From the IMG/VR virus record IMGVR_UViG_3300025314_000006: a stretch of DNA of 64,000 nucleotides. One strand, 5' to 3'. Under the pieces are notes generated by a model, which did no database searches, was not told where the DNA came from, and saw only the letters and a program-made list of their open reading frames with translations. Shown one piece after another: positions 1 through 64,000 of this stretch. The stretch comes from a virus. Its lineage: Duplodnaviria > Caudoviricetes. The number at the start of each line of letters is the position of its first letter. Position 1 is the stretch's first letter. The translations under genes were made by a program, and so were the position numbers.

Positions 1-551
1 GCTATAGTTTGTGCAAAAACTTGCCTTATCATAGGAAATACTATTCCGTCAAAATTTGTTTCTTCCTTTTTTTTCTTGAATATTTTATTCCAGATAGAAA
101 CAAAAAATGATTTTATTTTTAAGAATATCTTTTTCCATTTAGAATCAAAACTTCTACTACTAACACCAATAATAGAAGATGAAAATTTACGTATTAAATC
201 ATTAGTTTCTTTTGTAGTTAATTTTCCAACCGGAACTGTATATGTTCTTTGTATCGGACTATTAACATCATTTATAAAACAAGATGCTTGATTTTCATAT
301 AATTGAACAATATTACTTTTTTGATAACCGTGTAAACCATCAAGGAATCCTGAGTTTTTCCAATTTTTATAAATAATCTTTCTTTGATTTTCTAAATCTA
401 TGGATTTGTTGTGTTTTTCAAAGAGAACTTCTCTGGTTTCAGAACTGCTTTCTTCTTCTACTTTTTTGGTTTCATTTACGAGATTTGTCCAATTACTAAT
501 AACATTGAACACAGAATTATCTCTTTCGGTTATTTTTATATCTAAAGGCAT
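1..551 (-). CDS. Hypothetical protein, runs off the window start; contains a T4 gp23 (major capsid) N-terminal-like motif
   Basis: Manual translation from ATG 551: MPLDIKITERDNSVF...WKNSGFLDGLHGYQKSNIVQLYENQASCFIN, open as far as translated toward position 1; W..SG.L.GL...NI.QL.ENQA recalls the gp23 N-terminus. Confidence 0.55.
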   Translation of the reverse strand, partial: MPLDIKITERDNSVFNVISNWTNLVNETKKVEEESSSETREVLFEKHNKSIDLENQRKIIYKNWKNSGFLDGLHGYQKSNIVQLYENQASCFINDVNSPIQRTYTVPVGKLTTKETNDLIRKFSSSIIGVSSRSFDSKWKKIFLKIKSFFVSIWNKIFKKKKEETNFDGIVFPMIRQVFAQTI

Positions 552-604
552 GTGCAATTTTAACTTATATTTTTGTTAAAATCAATTTTTTAGTTGCCTA
601 TTTT

Positions 605-1072
605 TTAGTCACCTTTTGTAGAAATGTTTTTTTCTTGGTTTCTGGTAAGTTCGTTTTCTACACCTATAGATATGCTTCTAAAAGATTCTGGCGATTTTTC
701 AATAATTTTTAAAATACTTTCAAAATCAAATCTTTGAGCCGAAAATTGTTTTGGCTTATTTAAACTTCCACCAACGTCAACTTTCCATACATACCATTTT
801 GTATCTGGCTCTGTGTATATTACTTTGGATTTTTCCCAATTCTGAATAGCTTCTTCTCCTGTGTTTGAAACTGAATTTGATGGCCAGGAACTTGGGATAT
901 TAATACTTTTTTTAATTTCGTAAACTTCTGGCTTATTGCTATAATGAACCAAATCAATTAATTTCAACAAAAAATAGTTCATTTCTTCAGTAGAATATTC
1001 TCCTGGTTTTGATGTGTTTTCAAAATATGATTCGAAAAGACACTTTCTTATTATTTTTCTAATTTGTTCCAT
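605..1072 (-). CDS. Hypothetical protein with N-terminal IRKIIRKxLxE motif
   Basis: 155-aa ORF; TATTTAT motif at 1078-1084 upstream. Confidence 0.7.
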   Translation of the reverse strand: MEQIRKIIRKCLFESYFENTSKPGEYSTEEMNYFLLKLIDLVHYSNKPEVYEIKKSINIPSSWPSNSVSNTGEEAIQNWEKSKVIYTEPDTKWYVWKVDVGGSLNKPKQFSAQRFDFESILKIIEKSPESFRSISIGVENELTRNQEKNISTKGD

Positions 1073-1109
1073 TGATGATAAATAGATTTAAAATTCTATT
1101 TATCTTTGT

Positions 1110-1565
1110 ATGAGAAACATCAGAAAAATGATAAGGAAAATCTTAATAGAGGAATCAAAACCCACGGTTGTTTATTCTGCTGTTGTTATTGAGAAACTTG
1201 AAGGTATTGGGAAGTTGGATTTGATTTTTAGTAAGTACATCGAAAACGGTTGGCAAAAACCGGTTCATTATCATATGACAATCGGACCGGGAAAATTTCC
1301 TGAGAGCTTGTATTTAAAAGGAGATTTAGATAAAGAAGTAACATTAGAAATAACGTCTGTAGGAATTTCAGAAAATGCTATAGCATTGGGAGTTTCAGGA
1401 TATTATTCAAGAAATGACAATCCACACATTACTATTGCTTTCAATAAAGAAAACGGAGGAAATCCGGAAGATAGCAAAGTGATTGAAAATTGGGGACATA
1501 TTGATAATTTTTATGTGACTGGAATAATAAGAGAAGTTGGCGAAAATAATTTAGTTATTAAATAA
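1110..1565 (+). CDS. 2H phosphoesterase (2',3'-cyclic phosphodiesterase, Trl1-CPD-like)
   Basis: Two HxT motifs (HYHMTI, NPHITIA) about 55 aa apart; N-terminal IRKMIRKILIEE leader. Confidence 0.75.
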   Translation: MRNIRKMIRKILIEESKPTVVYSAVVIEKLEGIGKLDLIFSKYIENGWQKPVHYHMTIGPGKFPESLYLKGDLDKEVTLEITSVGISENAIALGVSGYYSRNDNPHITIAFNKENGGNPEDSKVIENWGHIDNFYVTGIIREVGENNLVIK

Positions 1566-1569
1566 TTAG

Positions 1570-1648
1570 TACCTTCAATAGGATTCGAACCTACATTTTC
1601 AGCTCCGTTACACTTATTGAGTCCGTAGCTCAATGTGGCTATAAAGGC
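1570..1648 (-). tRNA. Atypical tRNA-like element, Arg(ACG) anticodon arm, no normal D-arm
   Basis: Acceptor GCCTTTA/TGAAGGT+A; canonical T-arm GTAGG-TTCGAAT-CCTAT; TTGAG-CTACGGA-CTCAA anticodon arm only 8 nt after the acceptor; 22-nt extra region. Confidence 0.55.
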
Positions 1649-1649
1649 A

Positions 1650-2336
1650 TTATATTAATTCATATCGTTTTGCCCACTTTCTCACCGCAACATCACTAAC
1701 TCCAAATTTTCTACCAAGTGCACAATATGAATTATTTTCTATCATTTCTTTTAATTCTTCTTTAGAGGGTCTGTTTTTTACTTTTCTAAAATTTAATCTA
1801 GGTACATATTTTCTCGTTGTTTTTTTATTTGTTTTATTTTTTTTTGCATTTTTTCTGTCTACGCCAATTTTACCACGGCAATGAGTTTCTAATGTGAAAT
1901 TGCAGTTTGGACATAAAAATCTTAAGTTTTCTAATCTATTATCATTATTTATTCCGTTTTCGTGGTCAATAATTAAACTAATTTTTTTACCTCTCCATAT
2001 TTCTCCTTGTCCACATTCTTTACATTCATATTCTATCATGTTATTATCTCGTATTCTTTTTTTTAAACAAGCCCTTGCAACAGAACTGTTTTCACAAAAA
2101 ATTTCTTCATCACTTTTCCTTAATAATCTGTCTTCATTAAACATTTTTTTAGCAAAATCACTACGGTTTAAAAAATGAGAAGTATCTATTGACCATTTAT
2201 TTAAATTTGTTTTAAGTATTTTATAAGATGAAGAAGAATCGCTTCTTCCAGATTTTACTATAACATCTCTAAATGTGATGCTTTCAGATACTAATTTTTG
2301 TAATTCTTCTTTTGTATATTCTTTATGTTCTTTCAT
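1650..2336 (-). CDS. HNH homing endonuclease
   Basis: CKECG...IDHENGINNDNRLENLRFLCPNC motif; C-terminal HTH; located inside the tRNA operon. Confidence 0.85.
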   Translation of the reverse strand: MKEHKEYTKEELQKLVSESITFRDVIVKSGRSDSSSSYKILKTNLNKWSIDTSHFLNRSDFAKKMFNEDRLLRKSDEEIFCENSSVARACLKKRIRDNNMIEYECKECGQGEIWRGKKISLIIDHENGINNDNRLENLRFLCPNCNFTLETHCRGKIGVDRKNAKKNKTNKKTTRKYVPRLNFRKVKNRPSKEELKEMIENNSYCALGRKFGVSDVAVRKWAKRYELI

Positions 2337-2393
2337 AATTCTAACTTATTTTAATGTAAATAGGTTAGAATTTTTTAATAAAGTAAATAGTTG

Positions 2394-2469
2394 AGGATAA
2401 GAAGAGAATTAAACTCCTGTTAAATATGTTTTGCAGACATATCCCGATTTCAACATTGGGTACTTATCC
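2394..2469 (-). tRNA. tRNA-Cys(GCA)
   Basis: GGATAAG/CTTATCC acceptor, U73; ATATGT-CT GCA AA-ACATAT anticodon arm. Confidence 0.85.
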
Positions 2470-2482
2470 TTGTAAAAATTAA

Positions 2483-2754
2483 AAAAGTAAAATCCTAAGT
2501 ATAGCCGCGATTTTGTTCTATCTCATCATTTATCTGAAGGTATTGCTACCAACTGGAGACTTTAAACGTCTACCACGCACCTACCCGACTATCAACAACG
2601 TAAAGGTTCCCCGTCTACAGTCTGTTTGGCTTGCATCCTATGTTGCGGAAGTACATACGCTATTTGTTATAGCTTCTTCCTCCTTTTAAAAGATGTCGCG
2701 AACTTCCTCTCGATTTTAAGAATCGAGCGATGAGTCCTTCAGGATTTTACTTTT
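2483..2754 (-). ncRNA. rnpB: RNase P RNA (catalytic subunit) with minimised specificity domain
   Basis: 14-bp P1 (AAAAGTAAAATCCT/AGGATTTTACTTTT); P2 CTCATC/GATGAG; P3 CTCGATT/AATCGAG; CR-I GAGGAAGTTCGCGAC pairing (P4) with CR-V ACAAAATCGCGGCTATA; CR-IV AGATAAATGAT; P18-like GGTA-GCAA-TACC. Confidence 0.85.
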
Positions 2755-2758
2755 CTTG

Positions 2759-2830
2759 AGGCTCCACTGACAATCGATGTCAGGACTCAAATTTACAAGA
2801 TTCGTGTTTTGCCACTTAAACTACGGAGCC
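2759..2830 (-). tRNA. tRNA-Thr(TGT)
   Basis: GGCTCCG/TGGAGCC acceptor; loop CT TGT AA; atypical T-loop ATCGATT. Confidence 0.85.
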
Positions 2831-2846
2831 ATTATTTGTTCTTATG

Positions 2847-2920
2847 TGGAATCTACCGGCATTGAACCGGTCTCTCAGGCGTGCAAGGCAAGTGTTCTAA
2901 GCCAAATGAACTAAGACCCC
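2847..2920 (-). tRNA. tRNA-Ala(TGC)
   Basis: GGGGTCT/AGATTCC acceptor with G3:U70; loop CT TGC AC; two mismatches in the anticodon stem. Confidence 0.8.
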
Positions 2921-2958
2921 AATTTAATTTGTTCAAAGTACAAATTATTAAAAACTTT

Positions 2959-3034
2959 TGGCGAGTATGACCGGTCCTGACCCGGCGACCTCCTCATAGA
3001 CAGTGAGGCATTCTTCCAACTGAACTACACACTC
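2959..3034 (-). tRNA. tRNA-Asp(GTC), CCA encoded
   Basis: CCTCA-CT GTC TA-TGAGG; G73; T-loop GTCAGGA. Confidence 0.85.
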
Positions 3035-3046
3035 ATTATTTTTTAA

Positions 3047-3355
3047 AAAAGTAAGACGCCATTTCGCTGATAGCGTTTTTTGTGTTCTGTTTAATGCGCC
3101 AAAGAACATCTGATTATGTTCAGCATTTAGCGTTCATGCTTGGTTATTATAACATACTAACATTCCTAATATTGTCTGATTACCTATTTTGAGTTTGCAT
3201 AGTAGGTTGATTTTTATTTCCAGGGTAAAAATCAACAAACAAACCTAACGTCTGATAAACTTTATTTTTCATCCGGTAAACGTTTTGTACATTGTTTAGT
3301 TCATTAGGCTAAAACAACACGTCTTTTTCACGGACAACATTAGTAACTTACTTTT
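3047..3355 (-). ncRNA. Unassigned structured RNA (~309 nt) between tRNA-Ile and tRNA-Asp
   Basis: 9-bp closing stem AAAAGTAAG/CTTACTTTT; 11-bp hairpin at 3206-3236; several smaller hairpins; four ATCAG motifs; no ORF in the track. Confidence 0.55.
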
Positions 3356-3359
3356 CTTG

Positions 3360-3433
3360 TAGTGCATCTGAGAATTGAACTCAGTACTTCCACGTTATCG
3401 GCGTGGCACTCTGGACCGATGAGTTAATGCACT
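3360..3433 (-). tRNA. tRNA-Ile(GAT)
   Basis: AGTGCAT/ATGCACT acceptor; CCACG-CC GAT AA-CGTGG (C33 instead of U33). Confidence 0.85.
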
Positions 3434-3447
3434 GTTTTTATTTAAAG

Positions 3448-3520
3448 TCTAGGTGGCCTGCTCCGACCAGGCGGTCTCCAGTTCCCAAAACTGGCGGATT
3501 TCCAACTTTCCCACACCTAG
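3448..3520 (-). tRNA. tRNA-Pro(TGG)
   Basis: CTAGGTG/CACCTAG acceptor; CCAGT-TT TGG GA-ACTGG; T-loop GTCGGAG. Confidence 0.85.
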
Positions 3521-3558
3521 AAATTTTGTTTATCTTTCCAAACTGTCTTTTAATAAGA

Positions 3559-3621
3559 GTTCAAGCTCGGTTATCCACCGATTCGAAGGACTGCATTAGC
3601 CTTCTCTGCAGACACTTGAAC
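3559..3621 (-). ncRNA. Compact structured RNA with an H-type pseudoknot
   Basis: GTTCAAG/CTTGAAC closing stem; interleaved CTGCA/TGCAG and GAAGG/CCTTC helices; TCGG-TGGATAA-CCGA hairpin. Confidence 0.5.
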
Positions 3622-3623
3622 AT

Positions 3624-3699
3624 TGGAGCGAAAAACCAGGTTCAAACTGGCGACCCCCAGAGTGGAAATCTGGCGCTCTATCAACTGAGCTATTTTCGC
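3624..3699 (-). tRNA. tRNA-Gly(TCC), CCA encoded
   Basis: GCGAAAA/TTTTCGC acceptor, U73; CCAGA-TT TCC AC-TCTGG. Confidence 0.9.
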
Positions 3700-3788
3700 T
3701 TATGTATATAATTCTCTCAGACCATATTACCAAGATTTACTTTGGACTCACCGTATTTTAAAAGTGAGCAGAATTGTATTTAATTAAA

Positions 3789-4736
3789 TTATTCTAATAA
3801 TAATTCATCAATTGTTAAAATTGAATTTAAATTATCTATTGTTTTTTTAAATATCATTTTAACATTAATGTTGTTTTGTTCTAATACTAAACTCATTTTT
3901 GTTTTATCTATTATTGAATAATATCCTTTAGTTTCTATGTATAAGTTAAAATTTGGCAAATAAAAATCTGGCACATACGTTTTTTCAACACCTTCTTTAA
4001 TATATTGAATATATATTTTTCTAATCCACAATATTTTATTGTCATTTAACCATTGCGACATTTTTAATTCATATTTTCCTCTTAAAGAATATTCTTCACC
4101 AATAATATTTTTTTGTTTATAAAATTTCACATGTTTAAAATTGTTACTTATTTCATTTTCTTCTAACATCTTGGAGTGAGATTTGCTAATTTTCGATTTT
4201 TGTTCAGAAGAAAGTGGCTTTCCTAATTGGTGATGTATTCTCTTACCAGTAGCATACATTTCTTTTTGTTGCTCAGATGCTTTATTTACCCTATTATCAG
4301 TTTCCTTTGTAAGTCCTCTTGACCATCCCATTTTTGATTTAGTCTCTGCATTACTGTATTTTTTATTTTTATATTCAACTCCATCCGGTGTATGCATTTG
4401 AAATATATGACCACATATACCAAGTTTGTGAAATATTAATTCGCAATGAGGACATTTATATTTATCTACATCAACTTTCCAAGATTCATCTACTGTTATT
4501 TGTTTTTTATTAACTGTATTACATTTATTATAATGCCTTTCAAAATTAGAAACAGAAATATTTTTATTACATTTATCACAACATTTTGTGTTTTTAGGTT
4601 TTCCAAGTAAAGAAATACTTAAATTTTTTAATCTTTCTTTTAACTTTGGATTAGATTCACAATTTACTATATGAGCACCAAATTGTTGTGGGATCTCAAA
4701 CTCAAAAGACTCTTTGCAATGCGGACAAGTTTTCAT
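3789..4736 (-). CDS. Putative homing endonuclease (Zn fingers, NUMOD-like region, PD-(D/E)xK C-terminal domain)
   Basis: CPHC zinc motifs; HHQLGKPLSSEQKSKIS NUMOD3-like stretch; YVPDFYLP...YIETKGY nuclease motif. Confidence 0.75.
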   Translation of the reverse strand: MKTCPHCKESFEFEIPQQFGAHIVNCESNPKLKERLKNLSISLLGKPKNTKCCDKCNKNISVSNFERHYNKCNTVNKKQITVDESWKVDVDKYKCPHCELIFHKLGICGHIFQMHTPDGVEYKNKKYSNAETKSKMGWSRGLTKETDNRVNKASEQQKEMYATGKRIHHQLGKPLSSEQKSKISKSHSKMLEENEISNNFKHVKFYKQKNIIGEEYSLRGKYELKMSQWLNDNKILWIRKIYIQYIKEGVEKTYVPDFYLPNFNLYIETKGYYSIIDKTKMSLVLEQNNINVKMIFKKTIDNLNSILTIDELLLE

Positions 4737-4805
4737 ACTTTTTTATTATAAATAGTATAAAAAATTGCAGGTTAGAAAATTGTTAGCACGTTATTGTTTT
4801 TTGAG

Positions 4806-4888
4806 TGGGAGTTGATGGAGACGAGCCACCCGAGTTTTAAAACAACCGATTTACAGTCGGTCCCGCTACCCCTACGGAATAAACTCCC
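4806..4888 (-). tRNA. tRNA-Tyr(GTA)
   Basis: GGGAGTT/AACTCCC acceptor; CCGA-CT GTA AA-TCGG; long variable arm; T-loop CTCGTCT. Confidence 0.85.
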
Positions 4889-4900
4889 ATTTTAATGTTG

Positions 4901-4972
4901 CACAGACGGTTATAATCGAAATAACTACGTGTAGTTTTTGGAGAACTCACCGACACCAAGCCTGTCGTCTGT
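4901..4972 (-). tRNA. tRNA-Trp(CCA)
   Basis: ACAGACG/CGTCTGT acceptor, G73; loop CT CCA AA. Confidence 0.8.
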
Positions 4973-5011
4973 ATTTTATCTATTTTTTAAGCTGTAAGAT
5001 AATTAGCTAAG

Positions 5012-5083
5012 TAGCGAAAACTGGAATCGAACCAATGTAGACACAGCTTATGAGACTGGTGGGAAACCAACATCCTTTTCGCA
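5012..5083 (-). tRNA. tRNA-Met(CAT), initiator-like
   Basis: Loop CT CAT AA; U1:U72 mismatch typical of initiators, but lacks the three G-C anticodon-stem pairs. Confidence 0.75.
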
Positions 5084-5096
5084 ATATATTTTTTTG

Positions 5097-5169
5097 TAGC
5101 CCCTGCCGGTCCTGACCCGACGACTTCATTCATGTAAAAAATGCACTCTACCAACTGAGTTAAGGGGCT
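5097..5169 (-). tRNA. tRNA-Val(TAC)
   Basis: AGCCCCT/AGGGGCT acceptor; CATTT-TT TAC AT-GAATG; T-loop GTCAGGA. Confidence 0.85.
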
Positions 5170-5174
5170 ATTAG

Positions 5175-5248
5175 TAGCATATATCAGAATCAAACTGATG
5201 ACCTTCCTCATATGAAAAGGACGCTCTAATCAACTGAGCTAATATGCT
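5175..5248 (-). tRNA. tRNA with CAT anticodon (elongator Met or lysidine Ile2)
   Basis: AGCATAT/ATATGCT acceptor; TCCTT-TT CAT AT-GAGGA. Confidence 0.8.
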
Positions 5249-5258
5249 ATTTAAAAAG

Positions 5259-5330
5259 AGCGGGTGATGAGGATTAAACTCACGGCCTCATCCTTGGCAA
5301 GGATGCGCTCTATCGCTGAGCTACACCCGC
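5259..5330 (-). tRNA. tRNA-Gly(GCC)
   Basis: GCGGGTG/CACCCGC acceptor, U73; CATCC-TT GCC AA-GGATG. Confidence 0.9.
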
Positions 5331-5403
5331 TTTTTTGATTATCAATATGTCAAATAACTCTGCAAACTTTTAAGTCATTGCTCGACTTGTAAACTTTTTA
5401 AGC

Positions 5404-5435
5404 AACAAAAAACCCGAACCTTTTTTAAGTCCGGG
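5404..5435 (-). terminator. Intrinsic terminator of attenuator 1, upstream of tRNA operon 1
   Basis: CCCGGACTT-AAAA-AAGGTTCGGG followed by TTTTTTGTT. Confidence 0.8.
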
Positions 5436-5475
5436 TGTGTTATGTTGTTTCCCTTTTAAGTTTTTATATCTTACT

Positions 5476-5604
5476 TCATGAAACAAAATGTTTTAACACA
5501 CCCATATTATCGCGGCTATAATCGCCAGGGGTAATACACGCATACCCGACTGTCGGCATGACTGCCCAAATCGTTGTAATTGTTGTATGTGTTAAATTTT
5601 TCAT
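5476..5604 (-). CDS. Attenuator leader peptide 1 (42 aa)
   Basis: MKNLTHTTITTIWAVMPTVGYACITPGDYSRDNMGVLKHFVS*; its GGGTGTGTTA (5494-5503) is complementary to TAACACACCC (5433-5442), which overlaps the terminator 5' arm. Confidence 0.75.
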   Translation of the reverse strand: MKNLTHTTITTIWAVMPTVGYACITPGDYSRDNMGVLKHFVS

Positions 5605-5684
5605 TGAAGATGTTTTCTTTTTAATTAAACTTAAATAGTATAAAAAATTATTTTCTCAAATATTTCTTTCGACCAATTATAACG

Positions 5685-5717
5685 CAAAGATATAATTAAA
5701 GTTTAATAAAAAGCAAA
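5685..5717 (-). promoter_or_regulatory. Bacteroidota primary-sigma promoter for leader 1 and tRNA operon 1
   Basis: TTTG (5714-5717), 21-nt spacer, TATCTTTG (5685-5692); a near-duplicate lies at 14052-14083. Confidence 0.75.
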
Positions 5718-5745
5718 TTTATTTTCATTTATTTTTTATTTAACT

Positions 5746-5810
5746 TGTAAAATCCTGATATTCAGCTAAATAATTTTTTGTAAAATCCTAAACATAATCG
5801 TAAAATCCTG
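5746..5810. repeat. Three direct repeats GTAAAATCCT just upstream of the operon-1 promoter
   Basis: Copies start at 5747, 5780 and 5800. Confidence 0.55.
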
Positions 5811-5916
5811 TCATTGATAATATTAAACAAAAAATCCACAATTTTTTTAAGCAAGGGAGCCAACGAATTTATTCGTTGGAGTATGTCAGTCAATAATATT
5901 TCCTTGCAATTTGTTT

Positions 5917-6120
5917 TTACCAACCTTCTTTAGCAACTCCGGATGCAACTGCAGCTTCTGCGTTAGCAGAGCTCATTATAGCACACATTTTATGTCCTTC
6001 TTTAGTTTCTCCTTTACATACGTATCCACCTTTTGCGTTTTTAGATATGATAGGATTAACGAAAGTTTGTTTGCTTTTTAATTTCATACAATATCCTTCT
6101 AATACGATTAATGTGCTCAT
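5917..6120 (-). CDS. Small DUF5679-like protein, paralog 1
   Basis: GYCMK...KGGYVCKGETKEGHKMCAI; similar to 7515-7715. Confidence 0.55.
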   Translation of the reverse strand: MSTLIVLEGYCMKLKSKQTFVNPIISKNAKGGYVCKGETKEGHKMCAIMSSANAEAAVASGVAKEGW

Positions 6121-6224
6121 GATTTTTAGTTTTAAGTTTTTTATAAATATGAAATATTTTATAAAACAAGTTTTAATATATGTTTATGTTCTAAATTAGC
6201 TTATATTTATATAAAAACAAGCTC

Positions 6225-6395
6225 ATGAAAAATTTAAAAAAAATAATAGAAGAAACAGTAAGTAAAGTTCTGGGTGAAGGCGATTTTTTAACACATCAAA
6301 TAAAAAATTCAATAAGCGTGTTAAATAATGTTTTCAAAGACAACTTAGTTGCAAAGATAAACGAAACAAATGATAAAGATAAACGAAACAAATGA
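6225..6395 (+). CDS. 56-aa N-terminal segment cut off from the downstream ORF by a 22-bp tandem duplication
   Basis: MKNLKKIIEETVSKVLGEGD...; AAAGATAAACGAAACAAATGAT occurs twice (6353-6374, 6375-6396). Confidence 0.6.
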   Translation: MKNLKKIIEETVSKVLGEGDFLTHQIKNSISVLNNVFKDNLVAKINETNDKDKRNK

Positions 6396-6978
6396 TAGTG
6401 TTATTGATGTTTATATTAAGAAATACAATATAAATGCATTAACAAAAATAGATAAAACGATAGAAAATTTAGGATATTTTATTTCTATTTTTAGTATAAA
6501 TGGATTTCAAAAGAAATTTAACAAAGATTCATTTTTTAAAAAAATAAAAGACTTAAAAGAATTAACTCCAATATACCTAAAGCTGGAGAAAAAAATGGAC
6601 TCAAATGAAGATATAGATACAATTATCCCATCTATGTTATATCACATTACACATGAAAGACATCTCGCAAAAATCAAGAAAATAGGTTTAGTTCCAAAAT
6701 CTAAATCTAAAAAATCAGCTCATCCTGAAAGAATATATTTAGCGTGGAATGAAGAATCTGCTATAAAATTAGTAAAAGAATTTTCAGATTTAGAATACGA
6801 ATTTGAACATAATTATGTTTTATTAAAAATTGACACAAGTAAAATTTCTGAGTTTAGACGTGATAAAAATTTCAAATTACATAATGACCCAAACTTTACA
6901 GATGGTTATTTTACATATGATAATATACCTCCTGCTGCAATAAATTTTGAAAATATGAAATTAATAAACCTTGAATAA
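6370..6978 (+). CDS. Tpt1/KptA-like RNA 2'-phosphotransferase or ADP-ribosyltransferase-fold protein
   Basis: LYHIT...IKKIGLVPK...HPERIYLA...VLLKID...DGYFTYDNIPP motifs. Confidence 0.6.
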   Translation: MIKINETNDSVIDVYIKKYNINALTKIDKTIENLGYFISIFSINGFQKKFNKDSFFKKIKDLKELTPIYLKLEKKMDSNEDIDTIIPSMLYHITHERHLAKIKKIGLVPKSKSKKSAHPERIYLAWNEESAIKLVKEFSDLEYEFEHNYVLLKIDTSKISEFRRDKNFKLHNDPNFTDGYFTYDNIPPAAINFENMKLINLE

Positions 6979-7510
6979 TATGAGTTTGTTAGAAAAAATT
7001 AAAATAGAAAGATTTATTTCGGAAGATATTGACGAAGTTAAACAGTTAATTAAAAACATACATTCAAAAATCTGTTTTAATGAAACAAATATTCACATTT
7101 ATAATAATTTAATGTATAAACTTTTTTTTAACGGTTATAGTTTTCTTTTGGATTTTTCATTAAAAGTAACATATAGAAAAAAAATAATAGGAGTTATGTT
7201 ATTATCTGACTTTTCGTTTTATTGGCTATTAGAAACATATAAAGAAGATGACAAAAACATAAGCAAAAAAATAAAAAAATATAAGAACAAAGAAGGTTTA
7301 AGGAGTGTTTTTTTTGGAATTGATAGGAAATATCAAAAAAAAGGATTAGGCTCTAAAATGATTGAATATATACAAAAAAACTATAAGCAGTTTGATTATT
7401 TGTGGGGAATTCAACATAAAGAGATTTCAAATATGGAATTTTTCTTAAAAAGAAGAAAAGTTGTTGCAGAAATAGGAAATTCCGTATATACTGTGCAGGA
7501 TTTGAAATAA
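6971..7510 (+). CDS. GNAT-family acetyltransferase
   Basis: FGIDRKYQKKGLGSKMI acetyl-CoA-binding motif A. Confidence 0.75.
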   Translation: MNNMSLLEKIKIERFISEDIDEVKQLIKNIHSKICFNETNIHIYNNLMYKLFFNGYSFLLDFSLKVTYRKKIIGVMLLSDFSFYWLLETYKEDDKNISKKIKKYKNKEGLRSVFFGIDRKYQKKGLGSKMIEYIQKNYKQFDYLWGIQHKEISNMEFFLKRRKVVAEIGNSVYTVQDLK

Positions 7511-7514
7511 AAGC

Positions 7515-7715
7515 TTAAAACCCTTCTTTAGTAACTCCAGATGCTACGGCAGCTTCTGCGTTGGCTTTACTCATTAATAGACTCATCTTATGTCCATCTT
7601 TACTTTCGCCCTTTGCAATGTACCCACCCTTTTTAGTTAAGCTAATAACAGCATTAACCATTACTCCCTTTGATTTTGTCTTAAGACAATAAGCCTCTAA
7701 TACTACTTTTTCCAT
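7515..7715 (-). CDS. Small DUF5679-like protein, paralog 2
   Basis: AYCLK...KGGYIAKGESKDGHKM...ANAEAAVASGV, shared with 5917-6120. Confidence 0.55.
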   Translation of the reverse strand: MEKVVLEAYCLKTKSKGVMVNAVISLTKKGGYIAKGESKDGHKMSLLMSKANAEAAVASGVTKEGF

Positions 7716-7753
7716 TTTTTTTGGTTTTATAGTAAATATTAAAAATTTTTATT

Positions 7754-8101
7754 TTAAGTCGGTGATGTTATTAATTGAAATTTAGTAGGATGCGACAATC
7801 TATAATCAACTTGTCTTTCATCAACATATTCTCGATAATTAACATAACCTTTAACATATGGAGTTACGCGAGCATCGAAAAAAATAACATCTCCGTTATT
7901 TAACGCTCCTAATTTCTCAAATCCTTTTGTTTTGTTAAACCACAAATGGTCAGTAACAATTTTATCAGACTTATCCTTAATATCTTTTAAGAGTATTGTT
8001 TCTACAGGATATCCATGATAATTCTTCTTTGTTCCAAATTTCTCAAATATTCCACTAAATCTGTCCCGTATATTTTCTATTTTTTCTAAATCTTTTCTCA
8101 T
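7754..8101 (-). CDS. Hypothetical protein
   Basis: 115-aa ORF whose start overlaps the nadD stop. Confidence 0.65.
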   Translation of the reverse strand: MRKDLEKIENIRDRFSGIFEKFGTKKNYHGYPVETILLKDIKDKSDKIVTDHLWFNKTKGFEKLGALNNGDVIFFDARVTPYVKGYVNYREYVDERQVDYRLSHPTKFQLITSPT

Positions 8102-8670
8102 TGATAAAACCCTTTTCTTTTTATATAATTAGCAACTTGCGGTGCTAAAAAATCTTTCACATCTCTATTTTCCTTTATCTCGTTTCGGATAAATGTGGAA
8201 GACATTTCAATTAAATTAACATCAAACATTTTTACTTTTGGATGTAAAATTAGATTACCGCCATCGCTGGAGCTACGTGAATATACATAAATTTGATATT
8301 CTTCAAGTATTTTTTGATAATCTTTCCACTTGTGTAAGTTTTCTAAATTATCAGTTCCCATTATTATAACAAATTCATTTTCTTTAAATGTTTCTTTTAA
8401 TAAATTGAGCGTATCTATAGTATACGAAGGTTTTGATAAATTAAATTCAATATCACTGGCTCTCATATGTTCATTATCAATTAATGCCATATTAACCATT
8501 TTTAACCTTTCTTTTTCTGATAGTAGAGAATTTTTATCCTTGAGAGGATTGTGAGGAGATATTATAAACCACACACATTCCAATTCGGTATGTTCAAGCA
8601 TGTAAGACGCCAATATTGTGTGACCGTTGTGGATTGGATTAAAACTACCGAAGAATAAACCTATTTTCAT
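8098..8670 (-). CDS. nadD: Nicotinate/nicotinamide mononucleotide adenylyltransferase
   Basis: KIGLFFGSFNPIHNGH (HxGH), SPHNPLK, PSYTIDTL, IMGTDN, MSSTFIR; likely start is ATG 8670. Confidence 0.92.
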   Translation of the reverse strand: MKIGLFFGSFNPIHNGHTILASYMLEHTELECVWFIISPHNPLKDKNSLLSEKERLKMVNMALIDNEHMRASDIEFNLSKPSYTIDTLNLLKETFKENEFVIIMGTDNLENLHKWKDYQKILEEYQIYVYSRSSSDGGNLILHPKVKMFDVNLIEMSSTFIRNEIKENRDVKDFLAPQVANYIKRKGFYQ

Positions 8671-8752
8671 ATGTGATATTATTAAACGAAGATAATCATT
8701 ATAATGTTGCAACTAACTTTTTTAAACTATTTATTGAAAAAAGAAATATAAA

Positions 8753-10126
8753 ATGAATAATAAAGAACTAAGAAAATCGATAAGAAGGATTTTAAAGGAA
8801 AATCTTGAAAATTCTGATTGGGTGAATGCCAGTGATGCTCAAAAAGCTGCAATGCAAGATATAGACTCAGAAGATGAATTTGAACACTTAGGAACTAATA
8901 GGTTTGAAAAAGATTTTGATGTTGAAGATTTTCTATATGATTTAGAAGCTCAAAAAAATATGTCTGAGCCATCTGTAAAAAGATTAGAAAAACAAATTGG
9001 GCAATTAAAAAGATTTGGAAAGGGTTCTTTGAATGAATTATCGCCAGAAATAAGACAATCCGCACTTAAAAAAGCTGTTGATTATATTGAACAACCTGGA
9101 GATACCTATCATAAAGACCCGCTCCAATATATTAAGAAAAAAAACCAAGCAAATTCATTTATTTCTCATGTTAATCCTGAGTTAAAAAAAGAAGCTATGG
9201 AAATAGCAAAAATGATAGATGTAAATTGTGAAAGTCGTATAGAAAAAGAAGCGGTAGGAAGTACACTTGAACCAAATGTTGTATTATATTTTGGTCAAAA
9301 CATTGCAGATTTAAGTAATCAAATACTTAAAATTGCCATTAAAAAAGATAATCATACATGGGAAACCAAAAAATTTATTCCTGAAAATATTCAAAGAAGA
9401 TTGGCTAATTTTATAAAAAAGATTCAAACAAAAGAAATATCTAGTCCAGTTAAACAATTGAATGAGAGATTTCTTGGTGGATGGCATTATTTCGCAACTC
9501 CAGAAGGTAAAGAAGAATATATTAAAGACCTCGAGTCTAAAAAGATTAATGCAAAAGGAGAAGAATTAGAGCAAATTGAAAAAGAACTTAAAAAGTTAAA
9601 ATCAATAAAACCAAAATCCTTAAAAGAAGAAACATCAAAACTTGACAAGCCAAAAGATTCTGCAGGAAATTCAATATCATCCGGAGTGAGAGTTGAAGAT
9701 TTAGAGTCGGGTAGTGCTGGACGAGTTGAGAGATTTGGTATTGACGACAAAGGACAATTAACAGTTCATGTTGCTTGGATAACAAAATATGGACAGATAG
9801 CTCCAAAGTCCATTGTTTATCCCAAAAATATAATTGTTAAAGATTCTGCAAAAAAGATAACAGACGAAGGAATTAAAGATACTTTAAAAAATATTTATAA
9901 AGAATTGAATCCTATTGAAAAATGGAAACAAATGAAAGAAAATCGTAAAAAGCTCGAAAAAGAAGTTAGTGATTTACGAAGAGAAGTTTCTGAAAAGGAA
10001 AAAGAATTAGAAAAAATAGTGAATAGTAATCATATTAAAGCTGATGTAAGTAATGATGTTGACGAAGGAATTGGAGCTGGATTATCACTTCCAATAAAAA
10101 AAGGAGCCGGAAGCAGATTTAAATAA
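8753..10126 (+). CDS. Hypothetical protein, putative protease-processed virion polyprotein
   Basis: N-terminal LRKSIRRILKE; internal SLNE, QLNE and SLKEE linkers; TATTTAT at 8728-8734. Confidence 0.6.
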   Translation: MNNKELRKSIRRILKENLENSDWVNASDAQKAAMQDIDSEDEFEHLGTNRFEKDFDVEDFLYDLEAQKNMSEPSVKRLEKQIGQLKRFGKGSLNELSPEIRQSALKKAVDYIEQPGDTYHKDPLQYIKKKNQANSFISHVNPELKKEAMEIAKMIDVNCESRIEKEAVGSTLEPNVVLYFGQNIADLSNQILKIAIKKDNHTWETKKFIPENIQRRLANFIKKIQTKEISSPVKQLNERFLGGWHYFATPEGKEEYIKDLESKKINAKGEELEQIEKELKKLKSIKPKSLKEETSKLDKPKDSAGNSISSGVRVEDLESGSAGRVERFGIDDKGQLTVHVAWITKYGQIAPKSIVYPKNIIVKDSAKKITDEGIKDTLKNIYKELNPIEKWKQMKENRKKLEKEVSDLRREVSEKEKELEKIVNSNHIKADVSNDVDEGIGAGLSLPIKKGAGSRFK

Positions 10127-10133
10127 AACTATT

Positions 10134-11147
10134 TTGGAAAATAAGTTAAGAAAATATATTCAAAAAATCCTTCAAGAATCTTTAAATACAGAAGACATTC
10201 CTGAAGACATCCCCATTAAAAAAGATTTAAAATTCACTGAGACCTCAAGAGGTTCGCATCATGGCCAGCAGGATTTAACAGCTTATGCCACAATAGAGGG
10301 AATAGTAGTTGGCTATGTTGAATATTCTATATTTCAGAACGAAATCCACATAGAAATGATTGAAGTTGTTGAAGAACAAAAAAGACAAGGAATAGCAACA
10401 AAATTATTTCATTTTATAAGACTTAAAAATTCTGGTATGAAAATTATTCCAGGATATTCAACCGAAGAAGGAAGTAAATTTTATAATGCTTATAAAAGCA
10501 AAAAACTAAAAGAAGATATAAATGTTCCTATAAATGTTGGAGATACCGTTCTTGGTGGCCGTTTTAAAAATAAAAAAATTATTATTAAAGATATAGGAAA
10601 GTCAGATAAGGGCGACATTACAATTAATGACAAGCCTCTTTTAAAAGTTAGGATTCCAAAGAAAATAAATGAAGAAAAATTGACATGTTTATATATTCAT
10701 GGTTTAGGAGCTGAAATATCTGATGATATTAAAAATTCTCTTTCCAAATACAATCTCATATATCCCAAAATAAACTACGACAAAACAACAAAACCATATT
10801 ATCAATGTTTAGAAATATTAAATAAAGATAAGGTGGATTTTATAATAGGTCATTCTATAGGTGGAGTTATGGGTTATTATTTAGCTAAAGAAACAAATAT
10901 TCCAGCTTTATTATTATGTCCGGCATTTGGAGATGAATATAAAGTTCTCACAAGTAAGTTAGTTAAAGATAATAACCCAAAAATAGTTGTTATCATAGGA
11001 AAAAAAGATGATGAAGTTGATAATAAAAAAGTTAAATCCACTTTAGAAAATCAACCCAATTGTGTTATTAAAGAATTAAATATCGGACATGATATTACAG
11101 AAAAAAATCTGATTTTATTTGCTGATGGTTTTGTTGAAAATTTATAA
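10134..11147 (+). CDS. Multidomain protein: GNAT, small module, alpha/beta-hydrolase (YqiA-like)
   Basis: KRQGIATKL GNAT motif; YIHGLG and GHSIGG nucleophile elbow; domains separated by KLKED and KINEE. Confidence 0.75.
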   Translation: MENKLRKYIQKILQESLNTEDIPEDIPIKKDLKFTETSRGSHHGQQDLTAYATIEGIVVGYVEYSIFQNEIHIEMIEVVEEQKRQGIATKLFHFIRLKNSGMKIIPGYSTEEGSKFYNAYKSKKLKEDINVPINVGDTVLGGRFKNKKIIIKDIGKSDKGDITINDKPLLKVRIPKKINEEKLTCLYIHGLGAEISDDIKNSLSKYNLIYPKINYDKTTKPYYQCLEILNKDKVDFIIGHSIGGVMGYYLAKETNIPALLLCPAFGDEYKVLTSKLVKDNNPKIVVIIGKKDDEVDNKKVKSTLENQPNCVIKELNIGHDITEKNLILFADGFVENL

Positions 11148-11174
11148 TTGAAATTATTATTTTTTAATATAAAG

Positions 11175-11247
11175 TGCTTCCAGTTGGACTTGAACCAACG
11201 ACCCGAAAATTAAGAATTTCCTACTCTACCATCTGAGCTATGAAAGC
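11175..11247 (-). tRNA. tRNA-Lys(CTT)
   Basis: GCTTTCA/TGGAAGC acceptor; loop TT CTT AA. Confidence 0.85.
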
Positions 11248-11335
11248 AATAATTTATAATGTATTATAGATATATGTTGAGTAAAATCCACAGAATGTTC
11301 TATTTTATGGATTGTGCTCAACAAATATGTAATTG

Positions 11336-11409
11336 TGTGTCCGACAAGATTTGAACTTGTGACCTCCGCATTAAAAGTGCGGTATTCTAACCAGCTGAAT
11401 TACGAACAC
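11336..11409 (-). tRNA. tRNA-Lys(TTT)
   Basis: GTGTTCG/CGGACAC acceptor; CCGCA-CT TTT AA-TGCGG. Confidence 0.9.
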
Positions 11410-11413
11410 ATAG

Positions 11414-11500
11414 TGTACCCAGAAAGATTCGAACTTTCAACGGCCTTTCGGCTCCCCACAGGGTAAAAACCTGTTGCTCTACCAATTGAGCCATGGGTAC
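11414..11500 (-). tRNA. tRNA-Lys(TTT) with a long variable arm
   Basis: GTACCCA/TGGGTAC acceptor; ACAGG-TT TTT AC-CCTGT; 19-nt variable region with a GCC-GAAA-GGC hairpin. Confidence 0.8.
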
Positions 11501-11504
11501 AAAT

Positions 11505-11536
11505 AAAAAAGCCTGAATCTACACAGAGACTCAGGC
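11505..11536 (-). terminator. Intrinsic terminator of attenuator 3, 4 nt before the first tRNA-Lys
   Basis: 10-bp stem GCCTGAGTCT/AGATTCAGGC followed by TTTTTT. Confidence 0.85.
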
Positions 11537-11556
11537 TTTTTGGACTTATAAAAAAG

Positions 11557-11622
11557 TCAATGAGCTATCGTCCCCGGAGACCAGGGTTTCTTAGATTTTT
11601 TTATTTTGATTATTGTTAACAT
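11557..11622 (-). CDS. Attenuator leader peptide 3 (21 aa, Lys-rich)
   Basis: MLTIIKIKKSKKPWSPGTIAH*; five Lys codons in seven (four AAA, one AAG). Confidence 0.75.
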   Translation of the reverse strand: MLTIIKIKKSKKPWSPGTIAH

Positions 11623-11733
11623 TTTGTTTATTTTTTTAAATTAAAAAGAGCCCACACTCAACTGGTGGCTAATTTTTATGAACGAGTATTACCCAAGTTC
11701 TGTCATCCACTATGACAAATTTCTATTGTTATT

Positions 11734-12086
11734 TTAACCTTGAATATCTTGACATTCCGTGATGTTATAGGTCTTTATAAAATCCTTACCATCAGTTATT
11801 ATTAAATCCAAGTTACTTGAATAGTACCCGTTATTAGAACCGTGTCCAGCTATTTTTACAGAATGTCCTTGTATTGGAATTAATTCAATTCCGTAATCAG
11901 GAATTCTTTTGAAGAAATCATCATTTGTTAAATCAAATTCTAATCCTTCAAATCAGCGATTGTTAAATCATCTAATGTTAATGAATGTGATTCACAACAA
12001 TCTGATTCATGATTTGAATATAACTTTACTTCATTTTCAAATTCAATTGCATCTGAGTCAACTTTTACTACTTTTAATTTGTTCAT
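11734..12086 (-). pseudogene. Conserved-looking phage hypothetical gene with a 1-nt frameshift near 11948
   Basis: First frame ends ...ADLKD* at 11940; the shifted frame continues EGLEFDLTNDDFFKRIPDYGIELIP...GHGSNNGYYSSNLDL...* to 11734. Confidence 0.6.
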
Positions 12087-12102
12087 TTTATTTATGTTTT
12101 TG

Positions 12103-12176
12103 GGTGCTATATCGGCTACGACCCGATTACCTTCTGTACCACAAACAGACACTCTACCAATTGAGCTAATAACACC
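12103..12176 (-). tRNA. tRNA-His(GTG)
   Basis: Encoded G-1:C73 pair; TCTGT-TT GTG GT-ACAGA; T-loop GTCGTAG. Confidence 0.85.
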
Positions 12177-12189
12177 ATATTAAATTTGT

Positions 12190-12960
12190 TTAAAATACAA
12201 ATTTTAAGACTTTAATATTATTTACTTTTTCACTATATCCAAAATTTCTAATTTCATCATGTATTTCTATGTGACAATTTGCACAAACCATAATACATTT
12301 ATCAACTTCTACTTTTAATCTTTCAAAACCATAAGATTTGCCACCAATAGTAAAATCTTTTTCACTTGGATTTGTATGATGAAATTGTAAAACTGATGTT
12401 GATTTATTATATCCACAACATTCACATTTCCATCCTTTATATTCAATTAATCTAATTTTACTTCTTTTTCTCCAATCTATAACAGCCTGACTTTTGGTTT
12501 TAGTTTTTTGTCTTTTTTTATTTGTTTTAATCAAATCATCAGAAATGTAATTTCTAATTGTTGTCCTATCTACCTTAAAATAAGCGGCTGTTTTTCTTAA
12601 AGACTTACTTTCTATATAAAAATTAACAACTTCTATTTCAATAAGTTCTTTTTTCTTAAATGTACCACTTGATTTATTTAATCCATACAAATTACATATT
12701 TTAATTAACTTATCTTCTCCAATGTCCAAAATTGACCTTATTTCGTCATAGCTTTTCAATTCTCTTCTGTAAGCAATTATTTTGTTTATAACTTCATCAG
12801 TTATTCCAATTAAAAAACTGTTTCTTACTCCGCCAAGTCCAACATTATTTATGTGATAAGACACAGTGCTTTTTGAACACTTTAATTGTTCAACTATTTC
12901 TTTTATAGTTGAGCCTTTTTCTCTTAAAGAGATAATTTTATTTTTCAAACCTTTATCCAT
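12190..12960 (-). CDS. HNH homing endonuclease with N-terminal HTH repeats
   Basis: KCECCGY...LQFHH...CIMVCANCHIEIH; likely start MDKGLK at 12960. Confidence 0.85.
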   Translation of the reverse strand: MDKGLKNKIISLREKGSTIKEIVEQLKCSKSTVSYHINNVGLGGVRNSFLIGITDEVINKIIAYRRELKSYDEIRSILDIGEDKLIKICNLYGLNKSSGTFKKKELIEIEVVNFYIESKSLRKTAAYFKVDRTTIRNYISDDLIKTNKKRQKTKTKSQAVIDWRKRSKIRLIEYKGWKCECCGYNKSTSVLQFHHTNPSEKDFTIGGKSYGFERLKVEVDKCIMVCANCHIEIHDEIRNFGYSEKVNNIKVLKFVF

Positions 12961-13031
12961 ATTATTAACTTTATTTGTTAATAAATATGGGATAAAATTC
13001 AAAAAAACAAAATTTATTTCAAAGAACGTTG

Positions 13032-13103
13032 CGGACCCGCCTGGACTTGAACCAGAAAACGCAGATTAACAATCTGAAGTGATACCAATTTCACCACAGG
13101 TCC
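13032..13103 (-). tRNA. tRNA-Asn(GTT)
   Basis: GGACCTG/CGGGTCC acceptor, G73; loop TT GTT AA. Confidence 0.85.
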
Positions 13104-13109
13104 CAATAT

Positions 13110-13430
13110 TTATTTTTTAATTTCTTCTTTAGTAATAGAATCACCAACCTCTATTACTTTGCCAAAAACTTTTTTTGTCCAACCATTTATTCCTCCTTTA
13201 TTATTTCCTATTAAACAACCTTTTTGTGCATTAATTGCTTTTACTAAATGTGTGTAGAAATTGCCGTGCACTTTCGCATAGACTATATCTCCTACTTTAA
13301 CTTCATCTATTGTAATTGGGGCAATTTTATGTTCTTGTCCCGACTTAATTAAAGGAACCATTGAGTTTCCTTTTTCACTGGTGACGAAAGTCTCACCGTT
13401 TTGTAATCTTTCTAATTTATAATTTCTCAT
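13110..13430 (-). CDS. S24/S26 peptidase-like protein
   Basis: KGNSMVPLI...VGDIVY motif. Confidence 0.6.
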   Translation of the reverse strand: MRNYKLERLQNGETFVTSEKGNSMVPLIKSGQEHKIAPITIDEVKVGDIVYAKVHGNFYTHLVKAINAQKGCLIGNNKGGINGWTKKVFGKVIEVGDSITKEEIKK

Positions 13431-13446
13431 TTTTTATTATTTGTTT

Positions 13447-13535
13447 TGGCGGAAAACGGGCAAATCGAATACCATTCAAATTAACGAACCTCTCGCTTAG
13501 CAGGCGGAGACAACTCCCTGGTTGTTTCGTTTTCC
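13447..13535 (-). tRNA. tRNA-Ser(GCT), CCA encoded
   Basis: Loop CT GCT AA; long variable arm; G73. Confidence 0.85.
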
Positions 13536-13562
13536 ATTTATTATTTCAAAGAACATTTTTTG

Positions 13563-13648
13563 CAGAGGCTAAGAGAGTTCAACTCTTACAACCTTTTCAA
13601 GTCCTAGCTATTTTCAAGATAGTGTACCTCCGTCAACTGGGAGCCTCT
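13563..13648 (-). tRNA. tRNA-Ser(TGA)
   Basis: AGAGGCT/AGCCTCT acceptor, G73; CTAT-CT TGA AA-ATAG; long variable arm. Confidence 0.85.
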
Positions 13649-13727
13649 ATGTTTGCCTATTAACTCTATCACTCACCTAAACGGTGGATTACAGAACTTC
13701 GGCAGGATTTTATTCCTGTTCAGTTAG

Positions 13728-13804
13728 TGGAGATTGCCAGAATTGAACTGGCGTTAATTTCACGGTTCTTCAAACCGCAGCTAGACCGTCTCAGCTAAAT
13801 CTCC
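13728..13804 (-). tRNA. tRNA-Phe(GAA)
   Basis: GGAGATT/AATCTCC acceptor; GCGGT-TT GAA GA-ACCGT. Confidence 0.85.
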
Positions 13805-13825
13805 ATTATTTTCAAAAAACGTTAT

Positions 13826-13860
13826 AAAACAAAAAACCCGAACTCTTTTGTAAGTCCGGG
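13826..13860 (-). terminator. Intrinsic terminator of attenuator 2
   Basis: CCCGGACT-TACAAAAG-AGTTCGGG followed by TTTTTTGTTTT; near-identical to 5404-5435. Confidence 0.8.
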
Positions 13861-13889
13861 TGTGTTTATGTTGTTTTAATTTTAATCTT

Positions 13890-13979
13890 TTACGATTCAA
13901 AAGGACAATACACACCCGCTCGGCTTTTATTACTAAAACTCGATTTGTTAAAATGCTTATGTGTATTATTTGTTGTCAT
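13890..13979 (-). CDS. Attenuator leader peptide 2 (29 aa)
   Basis: MTTNNTHKHFNKSSFSNKSRAGVYCPFES*; CGGGTGTGT (13910-13918) is complementary to ACACACCCG (13857-13865). Confidence 0.75.
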   Translation of the reverse strand: MTTNNTHKHFNKSSFSNKSRAGVYCPFES

Positions 13980-14051
13980 TTTGTATTCTTAATATTCTTT
14001 AAATAGTATAAAAAATTATTTTTCTAAAAATTCTTATTATCAATTATAACG

Positions 14052-14083
14052 CAAAGATATAATTAAAGTTTCAAAAAAGCAAA
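14052..14083 (-). promoter_or_regulatory. Bacteroidota primary-sigma promoter for leader 2 and tRNA operon 2
   Basis: TTTG, 20-nt spacer, TATCTTTG. Confidence 0.75.
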
Positions 14084-14121
14084 TTTATTTTGATTTATTT
14101 TTTATTTCATTAAAAAAGGTA

Positions 14122-14401
14122 TCTCGGGTTTTCTGATAATTTGCCGTTGTCATACTGATTAGAGTCGAACTAATCGTGTTGCGTTTCTACATTTCTACAA
14201 TTTACATTTTTACAAAGTCGGCCTTTTTGATTCTATTGCCTTTTCCATAAGGATGTCTTGTGAGACTTGTTTTTTGTATTTATCTCCTTTCGAAGTTAAT
14301 TACTATGAACGTTTTTTAGAAACTTTCTTGAAACTATCTGGTGTATCGTCACCTGAACCTATCCGGTAAATGTTGCCGGAACCATCCATACTGGCCCGAG
14401 A
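14122..14401 (-). ncRNA. Candidate ~280-nt structured RNA directly downstream of the coiled-coil gene
   Basis: 7-bp closing stem TCTCGGG/CCCGAGA; CCGG/CCGG and GGTG/CACC hairpins; T-arm-like GATTAG-TTCGACT-CTAATC (14157-14175); four TGTARA repeats. Confidence 0.5.
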
Positions 14402-14407
14402 ATGTTT

Positions 14408-14944
14408 TTATTCAGAACTCATAAGAGATTCTAAATCTACATGAGAAAAAGAAAGCTCTATTGTTTTTTGATTTAATATTTCAATTTCATTTTGAGTGGT
14501 TCTGTACTTTGTTTTGAAGTGTGAAATTTTACTTTTCACTTCCGTAGAAGTAACAGCCGGAATATATTCAACTTTTATTGATTTTCTTGTTCCGTTTCCA
14601 AGGTTCTCAAATTTTGTTGTTTTTGTTGGTTTAGTGCGAGCTAATGCATTTTCATAAATTGATAATAGCAATTTGTTATTATGCATAGAGCGAACTTTAT
14701 TGTCTACTTGATTTTCTTTGTTAAAAGAAGAAATCTTTGAATTTATTTCTTCAGAAAATCCAAGGGCTTTTTCCAAACGAGAAACAGCTTCTCCAAATTT
14801 TTTAATATCTGCCTCATCAGTAATGACCTGGTCATCTTCTTTAGTTGAACCAAGTGGAGCTCTAAAAGTTTCACTTTGAATAGATTGAACTGATTTAGAA
14901 ATTTCATTTTTAAGTCTTAGTGCTTCTGATACAGTAATGTTCAT
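14408..14944 (-). CDS. Coiled-coil protein (DIP1984/DUF6847-like)
   Basis: N-terminal SEALRLKNEI and C-terminal QNEIEILNQKT pattern; own promoter TTTG-19-TACATTTG at 14979-15009. Confidence 0.5.
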   Translation of the reverse strand: MNITVSEALRLKNEISKSVQSIQSETFRAPLGSTKEDDQVITDEADIKKFGEAVSRLEKALGFSEEINSKISSFNKENQVDNKVRSMHNNKLLLSIYENALARTKPTKTTKFENLGNGTRKSIKVEYIPAVTSTEVKSKISHFKTKYRTTQNEIEILNQKTIELSFSHVDLESLMSSE

Positions 14945-15010
14945 GATGATATATTTTAATTATTTATTGTTTGGGATACAAATGTAATAATAAATTTAAT
15001 ACAAACAAAT

Positions 15011-15160
15011 TTATTTACATTTTTCTTCTTTAGATAACTCTTCTATAATAACAGAAAGTTGTCCACATGCGGCACCGTTGTTAATTTCTGATTGAGTTGC
15101 CACTGCTACGGCATATTCAAAACCGCTTTCTTCTAATTGTTTTTTTATTTCTTCGTTCAT
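15011..15160 (-). CDS. 49-aa protein matching the C-terminal fragment of an RlmN-like enzyme
   Basis: MNEEIKKQLEESGFEYAVAVATQSEINNGAACGQLSVIIEELSKEEKCK*; contains the RlmN/Cfr AACGQL motif; absent from the ORF track. Confidence 0.7.
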   Translation of the reverse strand: MNEEIKKQLEESGFEYAVAVATQSEINNGAACGQLSVIIEELSKEEKCK

Positions 15161-15172
15161 TTTTTTGTTTTT

Positions 15173-16060
15173 TTAAATTAAAGTTAAACCGTTAAATCCA
15201 AATTTTAAATTCTTACCATTAAATACAACTAAATTAGAAGGATGTTCTGGCTTTAAAACGCATCTTGAGTATGCTTTTACAACCTCTATATCTAATTTTT
15301 CTGGTATATATAAATAGTTATTACATTTACAACTATCAAAATAATTCCATTGTTTTGATAATAACATTCTTTTCGTTTTAAAATCAAAACTCGAAAAGTC
15401 TATAAAATTTTCTTTACAAAAGTCATTAATTTTCATCAAAGAAACAAATCCAACATCATATATTTTTAAAAAATTTGCAAATTCTAAAAATTCGTATATT
15501 TCTTTCTCAGAATCAATATTGTTTTTAATTAGATTACAACTTAAATGTAGTAAGTTTTTGTTAATTAATTTTTCTTGAGCTCTTTTTAACTCTACGGTAG
15601 ATAATGCCTTAAAACCTAAAATTTCATTATTCTTAACATCTTCATAGTGATGTCTACTAATAGAAATGCTATCAAAATTATTTATTTCGCCATTCTCGAA
15701 TAAATTTAATAATTGAAATCCATTTGTGTTCATTACAAGAAATGTTTCCGGAAAGTAAAATCGAATTAAATCAATTATTTTATAAAGTTTTTTTAGTTCT
15801 AAAGTTGGTTCACCTCCAGTGATTGATATTTTTTTAACTTCAATTTCTTCTTTTAATGAAATTAAAGTTTGTTCAAATTTTTCAAAATCAAAAGCGTTTG
15901 CTACATTTTTAAACTCACAAAAAGAACAATTTGCGTTACATCCATTTAATTGAACATATAAATTAATATACGGTTCCGTTATTGGAACCATTTCACAGCC
16001 ATTTAATGAACAGTTATGAGATTTTAAATCTATAGTTTTCCCAAAAATAGTTGTTTGCAT
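15173..16060 (-). CDS. Radical SAM protein
   Basis: CNANCSFC (CxxxCxxC), ITGGEPT, NTNG. Confidence 0.9.
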   Translation of the reverse strand: MQTTIFGKTIDLKSHNCSLNGCEMVPITEPYINLYVQLNGCNANCSFCEFKNVANAFDFEKFEQTLISLKEEIEVKKISITGGEPTLELKKLYKIIDLIRFYFPETFLVMNTNGFQLLNLFENGEINNFDSISISRHHYEDVKNNEILGFKALSTVELKRAQEKLINKNLLHLSCNLIKNNIDSEKEIYEFLEFANFLKIYDVGFVSLMKINDFCKENFIDFSSFDFKTKRMLLSKQWNYFDSCKCNNYLYIPEKLDIEVVKAYSRCVLKPEHPSNLVVFNGKNLKFGFNGLTLI

Positions 16061-16062
16061 TT

Positions 16063-16374
16063 TTAACAGTGGCTAAAATTACTTGTTTTACCTCCTCTAC
16101 CACACGGATCTACATCAGAAGAATTAGAAGAAGATTTTCTCTTTAAGTCTTCAATTTCTTTTTTTAATTTTTCCAACTCTAAACATTTTTTATCTAATTC
16201 AATTTGTGTTTTACACTTTAATTTGAATTCTTTCAAAACTGCTTCTGAAATTTGCCCAGTATCAACAAGTGTTTTTTCTGCTGCTTCAACAAAAGTTTCC
16301 ATATCGTTTGGGTGAGTTTTAGAAAAAAATTTATAATATTCTTCCAAAAATGCTATTTCGTCTTTTTTTGCCAT
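16063..16374 (-). CDS. Hypothetical protein with a low-complexity Cys-containing tail
   Basis: Ends SSSNSSDVDPCGRGGKTSNFSHC. Confidence 0.65.
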   Translation of the reverse strand: MAKKDEIAFLEEYYKFFSKTHPNDMETFVEAAEKTLVDTGQISEAVLKEFKLKCKTQIELDKKCLELEKLKKEIEDLKRKSSSNSSDVDPCGRGGKTSNFSHC

Positions 16375-16381
16375 GTTGTTT

Positions 16382-17167
16382 TTATTTTAAATTTACACCT
16401 TCAATAACTCCTTCTCCAAGATGGTTATTATTAGAAACTTCATTTGGATTTATAGGACTTAATTTAATGAAAAAATTGTCCTTATCAAAATTTTCTTTTA
16501 ATTTATCAATATTAAAATCACTTTCATCAACTAAAGTCATGTTTAAAGTAGTTTTTAAGTTGCTGAAAGTTTTTATTTTTCCAAGTTCTGAAATTGTCAT
16601 TTTCTTTTTGTATGGAATTAGCCAATTTCTTTTTTCATCTTCCAGTGAATGCAAAGATACTTGAAGAGTGATATTATCTTTTATCCAACTAAAATCAGCA
16701 TCTTTAATTCCAATTGTAGAAACATAATGATGGGTATTTGAATACAAACTTGTAATTCTACGAATTGCTTCTTTAACATTTTCAACATTAAGTCCGAAAT
16801 CACCCATTCTGGTATAATTAATTTTAAACTCCTGGCTTTTAGATGGATCAATATCTTTATTTTTTTCAATGACAAACATTACTTGTTCAACTATTTCCTG
16901 AGCTGTTAAATTTCTCCATTTTTTCATTTGTCCAGTTGCACAAAATTTACAACGAATAGGACATCCTGACATTACGCTTACACCAATCATATAGCGCTCT
17001 TTTCGACTTCCTAAATTTTCATCTTTTAAAAAATTTTGGTGTTTACCTATTGCGTTTTTTGTGTAAAATGGAAGAAATGTATCAGTGGTTTCTATCAACA
17101 TTCCATCTTTTAACTTTAAACAATACACGGCTCCATTTGAGAATTCTTTTTTACCGGCGATTTCCAT
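16382..17167 (-). CDS. RlmN/Cfr-like radical SAM protein lacking its C-terminal catalytic-Cys segment
   Basis: VSVMSGCPIRCKFCATG, NLTAQEIVEQV, RMGD, VSTIG, LQVSLHS; no ACGQL in this ORF. Confidence 0.8.
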   Translation of the reverse strand: MEIAGKKEFSNGAVYCLKLKDGMLIETTDTFLPFYTKNAIGKHQNFLKDENLGSRKERYMIGVSVMSGCPIRCKFCATGQMKKWRNLTAQEIVEQVMFVIEKNKDIDPSKSQEFKINYTRMGDFGLNVENVKEAIRRITSLYSNTHHYVSTIGIKDADFSWIKDNITLQVSLHSLEDEKRNWLIPYKKKMTISELGKIKTFSNLKTTLNMTLVDESDFNIDKLKENFDKDNFFIKLSPINPNEVSNNNHLGEGVIEGVNLK

Positions 17168-17168
17168 A

Positions 17169-17417
17169 TTATTCTAATTCTTTCTTAATTTTTAATTTAG
17201 CTTGTTGCCTGGTTCTGTGTTTTTCAACCTTTTTTTCAGTTTTAATATCTGCTCTTTCTCTTTTAGCATCTCCTATATTATCATAATTTTCATAAGAAGT
17301 ATTATGGTCTATAAAAGCCGGAGTATTACGTTTATCTCCGGTTAAACAATAAGGTTTCATTTTCCTTTGTTTTATCCAGTTTTTTATTTTTTTGTTTATT
17401 TTTTTAGTTCTGCTCAT
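17169..17417 (-). CDS. Hypothetical basic protein
   Basis: 82-aa ORF in operon. Confidence 0.55.
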   Translation of the reverse strand: MSRTKKINKKIKNWIKQRKMKPYCLTGDKRNTPAFIDHNTSYENYDNIGDAKRERADIKTEKKVEKHRTRQQAKLKIKKELE

Positions 17418-17441
17418 ATTTAAAAAGTTGCAAATTATTCT

Positions 17442-18347
17442 TTAATGTCTTTGTGGGTCTATTTTTTTATGACAATTAACACAACAAGTTATTCCATCAA
17501 TATTTTCATGTTCTTTTATTACTAATATAATTAAATTTTCAAATTCCTCATTATTTAATTCTGCTATTTTCCTTCCACTTAATATACCTAAAACTATATC
17601 ATTAAATGATTTACTTTTATGATGCACTTCCAATTCTCTATTTTTAACAAAACAAAATTGACATGTAAAATCATCTCTTATCAATATTGGTTTTACCCAT
17701 ACTGGATATAATCTTGTTCGTATAACTTGATTTCTTTCTCTATTTCCTTTCCAAAACCAATGTTTTTCTCCGGTTACTTTCTTTATTCTTCCAGACGTAT
17801 AGCCTTCAATTAGTGATTTTGAAACTTTTTCTTTTGTTTCTTCATTTTTCATTGGATTTTTATTACCCTTCATTCTGTCTGAATTTAATTTTGATACTTG
17901 TTTTTTAGTTAATCTTTTCTTTTTAACAGTTCTTCCATATTTTTTTATAGATGGATTATTGTCAGATTTCATTAAATCCACTATTTTCTTTTTATTTTTT
18001 TTCTTACATTTTTCACATTTTTTTCCTAATATTATTCTGGATTTTGTTTTTGTTGCATTTCTTTTTACAGTAGCATAAATTTTGTTACACTGTGGACATT
18101 TTATTTTTTTTTCTACAGTTTTATAATTGTTATGTTTGGTACCTTTACATTTCTCACACAAAACTTGATGTTTTGTTCCTGTAAATTTGTTTAAACAATA
18201 CTTACACTCTTTATCTTCATGTCTTTGCTTGTAGTTTTCTGATGCTATCTTATTAGAAAGTATTCTTCTACATTCCTTAGAACAAATTTGCTGAACTTTT
18301 GTTCCTACAAATTTAGCATTACATATTACACAATTTTTATCTTCCAT
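17442..18347 (-). CDS. HNH homing endonuclease
   Basis: Multiple CxxC; RMKGNKNPMK NUMOD-like; RDDFTCQFC...LEVHH...CCVNCH. Confidence 0.8.
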   Translation of the reverse strand: MEDKNCVICNAKFVGTKVQQICSKECRRILSNKIASENYKQRHEDKECKYCLNKFTGTKHQVLCEKCKGTKHNNYKTVEKKIKCPQCNKIYATVKRNATKTKSRIILGKKCEKCKKKNKKKIVDLMKSDNNPSIKKYGRTVKKKRLTKKQVSKLNSDRMKGNKNPMKNEETKEKVSKSLIEGYTSGRIKKVTGEKHWFWKGNRERNQVIRTRLYPVWVKPILIRDDFTCQFCFVKNRELEVHHKSKSFNDIVLGILSGRKIAELNNEEFENLIILVIKEHENIDGITCCVNCHKKIDPQRH

Positions 18348-18436
18348 ATTATTTACACCAACTTAACATACGTGTCAATTGTAAATATATGTGAATTTTA
18401 TTTCAAAACAAATTATTAATAAAATGTTGTGAATTT

Positions 18437-19171
18437 TTACTGAAAAGCTGGCAATAAATCAGAAACTTCTGATTCGTGAAGTATTATTCCATTTTGGGCA
18501 CAGAATTTTATAATTGACAAACAACTGTCTTTTTGGGCAGGATGGTTTCCATATGCCTTTAATTGATTGAAATATAACTGATGTTTCTCAGACTCTTGTC
18601 TTCTAACACATCCCAATGTAAGTCTTTCATTTGTTTTGTCATTAAAAACACGAAAACCTATATAATGTTTTTCAATTACATAATTATAATATGAAGCAAT
18701 GCAATGATTCATTGTTGAGCCTTCATGATTTAATTCGTCAATAGTTGCAATCAACTCTATTCTAATATCTCCATATGCACCTGATAATTTAACGAATGGA
18801 GCTACTGCTTTTTTAAACTCTTCAGCGAGTTTTTTATCTAAACTTCCATCGGTTTTAAACTCGGATACAAGTTTATTATGAAGAATTTCAACAGAATATT
18901 TATTGAGATTTAAAATTTCATTTTCGTCTCTACCATAAATCTTTAACATGCGAACTGTGTCTACATATATCGTCAAATAATCTTTACCAGACACAGAAGG
19001 TTCATTCATACCTTGAGTGAAAAATGATTGTATTTGTTCAAAAGATAAAATTTCACCATCACCAAAATTACAATTTAATCTCAGGAAGAATTTTTCAATA
19101 TCTTCTTCAGTGGAAAATTGTTTTAATATTTCTATTTGGTCCGGTGTTATTTTTTTGAGAGTTTCGGTCAT
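18437..19171 (-). CDS. PcfJ-like domain protein
   Basis: ELNHEGSTMNHCIASY...RLTL...QLKAYGN motif. Confidence 0.7.
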   Translation of the reverse strand: MTETLKKITPDQIEILKQFSTEEDIEKFFLRLNCNFGDGEILSFEQIQSFFTQGMNEPSVSGKDYLTIYVDTVRMLKIYGRDENEILNLNKYSVEILHNKLVSEFKTDGSLDKKLAEEFKKAVAPFVKLSGAYGDIRIELIATIDELNHEGSTMNHCIASYYNYVIEKHYIGFRVFNDKTNERLTLGCVRRQESEKHQLYFNQLKAYGNHPAQKDSCLSIIKFCAQNGIILHESEVSDLLPAFQ

Positions 19172-19219
19172 GAATATTTTTTACTTAATTAAACGATAAA
19201 GTTAATAAAATGTTTCCAA

Positions 19220-21121
19220 TTAACTTTTTTTATTTAAAAATATCTTTATCAAATCTTTAAATACGGTACTTTCTACTTTATTTGATTGCGTAAACGTTTC
19301 TTCACCATCTAAAACTTTGGAAATAACTTTTTCTTTTTCTTTCAATAAATTCATTATATCTTCATCAATAGTTTCGCAGCAGTATAGTGTGATAATTTGT
19401 ACATTGCCAATTGTTGTTGCTCTATGAATTCTGTCATGAGCTTGCGTATTAATGCTTGGACTGAATGACTGAGAAATCACAATAGCAGTATTTGCTATAG
19501 TGAGTGTTATCCCAACCGAGGCGGCGCCTAAACTTCCAAGAAACACCATAACTTCACTATCTTTATCCATGAATTTTTGAACTGCTTCATTCTTTTCATC
19601 CATTGATTTCTTACCGGTAAAAACCACCGATTTATTACCAAAGTATTGATGTAATTCGTCAATGTTTTTTAAAAATTCTGCAAATACAACAATTTTTTCA
19701 CCATTTTCAATATAATTTTCAATTATCTCAATGGCTTGTTTTGTCTTTATGGAGCAAGTTATTTGTTTTAGTTTTTGGGCTTTAGCTAAGTATCCCAATT
19801 CGGTTTCTACTTCTGTAATTTCATCAACAACACCTTTTTCAGCTTTTTTATATTCTCGCCACTGTTCCAAAGAAAGTTCAATAGGAATGTCGGTAAAAGT
19901 TTTTGGAGGTAAATGCTTAAGGATGTCTTCTTTTTTTCTTCTTATAAAATATGGAGATATTCTTTCGCTTAATTCTTCTAAATTAGAATTTCCACTAAAA
20001 TCCCAATATCCATATTCATTTTCGTGACCATTACAATATCTAACACCAAAATGATGCTGATTTTTAAATTCATCTGGAGCTATCATATTTAATAGAGGAA
20101 ATAGTTCGTAGCTCCTATTTAAAATAGCGGTTCCCGACATGAGAATCTTCCTTTTAATGCTTTTAAAAGCCTTTCTTGAAATTTTGGAACGAGCACTATC
20201 CATGTTTTTTAAATAATGTGCTTCATCAAATATTATTAAATCATAATCCTCTACCCTTAGTTCAACGTCGTCTTTTTTAATAAATTCCAAAGCATCAGCC
20301 TTAGTTTTTATCGATTTTTGTCTTTTACAGTTTGGACATTCTTTGTATTTTTTCCTATCATTAATTTCAATAAATCCACATTTTGGCGTTGTGCATTTGT
20401 GAGAAAAATTATATCTTATAAAACTCTCAAGACTTTCATAATTAATAATATGAAATAAACTTTCTTCTTTTGTATATACTACTTCATTTGATTTTCTTCT
20501 TGGTTTCCATTTATACACAAAGGCTTTTTCATTAGAAAACTTTAAAACTTCATTTCTAAAATTTAATTTAAGACTGGCCGGCATAATTGCTAAAATTTTT
20601 TTGTCTTTTTTTGTCATTATACCATACAAAATACTCTCTAAACTTTTACCGGTTCCTGGTTCATCACCGATTATGGCCAATCCTCTACTTTTATCACAGA
20701 AAATAGCTGCTTGTTTTTGATATTCATACGGTTCTATTTTCATAAAGCCCCAATCAATAACAGAAGTGTCTATTGTTTCGTATTTGGCCTGAAGTGCTTC
20801 TTTTTTTGTTTTTAGTCTCAATTCAAATTCCTTCTTCAACTTTTCAACATCTTCCGGCTCCATATTCGTAAACTTGAACTTCAAATTATTAGACTTAATA
20901 AAATCAATAATTTTAGCCAAAGCAGCTTCATTAACTACGCGATACCAATCATTGAATATTGTTCCGTCTTCTTTCCTAACAGAATCCATTTTGGTTTGTT
21001 GTTGGTCTTTAGGCAAGGACTTAATAAACTCAGACAACGATTTATTAAAATGAAAATAAGGCTTAATAAAATTAAACCTTACTTCAAAATTTGTTCTTAA
21101 TTTTTTTATTTCTATTGACAT
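19220..21121 (-). CDS. SNF2/HARP-like superfamily 2 helicase
   Basis: GDEPGTGKS, DEAH, MSGT, QAHDRIHR helicase motifs. Confidence 0.9.
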   Translation of the reverse strand: MSIEIKKLRTNFEVRFNFIKPYFHFNKSLSEFIKSLPKDQQQTKMDSVRKEDGTIFNDWYRVVNEAALAKIIDFIKSNNLKFKFTNMEPEDVEKLKKEFELRLKTKKEALQAKYETIDTSVIDWGFMKIEPYEYQKQAAIFCDKSRGLAIIGDEPGTGKSLESILYGIMTKKDKKILAIMPASLKLNFRNEVLKFSNEKAFVYKWKPRRKSNEVVYTKEESLFHIINYESLESFIRYNFSHKCTTPKCGFIEINDRKKYKECPNCKRQKSIKTKADALEFIKKDDVELRVEDYDLIIFDEAHYLKNMDSARSKISRKAFKSIKRKILMSGTAILNRSYELFPLLNMIAPDEFKNQHHFGVRYCNGHENEYGYWDFSGNSNLEELSERISPYFIRRKKEDILKHLPPKTFTDIPIELSLEQWREYKKAEKGVVDEITEVETELGYLAKAQKLKQITCSIKTKQAIEIIENYIENGEKIVVFAEFLKNIDELHQYFGNKSVVFTGKKSMDEKNEAVQKFMDKDSEVMVFLGSLGAASVGITLTIANTAIVISQSFSPSINTQAHDRIHRATTIGNVQIITLYCCETIDEDIMNLLKEKEKVISKVLDGEETFTQSNKVESTVFKDLIKIFLNKKS

Positions 21122-21128
21122 ATACTTT

Positions 21129-21719
21129 TTAATCCCACCAATGATTTATTCTTTCGTTCAATACTTTAAACAACAATTCTTGACATCTTTTTTGATTAAA
21201 ATCAGCTAACATCATTGCTAACTTTTTTTTGCTTGATGTTAAATTTCTATCTTGTTTAAGAACTTTTTTTACACTTGCTTTGTGTTTTCCAAAATAATCA
21301 TCAAATTTTTCCCATACAGGGATAATATCCAACTCATGACAATCTGCATGTTCCTCAGATTGAATCCAATTAAAATCATCTTTACAATAATCCATATATT
21401 CCATACTATAATATTCTTCTTGAACTTTTTCTATCAAATTAAGGCATAATGTAATGTCTTTATTAAGAGCTTCTACTCCTGTATGTCTATTTGCCTCAAC
21501 AAGATATTTGCGTTGCTGTAATAGCTTAAATTTGATTATTTCAAAAATATAGTGGTCATCCCAATTTTTATCTTTATAAATAATCGGAATCCAAGTAATA
21601 ATAGATTTAATTCCTTCAATAAATTGATTTAACCAAATAGGTAAATATCTTTTTATTGACTTTCTATTCCAAGCAGAATCTGCTGGAACCTGTAATTGTT
21701 TATGTTGTTTTGTTTCCAT
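21129..21719 (-). CDS. Hypothetical phage protein
   Basis: 196-aa ORF ending ERINHWWD. Confidence 0.7.
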   Translation of the reverse strand: METKQHKQLQVPADSAWNRKSIKRYLPIWLNQFIEGIKSIITWIPIIYKDKNWDDHYIFEIIKFKLLQQRKYLVEANRHTGVEALNKDITLCLNLIEKVQEEYYSMEYMDYCKDDFNWIQSEEHADCHELDIIPVWEKFDDYFGKHKASVKKVLKQDRNLTSSKKKLAMMLADFNQKRCQELLFKVLNERINHWWD

Positions 21720-21825
21720 TTTATATTATAAATAACCGTAAATGCAAATAAAACTGTTTTTAATGTAAAATGCAATGTTCGTTTAATAAATTATTAGATA
21801 TTTATAAGAATAAAACCATATTAAC

Positions 21826-22329
21826 ATGTCATTAGAAATAAAAAGAAGTGAACTCGATTCCTTAATTCAGGAAGAGGTTTTAAAACAAAATAAGAAACTT
21901 GCTTTAGAAAGCAAAAAAAATAAGATATTAAAAAGCTTAAATGAGCTTGATGGTTCCGGCCAAAACACAGCAGGCGAACTTAATGCTGCTGTATCCACTC
22001 CAACACCAAGCACTCCACCTCCAAGCACTCCAGCACCGAGTGAAGCTGGAAAAAAAGAAGAAAAACAAGAAAGCATTTTTGATGCTAAGCCCGGAGAAAC
22101 AGTTATTTTCAACTTTCAGGATGTAACAATCAAAGTACAAAGGCAATTGGACGATTTATTTCGTGTGGTTGATGCTTCTGAGAGTAAAAAACTTAAAGAT
22201 GGGGATTATGTAAAAATTCAAGGAAATGATACTCTTGCTAATGGTAAAAAGTTTAAATTTATAATCTTAAGACAAGCATTAAATTATGAATCAAATCCGC
22301 TACAATCTTGGAAAGTAATTAAAAATTAA
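21826..22329 (+). CDS. Hypothetical protein, putative virion protein
   Basis: LDSLIQEEV and KSLNEL motifs; TATTTAT at 21799-21805. Confidence 0.65.
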   Translation: MSLEIKRSELDSLIQEEVLKQNKKLALESKKNKILKSLNELDGSGQNTAGELNAAVSTPTPSTPPPSTPAPSEAGKKEEKQESIFDAKPGETVIFNFQDVTIKVQRQLDDLFRVVDASESKKLKDGDYVKIQGNDTLANGKKFKFIILRQALNYESNPLQSWKVIKN

Positions 22330-22349
22330 CTAACCACAGTTAAAGAATT

Positions 22350-22384
22350 AAAAACCCTCTCAATTTATCGTTGAGAGGGTTTTT
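22350..22384. terminator. Bidirectional intrinsic terminator
   Basis: AAAAACCCTCTCAA/TTGAGAGGGTTTTT between convergent genes. Confidence 0.85.
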
Positions 22385-22403
22385 GTTGTTAAAAGCTTTA
22401 TTT

Positions 22404-22988
22404 TTACAATCCGGCCAATCTTCTCATTCTTTCTCCGCTATTCATTATGGTATCTTTTCTACTTGTATTAATTCTTGAAGCTTTGTTTTTGCTATTATTA
22501 CTATTTCCGACAAGAAGTCCTTCTGACATAGGTGGCGGACCTTGAACTGGAGCTTCTGGTGTATTGTTAGATTCTGGTCCGGCTAAATCAGGTGTTTGCT
22601 CTGGTTGAGAAAGCGTATCTCCACCTTCTTTTGGTTCAGTTATTGATTTAGCAACTTCTCCCTGCCATGATTTGAAAAAGTCATATAGATTAGCTGGAAT
22701 TTTATAATTATTTTCATCAAGACTCATTTTAGACTCAACGAAAACTCCATTCGTCACAGAGAAACTCCATTTAAGATAATTGTCAGATTTTAAAATAATT
22801 GTTCCTGACCACAAGGAATCAACTCCGCTTTCTCCATTGTAAAATTTCATAGAATATCCATTATCCTGTTTGTCAAATTTAACAAGAGGACTAACTTTTT
22901 CTCTAAAATCATTTTCCCATTTTATAACTTCTGCCTTTGTTATCTTTGGTGCTTGCGTTTCTTTTGGTATTGTGTTTTCTGGTTCCAT
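22404..22988 (-). CDS. Hypothetical protein
   Basis: 194 aa, ends ERMRRLAGL. Confidence 0.65.
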   Translation of the reverse strand: MEPENTIPKETQAPKITKAEVIKWENDFREKVSPLVKFDKQDNGYSMKFYNGESGVDSLWSGTIILKSDNYLKWSFSVTNGVFVESKMSLDENNYKIPANLYDFFKSWQGEVAKSITEPKEGGDTLSQPEQTPDLAGPESNNTPEAPVQGPPPMSEGLLVGNSNNSKNKASRINTSRKDTIMNSGERMRRLAGL

Positions 22989-23002
22989 TTTAATTTTTTT
23001 TG

Positions 23003-23197
23003 TTAAGCTTTCATGCCGGCTCTAAATAAATATTCATCTATCTCGCCCTCATCTTTAAGTGCTGGATTAAATACTTGTTTAAGCGGATTCATTGGAAGTT
23101 GTTTTTCAGGCTCTCGAATAGTCTCGTTAGCTACTTTTGTAACTTCTGCTTCAATTAACTTTAATAATTCTTTCTTTGTCATTTTATAATTCTTCAA
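23003..23197 (-). CDS. Small hypothetical protein
   Basis: MTKKELLKLIEAEV motif. Confidence 0.55.
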   Translation of the reverse strand: MKNYKMTKKELLKLIEAEVTKVANETIREPEKQLPMNPLKQVFNPALKDEGEIDEYLFRAGMKA

Positions 23198-23399
23198 TAA
23201 AATAATTAGCCTTTAACCAAAGGGTTTTATAATGTTTTTTTAATAAATCTTTTATAATGGTTTTGACTTTTTCTTCATCAGTGATTTTTCCATCTTTTAT
23301 TCTACTTTTTAATTCTGTATCTAAAACGTCTTTAATCAAGTCTTTTATTTCAGTCTTGGTCATTTCTGTTTCTAATATTATTTGTGTTTTTGTATTCAT
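23184..23399 (-). CDS. Small hypothetical protein
   Basis: 71-aa ORF in operon. Confidence 0.55.
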   Translation of the reverse strand: MNTKTQIILETEMTKTEIKDLIKDVLDTELKSRIKDGKITDEEKVKTIIKDLLKKHYKTLWLKANYFIEEL

Positions 23400-23405
23400 T
23401 ATATA

Positions 23406-24269
23406 TTATAATTTAGAATATTCCCATTTAAATCCACCAGCAGTATATTTATTATTTTTTAAACATTTTGATATTTGTTTTCTTGAAACATTTAATGTTT
23501 CAAAAGCGTTTTTTATACTTCTAAAACAATTTATAAAAACACCATTTTTATCCAATTGATTTATTTTCTTGGTATTTTTTGGAATATTTCCAATTCTTTT
23601 ATATGGCTCAAAAATAAAATTTTTAATTTCACATTCATAACACCAATAAAAACCTCCGGCACTTTTTCCATTTTTTTTACAACACCTACTTAATGATGAG
23701 TTATTTATTCCTGTTATATATTCAGCCTCTGTTAGTGATTTGAATTTTTGTATTATTTCTCCAGTTTTTATATTAATCTGTATTATCCCTTTAAAAAAAT
23801 TTTCATTTTTCTGACCAAGATGAGATTCTCTTAAATTTTCAATATGAGAATCTGAAAAAATAATTCCTTTTTTATTATCTGACATTAATTTTTTTGTTTC
23901 CTCAGAATGTTTCCTGTTTGTACTTGAAATTGATATTCTCTTTTTTGTTTCTTCGGAGTGTTTAAAATTTATAGCCCCTGTTCCTTTCGCATTTGCATTA
24001 ACAAGTTTAAAACCCCATACTTTAAATTGGCAAATCCAATATTGCTCCCAAAATTCCCAATCATTATTATCTACAATATCTAATATTTCGAAAATTGGAA
24101 ATAATTTCTGTTTCCGCAATGATTTAATCCAATTAACTCTATAACTTCTTCCTTTTTTGTCTTTTTTGTGAGAGCGAAACCTAACCTTTGGATTAATTGT
24201 TTTTCCAACATATCTCACTTGTTGAGTATTGGGGTCAGTCAAAGTGTATATATAACAAAGATTATCCAT
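23406..24269 (-). CDS. GIY-YIG homing endonuclease with NUMOD3/NUMOD1 motifs
   Basis: YIYTL...RYVGKT; KHSEETKK repeats; KSAGGFYW and TAGGFKW. Confidence 0.85.
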   Translation of the reverse strand: MDNLCYIYTLTDPNTQQVRYVGKTINPKVRFRSHKKDKKGRSYRVNWIKSLRKQKLFPIFEILDIVDNNDWEFWEQYWICQFKVWGFKLVNANAKGTGAINFKHSEETKKRISISSTNRKHSEETKKLMSDNKKGIIFSDSHIENLRESHLGQKNENFFKGIIQINIKTGEIIQKFKSLTEAEYITGINNSSLSRCCKKNGKSAGGFYWCYECEIKNFIFEPYKRIGNIPKNTKKINQLDKNGVFINCFRSIKNAFETLNVSRKQISKCLKNNKYTAGGFKWEYSKL

Positions 24270-25176
24270 TAAATTCTTTTGAAAGCTTATTAAGTATGTT
24301 TATAATATTTTTATTAGGAAAAATATCAGATTTATCAAGTCTCACATTACAATGAGTAAAAATTCCAGGCAATGTATTATCAATTACTGCTTGATTATAT
24401 TCAAACCAATTATAATCAAAAGAAGTTTGAACCTTTATTTTATAAGTTTTTATTAAAACTCTTAATAATTTTTCAACATTAGATATCTGAGTATCTGTGA
24501 AGTTTTCAAAAAAACTATAACCCCTAAATGGTTTATCTAATTTTAGAACATTCGCTTCTGGGACTTCTTTATTTACATAATTATAGTATTTTCCGTCTTT
24601 AAAAGTTAATGGACCCCAAGAACAGATTTCTATTCCTATAGAAGTTCTATCTAATCTTCCGTTGGTACCTTTAAGACCTAAGTGATAACTATAATATTTG
24701 GGGTCAAAACATTCATAAACTTCACCTGTATTTCTATCTATAACAAATGCTGTTGATACAGTTGTTTCATCAGCATTCCATCCTCCAATTACATTTTTCG
24801 CAATTGGACCACCAGCTGTAAAATGCAGAAATATTTGCGTTTTAGAAGTTTCTTTTTTAATGTATTGAGCATCAGGTTGTCTTATGCTTTTATTTACTAC
24901 TAAATCGCCATAATTAACAGGTGGTTGAACTTTTAATGGAGAAAGTGATGGATTGCCAGTGAGTTCTGATTTAGACTTTAAAAAAATTATAAGTAATTGT
25001 CCAACTATTCCATCGGCTTTAAGATTATTGTGAGATTGAAAATCAATAACACCCAATTCGGTTCTTGAGCCAAAATCTCCATCTATTATTAAGTCATAAC
25101 CATTTAATGAAAGTAGTTTTTGTACTTCAGATACAGTTTCGTTTCTATCTCCTTTTTTTACTGGTAAATTAGCCAT
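24262..25176 (-). CDS. Endolysin: peptidoglycan-binding domain plus N-acetylmuramoyl-L-alanine amidase
   Basis: VSEVQKLL...DGDFGSRT...ADGIVG PG-binding domain; FLHFTAG, SIGIEI, FTH...KSD Amidase_2 motifs. Confidence 0.88.
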   Translation of the reverse strand: MANLPVKKGDRNETVSEVQKLLSLNGYDLIIDGDFGSRTELGVIDFQSHNNLKADGIVGQLLIIFLKSKSELTGNPSLSPLKVQPPVNYGDLVVNKSIRQPDAQYIKKETSKTQIFLHFTAGGPIAKNVIGGWNADETTVSTAFVIDRNTGEVYECFDPKYYSYHLGLKGTNGRLDRTSIGIEICSWGPLTFKDGKYYNYVNKEVPEANVLKLDKPFRGYSFFENFTDTQISNVEKLLRVLIKTYKIKVQTSFDYNWFEYNQAVIDNTLPGIFTHCNVRLDKSDIFPNKNIINILNKLSKEFNG

Positions 25177-25235
25177 ATGCTTATTTTGTAATAAATAGGC
25201 TAAAATTCTTTGATTCTTATTTAATTCTTAATATA

Positions 25236-25676
25236 TTATAATTCCAAATACATATAAATTTCCCCTTTTCTTTTATGATATTCTTTAAAACCAAATTTTT
25301 CATAAATTCTTATTGCTACTGAATTTCCTTCATAAACTCCTAAAATAGCAATATCTATATTTTTCTTTTTCATTTGTTTAATCGCTTCTTTTAAAAGTAA
25401 TTTACTATAACCTTTTCCTCTAAATTCTTTACCAACACTAACATCAGATACTATACATAATTTTTTATTTTTAAAGTAAGAAATTGCCAATCGGTCAAAA
25501 TGAAATTCTTTATAAATTTTATAAAACAACATTATTTGTCCAATTATATCCATTTTTGATGATAAAGAAACCCTATCATATCCTTGGTCTTCATGACTAT
25601 AAAATTTAAGAGTAGGAGAGTCTAAAGTTTTTTTAACTTCTTCTTTTATAATGATTTTTAGTTTCGATAGGTTCAT
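25236..25676 (-). CDS. GNAT-family acetyltransferase
   Basis: VGKEFRGKGYSKLL; NSVAIRIYEKFGF. Confidence 0.85.
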   Translation of the reverse strand: MNLSKLKIIIKEEVKKTLDSPTLKFYSHEDQGYDRVSLSSKMDIIGQIMLFYKIYKEFHFDRLAISYFKNKKLCIVSDVSVGKEFRGKGYSKLLLKEAIKQMKKKNIDIAILGVYEGNSVAIRIYEKFGFKEYHKRKGEIYMYLEL

Positions 25677-25696
25677 CAGAAATAAATAGCGATAAA

Positions 25697-26110
25697 TTAT
25701 TCTTTTAAAATCCCTGACAGTTTTCTCATTCTTAAGCGCTCCCCTTCAAGAGTTAATCCACGTAGTATTATAGAGTCATCAAAAAACTCAAAAAAATCCT
25801 TAATTTCTTTTGTGGATTGTTCGTATATTTTAGACTTAAATTCAGAATTAAAATCGGCGTCTTTAGTAGTATTTAAAAATTCATTCAGGAAAGTTTCAAC
25901 ATTTCTTTCTTTCATTTCCAGAGAGGGAAACTCTTTTCCGTTTTTTGATATATTAAAATTAATTGATTTAGAACCTTTATCGCTAAGTCCGGAACCCTTC
26001 AAAATATAATGGTCATTAGTAAAATCGTCTTGATATATTACTTCTAAAATTATCTCAGGAGCTTCGGACTTTATTTGCGCCTGAACTTTATGTTCTATGG
26101 CTTTTTTCAT
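25697..26110 (-). CDS. Hypothetical protein
   Basis: 137 aa, ends RMRKLSGILKE. Confidence 0.6.
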   Translation of the reverse strand: MKKAIEHKVQAQIKSEAPEIILEVIYQDDFTNDHYILKGSGLSDKGSKSINFNISKNGKEFPSLEMKERNVETFLNEFLNTTKDADFNSEFKSKIYEQSTKEIKDFFEFFDDSIILRGLTLEGERLRMRKLSGILKE

Positions 26111-26859
26111 TTTTTCTTCATTGTTACCGGCGTTAATTTAAAAAATTTGCCATCAATTTTAGCAATGTCTTCTCTTACCATTTCTGCTTTTTTTACTTTT
26201 TCATTTTCCTTTATAAGACTTGGAACGGAAACTAATAATTCACTCATAAATTTTTTCATAAGATTAGAAGAAATTTCAGTTATTGTTCTTTTTAATTCAA
26301 CTTCATTTATAAGCTTATATCCTTCTGGAACATTTTGAGTCCTATTAGTTTGATTTTCATTTAAAAGAACTTGTCCATTTCCTTGTTTAGCTTTATTTTG
26401 CTTTTCTGCAAGTCTATTTTTGATGTCCGTGAAAAAATCTGTACCATTATTTTCTGATTCCACATCAGATGAATAACTTCTTGTAGGAGAAGAAGCTCTT
26501 TCAAATGTATCGCTTGATGGGGTGTTATCTCCATATAATGCTTTTTCATAAGCATCAAAACTTGGACCTGAAACTGATGGTTTTGCTATACTTTCTGCTA
26601 TTTGTTTTTGTTGAGGTTGGCCTGGAATATTTTTCTTAACAGGAAGTTCAAGTGGAATAAATCCATTTTGAGCTTTTTCTTTTTCGATAAAAGTATTTAT
26701 TTCTTCTTTCTTTTTACCATTTTTTATTTCCATAAGCTTTCTTGCAAATTCAGTATTTCTAACCGGAAGTTGAACTGTAGCTGGGTCAACAGGAGACATT
26801 GGAAGTGGAATTCCCATATCTTTAAATTTTTTTAATCTATCTTCGTTAATATTAGCCAT
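26107..26859 (-). CDS. Hypothetical protein
   Basis: 250-aa ORF. Confidence 0.65.
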   Translation of the reverse strand: MANINEDRLKKFKDMGIPLPMSPVDPATVQLPVRNTEFARKLMEIKNGKKKEEINTFIEKEKAQNGFIPLELPVKKNIPGQPQQKQIAESIAKPSVSGPSFDAYEKALYGDNTPSSDTFERASSPTRSYSSDVESENNGTDFFTDIKNRLAEKQNKAKQGNGQVLLNENQTNRTQNVPEGYKLINEVELKRTITEISSNLMKKFMSELLVSVPSLIKENEKVKKAEMVREDIAKIDGKFFKLTPVTMKKK

Positions 26860-26884
26860 TTTGTTTTATTTACTATTAAATATA

Positions 26885-27274
26885 TTAAAAATCATCAAAA
26901 TCTTCCTCTTCTCCTTCTTCTTCTGAAATATTACCTTCACCTGATAACTTATCAGTCAATATAGTCACATTAGAAACAACCCACTCATGAATTAATTTAA
27001 TTTGATTTTTTTCTAATATATTTTTAAATTTTTCAATTTCATAACTTAACATATCGGCTTTTAATGTTAATATATTTCCTATTCTTCCATATTTTCTAAA
27101 TTTTATACCTCTACCTATTTTTTCAAACATTAATTCTTTAAATTCTATATAACTGCTTTGTTCTAATTCTTGATAAGATACATTATCTCCATAACATTCT
27201 TCAAATGCATTCATAGAAGAAAAATATTGTAAATCAATAAGGACGCACGTAGTACTAAGTCTTTCTGGTTTCAT
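26885..27274 (-). CDS. Hypothetical protein with acidic tail
   Basis: 129-aa ORF. Confidence 0.6.
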   Translation of the reverse strand: MKPERLSTTCVLIDLQYFSSMNAFEECYGDNVSYQELEQSSYIEFKELMFEKIGRGIKFRKYGRIGNILTLKADMLSYEIEKFKNILEKNQIKLIHEWVVSNVTILTDKLSGEGNISEEEGEEEDFDDF

Positions 27275-27603
27275 TATTTGTATTTTAGTTTAATTACTTG
27301 AATATTTTCTTCATCCCACCAAGCATAATAATTAGGATAAATATTTTTTTCAGTTATAAAAAGCTTTTCTATTTGTTCGGATATTTTTATTTTATTGAAC
27401 TTATTGGTAAGTTTCTCCTTCTCCAAGTTAACAACCTTGTCTTTAGTTTCTATTTTAGCAAGCTCTCTTTTGGCTTGCTTAAACTCAACTTTTAAAGAAT
27501 CTACAATTTCTTTCTTAAATTTTTTTTGATTTTCTAATATTTGCTTCCTGCTGTGCATAGATAAGTTCAAATATAAGCTGTCATTATTTAATGTAAAGGG
27601 CAA
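27274..27603 (-). CDS. Hypothetical protein
   Basis: 109-aa ORF. Confidence 0.55.
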   Translation of the reverse strand: MPFTLNNDSLYLNLSMHSRKQILENQKKFKKEIVDSLKVEFKQAKRELAKIETKDKVVNLEKEKLTNKFNKIKISEQIEKLFITEKNIYPNYYAWWDEENIQVIKLKYK

Positions 27604-27634
27604 ACAATTTTGTTATAATTCCGTTTAAACAACT

Positions 27635-28237
27635 ATGAGTCAGCCGGCAATTAAAGAAAAACAAGAAAAAGTTAAGAATACGCCATGGACAAACATTGGT
27701 ATAAAGGTGGATTTGTGTTCATTTTTGACGAGGAAAGTATTAACTGAAAAGTTTTCTCCTCAAAAAGCTAAAAAAATAGAAATGCGTAATTTCTTTATTT
27801 CGAAGATTGATGGGTGTGAATTATACGTGAATGATATCTATCCTGATTACATATTTTACATTAAAAATATCAATGGAAATAATGAGATTTTAATGGAAAA
27901 AAGTGAAAAAAACAAGACGTTTTATATAAAATATACCGGTATTTGGTCAGTTTTCGAGAGCCTGTACCTACTTGAATACTCTGATATTCAATCATTTACA
28001 CAGATTGCCCTTGAAGAGCTCCTAAAATTACAAGGGTATAAAACTCTCCGCGGGATTCAATGCGTACATTACGGCCTTGAAGAGCTCCTAAAATTACAAG
28101 GGTATAAAACACGGCATCGGGGACAGGCTATTTTGCAAGTCCTTGAAGAGCTCCTAAAATTACAAGGGTATAAAACTGATTGCCCTACAACAATACTTTT
28201 TCCTTCCCTTGAAGATGGTCTAAAATCTAACGATTAA
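27635..28237 (+). CDS. Array-associated protein, paralog 1; reads in frame through the whole mini-array
   Basis: Repeat translates as LEELLKLQGYK three times; high identity to 46803-47249. Confidence 0.7.
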   Translation: MSQPAIKEKQEKVKNTPWTNIGIKVDLCSFLTRKVLTEKFSPQKAKKIEMRNFFISKIDGCELYVNDIYPDYIFYIKNINGNNEILMEKSEKNKTFYIKYTGIWSVFESLYLLEYSDIQSFTQIALEELLKLQGYKTLRGIQCVHYGLEELLKLQGYKTRHRGQAILQVLEELLKLQGYKTDCPTTILFPSLEDGLKSND

Positions 28238-28242
28238 AAAAC
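28009..28242 (+). CRISPR. CRISPR-like mini-array 1: three identical 36-nt repeats, one degenerate terminal repeat, three 30-nt spacers; no cas genes adjacent
   Basis: CCTTGAAGAGCTCCTAAAATTACAAGGGTATAAAAC at 28009, 28075 and 28141; degenerate copy at 28207-28242. Confidence 0.75.
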
Positions 28243-29085
28243 TTCGCAACTTTCTGAACACCCATTGCTTATATCTAAGTCATTGCCATTAATATCGAAT
28301 TGTTCATATTTTGTAGCGTCGTCCATGGCTTTTTCAAATGGTTCCTTGCTTAAATCTATTATTTCCTGAGCCATCATATTTTTTCTGAAAAATCTTAATT
28401 TTTTTTCTGTATTTCCATATTTTTCTTCCATTCTTTTAGGAAAATCAAAATATTCCGGATTTTCAACAGCTATAGTAAGATGTTTTCTTAAACTTTTTTT
28501 CCAACACCACTTACAGTTTCCTTGATAACCTTTAAGTTCTAATCTGAATGGCATTTGATTCCAAAAGAAATTTATTTTTTGTTTTGTCATCGGCATAATT
28601 GAAACCAATGGATAAAAAAGTTTTTCTTCTGCAAATTTTTCATTTACCCGGTCTATCTCATCTACTCTGATTCCGATTGCTGTTTCATAGTCTCTTTTTT
28701 TCCAACCAATAGACCTGGCATAATGTTTTATTGGAACCTGTTTTAACTCCCTTGTGCAGTGTGGAAATTTTATACTTGGTATTGTGTATTTTTTTATTAC
28801 TTCTTCAAATGGTTCGCCTTTGCGACTAGCAGTTTCGAATGTTACGATTTTACTTTTTGTTCCTTTTCCTTTTTCAGAAACAACATCTGCCTCAATCCAA
28901 ACTACTGGAAAACCAAAATGGTCAGAACATTTTTGAACGAAGTCTAAAGTTTGTTCATTCTCTTCTCCAGTGTTGGCAAATACAAAAATCATATCATATT
29001 CATCTTGCTTATTCTTCCAAAGCCACTGAGCCATAAAACCAGATGTTTCACCTCCACTAAAACTTACTAATAATTTTTTTTTCAT
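28234..29085 (-). CDS. PAPS-reductase-family (PP-loop) protein
   Basis: LVSFSGGETSG, FANTGEE, CTRELK, GNCKWCWKK, CSESC. Confidence 0.8.
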   Translation of the reverse strand: MKKKLLVSFSGGETSGFMAQWLWKNKQDEYDMIFVFANTGEENEQTLDFVQKCSDHFGFPVVWIEADVVSEKGKGTKSKIVTFETASRKGEPFEEVIKKYTIPSIKFPHCTRELKQVPIKHYARSIGWKKRDYETAIGIRVDEIDRVNEKFAEEKLFYPLVSIMPMTKQKINFFWNQMPFRLELKGYQGNCKWCWKKSLRKHLTIAVENPEYFDFPKRMEEKYGNTEKKLRFFRKNMMAQEIIDLSKEPFEKAMDDATKYEQFDINGNDLDISNGCSESCEVF

Positions 29086-29259
29086 TTATTTAAAATCACA
29101 ATTTTCCTTGATCCAATTAATCCAATTTTCAGACACCCTATTAACTGATTCATATTCTTCTTCGGTCATCACAGGTTTTATTATTGTATTTTTCGCAATG
29201 ACTAATGGTGTTATTTTTCCAAAAATATATTCTGAATTTATTGATTCTTCTTTTTTCAT
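29086..29259 (-). CDS. Small hypothetical protein (57 aa)
   Basis: Manually translated; fills the gap between two operon genes. Confidence 0.5.
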   Translation of the reverse strand: MKKEESINSEYIFGKITPLVIAKNTIIKPVMTEEEYESVNRVSENWINWIKENCDFK

Positions 29260-29265
29260 TATAAT

Positions 29266-30210
29266 TTAATTATATAAAACTTTTACATCTTCTCCTTTTT
29301 CTATTGAAATTCTTCTTTCTCTATGTTCATCAAGCATGTATTTGTATTGATTTTCATTGTTATTACATAATGTAGGATTTGATTTATATTGACAAAAGAA
29401 ACAGTCTTTTTTTCTGTCAACACATTTAGCTTTTTGAAAGTCTTTATTAATGTGTATATCTCGTAATGTGTTAGCCACAAGAGTTACTGCTTCATTAATG
29501 TCATCATTCGTTGAGAAGATTTCTACCGGCTGTATAGCTCCAAATCCTAATTCTGGACATTTTTTGCTTTTTAATCGATTTAGAACAATGTATTTACAAT
29601 CAATTTCATCCATAGGTACATTGAATTTTCTTGAATAAAAATATTTATATAATCTCATTTGAGCCACAAATATTTTATCTTTCTTTTTCTTTTGTACATC
29701 CCACTGTTCGGAACTGGACTTCCAATCAATAATTAATATTCTTCCAGTTTTTTTATCTTTTAAAATCAAATCTATAAATCCTTTAAAATGAAAATTATTA
29801 AATAAATTTTCATAAAGAAGCATTTCTACGCCTATCAAATCGTATTTTTCAAGTATTTTTTCAGTGGATAAGAGTCGTAGTATATGTTCACCTTGTTCAG
29901 TGAATGATTCTACGTTTTCATAATCTTTTGTATTCATCATTTTATCCATCATTTCTTTTGTGAAATATTCTTTAAAATGAGCTATTCTTCCTTCTAAATT
30001 TATTTTATCTCTAACTCCAATTTCTAAAGCCGAATGTATTGCACTTCCAAATATCAAGTGAATAGACGTAGGAGAAACTGCTAATTTTAAATATTTCTCA
30101 AGTAAATGTTTATGACCACATCCTCTGAATTGTGTTAATTCGCTAAAACTTATGTGTATAAGATTAGGATTTTTACTTTTAATCTCTTCGTATTCTGTGT
30201 TTTTGTCCAT
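29266..30210 (-). CDS. PD-(D/E)XK nuclease (RecB/AddB/Cas4-like with Fe-S cysteines)
   Basis: ISFSEL...C; FKGFIDLI...IIDWKS; C-terminal CFFC...C. Confidence 0.8.
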   Translation of the reverse strand: MDKNTEYEEIKSKNPNLIHISFSELTQFRGCGHKHLLEKYLKLAVSPTSIHLIFGSAIHSALEIGVRDKINLEGRIAHFKEYFTKEMMDKMMNTKDYENVESFTEQGEHILRLLSTEKILEKYDLIGVEMLLYENLFNNFHFKGFIDLILKDKKTGRILIIDWKSSSEQWDVQKKKKDKIFVAQMRLYKYFYSRKFNVPMDEIDCKYIVLNRLKSKKCPELGFGAIQPVEIFSTNDDINEAVTLVANTLRDIHINKDFQKAKCVDRKKDCFFCQYKSNPTLCNNNENQYKYMLDEHRERRISIEKGEDVKVLYN

Positions 30211-30280
30211 AAATTCAAAAATAACTGGTTTTTATGTTAAAAACAACTATTTATATTATATAAACTAAAAATAATTTACA

Positions 30281-30625
30281 ATGAAACTAAATTTAAAAAT
30301 GTGGAAAGATATTCTTACCGAAAAAGTTGGTACTGAAAAATTGTATTCTCAAGGAAGAGTGTATTTGTTATTTTCCGTAATAGCTTATTATATAACTTTG
30401 GGTTTTGTTACTTGGAAGGCTTTAAAGCCAACAATTGACATAGCCGAGCCAACACTAAATACAATAATAGATGCGTTACAATGGGCAATTTTACTTTTCG
30501 CTTCGTATTCTATGGGAACTAAAGTGATTGGCGGAGTTAAAACCGTATTAGGAAAAACACCACAATTACCGCAAGAACCAGTTGTTGTTCCTAAAGATGA
30601 AAACGTTGATAACGCCGGAGCATAA
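30281..30625 (+). CDS. Putative holin or membrane protein
   Basis: Two hydrophobic segments; SQGRVYLLFS motif. Confidence 0.55.
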   Translation: MKLNLKMWKDILTEKVGTEKLYSQGRVYLLFSVIAYYITLGFVTWKALKPTIDIAEPTLNTIIDALQWAILLFASYSMGTKVIGGVKTVLGKTPQLPQEPVVVPKDENVDNAGA

Positions 30626-30629
30626 TTAA

Positions 30630-31382
30630 ATGTTGATTAGCGAATCATATAAAAACAGATTAAGAGAACTTGCTGGAATAAAAATAATTTCAGAAGCAAA
30701 TGGAGACGATGAAAGAACGGCAGCTTTTGCTATGAGCAATCAAAGAGTTCCTTATAATAAAGATTTAATGATTCAAGCAATTGAAGAAGGTAGAGAAGTT
30801 GGTATTTTATTTCAAAGTAATAATGAGAAATATAAAATGCCAGTAGCTAAGTACAGAACAATCTTTCCGGTTTGTTTAGGCACGTCTAAAGCTGGTAAAC
30901 AGGTAATTAGAGCTGTACATAAAATAGGTCAGTCAGAGTCAGCCGCTTTAAAAACTGGAAAAAGAAGCCAAGAAGTAAAAGACGAGTGGAGAATGTTTAA
31001 AGTGTCTAATATTAAATCGATGTGGATGACTGGAAAATTTTTCAGTATTCCGCCAAAAAATTACAATGCAGCAGATAAAGGGATGGTGAACATAGAAGTG
31101 GCGGCAGATTTCGATAAAATACAGAAATTTCAATCTGAACTTATTAAAAACATGGGAATTGAGGGTAGACCAAAACCAAATATTATTCCCTTATTTAAAG
31201 AACCAGAACAAGTCATAAATCCTGAACAACAAACAGATGCCATAAAAGAACCTAAACCTAAAAAGGCAAAAGGTACAATAACGCCGATAAAGACAATACC
31301 AACTCCATCATCAAGAGTTAAAAAAACAATTCCACCACCTCCTACAATAGCAAGAAAACAAAAAAAGAAAGACAACATTTAA
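30630..31382 (+). CDS. WYL-like domain protein
   Basis: QAIEEGREVGILF...RTIFPVCLG...EWRMFKVSNI pattern. Confidence 0.5.
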   Translation: MLISESYKNRLRELAGIKIISEANGDDERTAAFAMSNQRVPYNKDLMIQAIEEGREVGILFQSNNEKYKMPVAKYRTIFPVCLGTSKAGKQVIRAVHKIGQSESAALKTGKRSQEVKDEWRMFKVSNIKSMWMTGKFFSIPPKNYNAADKGMVNIEVAADFDKIQKFQSELIKNMGIEGRPKPNIIPLFKEPEQVINPEQQTDAIKEPKPKKAKGTITPIKTIPTPSSRVKKTIPPPPTIARKQKKKDNI

Positions 31383-31393
31383 GTTTCCTTTTC

Positions 31394-32032
31394 TTATTTA
31401 CAGAAGTGGTCGGCTGCATAGCTTGCTGCCCACGAACATGGTTTAACCTCTAAATTAAATCCCAAATATTTCATGTAGTTTTTTGCTTCCTGAATCACGC
31501 CTGATGATTTATATTGAATACTTAAGTTATAATCAGAGTGCACCTCAAAATTAATTTTATTTTTCTTTAAAAAAGGTTTAAGATTTCTCACAACTTCGCC
31601 GGTTATATCAGTTTCCCTTAATAATCTATATCTGTAATCATACATTTTAGGAAGGTCAAACCTTGATACGACAACGTGTGCACCGTTACCATCTACGTAT
31701 AATACAATCACAGACACAAACCTTGTGTAAGAAAGATAGCTTTGAGAATCTGTTCCAAAAAAAATGGAAATTTCTTTTTCTATTTTAGAAATCTTTTGTT
31801 TTTCCTTTTCTACTGTTATGAAATTTAAAATGTAATCCTTTATATCACAATCAATTTTTGTAAGGTGTTTTTCTTCTCCTTGTTCGGTTTTCCAAACGAA
31901 GTTATATCTATCACTTATAACATACTTATTATTAATTGTTTCACCCCAATTCAATGGAGGTGTGGAATTATATAGTAAATCACTCTTTTCTTTTAATTCT
32001 TTAAAAAAATCCTTATTATATCTTTTTGCCAT
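31394..32032 (-). CDS. Ribonuclease H-like YkuK (DUF458) family protein
   Basis: IFFGTDSQ, GNGAH, RLLRET, EVHSD; likely start MAKRYN at 32032. Confidence 0.75.
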   Translation of the reverse strand: MAKRYNKDFFKELKEKSDLLYNSTPPLNWGETINNKYVISDRYNFVWKTEQGEEKHLTKIDCDIKDYILNFITVEKEKQKISKIEKEISIFFGTDSQSYLSYTRFVSVIVLYVDGNGAHVVVSRFDLPKMYDYRYRLLRETDITGEVVRNLKPFLKKNKINFEVHSDYNLSIQYKSSGVIQEAKNYMKYLGFNLEVKPCSWAASYAADHFCK

Positions 32033-32112
32033 TTTATTTCCATTCTTTATAATTATTAAAAAAGGCAGAGAAAACTCCCTGCCTTTGAACAACGCATTGT
32101 GGTTAATTGTTC

Positions 32113-32412
32113 CTATTGCTGTGCATTAAAATGTTCAGCAAGAGCAGTTGTTGATACAACAAATTCTTCTTCTTTTTTTGATTCTTTTTCAGCAGAAGTC
32201 ATTCCACTTGGATTTTCAACAATTGTCAATCCTTGCTTCCAGTTAGATAATCTTTTTCGGAAACCCATCATTACACTTTCTTGAATTTCGTTACTTTGTG
32301 ATTGTAATTTTTTAGAAAGTTTTGGTATAATGTTTTTATACCCGGCATGTCTCGCTCTTGATTTAAGCTCAAGAAGCTCTAATTCAATTTCTGCTATTTT
32401 TTCTTGTTTCAT
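32113..32412 (-). CDS. Hypothetical protein
   Basis: 99-aa ORF. Confidence 0.55.
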   Translation of the reverse strand: MKQEKIAEIELELLELKSRARHAGYKNIIPKLSKKLQSQSNEIQESVMMGFRKRLSNWKQGLTIVENPSGMTSAEKESKKEEEFVVSTTALAEHFNAQQ

Positions 32413-32423
32413 AATATATTTTT

Positions 32424-32696
32424 TTATTTCATTTTTCTACAATCAGTTGGAAAAACCTTTATGGAGTTAGCATAGATGTCATAAGTTGCATGAACTATGT
32501 CCAATACATACTTTTGGCCATCCGCATCTGATGTTATACATTTTCCTTCTCCATCCGGATGTCTAAATGCTTTCAACACCTTGGATGTTGCATCGTTAAA
32601 ACTTTCCTGTTCTTCATACACCAATTCTACTGGATTCCATTTTCCAGTTGATTTATTAAATTCTGGCGTTTCAAAAGTATACCCTAAATATTCCAT
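32424..32696 (-). CDS. Hypothetical protein
   Basis: 90-aa ORF with TATCTTTG promoter element upstream. Confidence 0.55.
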   Translation of the reverse strand: MEYLGYTFETPEFNKSTGKWNPVELVYEEQESFNDATSKVLKAFRHPDGEGKCITSDADGQKYVLDIVHATYDIYANSIKVFPTDCRKMK

Positions 32697-32768
32697 ATAT
32701 TAAAATTATTTGTTTGTTTGCTTCAACAAAGATATAGAGTAGTATTTAAAAAACCAAGAAATTTTAAA

Positions 32769-33212
32769 TTATTCTATAATATTAAAAAAGAAATACGGAA
32801 TTATTGGGGAATCTTCTCTATAATCACAATCGAAAGTATAACCTTTATAGATAACATCTAAATCAAATTGTCTATGTTCATTTCCTAAACCATCTAAAAG
32901 ATATATTTTTATTATATTAACTCTCTCAAAATCATGAATCCATTCTTTAATATGAATAGCAGTACTTATTTTTATTGTTTTTTCATTGTTGAAATTTGAG
33001 ATGAAAAATCCTTGTATATTATCATTATTAATTATTTCATCGTCGATTTGCATTTCTACTATAAATCTATTTTTTCTTAAAAAGTCCATAGTAAAAAACA
33101 ACGGTAATCCATAACGTTTCAACATGCCATCTTTAGAAATGTTGTGACCACAAGAAACCTTTTCTATAAATACTGATCTTTTTCTACCTATATAAGTTTC
33201 ATTGCTGTCCAT
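32769..33212 (-). CDS. Hypothetical protein
   Basis: 147-aa ORF. Confidence 0.6.
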   Translation of the reverse strand: MDSNETYIGRKRSVFIEKVSCGHNISKDGMLKRYGLPLFFTMDFLRKNRFIVEMQIDDEIINNDNIQGFFISNFNNEKTIKISTAIHIKEWIHDFERVNIIKIYLLDGLGNEHRQFDLDVIYKGYTFDCDYREDSPIIPYFFFNIIE

Positions 33213-33933
33213 TAAACCACTTATCTTTATACTTTAGTATTTTTTGCATCTTTATAGCATCTAATATTAAGCCTTTTCCATTATTCAATGTTATGGTGTA
33301 GTTTTTTGATAAAGCGTTCTCTAAAGCCTCAAAACTAAGTCTTGTTCCCTCTATGGAAAAGCCTCTTTCTGTGAATTTCACATCAAATGGTCTTTGTGAA
33401 GTTTTATCAAATTTAACCAAATAAGCTTTGTTTGAAGGTAATGATTCAGTGGGGGTTTGAACTGGTGCCTGAACTGGCGAACTTTGTTCTGCAAACGTTC
33501 TTTTTATTATTGGTGCTGACATTTTTTTTATTACTTTCTTTATATGTTCTGTTATGGCAGAAGTTTGTGTTGTTGTCTGTGAACTTACATCCGGTTGATT
33601 TGAAATATTTTGTTGCATTTTTGAAAGTTTTATTTTATCTTCCGCTTTTTTCTTTTGGTCTTCGACACTTTTTTTCATTGTATCAAGTTTTTTCATTTTT
33701 TCTTTCTGAGCTTTCATATTTAGACCTTCTGCATTTCTTTTGTTTGGTTCCTTTAATGCACTCATCATTTTCACAGAACCTTGAATAGATAAATTGGATT
33801 GTGTTTTTTCATCATCAATGAAAGAATCCATTTTGTCAAAAGTACTTAATGTTTCTTCATCACTTTTTTCATCATCTTCCTGCTCTTGTTCTTTGATTAT
33901 TTTATTAATTTCAAAAAGAACAGCTTTATCCAT
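33199..33933 (-). CDS. Hypothetical protein
   Basis: Likely start MDKAVLFEINKIIKE at 33933. Confidence 0.6.
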   Translation of the reverse strand: MDKAVLFEINKIIKEQEQEDDEKSDEETLSTFDKMDSFIDDEKTQSNLSIQGSVKMMSALKEPNKRNAEGLNMKAQKEKMKKLDTMKKSVEDQKKKAEDKIKLSKMQQNISNQPDVSSQTTTQTSAITEHIKKVIKKMSAPIIKRTFAEQSSPVQAPVQTPTESLPSNKAYLVKFDKTSQRPFDVKFTERGFSIEGTRLSFEALENALSKNYTITLNNGKGLILDAIKMQKILKYKDKWFNGQQ

Positions 33934-34031
33934 ATATCTTAAACCAGATTTCATAATAATAAATAGCATTAAAAAAGGAAAGGCCACCATAAACCGGCAA
34001 CCTTTCAATTCTACTTGTTTTAAGATTAAAA

Positions 34032-34208
34032 CTACTTTTGACCAAATAGGTCTTTCATATGTTTCTCAAATTTCTTTTCAGCAATTTTCCTGGCATCTAC
34101 CAATTCTTTTTTTCTTACATGCTTAACTTTTTGCGTAGCTTTGAGTCTTTTATTTCTTTTAAGTCCTCTTTTTTGAGTGGCTTTTTTCTTATTAGCTGGT
34201 TTTTTCAT
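34032..34208 (-). CDS. Small basic protein (58 aa)
   Basis: MKKPANKKKATQKRGLKRNKRLK..., manually translated. Confidence 0.5.
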   Translation of the reverse strand: MKKPANKKKATQKRGLKRNKRLKATQKVKHVRKKELVDARKIAEKKFEKHMKDLFGQK

Positions 34209-34259
34209 AATTCTTTTTTTGATAAAAATAAAGCCAAAACAAACTAAAGTAAAGAACTA

Positions 34260-35900
34260 TTATCTACGATTTATTTCATCTCTAACTTGTGCCGCTTTTC
34301 TATAGTCTTCATATTCTAAAGCTTTCTCAAGTTCGATGTTTAATTCATCTATATTCATATCAGTTACATTTTTTGTCGGAGCCGGTCCTTTTTCTTCTTC
34401 TGGAGTTCTCGTTAATAAATCTTCTTGATTTCTACCTAACAAAGCTGCTATTTCATCTTCATGTTCTGGAGGAAACATATCTTCTGGTTCAGGAATTTCC
34501 TCTCCTTGATTCTCATATGCTTCAATTTCACCACTTACAAGTCTTACTATTTGTTTTATTTTTTCTATAGCTCTTGGTCCGTCATGAATTGTGTCATCCA
34601 TTAATGTCATAAATTCGTCAGGTTCCATTGAGGCCATTTTATTAAGAACATAAGCTATTATGGTATAATCTTCACCTTCTTCGACAACAACAAACGATAA
34701 TGCATCATGAAGATATTTCCAAAATTGAGGTCCAATTAATTTTAACCAATGCTCATCATAATAAGAATCAGCCTGTTTAACAACTTCTTTAGCCAAAGGT
34801 TCTCCATGTTTTTCTTGAATGTCTGACAAATGTTGTAAAAACAAGATTTCAACTGCAGCTTTTGCTACTTCATGTAAAAGAACTGGAAATATAATAGCCG
34901 TTGCTTCTGCTTTCACTTCATCTCCTTGAGTATCTAACTTAGAACTTCCCCACATCTGTCTTGCTCCAAATGATTGTTCTACTGGCATTTTCCACATAAA
35001 TATTTCAACATTTGGCATCATTTTATTATATAAAGGATAAAGTCTTGGGTCAATTCCATCTAATGCATTTTTTATTTCATCAAAAACTTTATGTGCTCTA
35101 TATCCGGCACCCATCATAAGAGTATTGCTTACAATTCTCTTATTTACATGTTTTTTTATAATTTCTAATTCTTCTGGAGTAAACTGTTGTGCAACTTCTT
35201 CTTCTGGATCATCGTTATCTTCAGGTGGTTCGATTTCACCTGGGTTTTTTAATTTAGCATCAATCATTTGCATCACTTCATCAGAAAGACCAAATTTTCT
35301 TTTCACAATTTCTTTAGCTAAATTTTCTAATGCCCCTCTATTTCTTCTTTCATAAGTAAGAATCATATTAAGAGCATTTTGAATTTCCATCATGCTCATT
35401 GAACCGACGTCACCTAAAGTTCTTACAATTGATTTAAATTCTTCACTTCCTATTTTTTCAATAGTACTTTGGTCAAGTCTTTGTTTTGAAAATAATTCAA
35501 CATTACCAAAAGGCGTTTCTGATTGTCCTTGAATTCCACTTCTGATTGATGGATGTGGCTCGTGTTCTCCTGGGTCAATATCCATTGGAGCCTCTTTTAT
35601 AAGGCGCTTCATTCTGGATTTTTCTTTTTCTAACTTAGCCATTTTAACCCACTCATTAAGAAATTCTTCTGTTTTTATAGAATTTTGAATTTCTTTCTTT
35701 TTAGCTTTAGGATTTGGCTTTGGAAAAGTTCCGGGCTTAGGTATCTTAATAGGATTTGGACGTCTTTCTCTTTGTGGAGTTATTACCGGAGCTGGCTTAG
35801 TTGTTGGAGCAGGCTGTGCACCATTTTCTTTTAAAAATTTTTTGACTCCCTCTGAAATAAACTTTTGAAGTTGTTTTTTGGTAAGTTTTATGTTTTTCAT
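34260..35900 (-). CDS. Hypothetical protein with C-terminal UVR (UvrB/C) motif
   Basis: LEKALEYEDYRKAAQVRDEI C-terminus; N-terminal LTKKQLQKFISE...FLKE. Confidence 0.65.
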   Translation of the reverse strand: MKNIKLTKKQLQKFISEGVKKFLKENGAQPAPTTKPAPVITPQRERRPNPIKIPKPGTFPKPNPKAKKKEIQNSIKTEEFLNEWVKMAKLEKEKSRMKRLIKEAPMDIDPGEHEPHPSIRSGIQGQSETPFGNVELFSKQRLDQSTIEKIGSEEFKSIVRTLGDVGSMSMMEIQNALNMILTYERRNRGALENLAKEIVKRKFGLSDEVMQMIDAKLKNPGEIEPPEDNDDPEEEVAQQFTPEELEIIKKHVNKRIVSNTLMMGAGYRAHKVFDEIKNALDGIDPRLYPLYNKMMPNVEIFMWKMPVEQSFGARQMWGSSKLDTQGDEVKAEATAIIFPVLLHEVAKAAVEILFLQHLSDIQEKHGEPLAKEVVKQADSYYDEHWLKLIGPQFWKYLHDALSFVVVEEGEDYTIIAYVLNKMASMEPDEFMTLMDDTIHDGPRAIEKIKQIVRLVSGEIEAYENQGEEIPEPEDMFPPEHEDEIAALLGRNQEDLLTRTPEEEKGPAPTKNVTDMNIDELNIELEKALEYEDYRKAAQVRDEINRR

Positions 35901-36129
35901 GGTCTCAGTATTATGATTTACATTAAATAGGTCAAATTAATGTGTTTTCATAATCATTAAAACAATTCTATTTCTCCAAAAGATATTGCTTTTAACAAAT
36001 CATCAATAGTTTGAAGTTGCTCTTTGGTAAAATCCTTTTTTGCCACTATAAATTGTTTTTATTAAATAGTTTTAAATTAAGAAACCATCTTTTTTAGAGA
36101 TGGCTTCTTTGGTTAACGATAGGTTAAAA

Positions 36130-38700
36130 TTATGAACATTTGCTTGAGGAACAATTTATGCAAACAACGCACCCTTCTTGATAAACAAGTGTATTTTTAG
36201 CATTGCAATTAGAACAGGTTTCTGTACTTTTTTCACCATCTAATATGTATTTTTTTAAAGTTCTACCAATTGCTCTTGCAAAAGATGTTATATTTCCCTC
36301 TGATTTATTTAGTTGTTCAACAATGAATTTTATATCAGAACCATGTCTCAATGAAAGCGAAATCATACGAGTTAAAGCCTCTTGTTCATCAGTTTCAAAG
36401 TGCTCTACAATATTTTCAATTATCATTCCATCTGCATCAAGGTCATATCTTCCTCTTTTCACTTTTGTAAGAGTGCCATTTTTTAATTTTACCGGTAAGT
36501 GGATGGATTTTTCTTTAAAAGTAAAAACCTCATAAGGTTCTTCTGAAAGAAGCCCAACAAGAACAATCCATTTTTTACCATCGGTTGTTACGTGATATAT
36601 ATCACATGGTAGTGTTTTTGGTCTATGTGGAGCTGTTGTTTTATTAATTTTATTTGATTTTTCTTCTTCTTTTTTTTCTGCTGAACCAAGAACTTCTGTC
36701 ATTGTTCCTGCTCTATATGTAGTTCCTCCTTTTACGGTTTTAGTGTTAAATAAATCCATATATAGTTTTTTGAAATTTTCAAATGGGTAATCACTTGGTA
36801 TATTTACCGTTTTACTCATTGCTGAATCAATATATTTAGACATAACCTCCATTGTTTTTGAGTGTTCGTCAATTCCTAACTGAACAGTTGTTGCCGCCCA
36901 TTCAGCAGTATTTTCCCATTTGTTTTTTAATTCAAGGAAACGAACAGCATAATCTTTAACAACAGTTTCTCTTAATAGCCCTCTTGATTTATCAATCTTC
37001 CAAGAATATCCATCAAAATCTGTTTTTAATAAATTTTCATCCCCTTCCTTAATCCATTTCCACGACTGTAAGTTATCTGAATTAAGAGAAGATGGTTGTG
37101 TATTAAAGGCTTTATTCTCCCAATCAATATTGGAAGGCACAACAAGACCTTCTGGTGGATAAGGCATCATTGTCGTTCTTGTATACGTAGGCATAAATAC
37201 TGGTTCTAAACCACCACTTACAACATTTGCAAAAATAGAAGAGTTTCCTGTCGGTTGAATAGAAAGTAAGTGGGAATTTCTGATTCCATATCTTTCAATC
37301 ATAGATTGAGTTTCAGTGGAAAGATTTGAAATAAATTTACTTGCAAGATATTTTTCTTTATCAAATAATGGAAATGCTCCTTTTTCTTTTGCAATTAAAG
37401 AAGACGCCTGATAAGATTCATTTGCTATAAATTTCATTAGATTTTCTGTTATTTCTAAAGCGTAATCAGAACCATATCTTATATTTAACATCATTAAAGC
37501 TGAACCATATCCCATAATTCCAAGTCCAATTCTTCTTTTGCTTTTTAGATTTTCTTTTTGAGAGTCAAGAGGTACACTAGTTATATCATTAACATTATCC
37601 ATGAAACGTATTGCTATTGGTATTATTTCTTTAATTTTTTTATAATCCCAATCTTTTTTTTCAAAATCAATAAATTGCGTTAAATTTATTGAGCCAAGTA
37701 AACAGACACCGCCAGTTGGAAGTAATTGTTCACCACAAGGATTACTTGCTGATATATATTCATTATAATATAAATTATTTAATCTATTAATTGTATCAAC
37801 GAAAAGAACTCCTGGTTCATTTCTGTTATATGTGGATTTCATTATTAAATCCCATAATTCATTTGCATTTTTATAAGTTTTATAAATAATTACTGGATAA
37901 CCTTTTTCTTTCCATTTTTTCAGGTTTCCATCCCACTCTTTATTATATATATCTTTATTAAAATCAAAATCAGGAAATTCCAAATTCCAAGGAAGATTAT
38001 TTTGTACAGATTTCATAAATTCATCCGTTATTAAAAGTGACATATTAAATTTTGTCAACCTTCCAGGTGTTTGTTTTGCTGTTATAAACTCCTCAATATC
38101 AGGATGATAACACGACATTGTTACCATCTGGGCACCTTTTCTTATTTTTCCTTTTGCTTTTTCGTTTTTTGACTTTTTACCACTTCCTTCTGTTATCACA
38201 GCAGATTGTGTATCCCACATATCAAGCATTCTAACAGAACCAGGACTTTCATTCCCAATCCCTTCAATAAATCCACCTCTTGGCCTCATTGTATCAGCAC
38301 AAAATCCATAACCACCTTCAGACTTTAAAATAAGAGCTTGTCTTCTTAAAGCCGACAAGATTCCTTCCATAGAATCTCTGTCTTCTCCAACGAATCCATC
38401 TACAAAACAATTAATATAAGTGGTGCCCTTTATTCCGGTTCCAGCATTTGATGTAATTCTTCCTCCTGGAACGAATTTAAAATCTTCAAGCGCCCACATA
38501 AACTGATTTGTCCAATATTCTTGATTTAATTCTACTTTTGCTAAATCTTTAGCAACCCTCAATTGAGTTTCATCAATTGTTTCATTTAAATATTTATATG
38601 TTTGTTCATAAATTTCTTTACTAAATTCATCTACAAATTTCGTCCCTTTTATTTCTTTTAATTTTCCTTTTGTTTGATTTTCCATTGTTTCTATTGCCAT
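36130..38700 (-). CDS. nrdJ: Class II (adenosylcobalamin-dependent) ribonucleotide reductase
   Basis: PGGRI...NCFV, GGYG, KFNMS, SNPCGEQ, RRIGLG, QPTGN, SAMSKTVN, C-terminal EGCxxC zinc ribbon. Confidence 0.9.
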   Translation of the reverse strand: MAIETMENQTKGKLKEIKGTKFVDEFSKEIYEQTYKYLNETIDETQLRVAKDLAKVELNQEYWTNQFMWALEDFKFVPGGRITSNAGTGIKGTTYINCFVDGFVGEDRDSMEGILSALRRQALILKSEGGYGFCADTMRPRGGFIEGIGNESPGSVRMLDMWDTQSAVITEGSGKKSKNEKAKGKIRKGAQMVTMSCYHPDIEEFITAKQTPGRLTKFNMSLLITDEFMKSVQNNLPWNLEFPDFDFNKDIYNKEWDGNLKKWKEKGYPVIIYKTYKNANELWDLIMKSTYNRNEPGVLFVDTINRLNNLYYNEYISASNPCGEQLLPTGGVCLLGSINLTQFIDFEKKDWDYKKIKEIIPIAIRFMDNVNDITSVPLDSQKENLKSKRRIGLGIMGYGSALMMLNIRYGSDYALEITENLMKFIANESYQASSLIAKEKGAFPLFDKEKYLASKFISNLSTETQSMIERYGIRNSHLLSIQPTGNSSIFANVVSGGLEPVFMPTYTRTTMMPYPPEGLVVPSNIDWENKAFNTQPSSLNSDNLQSWKWIKEGDENLLKTDFDGYSWKIDKSRGLLRETVVKDYAVRFLELKNKWENTAEWAATTVQLGIDEHSKTMEVMSKYIDSAMSKTVNIPSDYPFENFKKLYMDLFNTKTVKGGTTYRAGTMTEVLGSAEKKEEEKSNKINKTTAPHRPKTLPCDIYHVTTDGKKWIVLVGLLSEEPYEVFTFKEKSIHLPVKLKNGTLTKVKRGRYDLDADGMIIENIVEHFETDEQEALTRMISLSLRHGSDIKFIVEQLNKSEGNITSFARAIGRTLKKYILDGEKSTETCSNCNAKNTLVYQEGCVVCINCSSSKCS

Positions 38701-38803
38701 TTGTTTTAATTTATTTTTTGTTGAATTAAATAATAAGTATTTTTCTTAATGTTCAGAGAAAAGAGGATAGTCCTAAAAAGAAATGCTAAAATAATAGAAT
38801 ATT

Positions 38804-39241
38804 TTAATTACGATTTCTAATTTGAGCTTCCATAGTTAACGCCTTAATGCCGGATTTTATATTTGCGTTATTTTCATCTTCTATTTGTATATCTATTTTT
38901 GAAGTGTCAAAGATCATTCTTAACGAATATCCATCTTCTCCATTTCTGTTTTTTAAAACCATCATTGTGGCTTTCTTAATAACTTTATCCTCATCTGGTC
39001 TCGCAATTCCTAAAATAATATCAGCTGTTTGTGCTTTACCAAGGCTTTCAGAGATTGTATCGAGACCGAACTTGTCTTTATTCATTGAACTATTATGAGT
39101 GTAAATGTCATTTGCAAAAAACATATGTGCATCCTCCACTGTTATATCAACAGTTTCTTCTTCTCCAATTAATTCTATGGACATTATTTCATCTTCTAAA
39201 ATGTCTATTATTGACTCACTTACTATATTCTGTTTTTTCAT
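38804..39241 (-). CDS. dnaB: Split DnaB helicase, C part: IntC (50 aa) plus C-extein
   Basis: ...DITVEDAHMFFANDIYTHN|S splice junction at 39092/39091, followed by ISESLGKAQTAD...KNRNG. Confidence 0.88.
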   Translation of the reverse strand: MKKQNIVSESIIDILEDEIMSIELIGEEETVDITVEDAHMFFANDIYTHNSSMNKDKFGLDTISESLGKAQTADIILGIARPDEDKVIKKATMMVLKNRNGEDGYSLRMIFDTSKIDIQIEDENNANIKSGIKALTMEAQIRNRN

Positions 39242-40472
39242 TTTTTATAAAATTTATACATTTTTCTATTATTTGTTTTTTGTCGTTTTTATAATCTAAC
39301 TCTGGTATTCTTAACACTTCATATCCTTTACTAATTAAAAAACAATCTCTCAAAATATCTCTTTCTTTTTGTTTCGTGGATGAATGCCAAAAATCACCAT
39401 CAAATTCTATTATTTTATTTTCAAATTTAAAATCCACACTTATAACATATATATCATTTTGATATGTATAAAAAACATGTTCCTCATTAAGTTCTGCAAA
39501 ATAACATTTACTTTTTTCGAATTCATCAATTTGTTCATATATGCTCCAAAACAATTCTTGTGATATTTTACTATAATTTTTTAAAAATCTTCCATTAATA
39601 ATAAGCTGTGTAAATCGTTCTTGTCTTTTTATGGGACCAACAATTGGACCATACCTTTCTATATAACCCTCAACAGAATTTGAATAAGAAACTTTTTTAC
39701 AATATTCTTCGTATCTTTTTTTGCCATCAACCTCACCGTATCTTTTTTTAAATGCTTTTAAACTTGTTTTATCCATTGATTTGCAATATTTTTCATATTC
39801 ATCTTTACCTTTTTCTTCGCCATGCTTTTCAATATACGTTTCAAGAGAATTCCTTTTTGACATTCTAATTGAATTTTCATTCCAAATTCTTGTACCTTCT
39901 TCTTCTCCATATATCTCAATGCGCCTTTCTAATGTGGACCCATTTTTCCAATCTCCTTTTTCTTTTTTCTTTTGAATTCCGACTCTCCATTTCTCTAAAT
40001 AAGAATTCCATCTTTTTAAACCCTCTTCTTCTCCATATCTTTCGGTCATTATTTCTAATGATACACTTCTTTTACTTTTTCTAATTTCATCCCAAATTTT
40101 ATTACCCTCATCTTCTCCTAATTTAACAATAAGTTTTTCAAGAGTGACAACACATTTTTCATTTTTTTCATCAAATTGCTTTTGACCCTCAACCTCTCCA
40201 TATCTTAATATGAAAGATTCTAATGATGATGAATTTCTATTAAATTTTTCTTTTATTAATTTTATTCTCGTTATCCAATCACATTCTATATTATTTATTA
40301 TAAAGTCTACTATTAATTTAAAATTGTTATGTATAAAAATTTTATTAAATTCTTCTATAATATTTGTTAATTGTTCTTTTTGAAACTCATTAATTTTATT
40401 AACATCTAAACATTTTAAAGATTTAATATTTAATAATTCTTCTATTGTTTTAAACTTTTTTATTTTTTCCAT
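39216..40472 (-). CDS. Free-standing endonuclease between the split intein halves
   Basis: Repeated (R/K)YGEEEG motifs; C-terminal IIEFDGDFWH...RD Vsr/DUF559-like domain. Confidence 0.8.
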   Translation of the reverse strand: MEKIKKFKTIEELLNIKSLKCLDVNKINEFQKEQLTNIIEEFNKIFIHNNFKLIVDFIINNIECDWITRIKLIKEKFNRNSSSLESFILRYGEVEGQKQFDEKNEKCVVTLEKLIVKLGEDEGNKIWDEIRKSKRSVSLEIMTERYGEEEGLKRWNSYLEKWRVGIQKKKEKGDWKNGSTLERRIEIYGEEEGTRIWNENSIRMSKRNSLETYIEKHGEEKGKDEYEKYCKSMDKTSLKAFKKRYGEVDGKKRYEEYCKKVSYSNSVEGYIERYGPIVGPIKRQERFTQLIINGRFLKNYSKISQELFWSIYEQIDEFEKSKCYFAELNEEHVFYTYQNDIYVISVDFKFENKIIEFDGDFWHSSTKQKERDILRDCFLISKGYEVLRIPELDYKNDKKQIIEKCINFIKNEKTEYSK

Positions 40473-40515
40473 ACATATAAATAGTATGAAAATAAAATTT
40501 TGAGAGCGACACAAA

Positions 40516-41865
40516 CTACTTTTTAGAAAATAAAAAATCTCCTTTTGATAATCCGCTTTCTATAGATTTATATTCATTATTTTTTATTGGAAAAAAATGT
40601 TTTGAAGAACATAATATTTCCTTTCCGCTTTTTAGTTTAATTTTATACACACTTTGTTTTTCAATTGGGAAAATATTAATTACTTTTTTAAAACCAAGAT
40701 GTGTCAAAATTAAATCATTAACTTTTAAGTATTGTATTTCTTTTTTACCATCTGGAGTATCAATTAGAGAATTTAACCCTAAACATCTTCCACTCTGAGA
40801 AGCTGTCCAGATTGGAATATTCATTTCCATTGCCATTCCTCTCAGACCTTCATAAATTGAAGTCAGTGCAAATCTTTTTTCTGAAAAACTTGATGTAGCC
40901 TTCATTATGTCAGCATAATCAATAATAATTACATCTGGCACAATACCTTCTCTTTCTAAAACTTTAAGATGCGATTTAATAGTATTTAAAGACGCTGAAC
41001 CAGTTGGAAATTCCTTAATTATAAGATTTCCACCTTGTTTTGAAATTTCTAAAAGAGTTTCTCTTATTACATCAGGATATTCAATAACATCTTTTAAAGG
41101 TAAACCGGTTAAACACGAATCTATTCTATTGCCAATAGCACTTTCCTGTAACTCGAGTGTATAATATATTACTTGTTTTCCTGCCTTTAATGCAGTACAC
41201 GCAAATTTTACTAACATCATGGATTTTCCTCCACCAGTTGGAGAAAGTATAATTCCAAGCTCTCCACCAGCAAGACCTCCACCTATTTTTGAATCAAGAC
41301 CACTCATTGCCGGAATTGGAGTTCTATATTTTTTTATTAATCTCTTTTCCATATCCTTAAGATAATTGTGACCACTACTTTTTGGCTCACCAACCTTAAG
41401 CGCTTCGGAAATTATTTGAGCTATATTTTCATAATCTCCCTTTTCCCAATTATCAACAGCATCAATAAGTCCCTTTTTTAACGATTGTTTACGACAAAAA
41501 TTTAAAGCAATATCTTTTACATTAAGCTTATCAGTAATTCTCTGTTCTTCAATAAGCCGGATTAATTCAATGAGATTGTCTTTTAATTGTCCTTCGAGTT
41601 CTTTTTCGTTTACTATATCTCTAAGAGTTTGATATTCTGGTATAATATTGTATTTTGTAACAAAATCAAGAATATGCCTAATTAATGTTTTGATATATAT
41701 ACCATCAAAATATTCCGGCTTTAAAATATCTATAATTTGTGTTGAGAATTCGCCTTGTTTATCTTCTATTATAACTTTGATTAACTTTTTTTGAAAATTT
41801 AAATCCAGTAAGGTAAGGGGCTGATTAACATTTTTTATTGCACTATTAATTTCAGTATTTTCCAT
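40516..41865 (-). CDS. dnaB: Split DnaB/gp41-like helicase, N part: N-extein plus IntN (89 aa)
   Basis: SPTGGGKS Walker A, IIIDYAD, IWTASQSGR|CLGLNS...TPDG...CSSKH; intein starts at Cys codon 40785. Confidence 0.9.
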   Translation of the reverse strand: MENTEINSAIKNVNQPLTLLDLNFQKKLIKVIIEDKQGEFSTQIIDILKPEYFDGIYIKTLIRHILDFVTKYNIIPEYQTLRDIVNEKELEGQLKDNLIELIRLIEEQRITDKLNVKDIALNFCRKQSLKKGLIDAVDNWEKGDYENIAQIISEALKVGEPKSSGHNYLKDMEKRLIKKYRTPIPAMSGLDSKIGGGLAGGELGIILSPTGGGKSMMLVKFACTALKAGKQVIYYTLELQESAIGNRIDSCLTGLPLKDVIEYPDVIRETLLEISKQGGNLIIKEFPTGSASLNTIKSHLKVLEREGIVPDVIIIDYADIMKATSSFSEKRFALTSIYEGLRGMAMEMNIPIWTASQSGRCLGLNSLIDTPDGKKEIQYLKVNDLILTHLGFKKVINIFPIEKQSVYKIKLKSGKEILCSSKHFFPIKNNEYKSIESGLSKGDFLFSKK

Positions 41866-42124
41866 GTCACGTATTTTTATAATACCAATATGATATTATT
41901 CCTGCTTTAACACAAACCTGTGCGTTTGCTCCAACAAACACAGATTCGATTCTTTTATTATGTTGCAAATGTATTTAACTTTTTTCCATTCCAGAGCTTA
42001 ATAAATAAAAACTATTAACAAAATAAAAGATTATTATTAACCAGCTTACTTTATTAAATAGGCTATTATTTAAAGAACAATTTTAAATTCGTTTAGTTGA
42101 TTTTAGACGTTTTTGTGGTGGATA

Positions 42125-42421
42125 TCAACTTTTTTCTATGTCATGATTTTCTGACCACAACTTATCCATTTGTTCTTTTTTAATTTTCTCAAGAATTTCC
42201 TGCTCACTCTTTCTGAGTTCTTCTTGGATTTTTCTAACAAAATCTACCATCAGAAAATGTAAACTACTTTTTTCAATTGATTCCGGCGAGTATTTATCTG
42301 CTGGAAAATCTCTTTTAACAACAATAACTTTTCCATTATATTCAAGTTTTAAAGAGAAAAAGTTAGCTGTTTTCCCAGCCTCGTTTAATTTTTTAATAAG
42401 TTCTTTATCTTTTTTTTCCAT
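42125..42421 (-). CDS. Hypothetical protein
   Basis: 98-aa ORF. Confidence 0.6.
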   Translation of the reverse strand: MEKKDKELIKKLNEAGKTANFFSLKLEYNGKVIVVKRDFPADKYSPESIEKSSLHFLMVDFVRKIQEELRKSEQEILEKIKKEQMDKLWSENHDIEKS

Positions 42422-42422
42422 T

Positions 42423-43451
42423 TTAATTTCCTAAAATTTTCCGTGAATACTCAGTTTCTTTGGCAACCAACCTAAAAAATGGCCGGAAGAAAAAATCCAT
42501 ATTTTCTTGCCATACTAATTTATTATAACCATCTTTTATCATCATTTTCATCGCATTTGATATGCTTCTTTGTGTAAAACTGTTGTCTTCTACAATTACA
42601 CATTCTCGTATGGTTTCAATTTCTTCAATAGCTTCTTCTGTTAAAAACGGATTATGTAAATCCATAAGCTTTTTATTACGCTCTATAGTTCTTCTGCATC
42701 CAATTATTTTTTCAAATAATTTTATTTTTTTATTTTGATATAATTCTACCGCTTCTTTAATAAATCGTTCGATGTCGTACACTTCATCAGCAAACCTTGG
42801 AAAGTATTTTAAAATGGATTTTTCAGCCACTCCGTCTACTCCTGGAATGCAATCTGATGTGTCTCCTTCAAAACATTTCATTATCAAAGAATTTTCCGGA
42901 ATATAACCAAACGTTTCTTTGAAGTTATTATATGTAATCAAGAAATTATCTGATGGTCTAAGAACCGAAACTCCTTCTGAAATTAACTGATAATAATCTT
43001 TATCAGAACTGAATATTACAATATTTTCTTCCGGCTCTTTTAAAAGAACATATTTTGCTATTAAATCATCCGCCTCAATCAAATTTACTTCTACTTGCCT
43101 AATATATAATTCTTCTAAATAATTTTTAACTTTTATTTTTTGAGTTAACTGGCTGTATTTTTTTGCAGCCTCATGACCGGTTTCTTCCTCTGTAAGAAGA
43201 TATGATTCTTCGTCCCAGCTTTTATCCCTATTTTCCTTGTAGTGAGGGTAGATATCGTGTCGGAATTTTCCGCCTGCGATTCCGTCCCACATCGCAACTA
43301 CGCGGTCCGGTGACTCTTTGTTTATCACAGCTCGTAGACTTTCTAAAAAACCAAAAGAACCTCCACAGTGTTCGCCTTTAGCAAACATGTTTTCTCTTTT
43401 TTTAAAATTTCTTTTAAGATTCCAATCCGAGTCCAAAATCAACACACGCAT
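42423..43451 (-). CDS. 5'-3' exonuclease/flap endonuclease (Pol I N-terminal or T4 RNase H-like)
   Basis: YKENR, EADDLIA, SSDKDYYQL, GDTSDCIPGVDGVAEK. Confidence 0.9.
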   Translation of the reverse strand: MRVLILDSDWNLKRNFKKRENMFAKGEHCGGSFGFLESLRAVINKESPDRVVAMWDGIAGGKFRHDIYPHYKENRDKSWDEESYLLTEEETGHEAAKKYSQLTQKIKVKNYLEELYIRQVEVNLIEADDLIAKYVLLKEPEENIVIFSSDKDYYQLISEGVSVLRPSDNFLITYNNFKETFGYIPENSLIMKCFEGDTSDCIPGVDGVAEKSILKYFPRFADEVYDIERFIKEAVELYQNKKIKLFEKIIGCRRTIERNKKLMDLHNPFLTEEAIEEIETIRECVIVEDNSFTQRSISNAMKMMIKDGYNKLVWQENMDFFFRPFFRLVAKETEYSRKILGN

Positions 43452-43466
43452 AATTTTATTTTTTAT

Positions 43467-44624
43467 TTAACTTCTTTTGATATTAGATTCTTTGAAAGTA
43501 TAATTTTGAAACTTTTCTTCATATTTTTCAGTGAAAGTGATGATTTTCTCATCATGTAATTTTTGTAATTCTTCAAAAGAAATTTTATCTATATCTATCA
43601 GTTCGTATGTAAAATTATTAAGTTCACAAAATTTTTCAGCAGCCAATTTTTTAGCAAGAACAGCTGGAGAATTATGTAATTTTTGTGGTTTACATTCAAT
43701 TATTCGTTTACCTTCAATTACAAAATCAGGAAAATAATTTCTTGTTTCACCAGTATAATCAATGTATTCGATTTTATATTTTTGAGATTCTCCTGTTTCC
43801 CATTTTAATTCTTCTTTTTCTATAACATTAATCATATAAGACAATTCTCTTAAACTTCTGAAAAACCAATTTTTATACCAACCAGACCAACCGTTACCGG
43901 AGCCATTTGGAGATGGTTTTCCAAACATTGGATTATTTTCTCCAGACGAATTTTTGCTTTGCAATTTTAACCACTCGTCATTTCTTTTATTTCCTTCTTC
44001 TTCTCCTAATTTTTTTATCCAAATATCTTTCAGAGTCCCTCTACCAAATGCTGGATTGTTTTCACCAGAAAGTTTTTCACTTATTTTTTTTCTAAACTCG
44101 TCTGTTTGTTGTCGCTCTTGAAAATTTGCCCAAGATTCTGATGTTTGATGTGAATTTTGTATTTTATTTATAGTTTCTTGTGAATGTGTTTTTCCATAAA
44201 ATGAATTTTTATCTCCTTTACTACCACAAGATTTACATAATCTTTTTTCTTTTTCAGCCTCATCTCTATCAAATTTTGCGACATATGATATTTCTTCTAC
44301 ACACTCTGGACAGTTTCTGTAATATTTTTGTTCTTTTTTATTTTTATAAAATTCTTTAATTAAAGGCTGTATGGATTTTACGAACTTTTCCCAACGCGCT
44401 CCATTTTTTTGAAATAAAATTATTATTTTATCATTTGTATCTGCGTCAAATTTGTGAAGATAAACTTCTTTCATCTTAATTTCATTTTCTTCAAAAAACC
44501 TATTATTAACACATTTTCTACAGAGTTTTTTCTTTCTTTCAGAATTGTTTCTGTTTTTTTTATTTGTGTAATAAATATTTTCATTACATTGAGGACAATT
44601 TCTTTCAAATTTTTCTTTTTCCAT
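43467..44624 (-). CDS. Putative homing endonuclease (NUMOD3 plus TnsA-like PD-(D/E)xK)
   Basis: FYGKTHSQET, GENNPMFGK, YFPDFVI...IIECKP. Confidence 0.8.
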   Translation of the reverse strand: MEKEKFERNCPQCNENIYYTNKKNRNNSERKKKLCRKCVNNRFFEENEIKMKEVYLHKFDADTNDKIIILFQKNGARWEKFVKSIQPLIKEFYKNKKEQKYYRNCPECVEEISYVAKFDRDEAEKEKRLCKSCGSKGDKNSFYGKTHSQETINKIQNSHQTSESWANFQERQQTDEFRKKISEKLSGENNPAFGRGTLKDIWIKKLGEEEGNKRNDEWLKLQSKNSSGENNPMFGKPSPNGSGNGWSGWYKNWFFRSLRELSYMINVIEKEELKWETGESQKYKIEYIDYTGETRNYFPDFVIEGKRIIECKPQKLHNSPAVLAKKLAAEKFCELNNFTYELIDIDKISFEELQKLHDEKIITFTEKYEEKFQNYTFKESNIKRS

Positions 44625-44694
44625 GATTTATTTTTATTATAAATAGAATAATTATTCCAGAATCACTTCAACCTAAAAACATTTTTAACACCGG

Positions 44695-45741
44695 CTAATC
44701 ATTTCCATATTTATCCCAGTCTTTTGCAAATTTTAATTCCCAACTATCCTTGTGTTGCTTTTTATATTCATCAATTGCTTCTTTGCTATCCATAATAAAT
44801 CCGTGTGCTGTACAAATTATTTTTGCCTTAACAGAAACATTGGTAATGTGATTTTTTTCCACAACAATTGATGTTTTAATAGCATAAGCCATTTCTACGC
44901 CATCTTTTACCGCATAACACTTTGTTGAATTTGATAAAATTCCACCCATTCTTATTGATAAAGTGGCTGCTTTTAAAACGCCACGACCTCCGTATGGAGT
45001 CAATGTATTAGCCATTGTACCTTGATAAGCATGATTAACAACAAATAAAGTGGCATTATAAGGATATTCTTCTTTTCTTGTATCAGAAATTCTTTTTTCA
45101 ATTATTCGGTGAATTTGTTGTGTTAATAATTTTGCAGTTGCCATAATTGCACTAGTATCACCTTTTTCGTCCGCCCTTAGTTCTGCCCCCGAAATAACGT
45201 TTCCGATAGAATCCCAAACAAACACAATGTCAGTAGGAAGTCTTCCTTCTTTTTGATCTCTTAACCTTTCTTTAATAAACTCACAACAATCTTCTACTGT
45301 CTCTAATGAATCAACATATATCATATTATCTTTATCTACTCCCATAGTTTCAGCATGCTCCCAATTGAACTTTTTTTCAGTGTTGATTAATATTGGAAGT
45401 ATGCCTTTTTTTTGAGCATTTGCCATCAATTCTAATGCTACGCTCGATTTTCCAGAATCTTCGAAACCCCAGCAGGCTATTACCCTCCCTTCTGGGATCC
45501 CCGGTAATTGGGTGGTTTCCATAAATGCTTTACTCATAGGAATCCATGAATCTGGTTTGTAATTTACAATAGGAATTTTAATTTCTTTTTGATAATCCGC
45601 CAAAGAAAAATTACTTTTTGATTTTATTTTAATTTTCTTTGCTTCCTTCTCAGCCGGTTCATTCTCTCCAGAAAACTTTGCTTCCATTTCTGCCTGAGAT
45701 AATCCATCAACTACCTCATTGTCTTTTTTTGTTTTTGCCAT
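44695..45741 (-). CDS. recA: RecA/UvsX-like recombinase
   Basis: GFEDSGKS Walker A, INTE, VWDSIG, VVNH, PYGG. Confidence 0.85.
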   Translation of the reverse strand: MAKTKKDNEVVDGLSQAEMEAKFSGENEPAEKEAKKIKIKSKSNFSLADYQKEIKIPIVNYKPDSWIPMSKAFMETTQLPGIPEGRVIACWGFEDSGKSSVALELMANAQKKGILPILINTEKKFNWEHAETMGVDKDNMIYVDSLETVEDCCEFIKERLRDQKEGRLPTDIVFVWDSIGNVISGAELRADEKGDTSAIMATAKLLTQQIHRIIEKRISDTRKEEYPYNATLFVVNHAYQGTMANTLTPYGGRGVLKAATLSIRMGGILSNSTKCYAVKDGVEMAYAIKTSIVVEKNHITNVSVKAKIICTAHGFIMDSKEAIDEYKKQHKDSWELKFAKDWDKYGND

Positions 45742-45768
45742 TTTTTTGCTCCTTATTTTAGTTAATTA

Positions 45769-46104
45769 TTATTCATTAATCTTTGGTTCGAATTTTACCC
45801 AGTCAAGACTTTTGTCATCTTTTGTTGTTAAGTACACCACGCTGGTATCTTTCTTTTGCTTTCCGAAATTCAAAGTTGACTTACATTTTTTACATCTCAC
45901 ATAAGCATATTCAAAATTATCTTCTTTCGTTACATGACCATGCAAGAACAAGTCATCATTTCCACATATTCCACATGTGTCAACGTCTCCAAATGATAAT
46001 TTTGAAGACTCTATTACCACCTCATGAAAAGAAGGTGCGGACAACATAAAAGTATAGACATTCTTGCCTATCTTTTTTTTAACAACCATTTCAATTTTTG
46101 CCAT
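45769..46104 (-). CDS. Zinc-finger hypothetical protein
   Basis: CGIC...CKKC. Confidence 0.6.
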   Translation of the reverse strand: MAKIEMVVKKKIGKNVYTFMLSAPSFHEVVIESSKLSFGDVDTCGICGNDDLFLHGHVTKEDNFEYAYVRCKKCKSTLNFGKQKKDTSVVYLTTKDDKSLDWVKFEPKINE

Positions 46105-46250
46105 TTTATTATTTTAACCGGATAAGACCAGATTTTACATATGCAAATAAAACGAGTAGAAACATAAAAAGCAAGTTACATCACATTATTATTAAATTTA
46201 TTTTAAATGCGTTGTGTTTACTTTTTAAAAATAAAGTTTTTTATTACATA

Positions 46251-46766
46251 ATGGCAATACCAAAAATTAACAGATTTAATTCCAAGCCATTATATTATCT
46301 TCAAATGCTACATGAAGGAAATATTTTCACTTGGAAGATTGAGAACTTTACAATAACATCAACTCCTCGTTTTAATTTTATTTCAACAAATTTTGCCGAA
46401 GTTTCACATAAGGATGAAAATATTATAGAATTGGAATTAAATGCAGAATCATACTTAAATGATACACTTTTAACCAGAATTGTACTTGTAGAAAAAATTG
46501 GTAATAAAAAAGTAGAAATAGGAGACCCTTTGATAAGATGGGCACTTCATGATTTACAAAAAATTCCTTTTATAAATACAAGAGATTTTTTAATTAAAAC
46601 ATTAATAGAATCACCAGTGGAAAGAAAAATATTTTTAGAACAATGTGTATTGTTAAAATACCAGACATCAGATTTATGTGATTACAACCTTGAAGAACAG
46701 TTTGAACAAGTTCCAACCATTATAAAACTTAAATTAAAACCAAAAATCATAATGCAATATCCATAA
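46251..46766 (+). CDS. Hypothetical protein
   Basis: Likely start MAIPK at 46251. Confidence 0.55.
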   Translation: MAIPKINRFNSKPLYYLQMLHEGNIFTWKIENFTITSTPRFNFISTNFAEVSHKDENIIELELNAESYLNDTLLTRIVLVEKIGNKKVEIGDPLIRWALHDLQKIPFINTRDFLIKTLIESPVERKIFLEQCVLLKYQTSDLCDYNLEEQFEQVPTIIKLKLKPKIIMQYP

Positions 46767-46802
46767 CTACAACAAATGATAGGATTTTTCGTTTAAACAG
46801 TT

Positions 46803-47249
46803 ATGAAACAATCAACAATCAAAGAAAACCAAGAAAAAATAAAGGATACACCATGGACAAAACTTGGGATAAAGGTAGATTTATGTTCGTTTTTGACGAG
46901 GAAAGTGTTGGTTGAAAAGTTTTCTCCTCAAAAAGCTAAAAAAATAGAAATGCGTAATTTCTTTATTTCGAAGATTGATGGGTGTGAATTATACGTGAAT
47001 GATATCTATCCTTATTACATATTTTACATTAAAAATATCAATGGAAATAATGAGATTTTAATGGAAAAACATGAAAAAAGCAAGACGTTTTGCATAAAAT
47101 ATGATGGCATATGGTCAGTTTTTGAGAGCTTGTACATGCTCCAATATGATGAGATTCAGTCATTTACACAGATTACCTTTGATGAGCTCCTAAAATTACA
47201 AGGGTATAAAACCTGTCTTTTGATTTTCCCTGTTAATTGTTTTCTTTGA
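46803..47249 (+). CDS. Array-associated protein, paralog 2; ends just inside repeat 2 after a 31-nt spacer shifts the frame
   Basis: ...SFTQITFDELLKLQGYKTCLLIFPVNCFL*. Confidence 0.7.
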   Translation: MKQSTIKENQEKIKDTPWTKLGIKVDLCSFLTRKVLVEKFSPQKAKKIEMRNFFISKIDGCELYVNDIYPYYIFYIKNINGNNEILMEKHEKSKTFCIKYDGIWSVFESLYMLQYDEIQSFTQITFDELLKLQGYKTCLLIFPVNCFL

Positions 47250-47414
47250 TGAGCTCCTAAAATTACAAGGGTATAAAACAAAGGTGTTGCAAGATCAAAT
47301 CGTAAAATACTTTGATGAGCTCCTAAAATTACAAGGGTATAAAACGAGACCAGTTATCCGGGCAGGAAGCATAAATGACTTTGATGAGCTCCTAAAATTA
47401 CAAGGGTATAAAAC
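47177..47414 (+). CRISPR. CRISPR-like mini-array 2: four identical 36-nt repeats, spacers of 31, 30 and 33 nt; no cas genes adjacent
   Basis: CTTTGATGAGCTCCTAAAATTACAAGGGTATAAAAC at 47177, 47244, 47310 and 47379. Confidence 0.8.
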
Positions 47415-47420
47415 TTAATT

Positions 47421-49097
47421 TCAAAAATTTGTAAAATCAACCTCTCCTTCTGCTATTCCGCATTCATATAAATTACTACCTTCTGAGGAACCTACTTGGA
47501 GGGAAATATTTGTAAAATCCGACAGAACACTCTTAATTTCTTCAATTATACTAAATTCTTCTGGATGAACATCAATTATGAAAGAGTCGTGTACCTGAAA
47601 TATAAATTTTGATTTTTTGTCTGCAAAAAACTTTCTTATAAGATAAAGTTTTTCTACCAAAATATCAGCAGCCATGGCTGATATAAAATTACTAAATGTA
47701 GCCCATGTTTTTTGTGGCTTAACAATGGTACTAAAACTATTTACTATATATCCTAATTCGTCATAAGAACATTGTATTTGTTTTGAAAATTCTATAATTG
47801 GGTTTAAAAATTCTCTCACTCTTAAAATTGCATCATTAACATCCGGAACTTCTTTTAATATTTTTTTTAACACTTCTTCTCCTCCACCATAAATTAATGT
47901 ATGATTAATAGATTTGCCAATAGAGCGTTCTTTTGCATTCACTTTTTTATTCTTAAAAATAACTTTTGCAGTTTCTTCATGCAAATCTTTATCTTTAAAT
48001 TTTTTTATAAAATCCTTATCCTGAGAAAAGAATAAAGCTAATTTTGTTTCAAAAGAAACATAATCCAATACAACTATTTTTCCGCCCTTAAATCTTGAAA
48101 CAATCATTTTTCTATCATTACTATCCTTTGCTAACATTTGAGGGTTAAACCTTCTATCAACACAGTTTATACGTCCAGTTATTGTTCTTTTATTGGAATA
48201 CAGCAATCTTACATATTGCATTCCATCAGAAGTCTTTTTAAAGTCTATTTTTTCATTTTCATATTTTTTATCGAAAAACAACTCTCTTTTAGAGAGCCAG
48301 TCAGTTATGATGTCTTTTTTATTTAATCTAATGATGTATGATTTTTCATGGTCAGTTATTTCCTGTCTTTTATATAATTCATGCATAACAAATGGAATAA
48401 ACCGGTCAGATTCAGTATCCATAATAAAATCATAGAAGTATTTCTCGGATATTTCTTCAAAATATCTTGACCAAAAAAGATTTTCTATAGTTTCAAAAAA
48501 CGGTTCATGCTTTTCTGTTAGATATGGGCTTACATTAGAATAACTTAAACAAATTGGAGAGTATTTTTCAATAATAGAAGTAACTGATTTTCTTATATCC
48601 ATTCCAAAATATCTCATGCTTTCAAGATTTATTCCTATTATTTTTTTGCAATCTTCTGAATTATACAAGTACATGGCCTTACCAGAAAAATATGCATAAA
48701 ATTTATATGGTTTAATAAAGTTTTTTTCCAAAAACTTGGATAATTTTCCATCCAAAATACAGTCATATGTAATGTATGTATCTGGCAACCAGTTTGATAT
48801 TATGTTCTTTATAAAGGTTTTTGTGTTTAATATAGTGTTCGACTTTTCTTCGGAAGTGCTGTAAGCCCAAGAAATGTTATTTGAAATTTTGTGCTGAGAA
48901 ACTCTCTGAGCCGGAAATAACTTTTTTACATATTCCCATCCAACTATTATAGTTGGTACATTTTCTTCTTCAATTTTTTTTTCAATGTCACAAAGAATAA
49001 TATCGACTCCAGAAGTAGAAAACTCCAAGCTAAATGCCAATAAATCCTCTTCTAAAAAAGTAAGTATTTTGCATATTTTTATTTCTTTGTTTAACAT
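47421..49097 (-). CDS. polA: Family A DNA polymerase (polymerase domain)
   Basis: TITGRI, motif A LDYVSFE, motif B GKSINHTLIYGG, motif C QVHDS. Confidence 0.8.
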   Translation of the reverse strand: MLNKEIKICKILTFLEEDLLAFSLEFSTSGVDIILCDIEKKIEEENVPTIIVGWEYVKKLFPAQRVSQHKISNNISWAYSTSEEKSNTILNTKTFIKNIISNWLPDTYITYDCILDGKLSKFLEKNFIKPYKFYAYFSGKAMYLYNSEDCKKIIGINLESMRYFGMDIRKSVTSIIEKYSPICLSYSNVSPYLTEKHEPFFETIENLFWSRYFEEISEKYFYDFIMDTESDRFIPFVMHELYKRQEITDHEKSYIIRLNKKDIITDWLSKRELFFDKKYENEKIDFKKTSDGMQYVRLLYSNKRTITGRINCVDRRFNPQMLAKDSNDRKMIVSRFKGGKIVVLDYVSFETKLALFFSQDKDFIKKFKDKDLHEETAKVIFKNKKVNAKERSIGKSINHTLIYGGGEEVLKKILKEVPDVNDAILRVREFLNPIIEFSKQIQCSYDELGYIVNSFSTIVKPQKTWATFSNFISAMAADILVEKLYLIRKFFADKKSKFIFQVHDSFIIDVHPEEFSIIEEIKSVLSDFTNISLQVGSSEGSNLYECGIAEGEVDFTNF

Positions 49098-49128
49098 AAA
49101 AACAAAGATAAGAAAATATTATGATTTT

Positions 49129-52100
49129 CTAAGTTGATGGTGTAATTAAATTACTTAAACCTAAATCTGTGTAAAATAATGATGAATTACGCGATTGTAT
49201 TGAGCCTGGAAATGTAGCTGGATTAGACATGTCAGCAAATCCTCCATATGGACCTAATTTTGCTAAATCTGGCCTATAATCGAAATGCCATTCTTCTCCT
49301 TTTACAGTACGAACGAATCCAAATTTCCAACTATTTTGAATTAACCATATATAAGTAGCGTCTTTTAGTGGAGAAGTGTGATTTTTATCAATATTTCTTG
49401 TCCCTGTATTTAAATCTAACGCAATACCATTTCCATGGTTAGACTGACCTGGCGCAGCGACATTAGCAAGGAAATATCCTTGAGTTTTATTTGGTGAAAT
49501 TTGAATGAATTTTTGAGGTTTTAATGTATCACTATCTACATTTACATTAATTCCTTGTGGATTTGTTATATTGTTTTGGTCTGGATAATTAGGTGTTTTT
49601 AAATTTGAAACTCTAAGAGTATGTTGACTTTCAGCTTTTACTAACACGCCTTTAGAAGACACAACGTTAAGATTTCCTCCAAATTGAGGTCTGAAACCGC
49701 TAATAATCCTAAAACTAATACCTTCTTTACTGGCAGCACTTTGCATTGTTAAATATGCTTTAGCTGTGACCATTTCAACGGGTCGACCATCAACTTGAAT
49801 TAATGTTATTGGTTTTTTATTGTTATTCAAGTAAGTTCCAGGTATTAAATCTAAATCTGAATTGTTTGGCACATCCTGAAATGGATTAAGTAATCCTTGT
49901 AAAACAGCTCCTTCAAATGATGTTGGAGAGGTTGTTCCAACATTTGGTTGAATAATTGAACTTTCCTCAGAACAAAGAGCTTTTAATGACTCAAGAGTAA
50001 TTGGTCCAATTCCTTTCATTGAAGTACCGTCAAATCTCATTTTTATTCCCTCAAATGTTGTAGACATATCATTCGGTTTTATAGAATGTGTCACATTCAT
50101 AATTTGATATAATCCAGAAAATATAGGGTGCTTTGCAACATGAAAATATTGCATAGGAGATATTTGTGCATTACCAATTACATCCACTTTCATTTTATAA
50201 CTCCTTCCTTCCATTACAGATAAAATACTACAATCAGTTGTAACCACCTTATTTGAATTGTCTTTATCAACTAATCTTTGTAAATTTAAAATACTTTCAG
50301 CAGTAGGTCTTGATTCATCTGTAGAAACATCTATGTTTTTGACCACTGGATTATCTGGTGAACCAAAATTAATTTCAAAAGCATCCATTTTTGAATTTTG
50401 TGCAACAGAAGTTAAACTTAATGATGTTCCATCATTTTCTTTTGTTCTATTTTCTGGAGTTGGAGTAAAGAGAACATGAAAAACATTGCCAATTTTTGGT
50501 TCTACATTATTTGATGGTTTAAAAATTTCAGATATGTTAGAATAATCAATATTTCCAGGAATTGGAATAAACATAAAATTGTTTTTTGTACATAATTGTT
50601 GAATTATGTTCAATAAAGTTGTGTTTGCATTTGGTTTATAAAGCGAGTCAATATTTATTATTGAATGGGCGACATTTGTTAATATAGCCGGTGGATTTAT
50701 TTTCTCCATCGGAAAATCATACTTAAATCCAGTTGATGAAGTTAATGTACCTAATGATGATTTTTCTCCAGGTAAATCTTCAACACTTCTCGATTTGGTT
50801 ATTTTTCCACCTTCAATTTCTTCGATTATTGTACCATATTCTTTTTCTAAAGTATCAGCTATTGTTTTAGGTTCTATTGGTTGATTTTTAGGTTTATTAG
50901 AGCCATCAGAAGACTTATTTGTATTAATACTTACGTTATCCATGCTATACCCCAAAACACCCCATTGGTGGAATATGTGATGCATCTGAATGTATAAAGA
51001 GTTTTCATTAGATTGAGCCCTACCAAGTACTTGACTTAAAATATTGTTTTTCTCATCTTCAAGCTTGCTCATTCTATTTTCAATATCAACACATATTTTT
51101 CTTAAAAATATTCTTTGGTTTTTGCCTCTAACATCAGTTGCGTTTTGTTTTGGTAAAAATAATCCCCACGTTAATCTCGGACTATTATCATCTGTAATTT
51201 GAGAATAAGCAAGATATGTTACTCCATTTCCAATATTATCTTGATCTATAATTTTATAATAATAAACTCCTTTACCATCATTTAACATAGAAACATCCGG
51301 ATAGCCATCTAATAAAGGAATTGATTTTAAGTTTTGCAATTTTGAATAATCAAATACGGTACAAAATGGTATATGCGAATTTATTGTTTTTACTCTTTGA
51401 AATTCGTCTTTATTTTGTTCTTCATCAGAATTTCCATTAGATATTTTTACTACTCCTAACGGCTCTTCTGTTTCTTTGTGCTTTTTATCACTAAACTCTG
51501 AATCAGTATCACTATTTTGTACACCATCTATTGCTCCTTGATCAGATGATTTATCAAAAATAACAAAACTATATTTTATTTTGTTTAAAGGAGTGTCTGA
51601 TAATGGATTTAAAAACGAATCTATTGACGTCAATGTTTTGTATGCGTCAATATCTGGAATCATCCATAATGTATTGTTGTTATATAAATATTTAGCGGTG
51701 AAATCATCATAATTTATACTGTCAGAAATTTCTCTTGTATATGTTGCATCACTTCCTGGATAAAAAATTGATTTTGTATTTCCTGTTCCTAAAAAATTTT
51801 TAAACATAGAATCTACAGTTCCTAAAAATTCTTTTGACTCTCCAGTTCCTTTTGCAATAACTGCGTGTGTCTTTATTGTTTGTATTGGAGTTTTTGATAC
51901 TTTAACTATTTCGGTTTCTGTATTAGAATTTATTCCATACATATAAAGTCCTTCCCCATCTGAAGTAAGTAAATTATTTATAAATCTACAAAACTTTTTA
52001 ACATAACCATAATCTTCTGTTGTTAGGGATGAAAGAATCACATCTGTTATGTTTTTTAATTCTTTATCCGCAAGTTTTTCTATTTGATCTGGACTATCAT

Positions 52101-53739
52101 CATCTAATCCTGATGTATTATAATCCCCAGGTTGATTAGAATCAAATGAGCGAGTTATAAAAGCTGCTATTCCAGAACGCACTAAAAGAGTTTCTAAAAA
52201 TTGTTGTCCACTAGCATCTTTATATGGATTTGGACTTATAATTTCAAGATTATTAATTCTTGATATTATTTTATTTTCACTATTATTTAATGCATCTTGA
52301 TTTTGGCTTGATTGATTTTCTGCAATACCTTCACTAATTGCCGTTAAAAACCTTCTCACAAAACTCATTTCACATCCTTCTGTTTCTATTCCAGCTTCAG
52401 TGGCTGGAACTTGCTCTCCTTTACTATCAATAGTTAATGGAAAAAACTTACCAATCAACTTATCGCCATTAGGTAATTTATTTAAAATTCTTACTTTTTC
52501 ATTTAGATTATAGCCATTATATCCAGCATCAAGTATTGAACCTAAAATGTACCCTCCGTCAGCAGCTAATCTTGAAAATACTTCTGAAATAGTGACTGCC
52601 CCCAATTGAGTTTCTGACGTTTGAAATAATCTCCTTTTTTTCTCAACTTCAATAAGATTAAGATTATCATCTATTTTTTTTAAACCAGCTTTTACATCAT
52701 TTTGAAAAGAAGTTGCAGAAGCATCAGCAAATTTTCCAGTTAAAGTTCCATTAGAATCGCTTCCTAAAATAGTCATATTTTTGGCAACACTATCCGGATT
52801 TCCTATTAATGCTATAATTTTTCTATGTTCAATATTTGATTGAGTAGGATTTCCCTTTAAAGATTTAAGAACCTCTTGAAATTTTGAACTGTTACCGGAG
52901 TCTTTTTCAAGACTTGGTGGAAGTTTAATTGTTATTATGGAAAATGCTGGCAAATCATTTTGTCCAGATACATTTTTTACTCTCGCTATTGTTGGTCTTC
53001 CTGCTACTTTTCCATTAATAACATCTCTTGGTTCAAAATCTTTATTAATTAAACCATCTATAGAGTTTATTTTTAATATAGAAAGTTGTTTTTGTAATTT
53101 ATCATATTCTTTTGTTACTTGTTTTGTTTTTGTTTCTATAGTTTTACCTATTTTAATTATATCAAATATAGATTCAATTTTATTTTGTTTAGGAAGAATA
53201 TTAGTGTTAGAATTAGCTTCGCCATTAACATCTCTTTTTAATCTTTTTTTTGCAAGAAGATATAAAAATGGAATATCCGCTAGGAATCCAAATTGGTTAG
53301 GCACAAACGACGCCTTTATTTCATAACTTCCATCAGAAGAATTATATCTTGTATGAGTTTTTTTTAGATTCATTATCCAAACAACCGGCTTACCAAGATA
53401 ACCTTTAAATGTGAACCTAAATTTTGGTGGTGGCCAATCAAATAAAAGAGAATAGTCTAATTCACTTCCATTTCCATCAACATTATCTAATTTTTCAAAA
53501 ACAGTATTTCCATATAAATCCTTAAAGGTGATATCAATTATTGGTTGTAGAGACGTTTTTGTTTCTACTTGAATATCTATTATCCCAAAACCTTTATTTT
53601 CTCTCATCATTCCAACAGAAAAAGTTTTACTTCCCATTAAATCAACCACGCTATTTTTTAACAAAGGAATTGCCTCAAGCCTTATATCTAAATAAAGTTT
53701 GTCCATTTCTAAAAAAGTTGGAAGAGGTTGAAAGCTCAT
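49129..53739 (-). CDS. Large baseplate hub/tail protein with C-terminal M15 (VanY-like) peptidase
   Basis: N-terminal GFGIIDIQV...IDITFKD hub pattern; VIGNAQISPMQYF; C-terminal ISGFR, SNHGNGIALD, EEWHFDY. Confidence 0.7.
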   Translation of the reverse strand: MSFQPLPTFLEMDKLYLDIRLEAIPLLKNSVVDLMGSKTFSVGMMRENKGFGIIDIQVETKTSLQPIIDITFKDLYGNTVFEKLDNVDGNGSELDYSLLFDWPPPKFRFTFKGYLGKPVVWIMNLKKTHTRYNSSDGSYEIKASFVPNQFGFLADIPFLYLLAKKRLKRDVNGEANSNTNILPKQNKIESIFDIIKIGKTIETKTKQVTKEYDKLQKQLSILKINSIDGLINKDFEPRDVINGKVAGRPTIARVKNVSGQNDLPAFSIITIKLPPSLEKDSGNSSKFQEVLKSLKGNPTQSNIEHRKIIALIGNPDSVAKNMTILGSDSNGTLTGKFADASATSFQNDVKAGLKKIDDNLNLIEVEKKRRLFQTSETQLGAVTISEVFSRLAADGGYILGSILDAGYNGYNLNEKVRILNKLPNGDKLIGKFFPLTIDSKGEQVPATEAGIETEGCEMSFVRRFLTAISEGIAENQSSQNQDALNNSENKIISRINNLEIISPNPYKDASGQQFLETLLVRSGIAAFITRSFDSNQPGDYNTSGLDDDSPDQIEKLADKELKNITDVILSSLTTEDYGYVKKFCRFINNLLTSDGEGLYMYGINSNTETEIVKVSKTPIQTIKTHAVIAKGTGESKEFLGTVDSMFKNFLGTGNTKSIFYPGSDATYTREISDSINYDDFTAKYLYNNNTLWMIPDIDAYKTLTSIDSFLNPLSDTPLNKIKYSFVIFDKSSDQGAIDGVQNSDTDSEFSDKKHKETEEPLGVVKISNGNSDEEQNKDEFQRVKTINSHIPFCTVFDYSKLQNLKSIPLLDGYPDVSMLNDGKGVYYYKIIDQDNIGNGVTYLAYSQITDDNSPRLTWGLFLPKQNATDVRGKNQRIFLRKICVDIENRMSKLEDEKNNILSQVLGRAQSNENSLYIQMHHIFHQWGVLGYSMDNVSINTNKSSDGSNKPKNQPIEPKTIADTLEKEYGTIIEEIEGGKITKSRSVEDLPGEKSSLGTLTSSTGFKYDFPMEKINPPAILTNVAHSIINIDSLYKPNANTTLLNIIQQLCTKNNFMFIPIPGNIDYSNISEIFKPSNNVEPKIGNVFHVLFTPTPENRTKENDGTSLSLTSVAQNSKMDAFEINFGSPDNPVVKNIDVSTDESRPTAESILNLQRLVDKDNSNKVVTTDCSILSVMEGRSYKMKVDVIGNAQISPMQYFHVAKHPIFSGLYQIMNVTHSIKPNDMSTTFEGIKMRFDGTSMKGIGPITLESLKALCSEESSIIQPNVGTTSPTSFEGAVLQGLLNPFQDVPNNSDLDLIPGTYLNNNKKPITLIQVDGRPVEMVTAKAYLTMQSAASKEGISFRIISGFRPQFGGNLNVVSSKGVLVKAESQHTLRVSNLKTPNYPDQNNITNPQGINVNVDSDTLKPQKFIQISPNKTQGYFLANVAAPGQSNHGNGIALDLNTGTRNIDKNHTSPLKDATYIWLIQNSWKFGFVRTVKGEEWHFDYRPDLAKLGPYGGFADMSNPATFPGSIQSRNSSLFYTDLGLSNLITPST

Positions 53740-53740
53740 G

Positions 53741-54046
53741 TTATTTATTTTTTAGAATTACTACTTTTTGTTCATATTCTGTTTCTGCATCCCTAAGCGG
53801 AAATGCAACTCTAATTACTGTATTGTTGGGAATGTCAAATTCTAATGCATATTCCGGATTAGCTAATGAAATAAGCCAAGAGTATGTGTCGTCATTGTAT
53901 ATATCAGCAGCAATGGTATCAAATCTCATCTTATCTGAATTATATATAACAAACTTATCAGTATCTCTTTTAGATATGGTAATTGCTGGTACGGTCATCA
54001 TTTCTCTGTTGACAGTGATTAAATGTTTATATCTGCTGGTTGCCAT
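53741..54046 (-). CDS. Baseplate wedge (gp53/tail X-like) protein
   Basis: RFDTIAADIYND...WLISLANP...IP...IRV. Confidence 0.65.
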   Translation of the reverse strand: MATSRYKHLITVNREMMTVPAITISKRDTDKFVIYNSDKMRFDTIAADIYNDDTYSWLISLANPEYALEFDIPNNTVIRVAFPLRDAETEYEQKVVILKNK

Positions 54047-54096
54047 TGTTTTAAAATTAACTTATTATTAATTAAAATAAATAATAGAAAACTATT

Positions 54097-57000
54097 TTAT
54101 TTTATTCTTGCTTGATAGAATCCTCCAATATCGTCAGCGAGAGGAGCATTACTTCCACTTGTAGACTCACCCCAATTTCCGACTATGTTGAAACTCAGGG
54201 TCGCAACACACCACATAGGCTGAACTCGGCCACCAGAGCCATCTATAGACCAAGGTGAGTCATCATATGAAAACGAAATATTATTTATAATAACATCATA
54301 GTTGAACCAATCACCTAATTTTAAATGACTTACAGGTGGATATGTAAAAGAAAATCCTTTGCCAGAAGTATTTCTTGATGGTCTAGTAAGTTTGGATAAA
54401 AATTCCATTCTTGTTAAGAAATCTACTTTATCACCGGAAAAGAAAGCTGGCTGAAACATAAGATCTTTTTTCATTTCTTTTAATCTTTCTTTGGTTTCCT
54501 TAGTTTTTAAAGAAATGTCCCCAGAAGAATTAGTTTCTTCTCCACCTTTAATTAATTCTCTATAAATTTTTCCACCTTCATCTCCATATTTACGATTTCC
54601 CACATTTGAAGAATTATCTTTTTGTTTAGCTTCTAAATTTGAAATTTCGGAATTCAATTCACTTATTTGAGATTTTAAAGTAGAAGTGTTTCCAACATCA
54701 TCAGATGCTATAGCTAATAATTGAGCGTTATATTCAGATATTTGTTTCTTCTTATTTTTTATTTCTACTTCAATATTATCATTTGCTGTATTTATTCCAT
54801 TTTCCGATTCAAAATGTTTACTAAAAGTTTCTGAATATGTTGTTGAATCTTCCCAATTAACACCAACATCAACAGTTTGAGAATAATCAGTTAAAACAAA
54901 AAAGGATATGGAGCCTTCTCTATTTGAATTAGAATAAGTATAAATTGGCTCCGGTCTTCCAAGAAAATCTACCTTATTCCAATTTGCACTATCGCTATTT
55001 GAAAAAGACTTAACATATGGAGGAAAACTCATTGTATGATTAAGAGTAGAATCCCCATTTTGAATAGCGTAATTTTTTATTCTCAATTCAAGGGTCCCAG
55101 CATCTTTACTTGGTTTATAGGGATTGGCTATTGTATATCTGGCATAAGCTTTTTTAGCATTTGGGTCAGCACTAATTAAAAATTTTTTAGTTCTTTGATT
55201 ATAATTTTTAGATAAATCTATTCCTTCTGTTCCGGGAGCATTCTTTATTGTATTTATAATATGAGTAACGCCTCTTTCATGTTTATTAAAATCAACAGCA
55301 ATTGCATCTCCTGGAACTGTGTTTGACATCATAGAAATAGCCGTTCCTATTTCTCCATTTGTTGGTTTTAACAATTGTGTAACAGGAGATATTCCATCAG
55401 AATATTCCCCCGGAGATTGTAATCCTACATATGTTCCACCCTTAGCGCTAACTACTCCTGCTGGAGTTGAATTAGTAGATAATACTTTTTCGTTTTTAAG
55501 CGTACTGTTAGATAATGATAACAGCTCTTTAAACCCTCCAGCGTTATGTCCATTTAATATACTGTATCCATCTAATAAATCATCATATCTATTCCTGAAA
55601 ACATTTTTCTGTAAATTATAAAGTTGAGCAGCATTGGTTATTTTCGCTAAAGGAATTCCAGAATCTGGTTTTGTTTCAAGCCCATAAATTGGTTTTAAAT
55701 TTTTGGTTGCGTCAAGTATTGTTCCTTTAAATTTCATAAGCTCTCTTATTGGAGCGCTCATAATTTCTAAATTAGATACACCTACAAATGTGCTTGTTCC
55801 TCCCATCATTAAAGAAGTACCAAGACCATTAGAATTTCCATTTTTTGTTAATAAATTATGTCTAGTAGCATTTGCAATAGTTATTATAGTATTTGGTCTA
55901 TCAACATTTTTAGATAATAGAGAATTTCTTGTACCTACAGAATCAGATTCTAAGCTTAAATATTGAGGAACATTTGCTGATAATAAATCATTTCTTATAC
56001 TTAATGAATTCTGATCTAAATCAATATTATTTACGACATTACTCGCCAATAATGCATTTCTTGAAATTAGTGCATCTCCATCTAAATCAATAACTACAGG
56101 AACGTTTGCAGCAAGAAGAGCTCCTCTCGGAACCGCAGATAAAACATCTAAATCTGTATTTGACGGAACATTACTAGATAATAATGTGTCTCTTAGAATT
56201 ATTGAATTAGCGTCCAAATCAATATTGTTTGGTACATTGCTTGCCAATAATGAATCTCTTGGAATTACTGAATTTGCGTCTAAGTCAATATTATTTGGAA
56301 CATTACTTGCTAATAGCGTGTTTCTTGGAGCAGTTGAGTTCGCATCTAAATCGATATTCACTGGAACGTTGTTTGCCAATAATGTATTTCTCGGAACAGT
56401 TGAGTTTGCATCTAAATCTATATTCGCTGGAACGTTACTTGATAACAAATTTTCTCTTGCAGTTGTTGAGTTAGAATCTAAGTTAGTATTCGCTGGCACA
56501 TTACTTGCTAATAATGAATCTCTTGGAACAGTTGAGCTTGCATCTAAATCTATATTCGCTGGAACGTTACTTGATAACAAATTTTCTCTCGTAGTCGTTG
56601 AGTTCGAATCTAAATTAACATTCGCTGTCACATTTGCTGAAAGTAATCCATCTCTTGTAATTGTTGAGTTCGCGTCTAAATTAACTTTTGACGGCACATT
56701 TGATGATAGTAAACTTTCTCTTGTTACTGTCGACTTTGAATCTAAATTAATATTCGGTGCCACATTTGATGACAATAAACTATCTCTTGTAGCTGTTGAA
56801 TTTGCGTCTAAATTAGCACTTATAGGAACATTTGACGACAACAAACTATCCCTTGAGATTGTTGAGTTTGCGTCTAAATCAATTTTTGATTGTACATTTG
56901 ATAACAACAAGCTATCCCTTATGGCGGTTGAATTTGCATCTAAGTCAATTTTTTTAGATACATTACTCGATAATAAATTATCTCTTGTAGAAACTGCAGA

Positions 57001-57747
57001 TAAATCAAGATTTATGTTTTTCTCTATATTTTTAAATTCCTGAGCTTCTCTGAACTGGGATGAATCTTTGTCGATATCAATTTTACCTTCAATATTTTTA
57101 GATAAGGAAGCATTTCTTAATTTTAAAGACTCATTATCAATATTGATGTTGGACTTAATATTTGAGCCCAACATTTCTTCTCTTGTTGATATTGCTTTTG
57201 ATTCTAAGTCTAAATTAGCCGGCACATTGCTCGATAATAAATTCTCTCTTACGCTAACAGATTTATCATCAAGATTTATCTTTTTCTCTACGTTATGAGA
57301 AATATTTGAATTTCTTGCATCTTTTGATTGAATATCTAAATTTGTTTCATGAGGAATGTTTTTTGATAATAGATTTTCTCTCACTGAGTCAGATAACTCT
57401 TCTAATCCAACAGAAGATTTAAGTAAACTATTTTTTGAAATTTGTGATTGTCTATAATTTTCTCCAGATATGTCTAAATCGATTTGTTTTTCTACATGTT
57501 TAGAAATCATTGTATTTCTGATGTTTGTAGAATTTTCATCAAGATTCGCTGTAAAAGTTGACTCGTTTTTTGCGAGCATTGTTTTTCTCGTTTCTGTATA
57601 CAAAACATCATAAAGATTCTCCGGCCTCTTTACGTTTTTTGACAAAAGGGTTTTTCTAACTTCAGCAGAATATTGTCCAAAGAAGTGTTCTAACTTCTCA
57701 CGAGCTTGTTGTTCTTCAAATGTTTCGTCATAATATTCTGTTGACAT
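54097..57747 (-). CDS. Baseplate/tail-tube-initiator-like protein with ~27 tandem 22-aa repeats
   Basis: C-terminal SFPPYVKSFSNSDSANWNKVDFLGRPEPIYTY motif; N-terminal LLSSNVPANIDLDANSTxxR repeats. Confidence 0.65.
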   Translation of the reverse strand: MSTEYYDETFEEQQAREKLEHFFGQYSAEVRKTLLSKNVKRPENLYDVLYTETRKTMLAKNESTFTANLDENSTNIRNTMISKHVEKQIDLDISGENYRQSQISKNSLLKSSVGLEELSDSVRENLLSKNIPHETNLDIQSKDARNSNISHNVEKKINLDDKSVSVRENLLSSNVPANLDLESKAISTREEMLGSNIKSNINIDNESLKLRNASLSKNIEGKIDIDKDSSQFREAQEFKNIEKNINLDLSAVSTRDNLLSSNVSKKIDLDANSTAIRDSLLLSNVQSKIDLDANSTISRDSLLSSNVPISANLDANSTATRDSLLSSNVAPNINLDSKSTVTRESLLSSNVPSKVNLDANSTITRDGLLSANVTANVNLDSNSTTTRENLLSSNVPANIDLDASSTVPRDSLLASNVPANTNLDSNSTTARENLLSSNVPANIDLDANSTVPRNTLLANNVPVNIDLDANSTAPRNTLLASNVPNNIDLDANSVIPRDSLLASNVPNNIDLDANSIILRDTLLSSNVPSNTDLDVLSAVPRGALLAANVPVVIDLDGDALISRNALLASNVVNNIDLDQNSLSIRNDLLSANVPQYLSLESDSVGTRNSLLSKNVDRPNTIITIANATRHNLLTKNGNSNGLGTSLMMGGTSTFVGVSNLEIMSAPIRELMKFKGTILDATKNLKPIYGLETKPDSGIPLAKITNAAQLYNLQKNVFRNRYDDLLDGYSILNGHNAGGFKELLSLSNSTLKNEKVLSTNSTPAGVVSAKGGTYVGLQSPGEYSDGISPVTQLLKPTNGEIGTAISMMSNTVPGDAIAVDFNKHERGVTHIINTIKNAPGTEGIDLSKNYNQRTKKFLISADPNAKKAYARYTIANPYKPSKDAGTLELRIKNYAIQNGDSTLNHTMSFPPYVKSFSNSDSANWNKVDFLGRPEPIYTYSNSNREGSISFFVLTDYSQTVDVGVNWEDSTTYSETFSKHFESENGINTANDNIEVEIKNKKKQISEYNAQLLAIASDDVGNTSTLKSQISELNSEISNLEAKQKDNSSNVGNRKYGDEGGKIYRELIKGGEETNSSGDISLKTKETKERLKEMKKDLMFQPAFFSGDKVDFLTRMEFLSKLTRPSRNTSGKGFSFTYPPVSHLKLGDWFNYDVIINNISFSYDDSPWSIDGSGGRVQPMWCVATLSFNIVGNWGESTSGSNAPLADDIGGFYQARIK
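55838..57650 (-). repeat. Coding tandem repeat, 66-nt unit, about 27 copies
   Basis: Units counted in the translation; also produces the antisense shadow ORF 56186-57043. Confidence 0.85.
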
Positions 57748-57968
57748 AATAAAAATCTTTTATTTAAATTAAATAGGAATGGATAATTTTTTGAGATTGA
57801 GATTGTTTTAGGAAATTATGAATTGGGAATTTGATTTTTTGATGGTGATAAACAGTTTTTTGGGGATTTTACGGCTCGGTAATGGGTGGATTTTACATTT
57901 TTATTTTGCTGAGCTTGACATGTTAGGATTTTTCTTATATATTTACATGAAACATAAATGATTTATAA

Positions 57969-58172
57969 ATGGAAACTATAAAAAAACAAAAAAGAGTTTT
58001 TAACTTTAATTTACCAGATGATCTAAGAGAGTATCTTAAATATAAAGCTAGTTTAAAAAGAACAACAATATCACAACACATTATTGATTTAATTGTTTCT
58101 GATATGGAAATTGAGAAACAAAAAATAACTAAAAATATTAATTGGGGAATAAACAATGAAAGTAAAAACTAA
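57969..58172 (+). CDS. Ribbon-helix-helix DNA-binding protein
   Basis: RVFNFNLPDDLREYLKYKA...TISQHIIDLI pattern. Confidence 0.65.
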   Translation: METIKKQKRVFNFNLPDDLREYLKYKASLKRTTISQHIIDLIVSDMEIEKQKITKNINWGINNESKN

Positions 58173-59457
58173 ATTCACACTAAATGAAGTATTAGACACT
58201 TTAAAAGAAAAGAAACTCAATAGAGACGAGTATTCGTTATTGTATAGTAGCTATGAAACACAGATTGGCAAAGATGGTTATCTGCAATTCAAATTAACAG
58301 AAAAAGATAATTGGAAAAATGTTCATACGCTCGTTAATCAATATTTTAATTCGGAAGAGCACGATAAAAAACATATAGAGCTAATAGAAACTAAAATCGA
58401 AAAATGTTTAGTGACTCATCATGTTAATTTTTTTGAGAAAGAAAACAAGATAAATAATCATCCGGATAACTTATTGTGGTTAGGACTGGATGAACATAGG
58501 ATTTTACATGAGAAAATAATGTGTGAGGTAGTTGACAAAATGTGGAATCCCGAAAATACTGAATACTGTAATTTTGAAGTGCAGAGAGAAAAAATAAAAT
58601 TAGCAGCATCTGAAAATGGTAGAAAGCATTTTGAAATATTGTGGCACGGAGAAAATAATGAAGAGTTTAGAGCAAAAATATTACCTATTCTAATCGAAAA
58701 TGGTAAAAAAATAATGAATGAAAATTGGCATGGAGAAAATAGTGAAGTGTTTAGAGAAAAAATGAAATTAATCAAGAGTGAAAACAATTATGAATTATGG
58801 CACGGAGAAAATAGTGAAGTGTTTAGAACTAAAATATTACCTACTCAAATTGAGAATGGGAAAAAAATAATGAATGAAAGATGGCATGGAGAAAATAATG
58901 AAGAGTACAGAAAAAAAATGAAATTAATCCGTAGTGAAAATAATTATGAATTATGGCACGGAGAAAATAATAAAGAGTTTAGAACAAAAATGAAACCATT
59001 TCAAATCGAATCTGGCAAAAAAGTAATGAAGGAATTATGGCATGGAGAAAACAACGAAGAATTCAGAGAAAAAATGTTAACTGTTGCTATAAATAATATT
59101 TCTGAACATAATGATACTTTTTGGAATGGTGAAGATAATAAATTAAGAAGAAAAGAGCAGAGCGAAAGAATAAAGGGAATATCAGAAAATTTTTGGTACG
59201 GAGAAAATAATGAAGAAAATCGTAAAAATCATGCAGAGAGATTGTCGAAAAGAAATGCTGACCCAGAACATAAACGAAAAGTAATAGAAGGTAAGATATT
59301 TAAAATTTTCAAAAAAATATTAGAAGCAGGAGAAGAAATCTCAAATGAAACTTTCATTAAATACAAATTTAATGGAGCTCCATACCCAATAACTGTTTTT
59401 GGTTCTATAGAAATTGCTATAGAAAAACTAAAAGATTATCATGAAAAGGTTAAATAA
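58156..59457 (+). CDS. HNH-type endonuclease with tandem WHGEN repeats
   Basis: VTHHVNFFEKENKINNHPDNLLWL...EHRILH; 6 near-perfect and 3 degenerate WHGENxExFR repeats. Confidence 0.7.
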   Translation: MKVKTKFTLNEVLDTLKEKKLNRDEYSLLYSSYETQIGKDGYLQFKLTEKDNWKNVHTLVNQYFNSEEHDKKHIELIETKIEKCLVTHHVNFFEKENKINNHPDNLLWLGLDEHRILHEKIMCEVVDKMWNPENTEYCNFEVQREKIKLAASENGRKHFEILWHGENNEEFRAKILPILIENGKKIMNENWHGENSEVFREKMKLIKSENNYELWHGENSEVFRTKILPTQIENGKKIMNERWHGENNEEYRKKMKLIRSENNYELWHGENNKEFRTKMKPFQIESGKKVMKELWHGENNEEFREKMLTVAINNISEHNDTFWNGEDNKLRRKEQSERIKGISENFWYGENNEENRKNHAERLSKRNADPEHKRKVIEGKIFKIFKKILEAGEEISNETFIKYKFNGAPYPITVFGSIEIAIEKLKDYHEKVK

Positions 59458-59459
59458 CA

Positions 59460-62400
59460 CTAACTCACAAGCTTAGTATCTTCAATCACGAGATTTTGAA
59501 TTTCGCGCCCGTTGAGGCGTAAGTTTATTGTTATTGGTGCAATTTTTACAGTTTGTTCTGTTTGTCCTTTTTCAGAACTTCCACCAAAAACTGCATTTGC
59601 TAAACCAGAAATAGCTGAAGCGGTTGAAAGACGTTCAGCAGCTGAGGCCATATTATTTAATTTTTCAACATCAAGTCCCTTAACTGCTTCTTTTAATTTT
59701 CCAATTCCTTCTGCCATAGAATTTGTTGCAATAGCTGATATTTGCATTGCTGGAGCTAAAATAACCATAACAGCAGCAAGACTTCCAAGCGCAAATGACA
59801 TCATCAATAATCCAGGAATAGCAAATAAACCAATTCCAGCAAGACCTAATAATCCAGGAAGAATAGAAACCAATGCGCTTCCCATTCCTGAAAATCCATT
59901 CCAATCTACAGTTGACATAGCGTTAAATCCAGATGCAGCAACTAATAAAGAAGCCCCAAATAACATTAATGATAAACCGGCAATTGCAAGAGCTCCTGCT
60001 CCAAAAAGAAAAGCAAGACCAGCAGGAGTCATCATAATTGCACCAATTCCAGCAAGAGCTAACACTGCAAGTGCTGCCATTCCAATAGAAATAAGCATTT
60101 GCGACCAAGGTATTCCTGCCATCATTTGCATTGCAAATGCGAATGGTATTAAAGCAACGGACATAACAAGCATAGCAAAACTTCCTTTTAGAATATCTCC
60201 GGAACTTATTTTCCCCATTATTTTACTCATAATCCACATAGCCCCAGCTAATTCAACTAAAGAGAATCCAAATGCCACTAATAATACTGGATTTATAGAA
60301 GAAAACACAGCAGCTAAAATACCAAGTGAACCACCAATTAACAAAACTGATATTGCTAATGTACCAGCACCTTGTATTATTTTTTTAGAATTAGCTCCAC
60401 CAAATGCTTTTAATCCTGATGCTATACTCTCTAAAAAACCTCCAGGTTTTTTACCTTCCGGAACTTCTCCAGCACCTTTAACTTTTGGCATGCCGTAACT
60501 TCTTGGTTTAAATACTTTTTCAGCACCACCTCCAAATAATTTTCCTGTAATACCTTTAATGCTACCTAATAATTTTGTAAAAGCACTACCTCCAAACGCC
60601 AAATATAAAGCAGCGGTTAGAGCGATTATTGCACCTACAATTTGTCCTCCACCACCAAATATTTCATCCCATCCTTTTTGAAGTAAGGAAAATCCAGAAG
60701 TTATTACGTTTAAAACCCAACCTATACCTTTTAAAACTGGCTCAAACACAGTCATTGTTGCTAAAAGAGAAGTCACAAAACTATCAAAACTTTGTTTCAT
60801 AGATTGATTTGCAATATTTCTCGCTTCTAAATCAGTAGCATCATTTACTGCTTTTTCTCTAGCTATTTTAATCATTTCTGGAGTTAATTTTGATAAATCT
60901 GTAACTCCACCAACATCTAATTTTATTTCACCTTTATCTCCTATACTTGATAAGTTCGTTATAAACTCTTGGTCTTCAGGAGATAACCCCTGAAGTGTTG
61001 AACCTAATAAATCTATTTTTTTATTTTTTAAAGCAGCTTGTGATATATAATTATACATTTCATCAGTTGATAAATGTAATGCTTCTGCAGCCATTGCTAA
61101 TCTTTTTTTATCTACTGGGTTGATTTGAAATTTTCCATCTTTATTAATTTCTCCAATATCTGCCCCTAATTTACTAATCATATCTATCATAGCATCGCCG
61201 CCCTCTTGGGAGGCGCTCATGAGTGAAAAAGGATCAACGTTTGCAAACGATCCTCCCACGAGCTGAAGTTGTGCGGCTGAATCGATCGAATTTTCTAAAT
61301 TCATCTGGAAAGCCTCTGTTACCTTTAGAATAGAGTCCATTGATACTCCCATTTTTTCTGCTTTTACAGCCATTTTAGCTAATGATGCCTCTCCTTCTTT
61401 AAATCCCATTTTTTGCCATCTTGGTAATTCTTTTGCAATTTCAGAAGTCACCTTCGATACGTTTACTCCATAAATTTTAGAAGTTTTTGCTATGTTAGTA
61501 AACATATTTTTAATATCTTCTGTGGAAGAACCCAAAAACTTCATTTGTCCAACTATTCCATTAACTTCTTCTCCTGTAGCTCCAAGAGCTCCTGGAATTG
61601 CTTGAAATTGTTTTGCGAGTTCAGCTACTGCTGGAATATTATTTGTTTTAAGAGTATTAGCTAATTGTTCAACGTTTTTAAAAGATTCTTCAGTACTAAC
61701 TCCAAATTGTGCACCATTAGATACTAAGGATGACATAGACTCAGAAGTCGCTCTAATTTGGTCACCGGTTACACTAAATTTTCTTTGAATGTCTGATAAT
61801 TTATCATCAAACATCATTAAAGTATCAACTATTTTTTGTGGACTTATATTTTGTGCGAAATTTTTTCCAATTTTTGTTAAAGCATTTGATAAAGAGAAAA
61901 CTTTTTTATTGGCTTCTTCTAATTCTGCTGTTGCTTTTTTTAAATCTTTATTAATTTCTATAAGTCCTTCTGGTCCATTTTTTTTAAAAAAATCAGAAAG
62001 ACCGTCTTTATCTTTTAATTTATTCGTTATTTTTTTAAAAGCACTTAACCCATCTTCTCCCCACTTATCTATAAAAGCACTAAAATCTTTTGTTTTTAAA
62101 GCCTCCGCTAAGGCTTTTCCCATGTCTGGCGTTTTTTTTGAAAAATCTTTTACTAATTTTTCTAAGTTCCCAGTATTTCCGTAAATTGCTTTTTTAAAGT
62201 CTTTATTTAAAACTTCTGCAGATTCATTAAAAGCTTCCTTTAATATATCAACCTCTTTTGTCATCTTTGAAATATCTTCAGCAGAAGAATTCATTTTAAC
62301 AAAAAAATCACTTTTATTTATTCCTATTATAGCATTAGATATTGAATTAAAATTTTCGTCTGATTTTTCAATGTCAGCAGAAAAGTCATAACCTGATTTT

Positions 62401-62489
62401 TGCATATCGGACATCAATTTTGCTATCTTAGATGCTCTTTTTTCATCTGATGCACTAAATTTTCCGCTATCGTTATTTTGCTTTGCCAT
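59460..62489 (-). CDS. Tail tape measure protein
   Basis: 1009 aa, Ala/Gly-rich helical, long hydrophobic C-terminal half; adjacent to baseplate genes. Confidence 0.8.
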   Translation of the reverse strand: MAKQNNDSGKFSASDEKRASKIAKLMSDMQKSGYDFSADIEKSDENFNSISNAIIGINKSDFFVKMNSSAEDISKMTKEVDILKEAFNESAEVLNKDFKKAIYGNTGNLEKLVKDFSKKTPDMGKALAEALKTKDFSAFIDKWGEDGLSAFKKITNKLKDKDGLSDFFKKNGPEGLIEINKDLKKATAELEEANKKVFSLSNALTKIGKNFAQNISPQKIVDTLMMFDDKLSDIQRKFSVTGDQIRATSESMSSLVSNGAQFGVSTEESFKNVEQLANTLKTNNIPAVAELAKQFQAIPGALGATGEEVNGIVGQMKFLGSSTEDIKNMFTNIAKTSKIYGVNVSKVTSEIAKELPRWQKMGFKEGEASLAKMAVKAEKMGVSMDSILKVTEAFQMNLENSIDSAAQLQLVGGSFANVDPFSLMSASQEGGDAMIDMISKLGADIGEINKDGKFQINPVDKKRLAMAAEALHLSTDEMYNYISQAALKNKKIDLLGSTLQGLSPEDQEFITNLSSIGDKGEIKLDVGGVTDLSKLTPEMIKIAREKAVNDATDLEARNIANQSMKQSFDSFVTSLLATMTVFEPVLKGIGWVLNVITSGFSLLQKGWDEIFGGGGQIVGAIIALTAALYLAFGGSAFTKLLGSIKGITGKLFGGGAEKVFKPRSYGMPKVKGAGEVPEGKKPGGFLESIASGLKAFGGANSKKIIQGAGTLAISVLLIGGSLGILAAVFSSINPVLLVAFGFSLVELAGAMWIMSKIMGKISSGDILKGSFAMLVMSVALIPFAFAMQMMAGIPWSQMLISIGMAALAVLALAGIGAIMMTPAGLAFLFGAGALAIAGLSLMLFGASLLVAASGFNAMSTVDWNGFSGMGSALVSILPGLLGLAGIGLFAIPGLLMMSFALGSLAAVMVILAPAMQISAIATNSMAEGIGKLKEAVKGLDVEKLNNMASAAERLSTASAISGLANAVFGGSSEKGQTEQTVKIAPITINLRLNGREIQNLVIEDTKLVS

Positions 62490-62514
62490 ATCTATAAAAT
62501 AAATAACTAAAAAT

Positions 62515-62543
62515 AAAAAACCAAGCCTTATGAGCTTGGTTTT
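62515..62543. terminator. Intrinsic terminator hairpin
   Basis: AAAAAACCAAGC-CTTATGA-GCTTGGTTTT. Confidence 0.7.
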
Positions 62544-62565
62544 AATTTAAATATATTGCAATATC

Positions 62566-63414
62566 TTATTTTTTCCCATACAACTCTTTTAGCTTGTCGT
62601 ATTTTCCAGATGTAGAGCACATCGAGAGTTGCCCATCCAAATACTCAAAAGCTTCTCTTTCATTGTTTGACATTGGTTTTTGAAAGTTTGAATATGTAGC
62701 AAACCCAGTTTTGCCCATCTCTTCCATTTTATTAGTAGTTGATTTCTGACAAAGGACTCCATCTCTAAATTCAAAAGCTTCTTTTATGTTATTGTAGTTT
62801 CCGTTTTCGAAATTAGAATAATTTTTCATATTAGAATGAGCTCCGGTCAAAACTAATAAAGAAGAGAAAAATCCAATAACTATTGTTATTAATACAATTA
62901 AACTCAATACAATTGAAAGGAATTTATTTAAATATAAATAATTACTAGTAAATTCCAAATATTCTCTTTGGTTATAAAAAACTGTTTGTCCATAATATAT
63001 TATTGCAAAAAACGATACAAATCTAAAAACTCCCAACCAAGGAGAATAAGAATTTGGAAAAGCGAATAATGATTTATAAATGAAAACAAATGGAAAAACA
63101 GGAATAGATTTTATTATTTCTATTATTCTGTCTCTTCTAAGTTCTTTAAGTAATTCTTCTCCTGCTTTTTTTATTTCTTCAGGACTCATTTTTGATGATT
63201 TGCTTGTTTTTTTATTTTCATCTTGAGTATTTTCTGACTTTGTAAATATTCCGGAAAGCAACACATAGATAACATAAAGAGGATAAGTAATAAGCCTGAA
63301 TGTAAACATTAAGGCATACACAAAAGAAAATGGTTCCTTTACAACTTTTTCTTGTGTTTTAGAACGAGGCTTTTTAACTTTTGTTTTTTTAGATATTTTT
63401 GTTGTTGTTTTCAT
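62566..63414 (-). CDS. Membrane protein
   Basis: Several hydrophobic segments. Confidence 0.6.
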   Translation of the reverse strand: MKTTTKISKKTKVKKPRSKTQEKVVKEPFSFVYALMFTFRLITYPLYVIYVLLSGIFTKSENTQDENKKTSKSSKMSPEEIKKAGEELLKELRRDRIIEIIKSIPVFPFVFIYKSLFAFPNSYSPWLGVFRFVSFFAIIYYGQTVFYNQREYLEFTSNYLYLNKFLSIVLSLIVLITIVIGFFSSLLVLTGAHSNMKNYSNFENGNYNNIKEAFEFRDGVLCQKSTTNKMEEMGKTGFATYSNFQKPMSNNEREAFEYLDGQLSMCSTSGKYDKLKELYGKK

Positions 63415-63564
63415 AATTGTTGTTCTTTTTATGATTAAACGTAAAAATAGAACAAATGTTGCAAGATTAATAAATATAAAAAATATAATTAGCCAGCTCT
63501 TTTTTATTTAGTGCTTTTATAGAAAACAATGTTTTTCTGAAGAAATTAAAAGTTAATCTTATAA

Positions 63565-63981
63565 TTAATTTGGAAGTCTATACATTAACATACCCATTCG
63601 GTTAACGTCATTTGTTTCTTCAAAATTAAATTTTTTATAAAATTTTATAAGTCGATTTGTATCAGAACCATAAAAATCAGATGCTCTTAGTTTAATTTCT
63701 AAATTATTTTTATCAGCAAATTTTGTTATTTTTTCAAATAACACCGTTCCACTCCCTCTTTCTAAATCAGTTTTTATGACAAAATCGTCTATCCATAAAA
63801 CATATTGATTATTTTCTTTTTTAATTTTATATTCTATCTTACTTTCAGCTTGTTTATTGATAAAATTATTAAAAAACTCACCACTTATCTCATAAGTGTG
63901 TTCATCATAATTTTCAGTGTCTATTTGTTTATAACCACAATTACTACACCTTTCAGAACCTGTTGGAAAAGAATTTTTCAT
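63565..63981 (-). CDS. GNAT-family acetyltransferase
   Basis: ERGSGTVLF...LIKFYKKFNF. Confidence 0.7.
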   Translation of the reverse strand: MKNSFPTGSERCSNCGYKQIDTENYDEHTYEISGEFFNNFINKQAESKIEYKIKKENNQYVLWIDDFVIKTDLERGSGTVLFEKITKFADKNNLEIKLRASDFYGSDTNRLIKFYKKFNFEETNDVNRMGMLMYRLPN

Positions 63982-64000
63982 TCCACAGGTTTGACAAAAA

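Follow-up and report, generated by a model that had tools for sequence, protein, structure and literature searches.

How does a phage that carries its own tRNA genes control their expression? The prevailing view places the control of tRNA genes at their promoters, through growth rate and the stringent response, and both the reasons for which phages carry tRNAs and the use they make of them are still debated. The window analyzed here is a 64,000-nt stretch of a huge uncultured phage (Caudoviricetes; IMG/VR record IMGVR_UViG_3300025314_000006), and the region under study (positions 1570 to 14083) contains three tRNA units, all on the minus strand, as are all features described below. A preliminary description of this DNA claimed that each tRNA block is preceded by a short ORF, a pairing segment, and an intrinsic terminator, and we found that order three times, in each case where it had been placed.

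Anatomy of the three tRNA units

A terminator scan identified hairpins followed by T-tracts at 5436-5412, 13861-13836, and 11541-11506, with folding energies of -13 to -17 kcal/mol. The leader ORFs (42, 29, and 21 codons) stop 20 to 40 nt short of these terminators, and the first tRNA follows the terminator at a distance of 8 to 80 nt in each unit; this anatomy is established for all three. ARAGORN at default settings detected 16 tRNAs; four more, each folding into a good cloverleaf, emerged at relaxed settings: Trp, Tyr, Ser(GCU), and a second Met(CAU). The genes downstream of the switches are tRNA genes and inserted endonuclease ORFs rather than genes for amino-acid biosynthesis or synthetases. 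An Rfam scan of positions 1 to 16000 (E value up to 1) detected neither a T-box nor any other known cis-regulatory family in the leaders. The sole Rfam match in a leader, L10_leader, was at chance level (27.7 bits against a cut-off of 44).

Unit 1 has a candidate promoter (5685-5717) composed of TTTG (5717-5714) and TATCTTTG (5692-5685), with a predicted start near 5680, and this block is kept upstream of homologous leaders in relatives L001, L003, and L006. The 42-codon leader 1 (5476-5604), recognized by ORF call and composition, has homologs of 43 to 46 codons ahead of similar operons in L001, L003, L006, L043, and L044. Its codons 34-37 contain the antiterminator 5′ strand (GGGTGTGTTA, 5494-5503), which pairs with 5442-5433 in a duplex of -15 kcal/mol. 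According to the terminator scan and folding, that 3′ strand overlaps the terminator 1 hairpin, and together with the T-tract they span 5407-5442. The tRNA block (1570-5330; ARAGORN and Rfam) encodes, in order, Gly(GCC), Met, Val, Met, Trp, and Tyr, followed by an ORF matching Phage_endo_I (4736-3789), then Gly(UCC), Pro, Ile(GAU), Asp, Ala, and Thr, an RNase P-like RNA (2747-2486), Cys, an ORF with a weak HNH match (2336-1650), and a last tRNA at 1648-1570 (Rfam, 34.6 bits). We tentatively assign this last tRNA to Arg(ACG), a reading for which ARAGORN requires a 5-nt insert. With the tentative Arg and the tRNAs added at relaxed settings, operon 1 represents 12 amino acids, as previously claimed.

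Units 1 and 2 are paralogous, having a common upstream block of ~95 nt and near-identical terminators, and the candidate promoter of unit 2 (14052-14083; TTTG at 14083-14080, TATCTTTG at 14059-14052, predicted start near 14047) lies in a block identical to that of unit 1. Both blocks fit TTTG/TAnnTTTG, the -33/-7 promoter consensus of Bacteroidetes (PMC6847099), and because the motif is not enriched across the whole window, we grade both promoters as candidates only. Leader 2 (13890-13979; 29 codons), also recognized by ORF call and composition, has homologs ahead of Phe-Ser-Asn-His blocks in L008 and L011. The antiterminator 5′ strand of unit 2 (CGGGTGTGT, codons 21-24, 13910-13918) pairs with 13865-13857 in a duplex of about -15 kcal/mol, and the terminator scan and folding place this 3′ strand in overlap with terminator 2 (13830-13865, including the T-tract). 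The tRNA block (12102-13804) comprises Phe (13804-13727), Ser(UGA) (13648-13562), Ser(GCU) (13535-13447), Asn (13103-13031), and His (12175-12102). The anticodon of the tRNA at 13562-13648 was read by eye, and L011 has Ser(UGA) at the same place. Two ORFs are inserted in this block (13430-13110 and 13002-12190), the latter with HTH/NUMOD1 domains and an HNH-like part.

In unit 3, the 21-codon leader (11557-11622) carries KIKKSKK at codons 6-12. In the switch (11506-11575), GGGGAC (11575-11570) is able to base-pair with GTCTCT (11530-11525), a segment of the 5′ arm in terminator 3 (11541-11506), and the resulting antiterminator helix is weak (-5.7 kcal/mol). The tRNA block (11174-11500; ARAGORN and Rfam) encodes two Lys(UUU) and one Lys(CUU). 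Conserved leaders with KKKKK followed by PW..GTIA are found in L008 and L011 ahead of five tRNA-Lys. Leader 3 is without the promoter shared by units 1 and 2; transcription may enter it by reading through from unit 2, so that the Lys tRNAs would be gated twice.

Leader composition was recounted and agreed throughout with the preliminary description. Codons 5-32 of leader 1 are drawn from the 12 amino acids of operon 1 in 26 of 28 cases, with all 12 represented and with K, N, E, Q, L, and F absent from this core, whereas codons 4-19 of leader 2 specify Asn, His, Phe, Ser, or Lys at 15 of 16 positions, and leader 3 has five Lys in seven codons ahead of its three tRNA-Lys. Residues without a matching operon tRNA are His and Ser in leader 1 and Thr in leader 2; Lys in leader 2 is also mismatched unless unit 3 is nested behind unit 2, an arrangement that would account for the three Lys codons of leader 2. 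The 402 small ORFs of the window served as the chance comparison set. The in-set run score of leader 1 is reached by leader 1 alone, and the leader 2 score is unique if Lys is counted but reached by 10 of the 402 if it is not; leader 3 by itself is unremarkable, 78 of the 402 reaching its score.

Conservation of the units and covariation of leaders with tRNA cargo

Relatives were identified by searching public contigs for the terminator/antiterminator motif. Each of the six IMG/VR matches to the terminator motif is immediately followed by a tRNA array. With a looser motif the distinct matches numbered 45, including two of the window's own units (43 elsewhere), and 25 of the 45 are upstream of tRNAs, 22 of them within ~400 nt and three ~890 nt away beyond an inserted ORF. 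The relatives include a complete 519-kb phage with 48 tRNA genes behind five such units; since the same genome has 55 Rfam tRNA matches in all, this suggests that tRNA expression in this phage group is controlled mainly by such units. Many of the relatives are of common ancestry, so the independent events are fewer than the loci.

Conservation is established at the level of both reading frame and RNA structure. The leader ORF is open in 21 of 21 distinct leaders, and its stop codon lies 20 to 35 nt ahead of the antiterminator 3′ strand. The distance from ATG to antiterminator is 113, 107, 104, 101, 77, 71, or 62 nt, all 2 modulo 3, with two length classes as exceptions to this frame rule. Terminator stems vary by compensatory changes, examples among the relatives being CCCGGAC/GTTCGGG, CCCTGGC/GTCAGGG, CCCGAAAC/GTTTCGGG, and CCCTGCA/TGCAGGG. 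The leader peptides diverge freely yet keep within the amino-acid set of their operon.

Covariation of leader codons with operon tRNA content, which the preliminary description had proposed as a check, was found in the relatives, down to the level of the isoacceptor. Seven Gln codons precede four tRNA-Gln in one relative, a 14-codon run of solely S, Y, and L precedes Leu-Leu-Ser-Ser-Tyr in another, and a third leader covers all 10 amino acids of its Gln-His-Pro-Ala-Ser-Met-Gly-Leu-Thr-Arg operon. The codons CTA, AGA, TTA, GAA, CTT, and ATA are found ahead of Leu(UAG), Arg(UCU), Leu(UAA), Glu(UUC), Leu(AAG), and Ile(UAU). Leaders of relatives use ATA and AGA/AGG ahead of Ile(UAU) and Arg(UCU), whereas those ahead of Ile(GAU) and Arg(ACG) use mostly ATT and CGC/CGT. 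The tRNAs for Asp, Val, and Met have moved to another operon in the G003 phage group. In G003 itself the type-1 leader core is without M, V, and D, and Asp codons are present in the type-2 leader; its relatives L032 and L014 retain one D, and L014 also one M, just before the antiterminator.

The match of leader to tRNA set was established by permutation, in which operons were shuffled among 12 non-redundant units (20,000 shuffles). The observed match score was 131 at the amino-acid level (shuffle mean 55, maximum 116) and 75 at the codon level (shuffle mean 36, maximum 74), and none of the 20,000 shuffles reached the observed value at either level.

Ribosome position and the proposed switch

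Nascent RNA was folded in a truncated model that gives the probability of the antiterminator helix as a function of the ribosomal A-site position. For unit 1 this probability stays at 0.97 while the A site is at codons 1-30, drops to 0.12 at codon 31, and is ~0 at 32-41; for unit 2 it is 0.98 at codons 1-16, 0.88 at 17, and ~0 at 18-27; and for unit 3 it is ~1 at codons 9-12 and 0 at 14-22. The alternative pairings are thus established in silico, and the A-site stretches permitting the antiterminator (1-30, 1-17, and 9-12, respectively) are those that hold the matched codons. By a related measure, the pairing of the terminator 5′ arm, the Gln, S/Y/L, and 10-amino-acid leaders of relatives exhibit the same pattern of dependence on ribosome position.

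When the whole terminator was included, equilibrium folding preferred the terminator in most states, and always in unit 3 and in two relatives folded this way; with the ribosome at some early codons, the terminator probability dropped to ~0.6 (unit 1) or 0.4 (unit 2). This preference implies that the switch would be largely kinetic. In the truncated model the antiterminators of units 1 and 2 also form without any ribosome. An anti-antiterminator or pause hairpin (1:2) appears when unit 2 is folded at full length and also in the S/Y/L relative, but it is not evident in unit 1, and in units 1 and 2 a classical anti-antiterminator is weak or absent.

It is likely, in our judgment, that the three units are ribosome-mediated (leader-peptide) transcription attenuators gating phage tRNA genes, and that the phage probably makes each tRNA block only when ribosomes decode the matched codons slowly. 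The leaders had been proposed to be codon-matched attenuators, and the open frames of the relatives, the tracking of the tRNA set by leader composition, and the folding positions all agree with that proposal. From these features we infer leader translation, coupling of transcription to translation, and a response to tRNA supply. A search of public RNA runs found none that contains this phage. The transcript would start upstream of the short ORF, which a ribosome would translate while RNA polymerase moves on. A ribosome reaching the last codons would cover the segment complementary to the terminator 5′ arm, allowing the terminator to form and leaving the tRNA genes off; if the ribosome instead stalled at any codon before the last third of the ORF, the free segment could pair with the terminator 5′ arm and the tRNA block would be transcribed. 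Nearly all of these early codons are decoded by tRNAs of the block that follows, so each unit would exert negative feedback on its own tRNA supply. With multi-amino-acid leaders, shortage of any single species would be enough to switch the unit on. Most amino acids occur one to three times each in leader 1, so its sensitivity is expected to be low compared with the codon runs of the his and leu leaders.

Alternative readings and known systems

The selective reason for these units could lie in host defense: they may detect cleavage or depletion of tRNAs by host anticodon nucleases (PrrC, AriB) or tRNA-targeting toxins and induce replacements, an idea compatible with the attenuator mechanism that we consider worth entertaining though rather unlikely. 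A leader with single copies of many codons is better suited to registering the all-or-none loss of a tRNA than a mild lack of an amino acid, and the amino acids with dedicated units of their own are Lys and Gln (five and four gene copies in the 519-kb relative), both among the known targets of anticodon nucleases. The leader might then be a panel of test codons, with loss of any species calling up the replacement set and the multi-copy Lys and Gln units aimed at the most-attacked tRNAs, a role to which we give tentative, minority weight. No sequence feature links the units to a defense system, however; Lys is the commonest residue of the proteome (11%), so plain demand accounts for the Lys copies, and general supply-and-demand feedback or temporal control would yield the same anatomy.

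A codon-anticodon match would also be expected if tRNA were sensed directly and without translation, the in-frame codons being T-box-like specifiers that bind anticodons and the ORF being incidental. This is very improbable given the Rfam result for the leaders, the presence in every leader of an ATG and an open frame with the stop at a fixed distance from the switch, leader length changes in multiples of three, and up to 26 consecutive specifier-like codons, which are without precedent in T-boxes. Alternatively, the terminators might be constitutive and leaky, with the small ORFs encoding micropeptides or translated for some other reason and the tRNA match a by-product of composition. Leader 3 alone is indeed unremarkable in a Lys-rich, AT-rich genome, and the codons for the leader 1 residues are richer in GC, which would favor RNA structure too; but the AT-rich leaders (Gln, Lys, Asn/His/Phe/Ser, Leu/Ser/Tyr, and ATA/AGA) also match their own cargo, the operon shuffles never reach the observed match, and the peptides diverge freely inside the operon's amino-acid set, making a compositional origin exceedingly improbable.

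The proposed leader-peptide attenuators resemble trpL, hisL, leuL, thrL, and pheL in having a codon-enriched short leader ORF, an intrinsic terminator ahead of the first gene, and an alternative antiterminator pairing with its upstream strand at the 3′ end of the ORF. The ilvGMEDA leader (Ile/Val/Leu) is nearest in logic, several amino acids being represented per leader in ilv and thr as well. They differ from amino-acid operon attenuators in regulating tRNA genes rather than biosynthetic enzymes, in sampling as many as 12 amino acids, most of them by one to three codons, in matching isoacceptor codons (ATA versus ATT, AGA versus CGC), in being phage borne, and, in units 1 and 2, in having no clear anti-antiterminator. 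The E. coli pheST operon, with its pheM leader peptide, likewise has an attenuator on a component of the translation apparatus that responds to the charged cognate tRNA, but pheST encodes an aminoacyl-tRNA synthetase for one amino acid, whereas the product of the phage units is the sensed molecule itself. T-box riboswitches also couple a terminator/antiterminator switch that reads tRNA status to translation-related genes; they recognize uncharged tRNA itself, by means of a single specifier codon plus the conserved T-box sequence and with no need for translation, whereas the phage leaders are conserved open reading frames without an Rfam T-box match. The departure from classical attenuation would lie in the kind of gene regulated.

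If correct, this is a regulatory logic new to tRNA genes, in which the ribosome tests its own tRNA supply and the outcome decides transcription of that tRNA gene, turning the classical attenuator onto the translation apparatus itself. Codon swaps in a leader are predicted to change which tRNA depletion induces which operon, the units would constitute a natural set of orthogonal, codon-specific sensors, and the grouping of tRNAs into supply units by a phage could be read from sequence alone. The tRNA clusters of T4, T5, phiCbK, and huge phages are similar arrays interspersed with homing-endonuclease ORFs. The earlier statement was that no codon-matched attenuators on tRNA genes were known to its author; we likewise found no publication describing such control of tRNA genes, nor any that places attenuators in front of these large-phage clusters. 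In the phiCbK record, terminators are annotated just ahead of tRNA blocks, and the small ORFs that precede them partly match the cargo.

Leader ORFs and terminators upstream of the tRNA blocks

The tRNA genes of the window are all on the minus strand and span 1570-13804. ARAGORN detected 16 tRNAs with default settings and, with relaxed settings, four more that form regular cloverleafs: a second Met(CAU), Trp(CCA), Tyr(GUA), and Ser(GCU). An additional tRNA at 1570-1648 is backed by Rfam (34.6 bits) and is tentatively assigned as Arg(ACG), for which ARAGORN needs a 5-nt insert in the anticodon loop. The anticodon of the tRNA at 13562-13648, read by eye, is that of Ser(UGA), and a Ser(UGA) gene is found at the equivalent place in a relative. 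The genes form block 1 (5330-1570; Gly, Met, Val, Met, Trp, Tyr, Gly, Pro, Ile, Asp, Ala, Thr, Cys, and the tentative Arg), block 2 (13804-12102; Phe, Ser, Ser, Asn, and His), and block 3 (11500-11174; three Lys), with ORFs of endonuclease type inserted between tRNA genes. A terminator scan identified a hairpin followed by a T-tract upstream of each block on the same strand: terminator 1 at 5436-5412, terminator 2 at 13861-13836, and terminator 3 at 11541-11506. Upstream of these, also on the minus strand, are the ORFs of leader 1 (5476-5604), leader 2 (13890-13979), and leader 3 (11557-11622). Units 1 and 2 are paralogues, sharing an upstream block of ~95 nt and near-identical terminators, with completely different ORFs.

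The preliminary description had proposed that these leaders are codon-matched to the tRNAs they precede, and its counts are correct. At positions 5-32 of leader 1, 26 of 28 codons specify amino acids carried by block 1, with each of these 12 amino acids represented and K, N, E, Q, L, and F absent; N, H, F, S, and K make up 15 of the 16 codons at positions 4-19 of leader 2; and five of seven codons are Lys in leader 3. As a chance baseline, the leaders were compared with every ATG-started ORF of 15-70 codons that the window contains (402 in all). No other ORF in this set reaches the in-set run score of leader 1, and the score of leader 2 is likewise unique when Lys is counted, with 10 of the 402 reaching it when Lys is left out. 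The Lys run of leader 3, equalled by 78 of the 402, is by itself not unusual because Lys makes up 11% of the proteome. Two of the three units are therefore supported by the window alone, and unit 3 requires comparative support.

A spacer of ~75 nt between terminator 1 and the first tRNA (5331-5405, minus strand) is conserved in three loci from relatives (L001, L003, and L006) and has no counterpart in units 2 and 3. It contains a small hairpin (AAGTC..GACTT) and then ..AAAAGTTTGCA....TTTGACATATTG...; an internal promoter here, if present, would weaken control by attenuator 1.

Leader composition and tRNA cargo in relatives

Six exact-pattern matches to the unit 1/unit 2 terminator motif were found in IMG/VR, all directly upstream of tRNA arrays, and one of the matching contigs is a complete phage of 518,809 bp that has terminal repeats and, by Rfam, 55 tRNA matches. 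A looser pattern, consisting of the antiterminator and terminator core, matched 12 stretches in IMG/VR and 42 in metagenomes, which collapse to 45 distinct elements including the window's own two units (43 elsewhere); the antiterminator core is set by the search pattern and is hence invariant among them. A tRNA lies within ~400 nt of 22 of the 45 elements and ~890 nt away, past an inserted ORF, in three more; the remaining elements are chance matches or short contigs. A megablast search with 14 kb of the window against 50,697 phage records returned a 75-nt HNH match as its sole result.

The cargo comparison took in every tRNA-preceding terminator at these loci, regardless of sequence, and bore out the proposal that leader codons follow operon tRNA content, both across contigs and within the complete 519-kb phage. 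The latter carries 48 tRNA genes in five units, among them homologues of leaders 1, 2, and 3. Its Gln leader has seven consecutive Gln codons at positions 9-15 (six CAA and one CAG) upstream of three Gln(UUG) and one Gln(CUG), and another of its leaders, with the core CTA AGA CAA TTA GTG TTA GAA CAA CTT ATA GAA, precedes Leu(UAA), Arg(UCU), Leu(CAA), Met, Glu(UUC), Ile(UAU), Leu(UAG), Glu, Glu(CUC), and Leu(AAG). The leader of one contig contains a 14-codon run of S, Y, and L only, its cargo being Leu, Leu, Ser, Ser, and Tyr, and in one leader, 30 of 36 codons are in-set and each of Q, H, P, A, S, M, G, L, T, and R is represented, its operon comprising exactly these ten. In related phages of the G003 and G006 contigs, an ATA- and AGA/AGG-rich leader precedes Ile(UAU) and Arg(UCU), whereas the leaders of Ile(GAU)/Arg(ACG) operons mostly use ATT and CGC/CGT; the match therefore extends to the isoacceptor level.

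Differences in cargo between homologous operons are accompanied by differences in their leaders. The block 1 homologue of the G003 group comprises Ala, Tyr, Gly, Trp, Pro, Ile, Arg, Thr, and Cys, and its leader covers all nine; in G003 itself the leader core is without M, V, and D, and among relatives one D is retained in loci L032 and L014, and one M in L014, immediately ahead of the antiterminator. The Asp, Val, and Met tRNAs of this group are in the other operon, the leader of which has Asp codons; its Val codons are ambiguous because one is inside the antiterminator. Each leader of 12 non-redundant units was scored by its best in-set run for its own operon, and the summed score was set against 20,000 shuffles of operons among the units. 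The total was 131 at the amino acid level (shuffles: mean 55, maximum 116) and 75 by strict codon-anticodon matching (mean 36, maximum 74), neither being reached in any of the 20,000 shuffles. The 12 units are related by descent and do not represent 12 independent events, but cargo differs among units and leaders with it.

GC composition as a confounding source of the leader 1 match was rejected, as leaders built of AT-rich codons also match their own cargo. The leaders appear to be read as ORFs: the frame, on whose conservation the proposal depended, is open in all 21 distinct homologous leaders recovered with the motif. The ATG-to-antiterminator distances of 113, 107, 104, 101, 77, 71, and 62 nt are each 2 mod 3, with two exceptional length classes of 34 and 57 nt, and a stop codon lies 20-35 nt ahead of the antiterminator 3′ strand in all of them. 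The encoded peptides diverge freely among relatives, yet stay within the amino acid set of the operon. The pattern is consistent with selection on codon identity together with reading frame and inconsistent with selection on a peptide or on RNA sequence alone. A T-box-like mechanism was rejected on the absence of an Rfam match together with the conserved reading frame.

In the G003/G006 group, the attenuator of a Ser-Lys-Asn-His-Asp block is followed by a protein ORF of ~170 codons and then by the tRNAs (locus L060, G006:26500-43500, reverse strand, at about 3724-4400; locus L010 at 5436-6440), and it would gate the protein gene too. The same antiterminator/terminator core is present in contigs of Bacteroidia-binned metagenome-assembled genomes (MAGs) (L065 at 6120-6600 and L068 at 4460-5300), where a Phe/Cys-containing leader precedes tRNA-Phe, with tRNA-Cys farther downstream in L068. 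The contigs may be of phage origin and binned with their host, or the elements may belong to the host.

The predicted switch and its candidate promoters

Equilibrium folding with the full terminator hardly distinguishes among ribosome positions, since the terminator is favored at most of them; in units 1 and 2, its probability drops to about 0.4-0.6 when the ribosome is at certain early codons. A terminator-favoring equilibrium fold is common among attenuators. Since the terminator is favored at equilibrium, the choice must be largely kinetic, and nascent RNA was folded through the terminator 5′ arm, without the 3′ arm, with ribosome-covered bases blocked for each A-site position. In silico, the unit 1 antiterminator forms by pairing of GGGTGTGTTA (codons 34-37) with TAACACACCC, which overlaps the terminator 5′ arm; with the A site anywhere from codon 1 to codon 30, this helix has a probability of 0.97, which falls to 0.12 at codon 31 and ~0 at codons 32-41. 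The equivalent unit 2 helix has a probability of 0.97-0.98 at codons 1-16, 0.88 at codon 17, and ~0 at codons 18-27. In unit 3, a weaker helix has a probability of ~1 when the A site is at codons 9-12, and of 0 when it is at codons 14-22. The resulting permissive/blocked boundaries coincide with the ends of the codon-matched stretches: in-set codons number 24 of 29 in the permissive zone and 6 of 12 in the blocked zone of leader 1, 13 of 16 versus 3 of 12 in leader 2 with Lys counted, and 5 of 12 versus 0 of 8 in leader 3. The Gln, S/Y/L, and ten-amino-acid leaders of relatives show this pattern too when judged by a related measure, pairing of the terminator 5′ arm, and compensatory changes distinguish the terminator stems among relatives. 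Unlike in the textbook attenuator, the antiterminator of units 1 and 2 also forms without a ribosome in nascent-RNA folding, so an untranslated leader might read through.

Within the block common to units 1 and 2, which is conserved in relatives, a 20-21-nt spacer separates TTTG from TATCTTTG, and this candidate fits the Bacteroidetes −33/−7 promoter consensus (PMC6847099). The pattern TTTG..TAHHTTTG shows no enrichment across the window (8 matches versus 4.8 expected); the promoter call is therefore based on conservation only. An exact 21-mer from the promoter block of units 1 and 2 was absent from IMG/VR. Leaders 1 and 2 share with relatives a conserved box in the 5′ untranslated region, ..AATAATTTTTTATACTATTTAA.. 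(5626-5655 and 13996-14026, minus strand), located downstream of the candidate promoter and ahead of the start codon; it may act as an additional promoter of phage type or bind a protein. Leader 3 is without the promoter block of units 1 and 2 and in relatives follows block 2 with one ORF between. Given this position, the Lys genes may be gated twice, which would explain the Lys codons of leader 2. Among reference genomes, three of seven motif matches are in Bacteroidia MAGs, each followed by tRNAs, and the host is therefore likely a member of the Bacteroidota. DNA sequencing runs containing the phage are soil, sediment, and groundwater metagenomes; no RNA sequencing run contains it, one small-share run matching just 31 nt inside an HNH ORF.

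Precedents and other elements of the window

In the record of Caulobacter phage phiCbK (JX100813, 46800-53200), rho-independent terminators are annotated immediately before three tRNA blocks, and small ORFs with a partial cargo match precede two of these. The small ORF upstream of Phe-Val-Ile-Ile-Val-Gln-Gln-Gly has the core QFVRQIQVVRNI, a partial match to its cargo in a cultured system, and gp083, a 45-aa hypothetical protein, is encoded upstream of Pro-Pro-Lys-Lys-Leu-Leu-Leu-Ser-Ser. A full-text literature search of incomplete coverage returned no account of leader-peptide attenuators upstream of tRNA genes. Taken together, the units probably represent leader-peptide attenuators that gate tRNA genes, as the preliminary description had it; its bolder suggestion, that they serve specifically to counter anticodon nucleases, seems unlikely. 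The predicted mechanism is a form of ribosome-mediated attenuation, a known class from which it would differ in its tRNA-gene target, in covering up to 12 amino acids, in matching at the isoacceptor level, and in its phage setting.

Between tRNA-Thr and tRNA-Cys of operon 1 lies an RNase P RNA-like element (2486-2747, minus strand) that scores 39 bits against Rfam RNaseP_bact_a (cut-off 100; E 2e-9 over 16 kb). P1-P4 and the conserved catalytic-core motifs GAGGAA..UC, CGGGUA, AGAUAAAUG, and ACAAAAUC are retained in the alignment, with the specificity domain mostly missing, and the element could be a miniature RNase P RNA encoded by the phage; no RNase P-like RNA was found in the three relatives examined (L003, L008, and L011). 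Two CRISPR-like mini-arrays, at 27997-28176 and 47165-47414, consist of three and four copies, respectively, of a ~36-nt repeat spaced at 66-69 nt. The 300-nt flanks that precede them (27619-27918 and 46787-47086) are 90% identical. Long in-frame tandem repeats occur at 55927-56982 (a 66-nt unit repeated 16 times) within a 1216-aa ORF (54097-57747) and at 58534-59216 (72/84/156-nt units) within the ORF 58156-59457, neither ORF having a Pfam match. The remaining gene content is phage-like, including an SNF2 helicase, ribonucleotide reductase, a family A polymerase, DnaB with an intein, and NUMOD3 endonucleases. The DnaB-like helicase (40516-41865, minus strand) has a weak match to an intein-splicing domain at its C-terminal end, and several ORFs of homing-endonuclease type (NUMOD3, Phage_endo_I, and HNH) are dispersed across the window.

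Follow-up and report, generated by a model that had tools for sequence, protein, structure and literature searches.

A 272-nt RNA gene was delimited on the minus strand from position 2754 to position 2483 of the window, the window being the whole stretch of 64,000 nucleotides that was analysed. Following the helix map drawn on the sequence, the predicted transcript runs from the 5′ strand to the 3′ strand of helix P1, and the gene is placed between a tRNA-Thr and a tRNA-Cys gene of the same strand (Table 1). An earlier note on this DNA had put a phage RNase P RNA at 2483-2754, inside the tRNA operon; the helix map returned the same coordinates and the same surroundings, and the strand, which the note had not given, is the minus strand, as for all tRNAs. 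No terminator-like site was found between the gene and the flanking tRNAs, and a promoter and terminator scan of the window yielded 17 sites compared to 16.3 expected, which is chance level and delimits no transcription unit.

All tRNA genes of the window are located on the minus strand, 16 being called by ARAGORN and 13 by Rfam at the curated threshold. The 3′-terminal CCA is encoded by only two of the 16, tRNA-Asp and tRNA-Gly(UCC). An ordinary tRNA-Lys(UUU) is immediately followed, at 11413-11500 (minus strand), by a tRNA that has the anticodon UUU (Lys) and a long variable arm, which usually only Leu, Ser and Tyr tRNAs possess. Using relaxed thresholds only, four further tRNA-like genes were obtained on the minus strand (4805-4888, 4900-4972, 5011-5083 and 1569-1648), comprising a Tyr-GUA gene with an aberrant T-arm, a Trp-CCA gene, a Met-CAU-like gene and one uncertain case. 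Many enterobacterial phages have a tRNA-Tyr with 77-83% identity to the Tyr-GUA gene. Homing-endonuclease-like ORFs are found amid the tRNA genes, also on the minus strand, at 1650-2336, 3789-4736, 12190-13002 and 23406-24269; HNH, T7 endonuclease-I domain and HTH/NUMOD1 types are represented, and the tRNA regions of T4 and T5 are similar in this respect.

The G+C content of the window is ∼30%. Its ORFs include a ribonucleotide reductase, DnaB-like and other helicases, a DNA polymerase A, a UvsX-like recombinase, exonucleases, an endolysin and a T7-type endonuclease I. No cultured phage has a polymerase more than 29% identical to the one encoded here. Origin of the window from a CPR bacterium was considered and rejected, based on these phage hallmark genes and on the near-absence from 185,579 genomes of the motif pair described below. 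The same DNA was found in groundwater, soil and sediment metagenomes and contigs from 17 studies carry an identical copy of the RNA gene, meaning that the same strain is widespread and nothing more. Contigs from four sequencing runs were identical to the window without variants and are uninformative on expression and natural covariation.

Structural parts and match to RF00010

Table 1. Flanking tRNA genes and parts of the 272-nt RNA, with positions in the window
Feature	Position	Strand	Sequence or content	Pairing, evidence or remark
tRNA-Thr(UGU)	2758-2830	minus		Directly upstream; 3′ end 3 nt before P1
P1 5′ strand	2737-2754	minus	AAAAGUAAAAUCCUGAAG	Pairs with 2483-2499, ∼17 bp, one bulged G; MFE fold, map
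P2 5′ strand	2729-2734	minus	CUCAUC	Pairs with GAUGAG, 2522-2527; in the family both sides change in 6/6 pairs
P3 hairpin	2709-2727	minus	CUCGAUU-CUUAA-AAUCGAG	Rfam alignment, MFE fold, family alignment, map
CR-I (J3/4 and P4 5′ strand)	2696-2708	minus	AGGAAGUUCGCGA, bulged U included	Ungapped on RF00010 GAGGAAAGUCCGGg
P5 5′ strand	2690-2695	minus	CAUCUU	Pairs with AGGAUG, 2634-2639
P6 pseudoknot 5′ strand	2682-2686	minus	AAAGG	Pairs with CCUUU, 2602-2606, in the P17 loop
S-domain remnant	2647-2680	minus	34 nt	5-bp stem GGAAG/CUUCC around an inner hairpin
J5/15	2631-2633	minus	CAA of GCAA	G-C-A-A invariant in 36/36 aligned members
P15-P16-P17 arm with L15 internal loop	2577-2630	minus		RF00010 alignment; P15, P16 and P17 covary
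Extra hairpin between P15 and P18	2555-2573	minus	GUAGAC-GUUUAAA-GUCUCC	Present in part of the family only
P18 hairpin	2539-2550	minus	GGUA-GCAA-UACC	4 bp, GNRA tetraloop; directly 5′ of J18/2
J18/2, P2 3′ strand, J2/4, CR-V and P4 3′ strand	2503-2538	minus	J18/2 UUCAGAUAAAU; CR-V and P4 3′ strand AUAGAACAAAAUCGCGGCU	RF00010 alignment
tRNA-Cys(GCA)	2393-2469	minus		13 nt downstream of P1

The bacterial type A model of Rfam, RF00010 (RNaseP_bact_a), was aligned to 2486-2747 on the minus strand over its full length (model positions 1-367) with a score of 39.2 bits, corresponding to E-values of 8.8e-11 when 601 nt were searched and 2.1e-9 for 14.5 kb. The Infernal search with Rfam models that the earlier note had proposed as a check thus gave a match, which lies under the RF00010 gathering score of 100 bits and surfaces only when E-value thresholds are applied. 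At gathering thresholds, the Rfam scan reported no RNase P RNA between tRNA-Thr and tRNA-Cys, and annotation pipelines miss the gene because its score is below the Rfam threshold. In the alignment, ∼140 model positions belonging to the S-domain are deleted. Within the RNase P clan (CL00002), RF00010 was the model kept by cmscan as best of the overlapping matches, and not the type-T model RF02357. Folding of the RNA gave an MFE z-score of −4.5, none of 200 shuffled sequences folding equally well.

The catalytic elements that the earlier note had recognised (P1-P5, P18, CR-I, CR-IV and CR-V) were all mapped, from the RF00010 alignment and the helix map. Both CR-I and CR-V are ungapped against their RF00010 counterparts. 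P4, formed by GAGGAAGUUCGCGA and AAUCGCGGCU, consists of 5 bp, a bulged U and 3 bp, its 3′ side being located at 2503-2510, and has the geometry of E. coli P4; the bulged U corresponds to E. coli U69. The segment from J18/2 onwards is aligned to CuAGAugAAUG...ACAGAAcCCGGCUUA of RF00010, and CR-V with the P4 3′ strand reads UCGCGGCU, directly followed by the 3′ strand of P1. The CAA of J5/15 represents the E. coli A248/A249 position, adjoining the cleavage site. In L15, the sequence GGGUA (2582-2586) contains a GGU that varies little or not at all among 36 members of the family described below, and the J5/15 adenosines and P15 with this GGU represent CR-IV; in type A RNAs, the L15 GGU pairs with the 3′-CCA of the tRNA. 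A pseudoknot P6, in which L17 pairs with a strand 3′ of P5, is a hallmark of type A and not of type B, and the window RNA has it as AAAGG/CCUUU. The position of its P18 is that of P18 in a phage relative (L012, see below), where P18 was aligned by Rfam, and P8, the receptor of the L18 tetraloop, is missing.

Between the strands of P5, ∼50 nt are left in total, made up of one compound stem and the 5′ strand of P6. The stem encloses AA, a 5-bp hairpin (GCUAU-AACAA-AUAGC) and a 7-nt bulge (GUAUGUA). A strongly reduced S-domain had been claimed before, as ∼60 nt with two small hairpins; the reduction holds, while the length and the two hairpins are to be replaced by the figures given here. As had also been noted, no L11/12 T-loop module is evident: P7-P11, CR-II, CR-III, J11/12, J12/13 and P12 were not found in the window RNA, CR-II and CR-III remaining unaligned by Rfam. 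The architecture of the remnant is common to most members of the family, which have a covarying stem and a conserved pair of bulges, GA and GUUNGUA. The stem, the hairpin and the GA and GUAUGUA bulges may descend from P10/11-P12. Judged by alignment and predicted fold, the window RNA is a homologue of bacterial type A RNase P RNA.

Distribution and covariation of the family

A scan of IMG/VR with a 15-mer of CR-I returned at least 118 loci, in at least 47 of which the full element was recovered by pairing of motifs and a family covariance model (R1, trimmed to the part from P2 to CR-V). The window carries the family features, with CR-I GAGGAAGUUCGCGAC and CR-V AAUCGCGGCUA located in a phage tRNA array and on the strand of its tRNAs. 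R1 matched the window once, at 2500-2736 (model positions 1-181), with 120.8 bits and an E-value of 5e-32, a score that is partly due to construction as the window sequence is part of the R1 seed alignment. Independent support comes from the RF00010 match, from the tRNA-array context and from a 34-nt match at 94% identity in the cultured, T4-like Stenotrophomonas phage DLP6, extending from J18/2 to CR-V. The latter was the single match when the window RNA was compared to 50,697 phage records by blastn. It falls in an unannotated spacer of the DLP6 tRNA cluster, where the homologue (∼105,770-106,020 of KU682439.2) scored 28.5 bits with RF00010 and 129 bits with the family model. The family model also matched a 634-kb uncultured phage and gave no match in three other genomes, one each of T5-like, T4-like and Phapecoctavirus type. 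Using a consensus-like member as blastn query, only three uncultured huge phages were retrieved from the phage records.

Covariation was evaluated in the family model alignment for 24 pairs of P2, P3, P5, P15, P16 and P17. Paired combinations occupied 95.1% of the cells, compared to 64.7% in shuffles and 34-44% when the structure was slid, and 264 cells carried a double change versus 73 expected. P5 covaries as well within this set, one of its pairs occurring as GC (19), AU (9), UA (7) and CG (4). The P6 pairing exists in at least 10 versions, such as AAACC/GGUUU, CUGCU/AGCAG and CCAAGGU/ACCUUGG, and its mean length is 5.08 bp versus 3.88 ± 0.15 bp when loops were swapped among members. The positions that never vary are those of the catalytic core (CR-I, GCAA, GGU, J18/2 and CR-V), the invariance of CR-I being partly a result of selection as CR-I was the search bait. 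The catalytic nucleotides are still invariant over a family G+C range of 39-64%. In every locus the mini gene lies on the same strand as every tRNA, and in ∼20 loci the core is flanked by tRNAs within 11-22 nt. On the alignment evidence, the helices and the fold of the family are under selection.

A fuller version was encountered on the IMG/VR contig L012 (176.8 kb, rated complete), which carries a 303-nt RNase P RNA at 837-1139 on the minus strand. With 178.2 bits it exceeds the RF00010 gathering score. Its CR-I and CR-V sequences are the same as those of the mini forms, with which it shares their idiosyncratic P4 sequence. It has P7-P11, CR-II, a short P12, CR-III and P18, lacks only P13/P14, and from its alignment looks like a viral RNase P RNA of full length. 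As L012 passes Rfam with an S-domain core, phages carry a series of such RNAs, from near-canonical type A down to cores of ∼170 nt, in which the 272-nt RNA of the window is an intermediate-to-small member with P18 kept.

Outside phages, the CR-I...CR-V motif pair with a spacing of 125-155 nt was matched twice among 185,579 prokaryote species, each represented by one genome. Both matches are on 2-3-kb contigs packed with tRNA genes, which are probably mis-binned phage fragments: JAAXWV010000224.1, from a Roizmanbacteria MAG, with 13 tRNAs in 3 kb, and JANXME010000285.1, from an Actinomycetes MAG.

Protein partner, tRNA elbows and proposed role

The earlier note had recognised no rnpA gene in the window, and a search with PF00825 (Ribonuclease_P) likewise found none among the 60 window ORFs of 75-230 aa. 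The same search was empty for DLP6 (complete), for three IMG/VR records at least 98% complete by CheckV and for one partial record; rnpA was detected by it in 10 of 14 control genomes. In the T. maritima holoenzyme-tRNA structure, the RnpA contacts lie in the catalytic domain.

The tRNA genes of the window are unusual in their T-loops, nine of the 16 ARAGORN tRNAs departing from TTCRA, in agreement with the many non-canonical T-loops mentioned in the earlier note. In four of them, the Asp, Val, Pro and His tRNAs, position 54 is G and position 58 is G or U (GUCAGGA, twice, GUCGGAG and GUCGUAG); in three, Gly and Met among them, U56 is compensated by A19; A54 occurs once (AUCGAUU), and tRNA-Cys is aberrant. 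Ala, Ile, Lys, Asn and Phe tRNAs belong to the canonical ones. A syntenic relative, L078, shares the U56/A19 deviation of tRNA-Gly(UCC) and the G54/G58 deviation of tRNA-Pro. Since these deviations recur in L078, the genes concerned are maintained tRNA genes. In two other mini-gene loci of IMG/VR with ∼64% G+C (L041 and L114), all 16-18 tRNAs have a UGCGA-type T-loop, with G55 for U55, and a CAGCA-type D-loop replacing the GG motif, suggestive of one phage with its tRNA elbow rewired throughout.

We put the probability at roughly two in three that the gene encodes a functional phage RNase P RNA, derived from type A, with the whole catalytic domain and a nearly lost S-domain, which acts in the way set out here. 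The RNA would be transcribed along with the phage tRNAs, its neighbours being tRNA-Thr and tRNA-Cys, and released by their ordinary 3′ and 5′ processing, the long P1 closing its ends. Host RnpA would then be recruited, as is proposed because the phage encodes none as far as searched, and the resulting enzyme would cleave the 5′ leaders of the ∼16-20 pre-tRNAs of the phage. Contacts with the substrate would be confined to the catalytic domain, including the acceptor stem, position −1 at J5/15 and the 3′-CCA at the L15 GGU, so that the elbow formed by T-loop and D-loop would go unread. As CCA is encoded by two of the 16 tRNAs only, the GGU contact implies that for most substrates CCA would be added before 5′ cleavage. 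The likely benefit is extra or host-independent tRNA maturation during infection, and in the phage of the window the RNA may in addition allow its many tRNAs with unusual elbows to be tolerated. Type A RNAs without an S-domain are poor catalysts in vitro, and activity in vivo is not guaranteed. An engineered catalytic domain of the E. coli RNA lacking the S-domain still cleaves, with lower efficiency (PMC5839562).

A specialised role, in which the host enzyme with its S-domain handles deviant phage tRNAs poorly and the phage supplies an elbow-blind RNA for them, is a possibility to which we give rather little weight. The co-adaptation of the S-domain to odd T-loops suggested by the earlier note is borne out locally, by the deviants in the window, some of which recur in the L078 orthologues, and by the rewired elbows of L041 and L114, and the link is weak over the family as a whole. 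Pooled over loci, 64 of 471 tRNAs deviate in the presence of the mini gene (13.6%) versus 3 of 73 in its absence (4.1%; Fisher, p = 0.02). After removal of the window and of L041/L114, the numbers become 35/435 (8.0%) versus 3/73 (4.1%; Fisher, p = 0.34), and a Mann-Whitney comparison per locus (25 versus 4 loci) gives p = 0.15. All these comparisons rely on few controls, i.e. four loci with at least five tRNAs, three of which are from enterobacterial phages; L112, which has a single tRNA and was counted as lacking the gene, probably carries it, with negligible effect. Among the 25 mini-gene loci with at least five tRNAs, seven have no deviant T-loop, the median is 7% and most values lie between 0 and 20%. 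Furthermore, A19-U56 keeps the tertiary pair on which the S-domain stacks. As most family loci are near-canonical, S-domains just as reduced are found alongside wholly canonical tRNA elbows; deviant elbows are not needed for the loss of the S-domain, which may permit them.

Less probable again is a decoy or take-over function, with the mini RNA, inefficient as an enzyme, binding host RnpA and starving or redirecting the host holoenzyme. Such a function would agree with the lack of a detected phage rnpA, with the loss of the S-domain needed for efficient tRNA recognition, and with the established location of the RnpA contacts in the catalytic domain. Protein binding, however, would need none of the invariant P4 bulged U, J5/15 GCAA, L15 GGU and P6 pseudoknot, and a block of RNase P would also stop maturation of the 16-20 tRNAs of the phage's own array. 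Bacterial RNase P cleaves some non-tRNA substrates, recognised mainly via the catalytic domain and CCA, and a putative conserved structured RNA of 324 nt lies nearby, two tRNAs upstream (3035-3358). That phage non-coding RNAs such as this one, or mRNAs, are the main substrates is nevertheless quite improbable, given that linkage to tRNA arrays is the one feature all family members share and that no specific link to another substrate was found. The least credible reading is that of a decaying, non-functional relic of a captured host rnpB whose S-domain is being deleted. The score under the Rfam threshold, the large deletions and the fuller version on L012 would fit with decay, whereas helices and pseudoknot covary across dozens of divergent phages around invariant catalytic nucleotides, and position and strand in the tRNA arrays are fixed; the occurrence of the identical gene in 17 studies can be added only as a sign of one widespread strain. 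A functional, type A-derived RNA that matures phage tRNAs is therefore preferred over these readings.

This preferred reading can be carried further, although we consider the extension doubtful. The catalytic-domain RNA, with host RnpA or an unrecognised phage protein, would provide a private, elbow-blind tRNA maturation, leaving arrays free to rewire their elbows. Host enzymes, or defences that target tRNAs, could then act poorly on these tRNAs, which would still be matured efficiently. If true, the altered elbows of nine of the 16 tRNAs in the window and of all 16-18 in L041/L114 would have been rewired by drift or deliberately.

Relation to known RNAs

With E. coli M1 RNA (rnpB) and the RF00010 model, the window RNA has in common P1-P5, the P4 bulged U, CR-I, CR-IV, CR-V, the GCAA of J5/15, P15 with the L15 GGU, P16/P17 with the P6 pseudoknot, P18 with its GNRA loop, and J18/2. 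It differs in length (272 nt versus a model of 367 positions), in the absence of P7-P9, P13/P14 and the CR-II/CR-III elbow module, and in being viral, located in a tRNA array and without an rnpA partner gene found.

Other RNase P RNAs are reduced in the same domain. Type-T RNA of the Thermoproteaceae (Pyrobaculum; RF02357), of ∼200 nt and with an S-domain that is nearly absent, is likewise a natural, near-catalytic-domain RNA and shows that such an RNA can work in vivo (PMC13462272, PMC8172020). Type T is of archaeal descent and has Pop5, Rpp30 and L7Ae as partners, whereas the window RNA has the bacterial P15 with L15 GGU and P6. Cellular erosion of the S-domain, similarly resulting in scores under Rfam thresholds, is found in bacteria, Mycoplasma fermentans RNA lacking P12 and CPR RNAs missing P12, P13, P14, P18 or the UGG motif (PMC8172020). 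Each of these is the sole chromosomal copy of its cell and keeps most of the S-domain, in contrast to the window RNA, which is viral, has kept the GGU and P18, and has lost far more. The Eco CP RPR, a C-domain without S-domain that cleaves at reduced efficiency (PMC5839562), is a laboratory construct, while the phage RNAs are natural, conserved and provided with a small, covarying S-remnant.

The RNase P ribozyme is considered universal in cells and organelles. A search of the full-text literature, in which subscription journals are thinly covered, returned no published description of a phage or virus RNase P RNA, and none is given in papers on the DLP6 genome, on mycobacterial tRNAs and ncRNAs or on CPR bacteria. 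The family would add a ribozyme to the translation-related functions carried by large phages. As a conserved, natural, bacterial-type catalytic-domain RNA, it bears on how small an RNase P RNA can be in vivo and on what the specificity domain is really needed for. As a homologue lies unannotated in the cultured phage DLP6, activity, dependence on RnpA and effect on fitness are open to bench work.

Other structured, tRNA-linked RNAs occur in phage tRNA regions, namely theta (HDV-like) ribozymes beside viral tRNAs (PMC10879173) and GOLLD RNA. Theta ribozymes cleave themselves, in cis, at the 3′ ends of tRNAs, whereas RNase P acts in trans at tRNA 5′ ends, and folds and chemistry are unrelated.

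In the window itself, a 324-nt spacer without a gene call (3035-3358, minus strand) is located between tRNA-Ile and tRNA-Asp, two tRNAs upstream of the mini gene. It opens with the 12-mer CAAGAAAAGUAA, with which the mini RNase P RNA also begins after tRNA-Thr, and contains a terminal helix (z = −2.4) and a 3′ hairpin followed by a U-run. Without a match in Rfam, it is 78% identical to positions 4977-5230 of L078, at the same syntenic position, and may be a second conserved non-coding RNA.

Follow-up and report, generated by a model that had tools for sequence, protein, structure and literature searches.

Bacteriophage T4 encodes within its tRNA cluster two stable RNAs that are not tRNAs, species 1 and 2 (rnaC and rnaD). 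These RNAs of ~120-140 nt are co-transcribed with the tRNAs and excised by tRNA processing; to our knowledge their function is still unknown. The 3'ETS-leuZ RNA of E. coli is a sponge derived from a tRNA spacer. Large non-coding RNAs with several domains are seldom found in bacteria and phages: most have historically proved to be ribozymes or the cores of ribonucleoproteins (RNPs), and catalysis or an RNP core role is frequent among large complex bacterial and phage RNAs whose loops are invariant.

GOLLD and ROOL are large multi-domain RNAs of phages and prophages that lie by tRNA islands and have no assigned function (Weinberg et al. 2017, PMC5737381; Kretsch et al. 2025, PMC12286853), and both form homo-oligomeric cages (PMC12286853). 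Theta ribozymes, which are HDV-like, are phage RNAs positioned directly at tRNA 3' ends and tied to tRNA maturation (Kienbeck et al. 2024, PMC10879173).

The window, that is, the whole 64,000-nt stretch of viral DNA analysed here, is AT-rich (G+C ~29%) and carries phage-type genes for HNH and endonuclease-I-like nucleases, ribonucleotide reductase, a DnaB-like helicase, a family A DNA polymerase and an SNF2 helicase. Its 16 tRNA genes are all on the minus strand. The gap of 324 nt between two of these, tRNA-Ile(GAU) and tRNA-Asp(GUC), is occupied by the gene of an unclassified structured non-coding RNA, a type of ~300-400 nt that resides in the tRNA arrays of large uncultured phages. The locus comprises the following features.

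3045-3357, minus strand: the whole structured RNA element, ~313 nt, bounded by the outermost pair of the closing helix
3360-3433, minus strand: tRNA-Ile(GAU), upstream flank, CCA not encoded
2959-3034, minus strand: tRNA-Asp(GUC), downstream flank, 10-12 nt past the closing helix P1
2470-2757, minus strand: RNase P-like mini RNA, given as context; RF00010 at 39 bits, under the gathering score; arms CAAGAAAAGUAA/UUACUUUUUUAA

Read on the tRNA strand, the gap starts with CAAGAAAAGUAAGUUAC and finishes with GUCUUACUUUUUUAAAAAAUAAU. The 5' end of the element is 2-4 nt past the discriminator of tRNA-Ile and its 3' end 10-12 nt before tRNA-Asp, in agreement with the first-pass annotation, which had placed the start of the element right after a tRNA 3' end. 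A distant blastn search with window positions 2300-3800 against 50,697 phage records returned tRNA-Gly matches only; the element is thus without homology to any of these deposited phages.

Relatives of the RNA were found in seven phage lineages, in every case inside a tRNA array and on the tRNA strand. In group A (the window, L026, L029 (= L031, L032) and L035 (= L060)) it fills the gap between tRNA-Ile and tRNA-Asp, and in group B (L054 (= L037), L041 (= L055, L057) and L061) that between tRNA-Met and tRNA-Ile. L026 and L029/L031/L032 were reached by synteny, through relatives of the 2H-phosphoesterase-like gene (1110-1565) that adjoins the operon. The alignment of L026, L029 and the window provided an invariant block of 21 nt, AAACGTTNACCNGATGAAAAA, which served as query for further homologues and matched L035 in IMG/VR, L060, L054/L037 and L041/L055/L057 in a metagenome collection, and, in a genome collection, L061, a contig of 375 kb assigned to a Bacteroidota MAG. 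Because the homologues were retrieved either by synteny or via this same block, its invariance is partly an ascertainment effect. Profiles that excluded the tested match gave nhmmer E-values of 2e-40 to 1e-11, and a profile built from group A only detects the group B copies (E = 1e-11 to 4e-14) and nothing else in the 0.6 Mb searched. The full-length homologues within group A are listed here.

L026:11744-12094, minus strand: full-length homologue, nhmmer E = 2e-40, gap of 351 nt
L029:12562-12920, minus strand: full-length homologue, nhmmer E ~1e-20, gap of 359 nt
L035:4973-5338, plus strand: full-length homologue, retrieved from IMG/VR with the 21-nt block

Other routes to homologues were less productive. 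A pattern scan of IMG/VR for the terminal arms (AAGAAAAGTAA-N265-295-TTACTTTTTT) gave 17 matches, all attributable to chance; those within tRNA-rich loci lie on the strand opposite to the tRNAs and over a small ORF. The block E pattern ACAATNTTAG has no match in IMG/VR, the pattern TGTCGGTGAGAAAAAGACG recovered L035 only, and the protein encoded at 8753-10126 has no relatives in IMG/VR. The gene at 3789-4736 (minus strand), which encodes a zinc-finger and endonuclease-I-like protein, was discarded as a guide to the element: its 59%-identical homologues, in the related huge-phage contigs L019-L025, occur in other contexts, 350-650 nt upstream of tRNA-Glu pairs and oriented opposite to all their neighbours. 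Its behaviour is that of a mobile nuclease gene associated with tRNAs.

The homologous loci present several further RNAs. A HEARO RNA (124.6 bits) lies near the tRNA array at L057:7748-7965, and permuted tmRNA genes are found near tRNA arrays at L057:5952-6114, L061:3902-4101 and L001:14196-14444. In L066 and L067 (positions 230-270 kb of the 375-kb contig C16 of G001), 29 tRNA genes and a tmRNA are gathered within 40 kb beside the RNA, and this array has further gaps of 430-860 nt; the contig probably represents the genome of a huge phage, binned together with a possible Bacteroidota host. Downstream of the RNase P-like RNA, L026:10808-10896 and L029:10953-11190 contain a tRNA-like sequence, GGTACCGTGGCCGAGCGG..., that is not called by ARAGORN; the L029 segment also includes a run of N.

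The element has a real, conserved, strand-specific multi-helix fold. Folded as a single sequence it gains only modestly over its shuffles (z = -2.4). The alignment of the four distinct group A sequences, 73-85% identical, provides the decisive evidence: RNAalifold reaches -94 kcal/mol, compared with -54.6 +/- 5.0 kcal/mol in column-shuffled alignments (z = -7.9) and with -72.7 kcal/mol on the opposite strand. The resulting fold has 14 helices and 89 pairs, and in an independent count over the four sequences 96.3% of 352 cells are standard pairs. Compensatory changes occur at 13 pairs, a number reached in none of 500 shuffles (slid controls gave 0-2), and the covariation score is 0.245 versus 0.168 +/- 0.016. 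Helix tips differ in length across the relatives with pairing retained. The first-pass annotation had proposed a structured RNA in the tRNA operon, and the 14-helix fold with its covariation upholds this proposal. It had also named a lack of conserved structure in relatives as the outcome that would speak against it; structure and sequence are both kept, with covariation, in seven lineages, so this objection falls. The fine structure is provisional since it derives from seven lineages and four distinct well-aligned sequences, and several helices never vary; P5, P9 and the 3' half of the group B RNAs are its least certain parts.

The architecture of this RNAalifold structure is given below in window numbering, every feature being on the minus strand.

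3347-3357, minus strand: P1 5' arm AAGAAAAGUAAG; conserved 9 bp at 3347-3355; paired in seven of seven lineages
3045-3055, minus strand: P1 3' arm CUUACUUUUUU; helix 1, 100% paired
3333-3343, minus strand: P2 5' arm CUAAUGUUGUC; helix 2, 11 bp
3166-3176, minus strand: P2 3' arm GACAAUAUUAG; closes domain I
3262-3336, minus strand: universal core, near-invariant in seven of seven lineages
3254-3258, minus strand: P6 5' arm UUAUC; helix 6, 100% paired; overlaps the ATCAG at 3252-3256
3180-3184, minus strand: P6 3' arm GGUAA; helix 6
3189-3248, minus strand: P7-P8 long arm, helices 7 and 8; contains the hairpin 3206-3236; tip length variable
3081-3162, minus strand: domain II, helices 9-13; stacked P9-P11 closing a three-way junction with P12 and P13
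3122-3140, minus strand: P12 hairpin of domain II
3105-3121, minus strand: P13 hairpin of domain II, variable in length
3056-3076, minus strand: P14 3' hairpin, helix 14; runs without spacer into the P1 3' arm; conserved loop YUAGCRAAA
3075-3089, minus strand: A-rich conserved single strand CAGAACACAAAAAAC; AGAAAAYA in all lineages

The RNA is clamped by P1, in which AAAAGUAAG (3347-3355) pairs with CUUACUUUU (3047-3055). The terminal closing stem of the first-pass annotation is thereby recovered, extendable to 11 bp (3357/3045), as is its 11-bp hairpin at 3206-3236, which is present in the computed fold. Three positions of P1 covary when all seven lineages are compared, giving the versions GUAAG/CUUAC, GUGAG/CUCAC and GCGAG/CUCGC. 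Domain I, enclosed by P2, is made up of the A-rich core, which does not vary, and the arm of variable length. P2 shows a single compensatory change, U-A to C-G in L029, and has as its equivalent in L061 a 10-bp helix. The order of the universal core is a helix GUCSG/CSGAU (one compensatory swap of G-C to C-G, in the window copy), an asymmetric A-rich internal loop with GAGAAAAA opposite UGA, a helix GACG/CGUU around a variable hairpin, and the single-stranded GAAAAAGAA. At the tip of the P7-P8 arm the relatives insert 17-26 nt, which form an extra 6-bp helix with two compensatory pairs. Domain II has compensatory changes at six pairs, and its P13 is ~18 nt larger in L029 and L035. Three of the five pairs of P14 are compensatory (ACGCU/GGCGU, AUACU/GGUAU, ACAUC/GAUGU). 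Two unpaired segments outside the core are also conserved: AGAAAAYA, which precedes P14, and the P14 loop sequence YUAGCRAAA. Assignment of the A-rich internal loop as a K-turn or T-loop was dropped, as this loop has 5 to 7 nt depending on the copy and the tandem G.A signature is absent. A candidate 3-bp pseudoknot between the P11 bulge (3095-3097) and the P14 loop (3065-3067), with the series C-G / U.G / U-A, is compatible with the alignment and indistinguishable from chance; it was likewise set aside. The matching region of L054 and L041 can be drawn as an H-type pseudoknot, with statistically non-significant support.

For group B the fold covers P1, the core and, in L061, P2, with the 3' halves outside the structural alignment. 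L041 has no evident P2, and L054/L037, the shortest lineage of the group, is without P2 and most of domain II. All three lineages have between the upstream tRNA and P1 a conserved spacer of ~75 nt with its own hairpin, so the RNA does not adjoin a tRNA 3' end directly in every lineage. This spacer (L054:1100-1180, L041:979-1050, L061:7449-7530) contains TTTTGTTCTTTGAAATATTAAAAAA, followed by a covarying hairpin (UUCAAG/CUUGAA, UUCG/CGAA and UCAGGC/GCCUGA) whose loop, GCGGAA, is conserved. Candidate identities for the spacer are a promoter plus leader, an independent small RNA, and an extension of the RNA at its 5' end.

The position of the element raises the question of whether it acts in cis alone, as a spacer that orders or regulates the maturation or read-through of the polycistronic tRNA transcript: as a folding insulator, a nuclease entry site, or a switch in which the 3' hairpin and U-run would terminate transcription of the downstream tRNAs. 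The RNA is always between tRNAs and on their strand, P14 followed by CUUACUUUUUU scores as terminator-like, and GGYG (3095-3098) could leave P11 to pair with the 5' arm of P14, or contact the P14 loop through 3 bp. That alternative pairing is no better than chance, however, being equalled in 245 of 500 shuffles. The U-run is itself the 3' arm of P1, whose covariation with the 5' end, 300 nt upstream, extends to all seven lineages, and in L029 the run is reduced to UUU; on these grounds an intrinsic terminator or attenuator was rejected. Fourteen helices, two domains and invariant loops moreover far exceed what a spacer or terminator needs, and we regard a purely cis-acting role as unlikely.

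A coding function fares worse. No conserved ORF exists in the seven lineages: stop-to-stop frames wholly within the gap are of at most 45 codons, and indels of 1 and 2 nt fall within conserved blocks, which led us to reject a protein-coding gene or its remnant. A variant is a leader mini-ORF, in which AUG-AAA-AAG-AAA (3261-3272) would open a short Lys-rich peptide and its translation would control the structure. An AUG followed by two or three Lys/Asn codons is indeed present in all seven lineages (Lys-Asn-Lys after the AUG in the window, Met-Lys-Lys-Lys otherwise), but the frames stop after 7 to ~50 codons with neither frame nor length conserved, and a 1-nt indel shifts the window copy. A Shine-Dalgarno sequence is absent, the AU of the AUG is inside the conserved GUCSG/CSGAU helix, and the sequence downstream is constrained as helices and not as codons. 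A leader peptide can scarcely be the explanation.

The RNA belongs to a family absent from Rfam. The first-pass annotation had recognized no family in it, and the Rfam search bears this out: neither the gathering thresholds of Rfam 15 nor a search at E<=10 with relaxed filters assigned the element to a family, the best scores being chance matches on either strand, and the scan of the homologous loci gave no match at the element. For RNase P (RF00010/RF00011, with the P4 core and CR-I to CR-V), cmscan of 3020-3375 at E<=10 found nothing, while the same type of search scores the neighbour at 2486-2747 as RNase P at 39 bits. The marks of a tmRNA are a tRNA-like domain with a T-arm, a G3:U70 acceptor and a tag reading frame. 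ARAGORN detected no tmRNA, standard or permuted, in the window, nor did Rfam at E<=10 over the element; tmRNAs were found by one or both programs in L001, L057 and L061. The tRNA cloverleaf model (RF00005; tRNA, tRNA-like or pseudo-tRNA) has no match within 3035-3358 at E<=10, and no Rfam match at E<=10 was obtained for the small self-cleaving ribozymes (HDV-like/theta, hammerhead, twister and others) or for Y RNA/YrlA. Sequence homology to T4 rnaC/rnaD is absent in the distant blastn search against the 50,697 phage records, which gave tRNA-Gly only. In the literature we found no paper describing this RNA family.

The Rfam models of GOLLD and ROOL match neither the window nor the five homologous loci scanned. 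The setting is nonetheless theirs, a phage, a tRNA island and no evident protein partner (PMC12286853, PMC5737381): all seven lineages place the element inside the tRNA arrays of phage-like contigs. The conserved loops and A-rich strands could make intermolecular contacts, as a self-assembling RNA-only particle would demand. The element has half their size or less, though, and no conserved palindromic kissing loop, UAGCUA being found at the P8 tip in two lineages only. Taken together, this evidence makes a particle of the ROOL/GOLLD type very unlikely.

The neighbouring RNase P-like RNA invites a different comparison. At both ends it and the element have identical arms of 11-12 nt, while their interiors are unrelated. 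We reject paralogy, with the element derived by duplication of its RNase P-like neighbour, because the arms alone match. Each of the four group A lineages has both RNAs, and in three of these lineages they have the arms AAAAGUAA/UUACUUUU in common; in L035 the arms differ. These shared arms could reflect gene conversion, a shared processing signal or the exchange of arms between the two molecules. In group B, nhmmer with a four-sequence profile found no RNase P-like RNA at any of the loci, 40 kb of the L061 phage included, and the RF00010 scan of the whole L061 MAG returned the bacterial gene only. An obligate partnership with the mini RNase P is unlikely since group B carries the RNA without a detectable one; a cooperation of the two confined to group A is conceivable.

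The same observations bear on a trans-acting role in tRNA handling. The element might be a scaffold docking the elbow or acceptor of pre-tRNAs, which in group A would give the mini RNase P a specificity domain in trans, or an independent new large ribozyme acting on pre-tRNAs. The joint array in the four group A lineages and the common arms in three of them are consistent with this proposal, as are the size and invariant loops that recur among catalytic RNAs and RNP cores. Theta ribozymes, which adjoin phage tRNAs and process their 3' ends (PMC10879173), offer a precedent. On the other side, no RNase P model matches even at E<=10, group B is without a detectable mini RNase P, the arms of both RNAs differ in L035, and the nested topology of P1 and P2 is not HDV-like. 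We therefore judge such a machine decidedly improbable. If it did exist, huge phages would carry a split or auxiliary RNA-based system of tRNA maturation.

The first-pass annotation had drawn attention to the sequence ATCAG, occurring four times. The count is correct (minus strand, 3067, 3110, 3176 and 3252), against ~0.33 copies expected per 309 nt from the window density. Among 2000 dinucleotide shuffles none had four copies of ATCAG itself. In 10% of the shuffles, though, one 5-mer or another with two or more G/C is present four times, and ATGTT likewise occurs four times in the element, so the repetition is non-significant. The reading proposed for these repeats was a multivalent sponge, presenting four ATCAG sites to a protein or sRNA. 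Four exact copies on the RNA strand, and the existence of tRNA-spacer-derived sponges such as E. coli 3'ETS-leuZ, are in its favour; conservation is not. Only the 3252 copy is invariant across the four group A lineages. The 3110 copy, in the variable P13 loop, is retained in a single relative (L026), that at 3176 is ATGAG or AGGAG in the relatives, and at 3067 the window alone has ATCAG, in the conserved P14 loop, which elsewhere reads ATTAGC/ACTAGC. Group B retains none. The four copies also fall in four structural contexts: a helix arm (P6 5' arm), a junction (P6/P2) and two different loops (P13 and P14). As the copies are mostly unconserved in group A and absent in group B, the multivalent sponge is unsupported, and we consider it extremely improbable.

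The reading towards which we lean, on the strength of the sequence comparisons, is that of a stable RNA cut from the tRNA precursor by tRNA-processing enzymes and acting in trans through its invariant A-rich core. The RNA would be co-transcribed with the tRNAs as a single precursor. Its 5' end would result from the 3' cut of the upstream CCA-less tRNA by an enzyme of the RNase Z or RNase E type, and its 3' end from the cut by which RNase P matures the 5' terminus of the next tRNA, 10-12 nt off, after which exonucleolytic trimming may shorten it back to P1. P1 and the P14 hairpin stacked on it would shield both ends, as the terminal helices do in RNase P RNA and tmRNA. The mature folded RNA would then act in trans, with a putative partner from the tRNA or translation machinery. 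The candidate binding or active surface comprises the sequence-invariant segments that are single-stranded or in internal loops: GAGAAAAAGAC, CCCGAUGAAAAAGAA, AGAAAAYA and the P14 loop YUAGCRAAA.

Comparison with the described systems places the element among several of them. With T4 rnaC and rnaD it shares its setting, encoded among phage tRNA genes, and its own excision would be a further likeness; the T4 RNAs are smaller, at ~120-140 nt, and blastn reveals no homology. With 3'ETS-leuZ it would share release from a tRNA precursor and subsequent action in trans, both of which we infer for the element; that sponge is short and little structured with a base-pairing site, whereas the element has a large conserved fold and an unconserved repeat motif. 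Like theta ribozymes it is a phage RNA beginning at a tRNA 3' end. Those are minimal double pseudoknots, whereas the element is several-fold larger, has P1 and P2 nested, matches no Rfam ribozyme, and loses its tRNA abutment in group B. RNase P RNA (RF00010) and its mini version 290 nt downstream have in common with it the placement just after a tRNA, a P1-type clamp and a similar length, with terminal arms identical to those of the mini version in three of four lineages; they differ in an unrelated interior and the lack of a model match at E<=10, and the element is also present in phages without the mini RNase P. GOLLD and ROOL resemble it as large structured multi-domain RNAs in phage tRNA islands with no obligatory adjacent protein gene. 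They have about 580 and 800 nt compared with its 300-400 nt; the element is clamped by a 5'/3' terminal helix and has no match in sequence or structure to their Rfam models. With ~14 helices, covariation and invariant loops, and seen nowhere but in tRNA arrays of very large uncultured phages, one branch of which (group A) pairs it with a phage-encoded mini RNase P RNA in the same array, it offers a compact, well-delimited construct for structural work and for questions of phage translation and tRNA supply. With it, the few unexplained RNAs of tRNA islands, T4 rnaC/rnaD, GOLLD and ROOL, gain a new family.

Follow-up and report, generated by a model that had tools for sequence, protein, structure and literature searches.

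What is the function of a 42-codon open reading frame (ORF) placed between a promoter-like block and an intrinsic terminator, ahead of a long run of tRNA genes? This arrangement is found on the minus strand of a 64,000-nt stretch of DNA (hereafter the window), which originates from a huge uncultured phage with a genome of 503 kb. In transcription order the locus (unit 1) consists of the promoter-like block, the 42-codon ORF, a 10-bp pairing that overlaps the terminator and 14 tRNA genes. A preliminary description of the sequence had listed promoter, leader, terminator and tRNA-Gly in this order and had interpreted them as an attenuator; every element was found there, and the interpretation is supported by statistics and by comparison (paralogues, orthologues, codon fit and re-written leaders). 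We consider it likely that unit 1 is a ribosome-mediated leader-peptide transcription attenuator of the trp/his style that gates the 14-gene tRNA operon, with the tRNAs as the product sensed.

Architecture of unit 1

The promoter-like block (5685..5745; this and all features below are on the minus strand) contains an A/T-rich upstream stretch, TTTG at 5717-5714, a 21-nt spacer and TATCTTTG at 5692-5685. We take TTTG followed after 21 nt by TATCTTTG to be the Bacteroidota -33/-7 promoter type. The sigma promoter proposed earlier at 5685-5717 is present as a site; the call itself rests on conservation, as the strict Bacteroidota consensus is not enriched in the window (8 found versus 6.0 expected). 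A 31-mer within the block is identical in a second unit of the same genome (unit 2) and has exactly two copies in the window versus 0 expected, and orthologues conserve the TTTG and TATCTTTGCGT blocks while spacer and untranslated region vary. This pattern is consistent with a promoter function. The A/T-rich motif was also considered as a part of the switch and was rejected: it occurs in unrelated phage contigs before an ordinary gene and is thus a general promoter element outside the switch.

The 5′ untranslated leader of about 75 nt (5605..5684) is conserved in alignments in its final 12 nt ahead of the ATG (GAAAACATCTTCA). The leader ORF (5476..5604; 42 codons plus TGA, MKNLTHTTITTIWAVMPTVGYACITPGDYSRDNMGVLKHFVS) stays open in all orthologues and is annotated as a gene in two public assemblies. 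Within it, folds contain a small hairpin, GGCA-GTCA-TGCC (5555..5566), where the invariant ATGCCGA is located; as read from alignments, a GGC(A)...(T)GCC pair is found in group A orthologues and TGCC-GAAA-GGCA in group B. This element may be a pause hairpin.

Between the ORF and the tRNA genes lies an intrinsic terminator, ACCCGGAC(TT)-loop-(AG)GTTCGGGT followed by T6, with a G+C-rich stem of 8-10 bp. The preliminary description had placed it at 5404-5435; the terminator is real, with limits one or two bases away from these (5436-5407). It is conserved in orthologues, and a near-identical copy is situated at 13861-13836, giving exactly two copies in the window versus 0 expected. Duplication of both the promoter 31-mer and the terminator within the window, together with conservation of the whole unit in other phages, confirms that unit 1 is beyond chance.

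The claimed perfect 10-bp antiterminator was verified. Its 5′ arm (segment 2), GGGTGTGTTA at 5503-5494, is the exact reverse complement of its 3′ arm (segment 3), TAACACACCC at 5442-5433, and the leader stop codon, TGA at 5476-5478, is in the loop between them. The last four bases of segment 3, ACCC (5436-5433), form the base of the terminator stem and are common to both structures, as expected from the claimed competition between antiterminator and terminator. The minimum-energy fold of 5510-5400 uses the antiterminator pairing (z = -2.9; 2 of 200 shuffles were as good), and the duplex of GGGTGTGTTA with the terminator 5′ arm region has dG of -17.3 versus -7.2 for shuffles, with none of 500 as good. 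The same holds more widely: in all five units of this genome, a transcript cut before the terminator 3′ arm pairs the terminator 5′ arm with the last third of the ORF.

Segment 2 spans codons 34-37 and so falls, as claimed, within the last nine codons of the leader. The further claim that a translating ribosome masks this arm stands in part. While codons ~31-40 are read the arm would be covered; at the stop codon the ribosome would reach only its last 1-4 nt. Segment 2 ends 14-15 nt before the stop codon (a gap of 14 nt), and a ribosome with the usual footprint, resting on the stop, would cover only the last few bases of the arm and leave the G-rich core free. Given this distance, termination would depend on timing or on steric hindrance.

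A possible segment 1, TTAACACA (codons 4-6, 5588..5595), was noticed by eye and could tentatively pair with TGTGTTAA of segment 2. In comparison with shuffles this 1:2 anti-antiterminator is unsupported in unit 1 (p = 0.4). The p-value for unit 2 is 0.01, where the minimum-energy fold of the leader contains a compensatory counterpart, AATACACA/TGTGTATT. Without a supported 1:2 hairpin, the default state of unit 1 in the absence of translation would be read-through.

Downstream of the terminator we observed one more conserved element (5339..5388), a AAGTCGAGCAATGACTT hairpin followed by AAAAGTTTGC and then TTGACATATTGATAA, aligned in five group A genomes. It could serve as a second promoter, in processing or in binding. 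An element of this type is missing from the other four leader types, in which the first tRNA gene starts 10-33 nt past the terminator; this spacing leaves no room for a promoter, so in four of the five units the tRNAs would be expressed only via read-through.

The controlled tRNA operon (1570..5330) was delineated by ARAGORN with default and lowered thresholds and by Rfam. It begins with Gly-GCC, Met-CAT, Val-TAC, a second CAT tRNA, Trp-CCA and Tyr-GTA; an EndoI-like ORF is followed by Gly-TCC, Pro-TGG, Ile-GAT, Asp-GTC, Ala-TGC and Thr-TGT; and after an RNase P-like hit come Cys-GCA, an HNH ORF and Arg-ACG. The Tyr, Trp, second CAT and Arg-ACG tRNAs were found with the lower ARAGORN thresholds and Rfam, Arg-ACG being identified from the Rfam alignment. 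The phage as a whole carries tRNAs for all 20 amino acids.

Leader codons match the tRNAs of their own operons

The codons listed for leader 1 in the preliminary description were correct: five ACA, three ATT, GGC, GGG, TGG, TGT, two GAT, two TAT and CGC. All 13 tRNA species of operon 1 are probed by at least one codon of the leader, and 25 of its 41 codons are read by tRNAs of its own operon versus 13.6 expected from phage codon usage (p 2.4e-4). The tRNAs of operon 1 together read a third of all codons.

The genome contains four paralogues of unit 1, thus five units in total, three in the window and two in L028, the latter reached by protein look-ups walking along the source contig. Unit 2 (13826..14103) has the same promoter and terminator and a GGGTGTGT/ACACACCC pairing; its leader of 29 codons, MTTNNTHKHFNKSSFSNKSRAGVYCPFES, precedes tRNA genes for Phe, Ser (two), Asn and His. 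Unit 3 (11498..11622) has a Lys-rich leader of 21 codons, MLTIIKIKKSKKPWSPGTIAH, with a terminator at 11541-11506 and then three tRNA-Lys genes. In another paralogue, a leader with six Gln codons (CAG and five CAA) is located ahead of two tRNA-Gln genes. Isoacceptors are also told apart: leader 1 has three ATT codons (Ile-GAU in its own operon) and CGC (Arg-ACG), and leader 4 has ATA (Ile-UAU) and AGA (Arg-UCU). The five leaders have flanks in common; their middles are unrelated and of low complexity (Q6, K-rich or N/H/F/S-rich), with no common peptide property.

Codons read by the tRNAs of the own operon number 25/41, 14/28, 5/20, 10/30 and 6/22 in the five leaders in order, with p-values of 2.4e-4, 1.4e-4, 0.06, 0.14 and 3.9e-5 under phage codon usage and a Fisher combined p of about 6e-10. 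Matches of leaders with other operons are at or below expectation, and in the z-score matrix the true assignment of leaders to operons ranks first of the 120 possible. Shuffles preserving dinucleotides gave p-values of 0.038, <3e-4, 0.12, 0.04 and 3e-4. For leader 1 the shuffle mean is 20.0 against the 25 observed, and its other frames yield 16-21. Taken alone, leader 1 therefore shows a modest to weak codon match after control for local composition, which explains much of it. The amino acids served by operon 1 are those with G+C-richer codons, and the leader 1 ORF holds conserved small hairpins.

Orthologues and co-evolution of leader and operon

At least 10 further phage contigs from metagenomes carry orthologues of unit 1. 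A scan with a terminator 16-mer returned mostly chance hits, with two loci (L008 and L013) that are true relatives. No match to a promoter 26-mer was found in an exact scan of IMG/VR, no relatives were detected through the DNA polymerase in 'phages' or IMG/VR, and none of the RNA runs searched for the unit 1 stretch contained the sequence. Most of the 65 hits of a metagenome pattern scan were unrelated (one of these was a Trp-tRNA locus in G+C-rich DNA), and a candidate leader peptide before E. coli pheV was rejected, as the promoter abuts the tRNA. In a related phage (G001), no leader or terminator was found at isolated tRNA genes (Phe, two copies; Arg-TCT); thus, not every tRNA gene is gated.

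Paralogues and orthologues share the same plan: a short ORF, an arm in its 3′ end that pairs with the terminator 5′ arm, the terminator and the tRNA genes. Orthologous ORFs of unit 1 change in length only by multiples of three (42-46 codons) with the stop codon aligned, and the stop is at a constant distance from GGGT(G/A)TG in 13 of 14 aligned leaders. The ORF hardly varies in its 3′ half, synonymous sites included, so conservation in this part is uninformative about the peptide. Eight contigs of the same phage have 100% identical leaders and add no information on variation.

In each of the L1, L2 and group B leaders the antiterminator duplex outperforms its shuffles (p <= 0.008), and the pairing is kept with compensatory changes at three positions. 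These positions were taken from an anchored pair table, as the group B columns of segment 3 were misaligned in the MAFFT alignment (A2). In group B, segment 2 is a near copy of the terminator 3′ arm, with GAAACGGGT in both or ATGCGGGT in both; in another orthologue (L112) an A-to-G change in segment 2 is matched by an A-to-C change in segment 3. Since the orthologues are related, their mutual agreement is not independent evidence.

Changes in operon content are accompanied by changes in leader codons. AGG is found in leader 1 only where operon 1 carries Arg-CCU, ACT replaces AGT in leader 2 where the operon holds Thr-GGU, and leader 4 has CTT in place of CTG where there is a Leu-AAG. Among orthologous units, a leader with seven Gln codons stands ahead of four tRNA-Gln genes, and one with five Lys codons in a row is followed by five tRNA-Lys genes. 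Group B operons, located behind homologous leaders, have tRNAs for Pro, Asp, Tyr, Ala, Gly and Met only; their leaders have 16-20 codons of this set and only 2-6 of the Val/Trp/Ile/Thr/Cys/Arg set, compared with 11-13 and 12-15, respectively, in group A leaders. Leader composition thus shifts with operon content between lineages, and a smaller tRNA set goes with a re-written leader.

Proposed mechanism, alternatives and known systems

What has been described above (the anatomy and its conservation, the match of codons to tRNAs, and the alternative pairings) is the basis on which we infer translation of the ORF, the timing, the direction of the switch and the factor that is actually limiting. 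Transcription would start at the conserved promoter-like block, and a ribosome would begin the 42-codon leader, the middle of which consists mostly of codons for the tRNAs of the operon (Thr, Ile, Trp, Ala, Val, Met, Pro, both Gly species, Tyr, Cys, Asp and Arg). If decoding is fast, the ribosome would be on or just past GGGTGTGTTA (codons 34-37) as TAACACACCC emerges; TAACACACCC would then pair downstream, the terminator hairpin would form and RNA polymerase would stop at the T-run before tRNA-Gly. If a matching aminoacyl-tRNA is scarce, its codons would be decoded slowly and the ribosome would lag; pairing of GGGTGTGTTA with TAACACACCC would then deprive the terminator of its four basal base pairs, and transcription would continue into the tRNA genes. 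The tRNAs, as the operon product, would in this way feed back on their own synthesis. A stall at any one codon type would suffice, so the sensor would act as an OR gate.

The same switch with the same translated leader might instead report general translation or amino-acid status (e.g. starvation, ribosome availability or the onset of host shut-off), the codon match being a by-product of codons served by the phage. With tRNAs for all 20 amino acids, every codon family is served by the phage somewhere; leader 1 probes 13 tRNA species at once and comes close to a general sensor; and, with the 1:2 hairpin unsupported, any failure of translation would give read-through. Still, we find this explanation unlikely, because each leader is enriched for codons of its own operon and not of the others (in the z-score matrix the true assignment ranks first), because Gln-only and Lys-only runs precede Gln-only and Lys-only arrays, and because leader composition follows operon content across lineages. 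Nor does coincidence, in an AT-rich genome full of short ORFs and hairpins and with a codon window picked after the tRNAs had been seen, account well for the data. An earlier figure of 26/28 matching codons did come from a chosen sub-window, and a third of all codons are covered by operon 1; however, tests on whole ORFs, free of chosen windows, are still significant, and a unit that is duplicated in its genome and conserved in other phages is extremely unlikely to have arisen by chance.

Two other explanations dispense with decoding as the signal. The ORF might encode a small functional peptide with the hairpin and T-run as its own terminator. Leaky read-through, or a separate promoter (the element at 5388-5339, for instance), would then supply the tRNAs, and coincidence and composition would explain the codon match. 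Conservation of the peptide among group A phages, the conserved element downstream of the terminator and the modest match of leader 1 under composition control agree with this. However, the five leaders have unrelated low-complexity middles with no shared peptide property, conservation of the 3′ half at synonymous sites points to a constraint on RNA, the arm within the ORF co-varies with the terminator, and four of the five units have no room for another promoter; the leader 1 peptide, moreover, is represented by only 3 clusters in a large protein database. A peptide function is on this evidence quite unlikely. Alternatively, the leader might be a structured non-coding RNA that binds a factor or a tRNA directly, by T-box-like or protein-mediated antitermination, with the frame incidental. 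Such an RNA would fit the helices that exclude each other, the conserved small hairpins and the near-invariance of nucleotides in the ORF's 3′ half. Frame, start and stop position are nonetheless kept across lineages with indels in multiples of three, and runs of five to seven identical codons cognate to the downstream tRNAs suit a ribosome rather than an RNA-binding factor. No Rfam family, T-box included, was found at threshold on any leader, and we regard a non-coding role as very unlikely.

Attenuation sensed through decoding has well-known counterparts. Textbook examples of leader-peptide attenuation come from amino-acid biosynthesis genes and, in a few cases, from synthetase genes. Leader 1 shares with trpL, hisL, pheL, leuL, thrL and ilvGMEDA a short leader rich in regulatory codons (translated there and, as proposed, here), and with enterobacterial attenuators an antiterminator that excludes an intrinsic terminator, the choice between them being set by ribosome position (here as a proposal). 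The Gln6-7 and Lys5 paralogues resemble hisL (7 His) or pheL (7 Phe), for which the attenuation mechanisms have been described (PMC3082878, PMC8129111), while leader 1 is more like the multivalent leaders of ilv and thr. Several features set the phage units apart from enterobacterial attenuators. Here the regulated genes encode tRNAs, so that the molecule sensed would itself be what the operon makes, whereas the enterobacterial operons sense an amino acid produced by the enzymes they encode. Leader 1 tests for 13 tRNA species, its stop codon falls into the loop that separates segments 2 and 3 instead of at the beginning of segment 2, and the 1:2 hairpin is unsupported in unit 1. Finally, the units are borne by a phage and have promoter motifs of Bacteroidota type, with leaders that show neither sequence similarity nor an Rfam leader match.

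In E. coli, the pheST attenuator with its pheM leader peptide acts on a translation-apparatus gene and is governed by how much charged tRNA is available. This leader-peptide attenuator is similar to unit 1, as proposed here, in both respects; in contrast, it is host-borne, regulates an aminoacyl-tRNA synthetase rather than tRNA genes and senses one amino acid. T-box leaders (RF00230) also report the state of a specific tRNA by antitermination in a 5′ leader. Unlike the units described here, in which an open reading frame is kept, they need no translation, since a specifier codon and the T-box sequence bind the uncharged tRNA directly. RF00230 had no match at the gathering threshold or at E <= 1 in positions 1-16000, and none of the Rfam amino-acid operon leaders (Thr_leader, His_leader and others) was found on leader 1; leader-like Rfam hits were all sub-threshold, with E of 0.3-0.8 (e.g. 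Thr_leader on leader 4, 21 bits versus a cut-off of 55, E 0.45). A full-text literature search returned no report of leader-peptide attenuation for tRNA genes.

Somewhat more speculatively than for unit 1 itself, though we lean towards this view, large phages of the Bacteroidota type may possess a modular, re-programmable attenuator family in which common promoter, start and terminator modules flank an exchangeable codon sensor. Transcription of each tRNA block would follow demand, with the product itself turning it off, and the Lys and Gln units could also be alarms for depletion of host tRNAs or their cleavage by anticodon nucleases. If this is correct, tRNA genes of phages would not be simply expressed, being regulated instead by direct product feedback through the ribosome. 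This would bear on the question of why phages carry tRNAs, be it for codon supply, for replacement upon host tRNA loss or for evasion of tRNA-targeting defences (compare PMC10264068). The leaders would be natural compact sensors of codon-specific decoding speed, with 1 to 13 inputs, re-usable as reporters, and would allow the transcription units of tRNA genes in uncultured phages to be predicted from sequence alone.

Organization of unit 1 and tRNA operon 1

All elements listed for unit 1 in the preliminary description were found on the minus strand. A promoter-like site, recognized by reading the sequence (TTTG-21 nt-TATCTTTG, 5717-5685), precedes the leader ORF of 42 codons (5604-5476). The sequence GGGTGTGTTA at 5503-5494 is perfectly complementary to TAACACACCC at 5442-5433, and the minimum-energy fold of 5510-5400 (z = −2.9) is built around this antiterminator helix. 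The intrinsic terminator, ACCCGGAC...GTTCGGGT followed by T6 (5436-5407), has ACCC (5436-5433) in common with the antiterminator helix; tRNA-Gly-GCC starts at 5330. The leader 1 codons that had been reported to fit the encoded anticodons were correct on recount. Just upstream of the promoter a 67-aa ORF ending in ...AEAAVASGVAKEGW (5917-6120, minus strand) has a paralogue with 75% identity at a distance of 1.6 kb (7515-7715, minus strand). Since a gene with a similar ...KKEGW end also precedes leaders of group B (contigs L062 and L096), one of two sets of leader 1 orthologues, the neighbourhood upstream of the leader is conserved.

For the tRNA inventory, ARAGORN at lowered thresholds and Rfam were both required. 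Operon 1 codes for tRNAs Gly-GCC, Met, Val-UAC, a second CAU tRNA, Trp, Tyr, Gly-UCC, Pro, Ile-GAU, Asp, Ala, Thr-UGU, Cys and Arg-ACG, and is interrupted by two homing-nuclease ORFs. The tRNA at 1648-1570 was assigned as Arg-ACG because its anticodon loop is CUACGGA; the D-arm of this tRNA (1570-1648, minus strand) is almost absent, and its variable region carries an insertion of 19 nt. Genes for homing-type nucleases, two HNH and one endonuclease-I-like, lie between tRNA genes at 1650-2336, 3789-4736 and 12190-13002 (all minus strand). The stretch of operon 1 between tRNA-Thr and tRNA-Cys gave a sub-threshold hit with a low E-value to the model of bacterial class A RNase P RNA (2486-2747, minus strand; 39 bits, cut-off 100; E = 2e-9), with 262 nt covering the full length of the model. 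The equivalent parts of G001 and G002, two related phages, lacked this match. One tRNA-Lys-UUU (11413-11500, minus strand) is 88 nt long. L028, a region of the same phage outside the window, contains a tRNA-like sequence (possibly Leu-UAG; 4945-5028, plus strand) whose loop is TTTAGAA and whose CCA end is encoded; neither Rfam nor ARAGORN recognized it.

Leader codons and tRNA content in five units and in related phages

Unit 1 has paralogues in the same genome. Unit 2 carries a near copy of the terminator (13861-13836) and an identical 31-nt promoter piece (14071-14041), with a different 29-codon ORF between them; this ORF shares in-frame G GGT GTG T with leader 1, and both ORFs stop 17 nt after it. 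Unit 3 is located upstream of three tRNA-Lys genes. Units 4 and 5 in L028 were reached via stepwise protein look-ups along the source contig. Unit 4 has a 31-codon leader with LRQLSLEQLIEE and an operon of Leu-UAA, Arg-CCU, Arg-UCU, Leu-CAA, Ile-UAU, the tRNA-like Leu-UAG candidate and Glu-UUC, while the 23-codon leader of unit 5 contains CAG CAA CAA CAA CAA CAA and is followed by two tRNA-Gln genes. Jointly, the five operons serve all 20 amino acids.

The match of leader codons to operon content was assessed on whole ORFs with no sub-window selection, under strict wobble rules and against the phage's own codon usage. Codons read by the leader's own operon numbered 25 of 41 in leader 1 (13.6 expected, p = 2.4e-4), 14 of 28 in leader 2 (5.1, p = 1.4e-4), 5 of 20 in leader 3 (2.2, p = 0.06), 10 of 30 in leader 4 (7.0, p = 0.14) and 6 of 22 in leader 5 (0.7, p = 3.9e-5), with Fisher's combined p = 6e-10 across the five leaders. 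Every off-diagonal leader-operon cell was at or below expectation, and the true leader-to-operon assignment had the top summed z-score among 120 (18.0; runner-up 13.6). A confounding factor is base composition: the amino acids of operon 1 have G+C-richer codons and leader 1 itself is locally G+C-rich. When dinucleotide-preserving shuffles served as the control, leader 1 had p = 0.038 (shuffle mean 20.0), its other frames giving 16-21 matches, and leaders 2 and 5 kept p ≤ 3e-4. Leader 1 probes 13 of the 13 tRNA species of operon 1 (p = 1.5e-4 by codon usage, 0.033 by dinucleotide shuffles). The codon match is therefore suggestive for unit 1 alone and strong for the five-unit family.

The window belongs to a huge uncultured phage and has a G+C content of 29%; its proteins include an SNF2 helicase, a ribonucleotide reductase, a family A DNA polymerase, and HNH and endonuclease-I-like homing nucleases. 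The exact proteins were found on the NCBI assembly contig CACVIJ010000001.1 (503,412 bp) and on metagenome contigs from groundwater, sediment and soil; no RNA run contained the sequence. Record position equals 164589 − x for window position x, hence the window minus strand is the record plus strand. Repeats are present at several places: thirteen tandem 66-nt (22-codon) copies (55927-56982) within a 1216-aa ORF (54097-57747), 156-nt repeats in a neighbouring ORF (58638-59105), and two CRISPR-like mini-arrays (27997-28176 and 47165-47414, with 3 and 4 copies, respectively) of 36-nt repeats with a consensus ending in CCTTGAAGAGCTCCTAAAATTACAAGGGTATAAAAC and a period of 66 nt, each preceded by a paralogous 300-nt stretch (90% repeats, 27619-27918 and 46787-47086). 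At the off-window locus L026 (19-4863) a DUF7487 gene splits a DnaE-type polymerase into pieces of 494 aa (PHP and a weak intein match) and 758 aa.

No entry among ‘phages’ was close to the window, and a DNA polymerase search of IMG/VR yielded no relative. L031, a contig of 396 kb, was reached through a distant homologue of a 457-aa protein encoded nearby; it carries a homologous 40-codon leader, MKQVITYNATMPAMPKGGAGNGYAPADYSRVAGMLTLFES, followed by a terminator and an operon of only Pro, Asp, Tyr, Leu-CAA, Ala, Gly and Met tRNAs. A pattern derived from these two leaders retrieved three more in IMG/VR, including that of the complete 518,809-bp phage G001, and a dozen further leaders in metagenomes; a protein search added one closer relative, L112. 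In G001 and G002 a short ORF and a terminator stand ahead of every main tRNA block, orthologous to the five units of the window phage. In the Lys leaders of both, five Lys codons in a row precede five tRNA-Lys genes; the Gln leader of G001 contains seven Gln codons and is followed by four tRNA-Gln genes. Two isolated G001 tRNA loci have a promoter and no leader.

Group A leaders, whose operons resemble operon 1, contain 12-15 Val/Trp/Ile/Thr/Cys/Arg-ACG codons and 11-13 Pro/Asp/Tyr/Ala/Gly/Met codons; the respective numbers in group B leaders, whose operons are devoid of the Val/Trp/Ile/Thr/Cys/Arg-ACG tRNA set, are 2-6 and 16-20. AGG occurs in leader 1 only where operon 1 carries Arg-CCU, leader 2 has ACT instead of AGT where the operon has Thr-GGU, and leader 4 has CTT instead of CTG where Leu-AAG is present. 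Such shifts are consistent with co-evolution of leader and operon, short of proof, because the events are few and the phages related.

Several features of the leader ORF point to translation: it is open in all relatives and differs in length by whole codons only (42-46). Its stop codon is aligned in 13 of 14 leaders, and the spacer beyond it is variable in both length and sequence. Invariance of the ORF's 3′ half extends to synonymous sites, which fits an RNA constraint and is uninformative on the peptide.

Predicted RNA switch and entry into operon 1

On folding, transcripts of all five units truncated before the terminator 3′ arm pair the terminator 5′ arm with the last third of the ORF. Compared with shuffles of the ORF segment, this duplex was significant in all leaders of the L1, L2 and group B types (p ≤ 0.008), between marginal and significant in L4 and L5 (0.002-0.05), and short of significance in L3. 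When helices were anchored on the invariant GGGT/ACCC, the extension was distal in group A and L2 units (GTGTTA/TAACAC) and toward the base in group B, with compensatory changes at positions −2 (G-C to A-U), −3 (A-U to U-A) and +4. L112 has A-to-G in arm 2, the antiterminator arm inside the ORF, and a matching A-to-C in arm 3, so that a mismatch becomes a pair. In group B, arm 2 almost repeats the sequence of the terminator 3′ arm, as expected of a competitor.

Masking of arm 2 by a translating ribosome, as proposed earlier, holds for a ribosome over codons ∼31-40 and would largely fail for one at the stop codon, 14 nt beyond the end of the arm; there, by its usual footprint, the ribosome would contact just the last bases of arm 2. 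Termination must therefore need either a ribosome over codons ∼31-40 when segment 3 emerges or steric hindrance by a ribosome located in the 2-3 loop. A possible 1:2 hairpin (TTAACACA/TGTGTTAA), which has a compensated counterpart in unit 2, was no better than shuffles in unit 1; if this hairpin is lacking, an untranslated leader would allow read-through.

The distance from the terminator to the first tRNA is 10-33 nt in four of the five units, so that the tRNAs of these units can be produced only by read-through and the terminator must be conditional to make sense. In the gap between the unit 1 terminator and tRNA-Gly there is a conserved 50-nt element (5388-5339, minus strand) composed of the hairpin AAGTC-GAGCAAT-GACTT, AAAAGTTTGC and then TTGACATATTG. 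This element holds TTGACA and TTTG motifs, is more conserved than its flanks, and is present in all group A relatives and absent from other leader types. Its role may be that of a second promoter or of a processing site; in the former case, operon 1 would have ungated entry. A strict Bacteroidota promoter consensus showed no enrichment across the window. The A/T-rich motif upstream of the leader promoters, AAATAAATNAAAATAAATTTGCTTTT, was also found before an ordinary protein gene in unrelated IMG/VR phages (L029, 9481-9506; L030, 9592-9617), and probably represents a strong promoter or UP-type element in general use among phages infecting the same host group.

Relation to known attenuators

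The pheST-pheM attenuator is the nearest case governing a translation-apparatus gene. Rfam leader families and T-box gave no match on the leaders, and a full-text literature search turned up no account of tRNA genes under leader-peptide control; E. coli pheV, considered as a possible precedent, has no such leader, its promoter abutting the tRNA. The anatomy of unit 1 is that of the trp/his/phe/leu/thr/ilv leader-peptide attenuators, whose mechanism is summarized in PMC3082878 and PMC8129111. The attenuator interpretation of the preliminary description is supported by sequence statistics together with comparative evidence, and we consider it likely that unit 1 is a ribosome-mediated attenuator of tRNA operon 1. 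In contrast to attenuators of the trp/his type, the phage units have up to 13 inputs, have the stop codon in the 2-3 loop and are phage-borne; the genes regulated would be those of tRNAs, and hence the feedback would act on the product itself.
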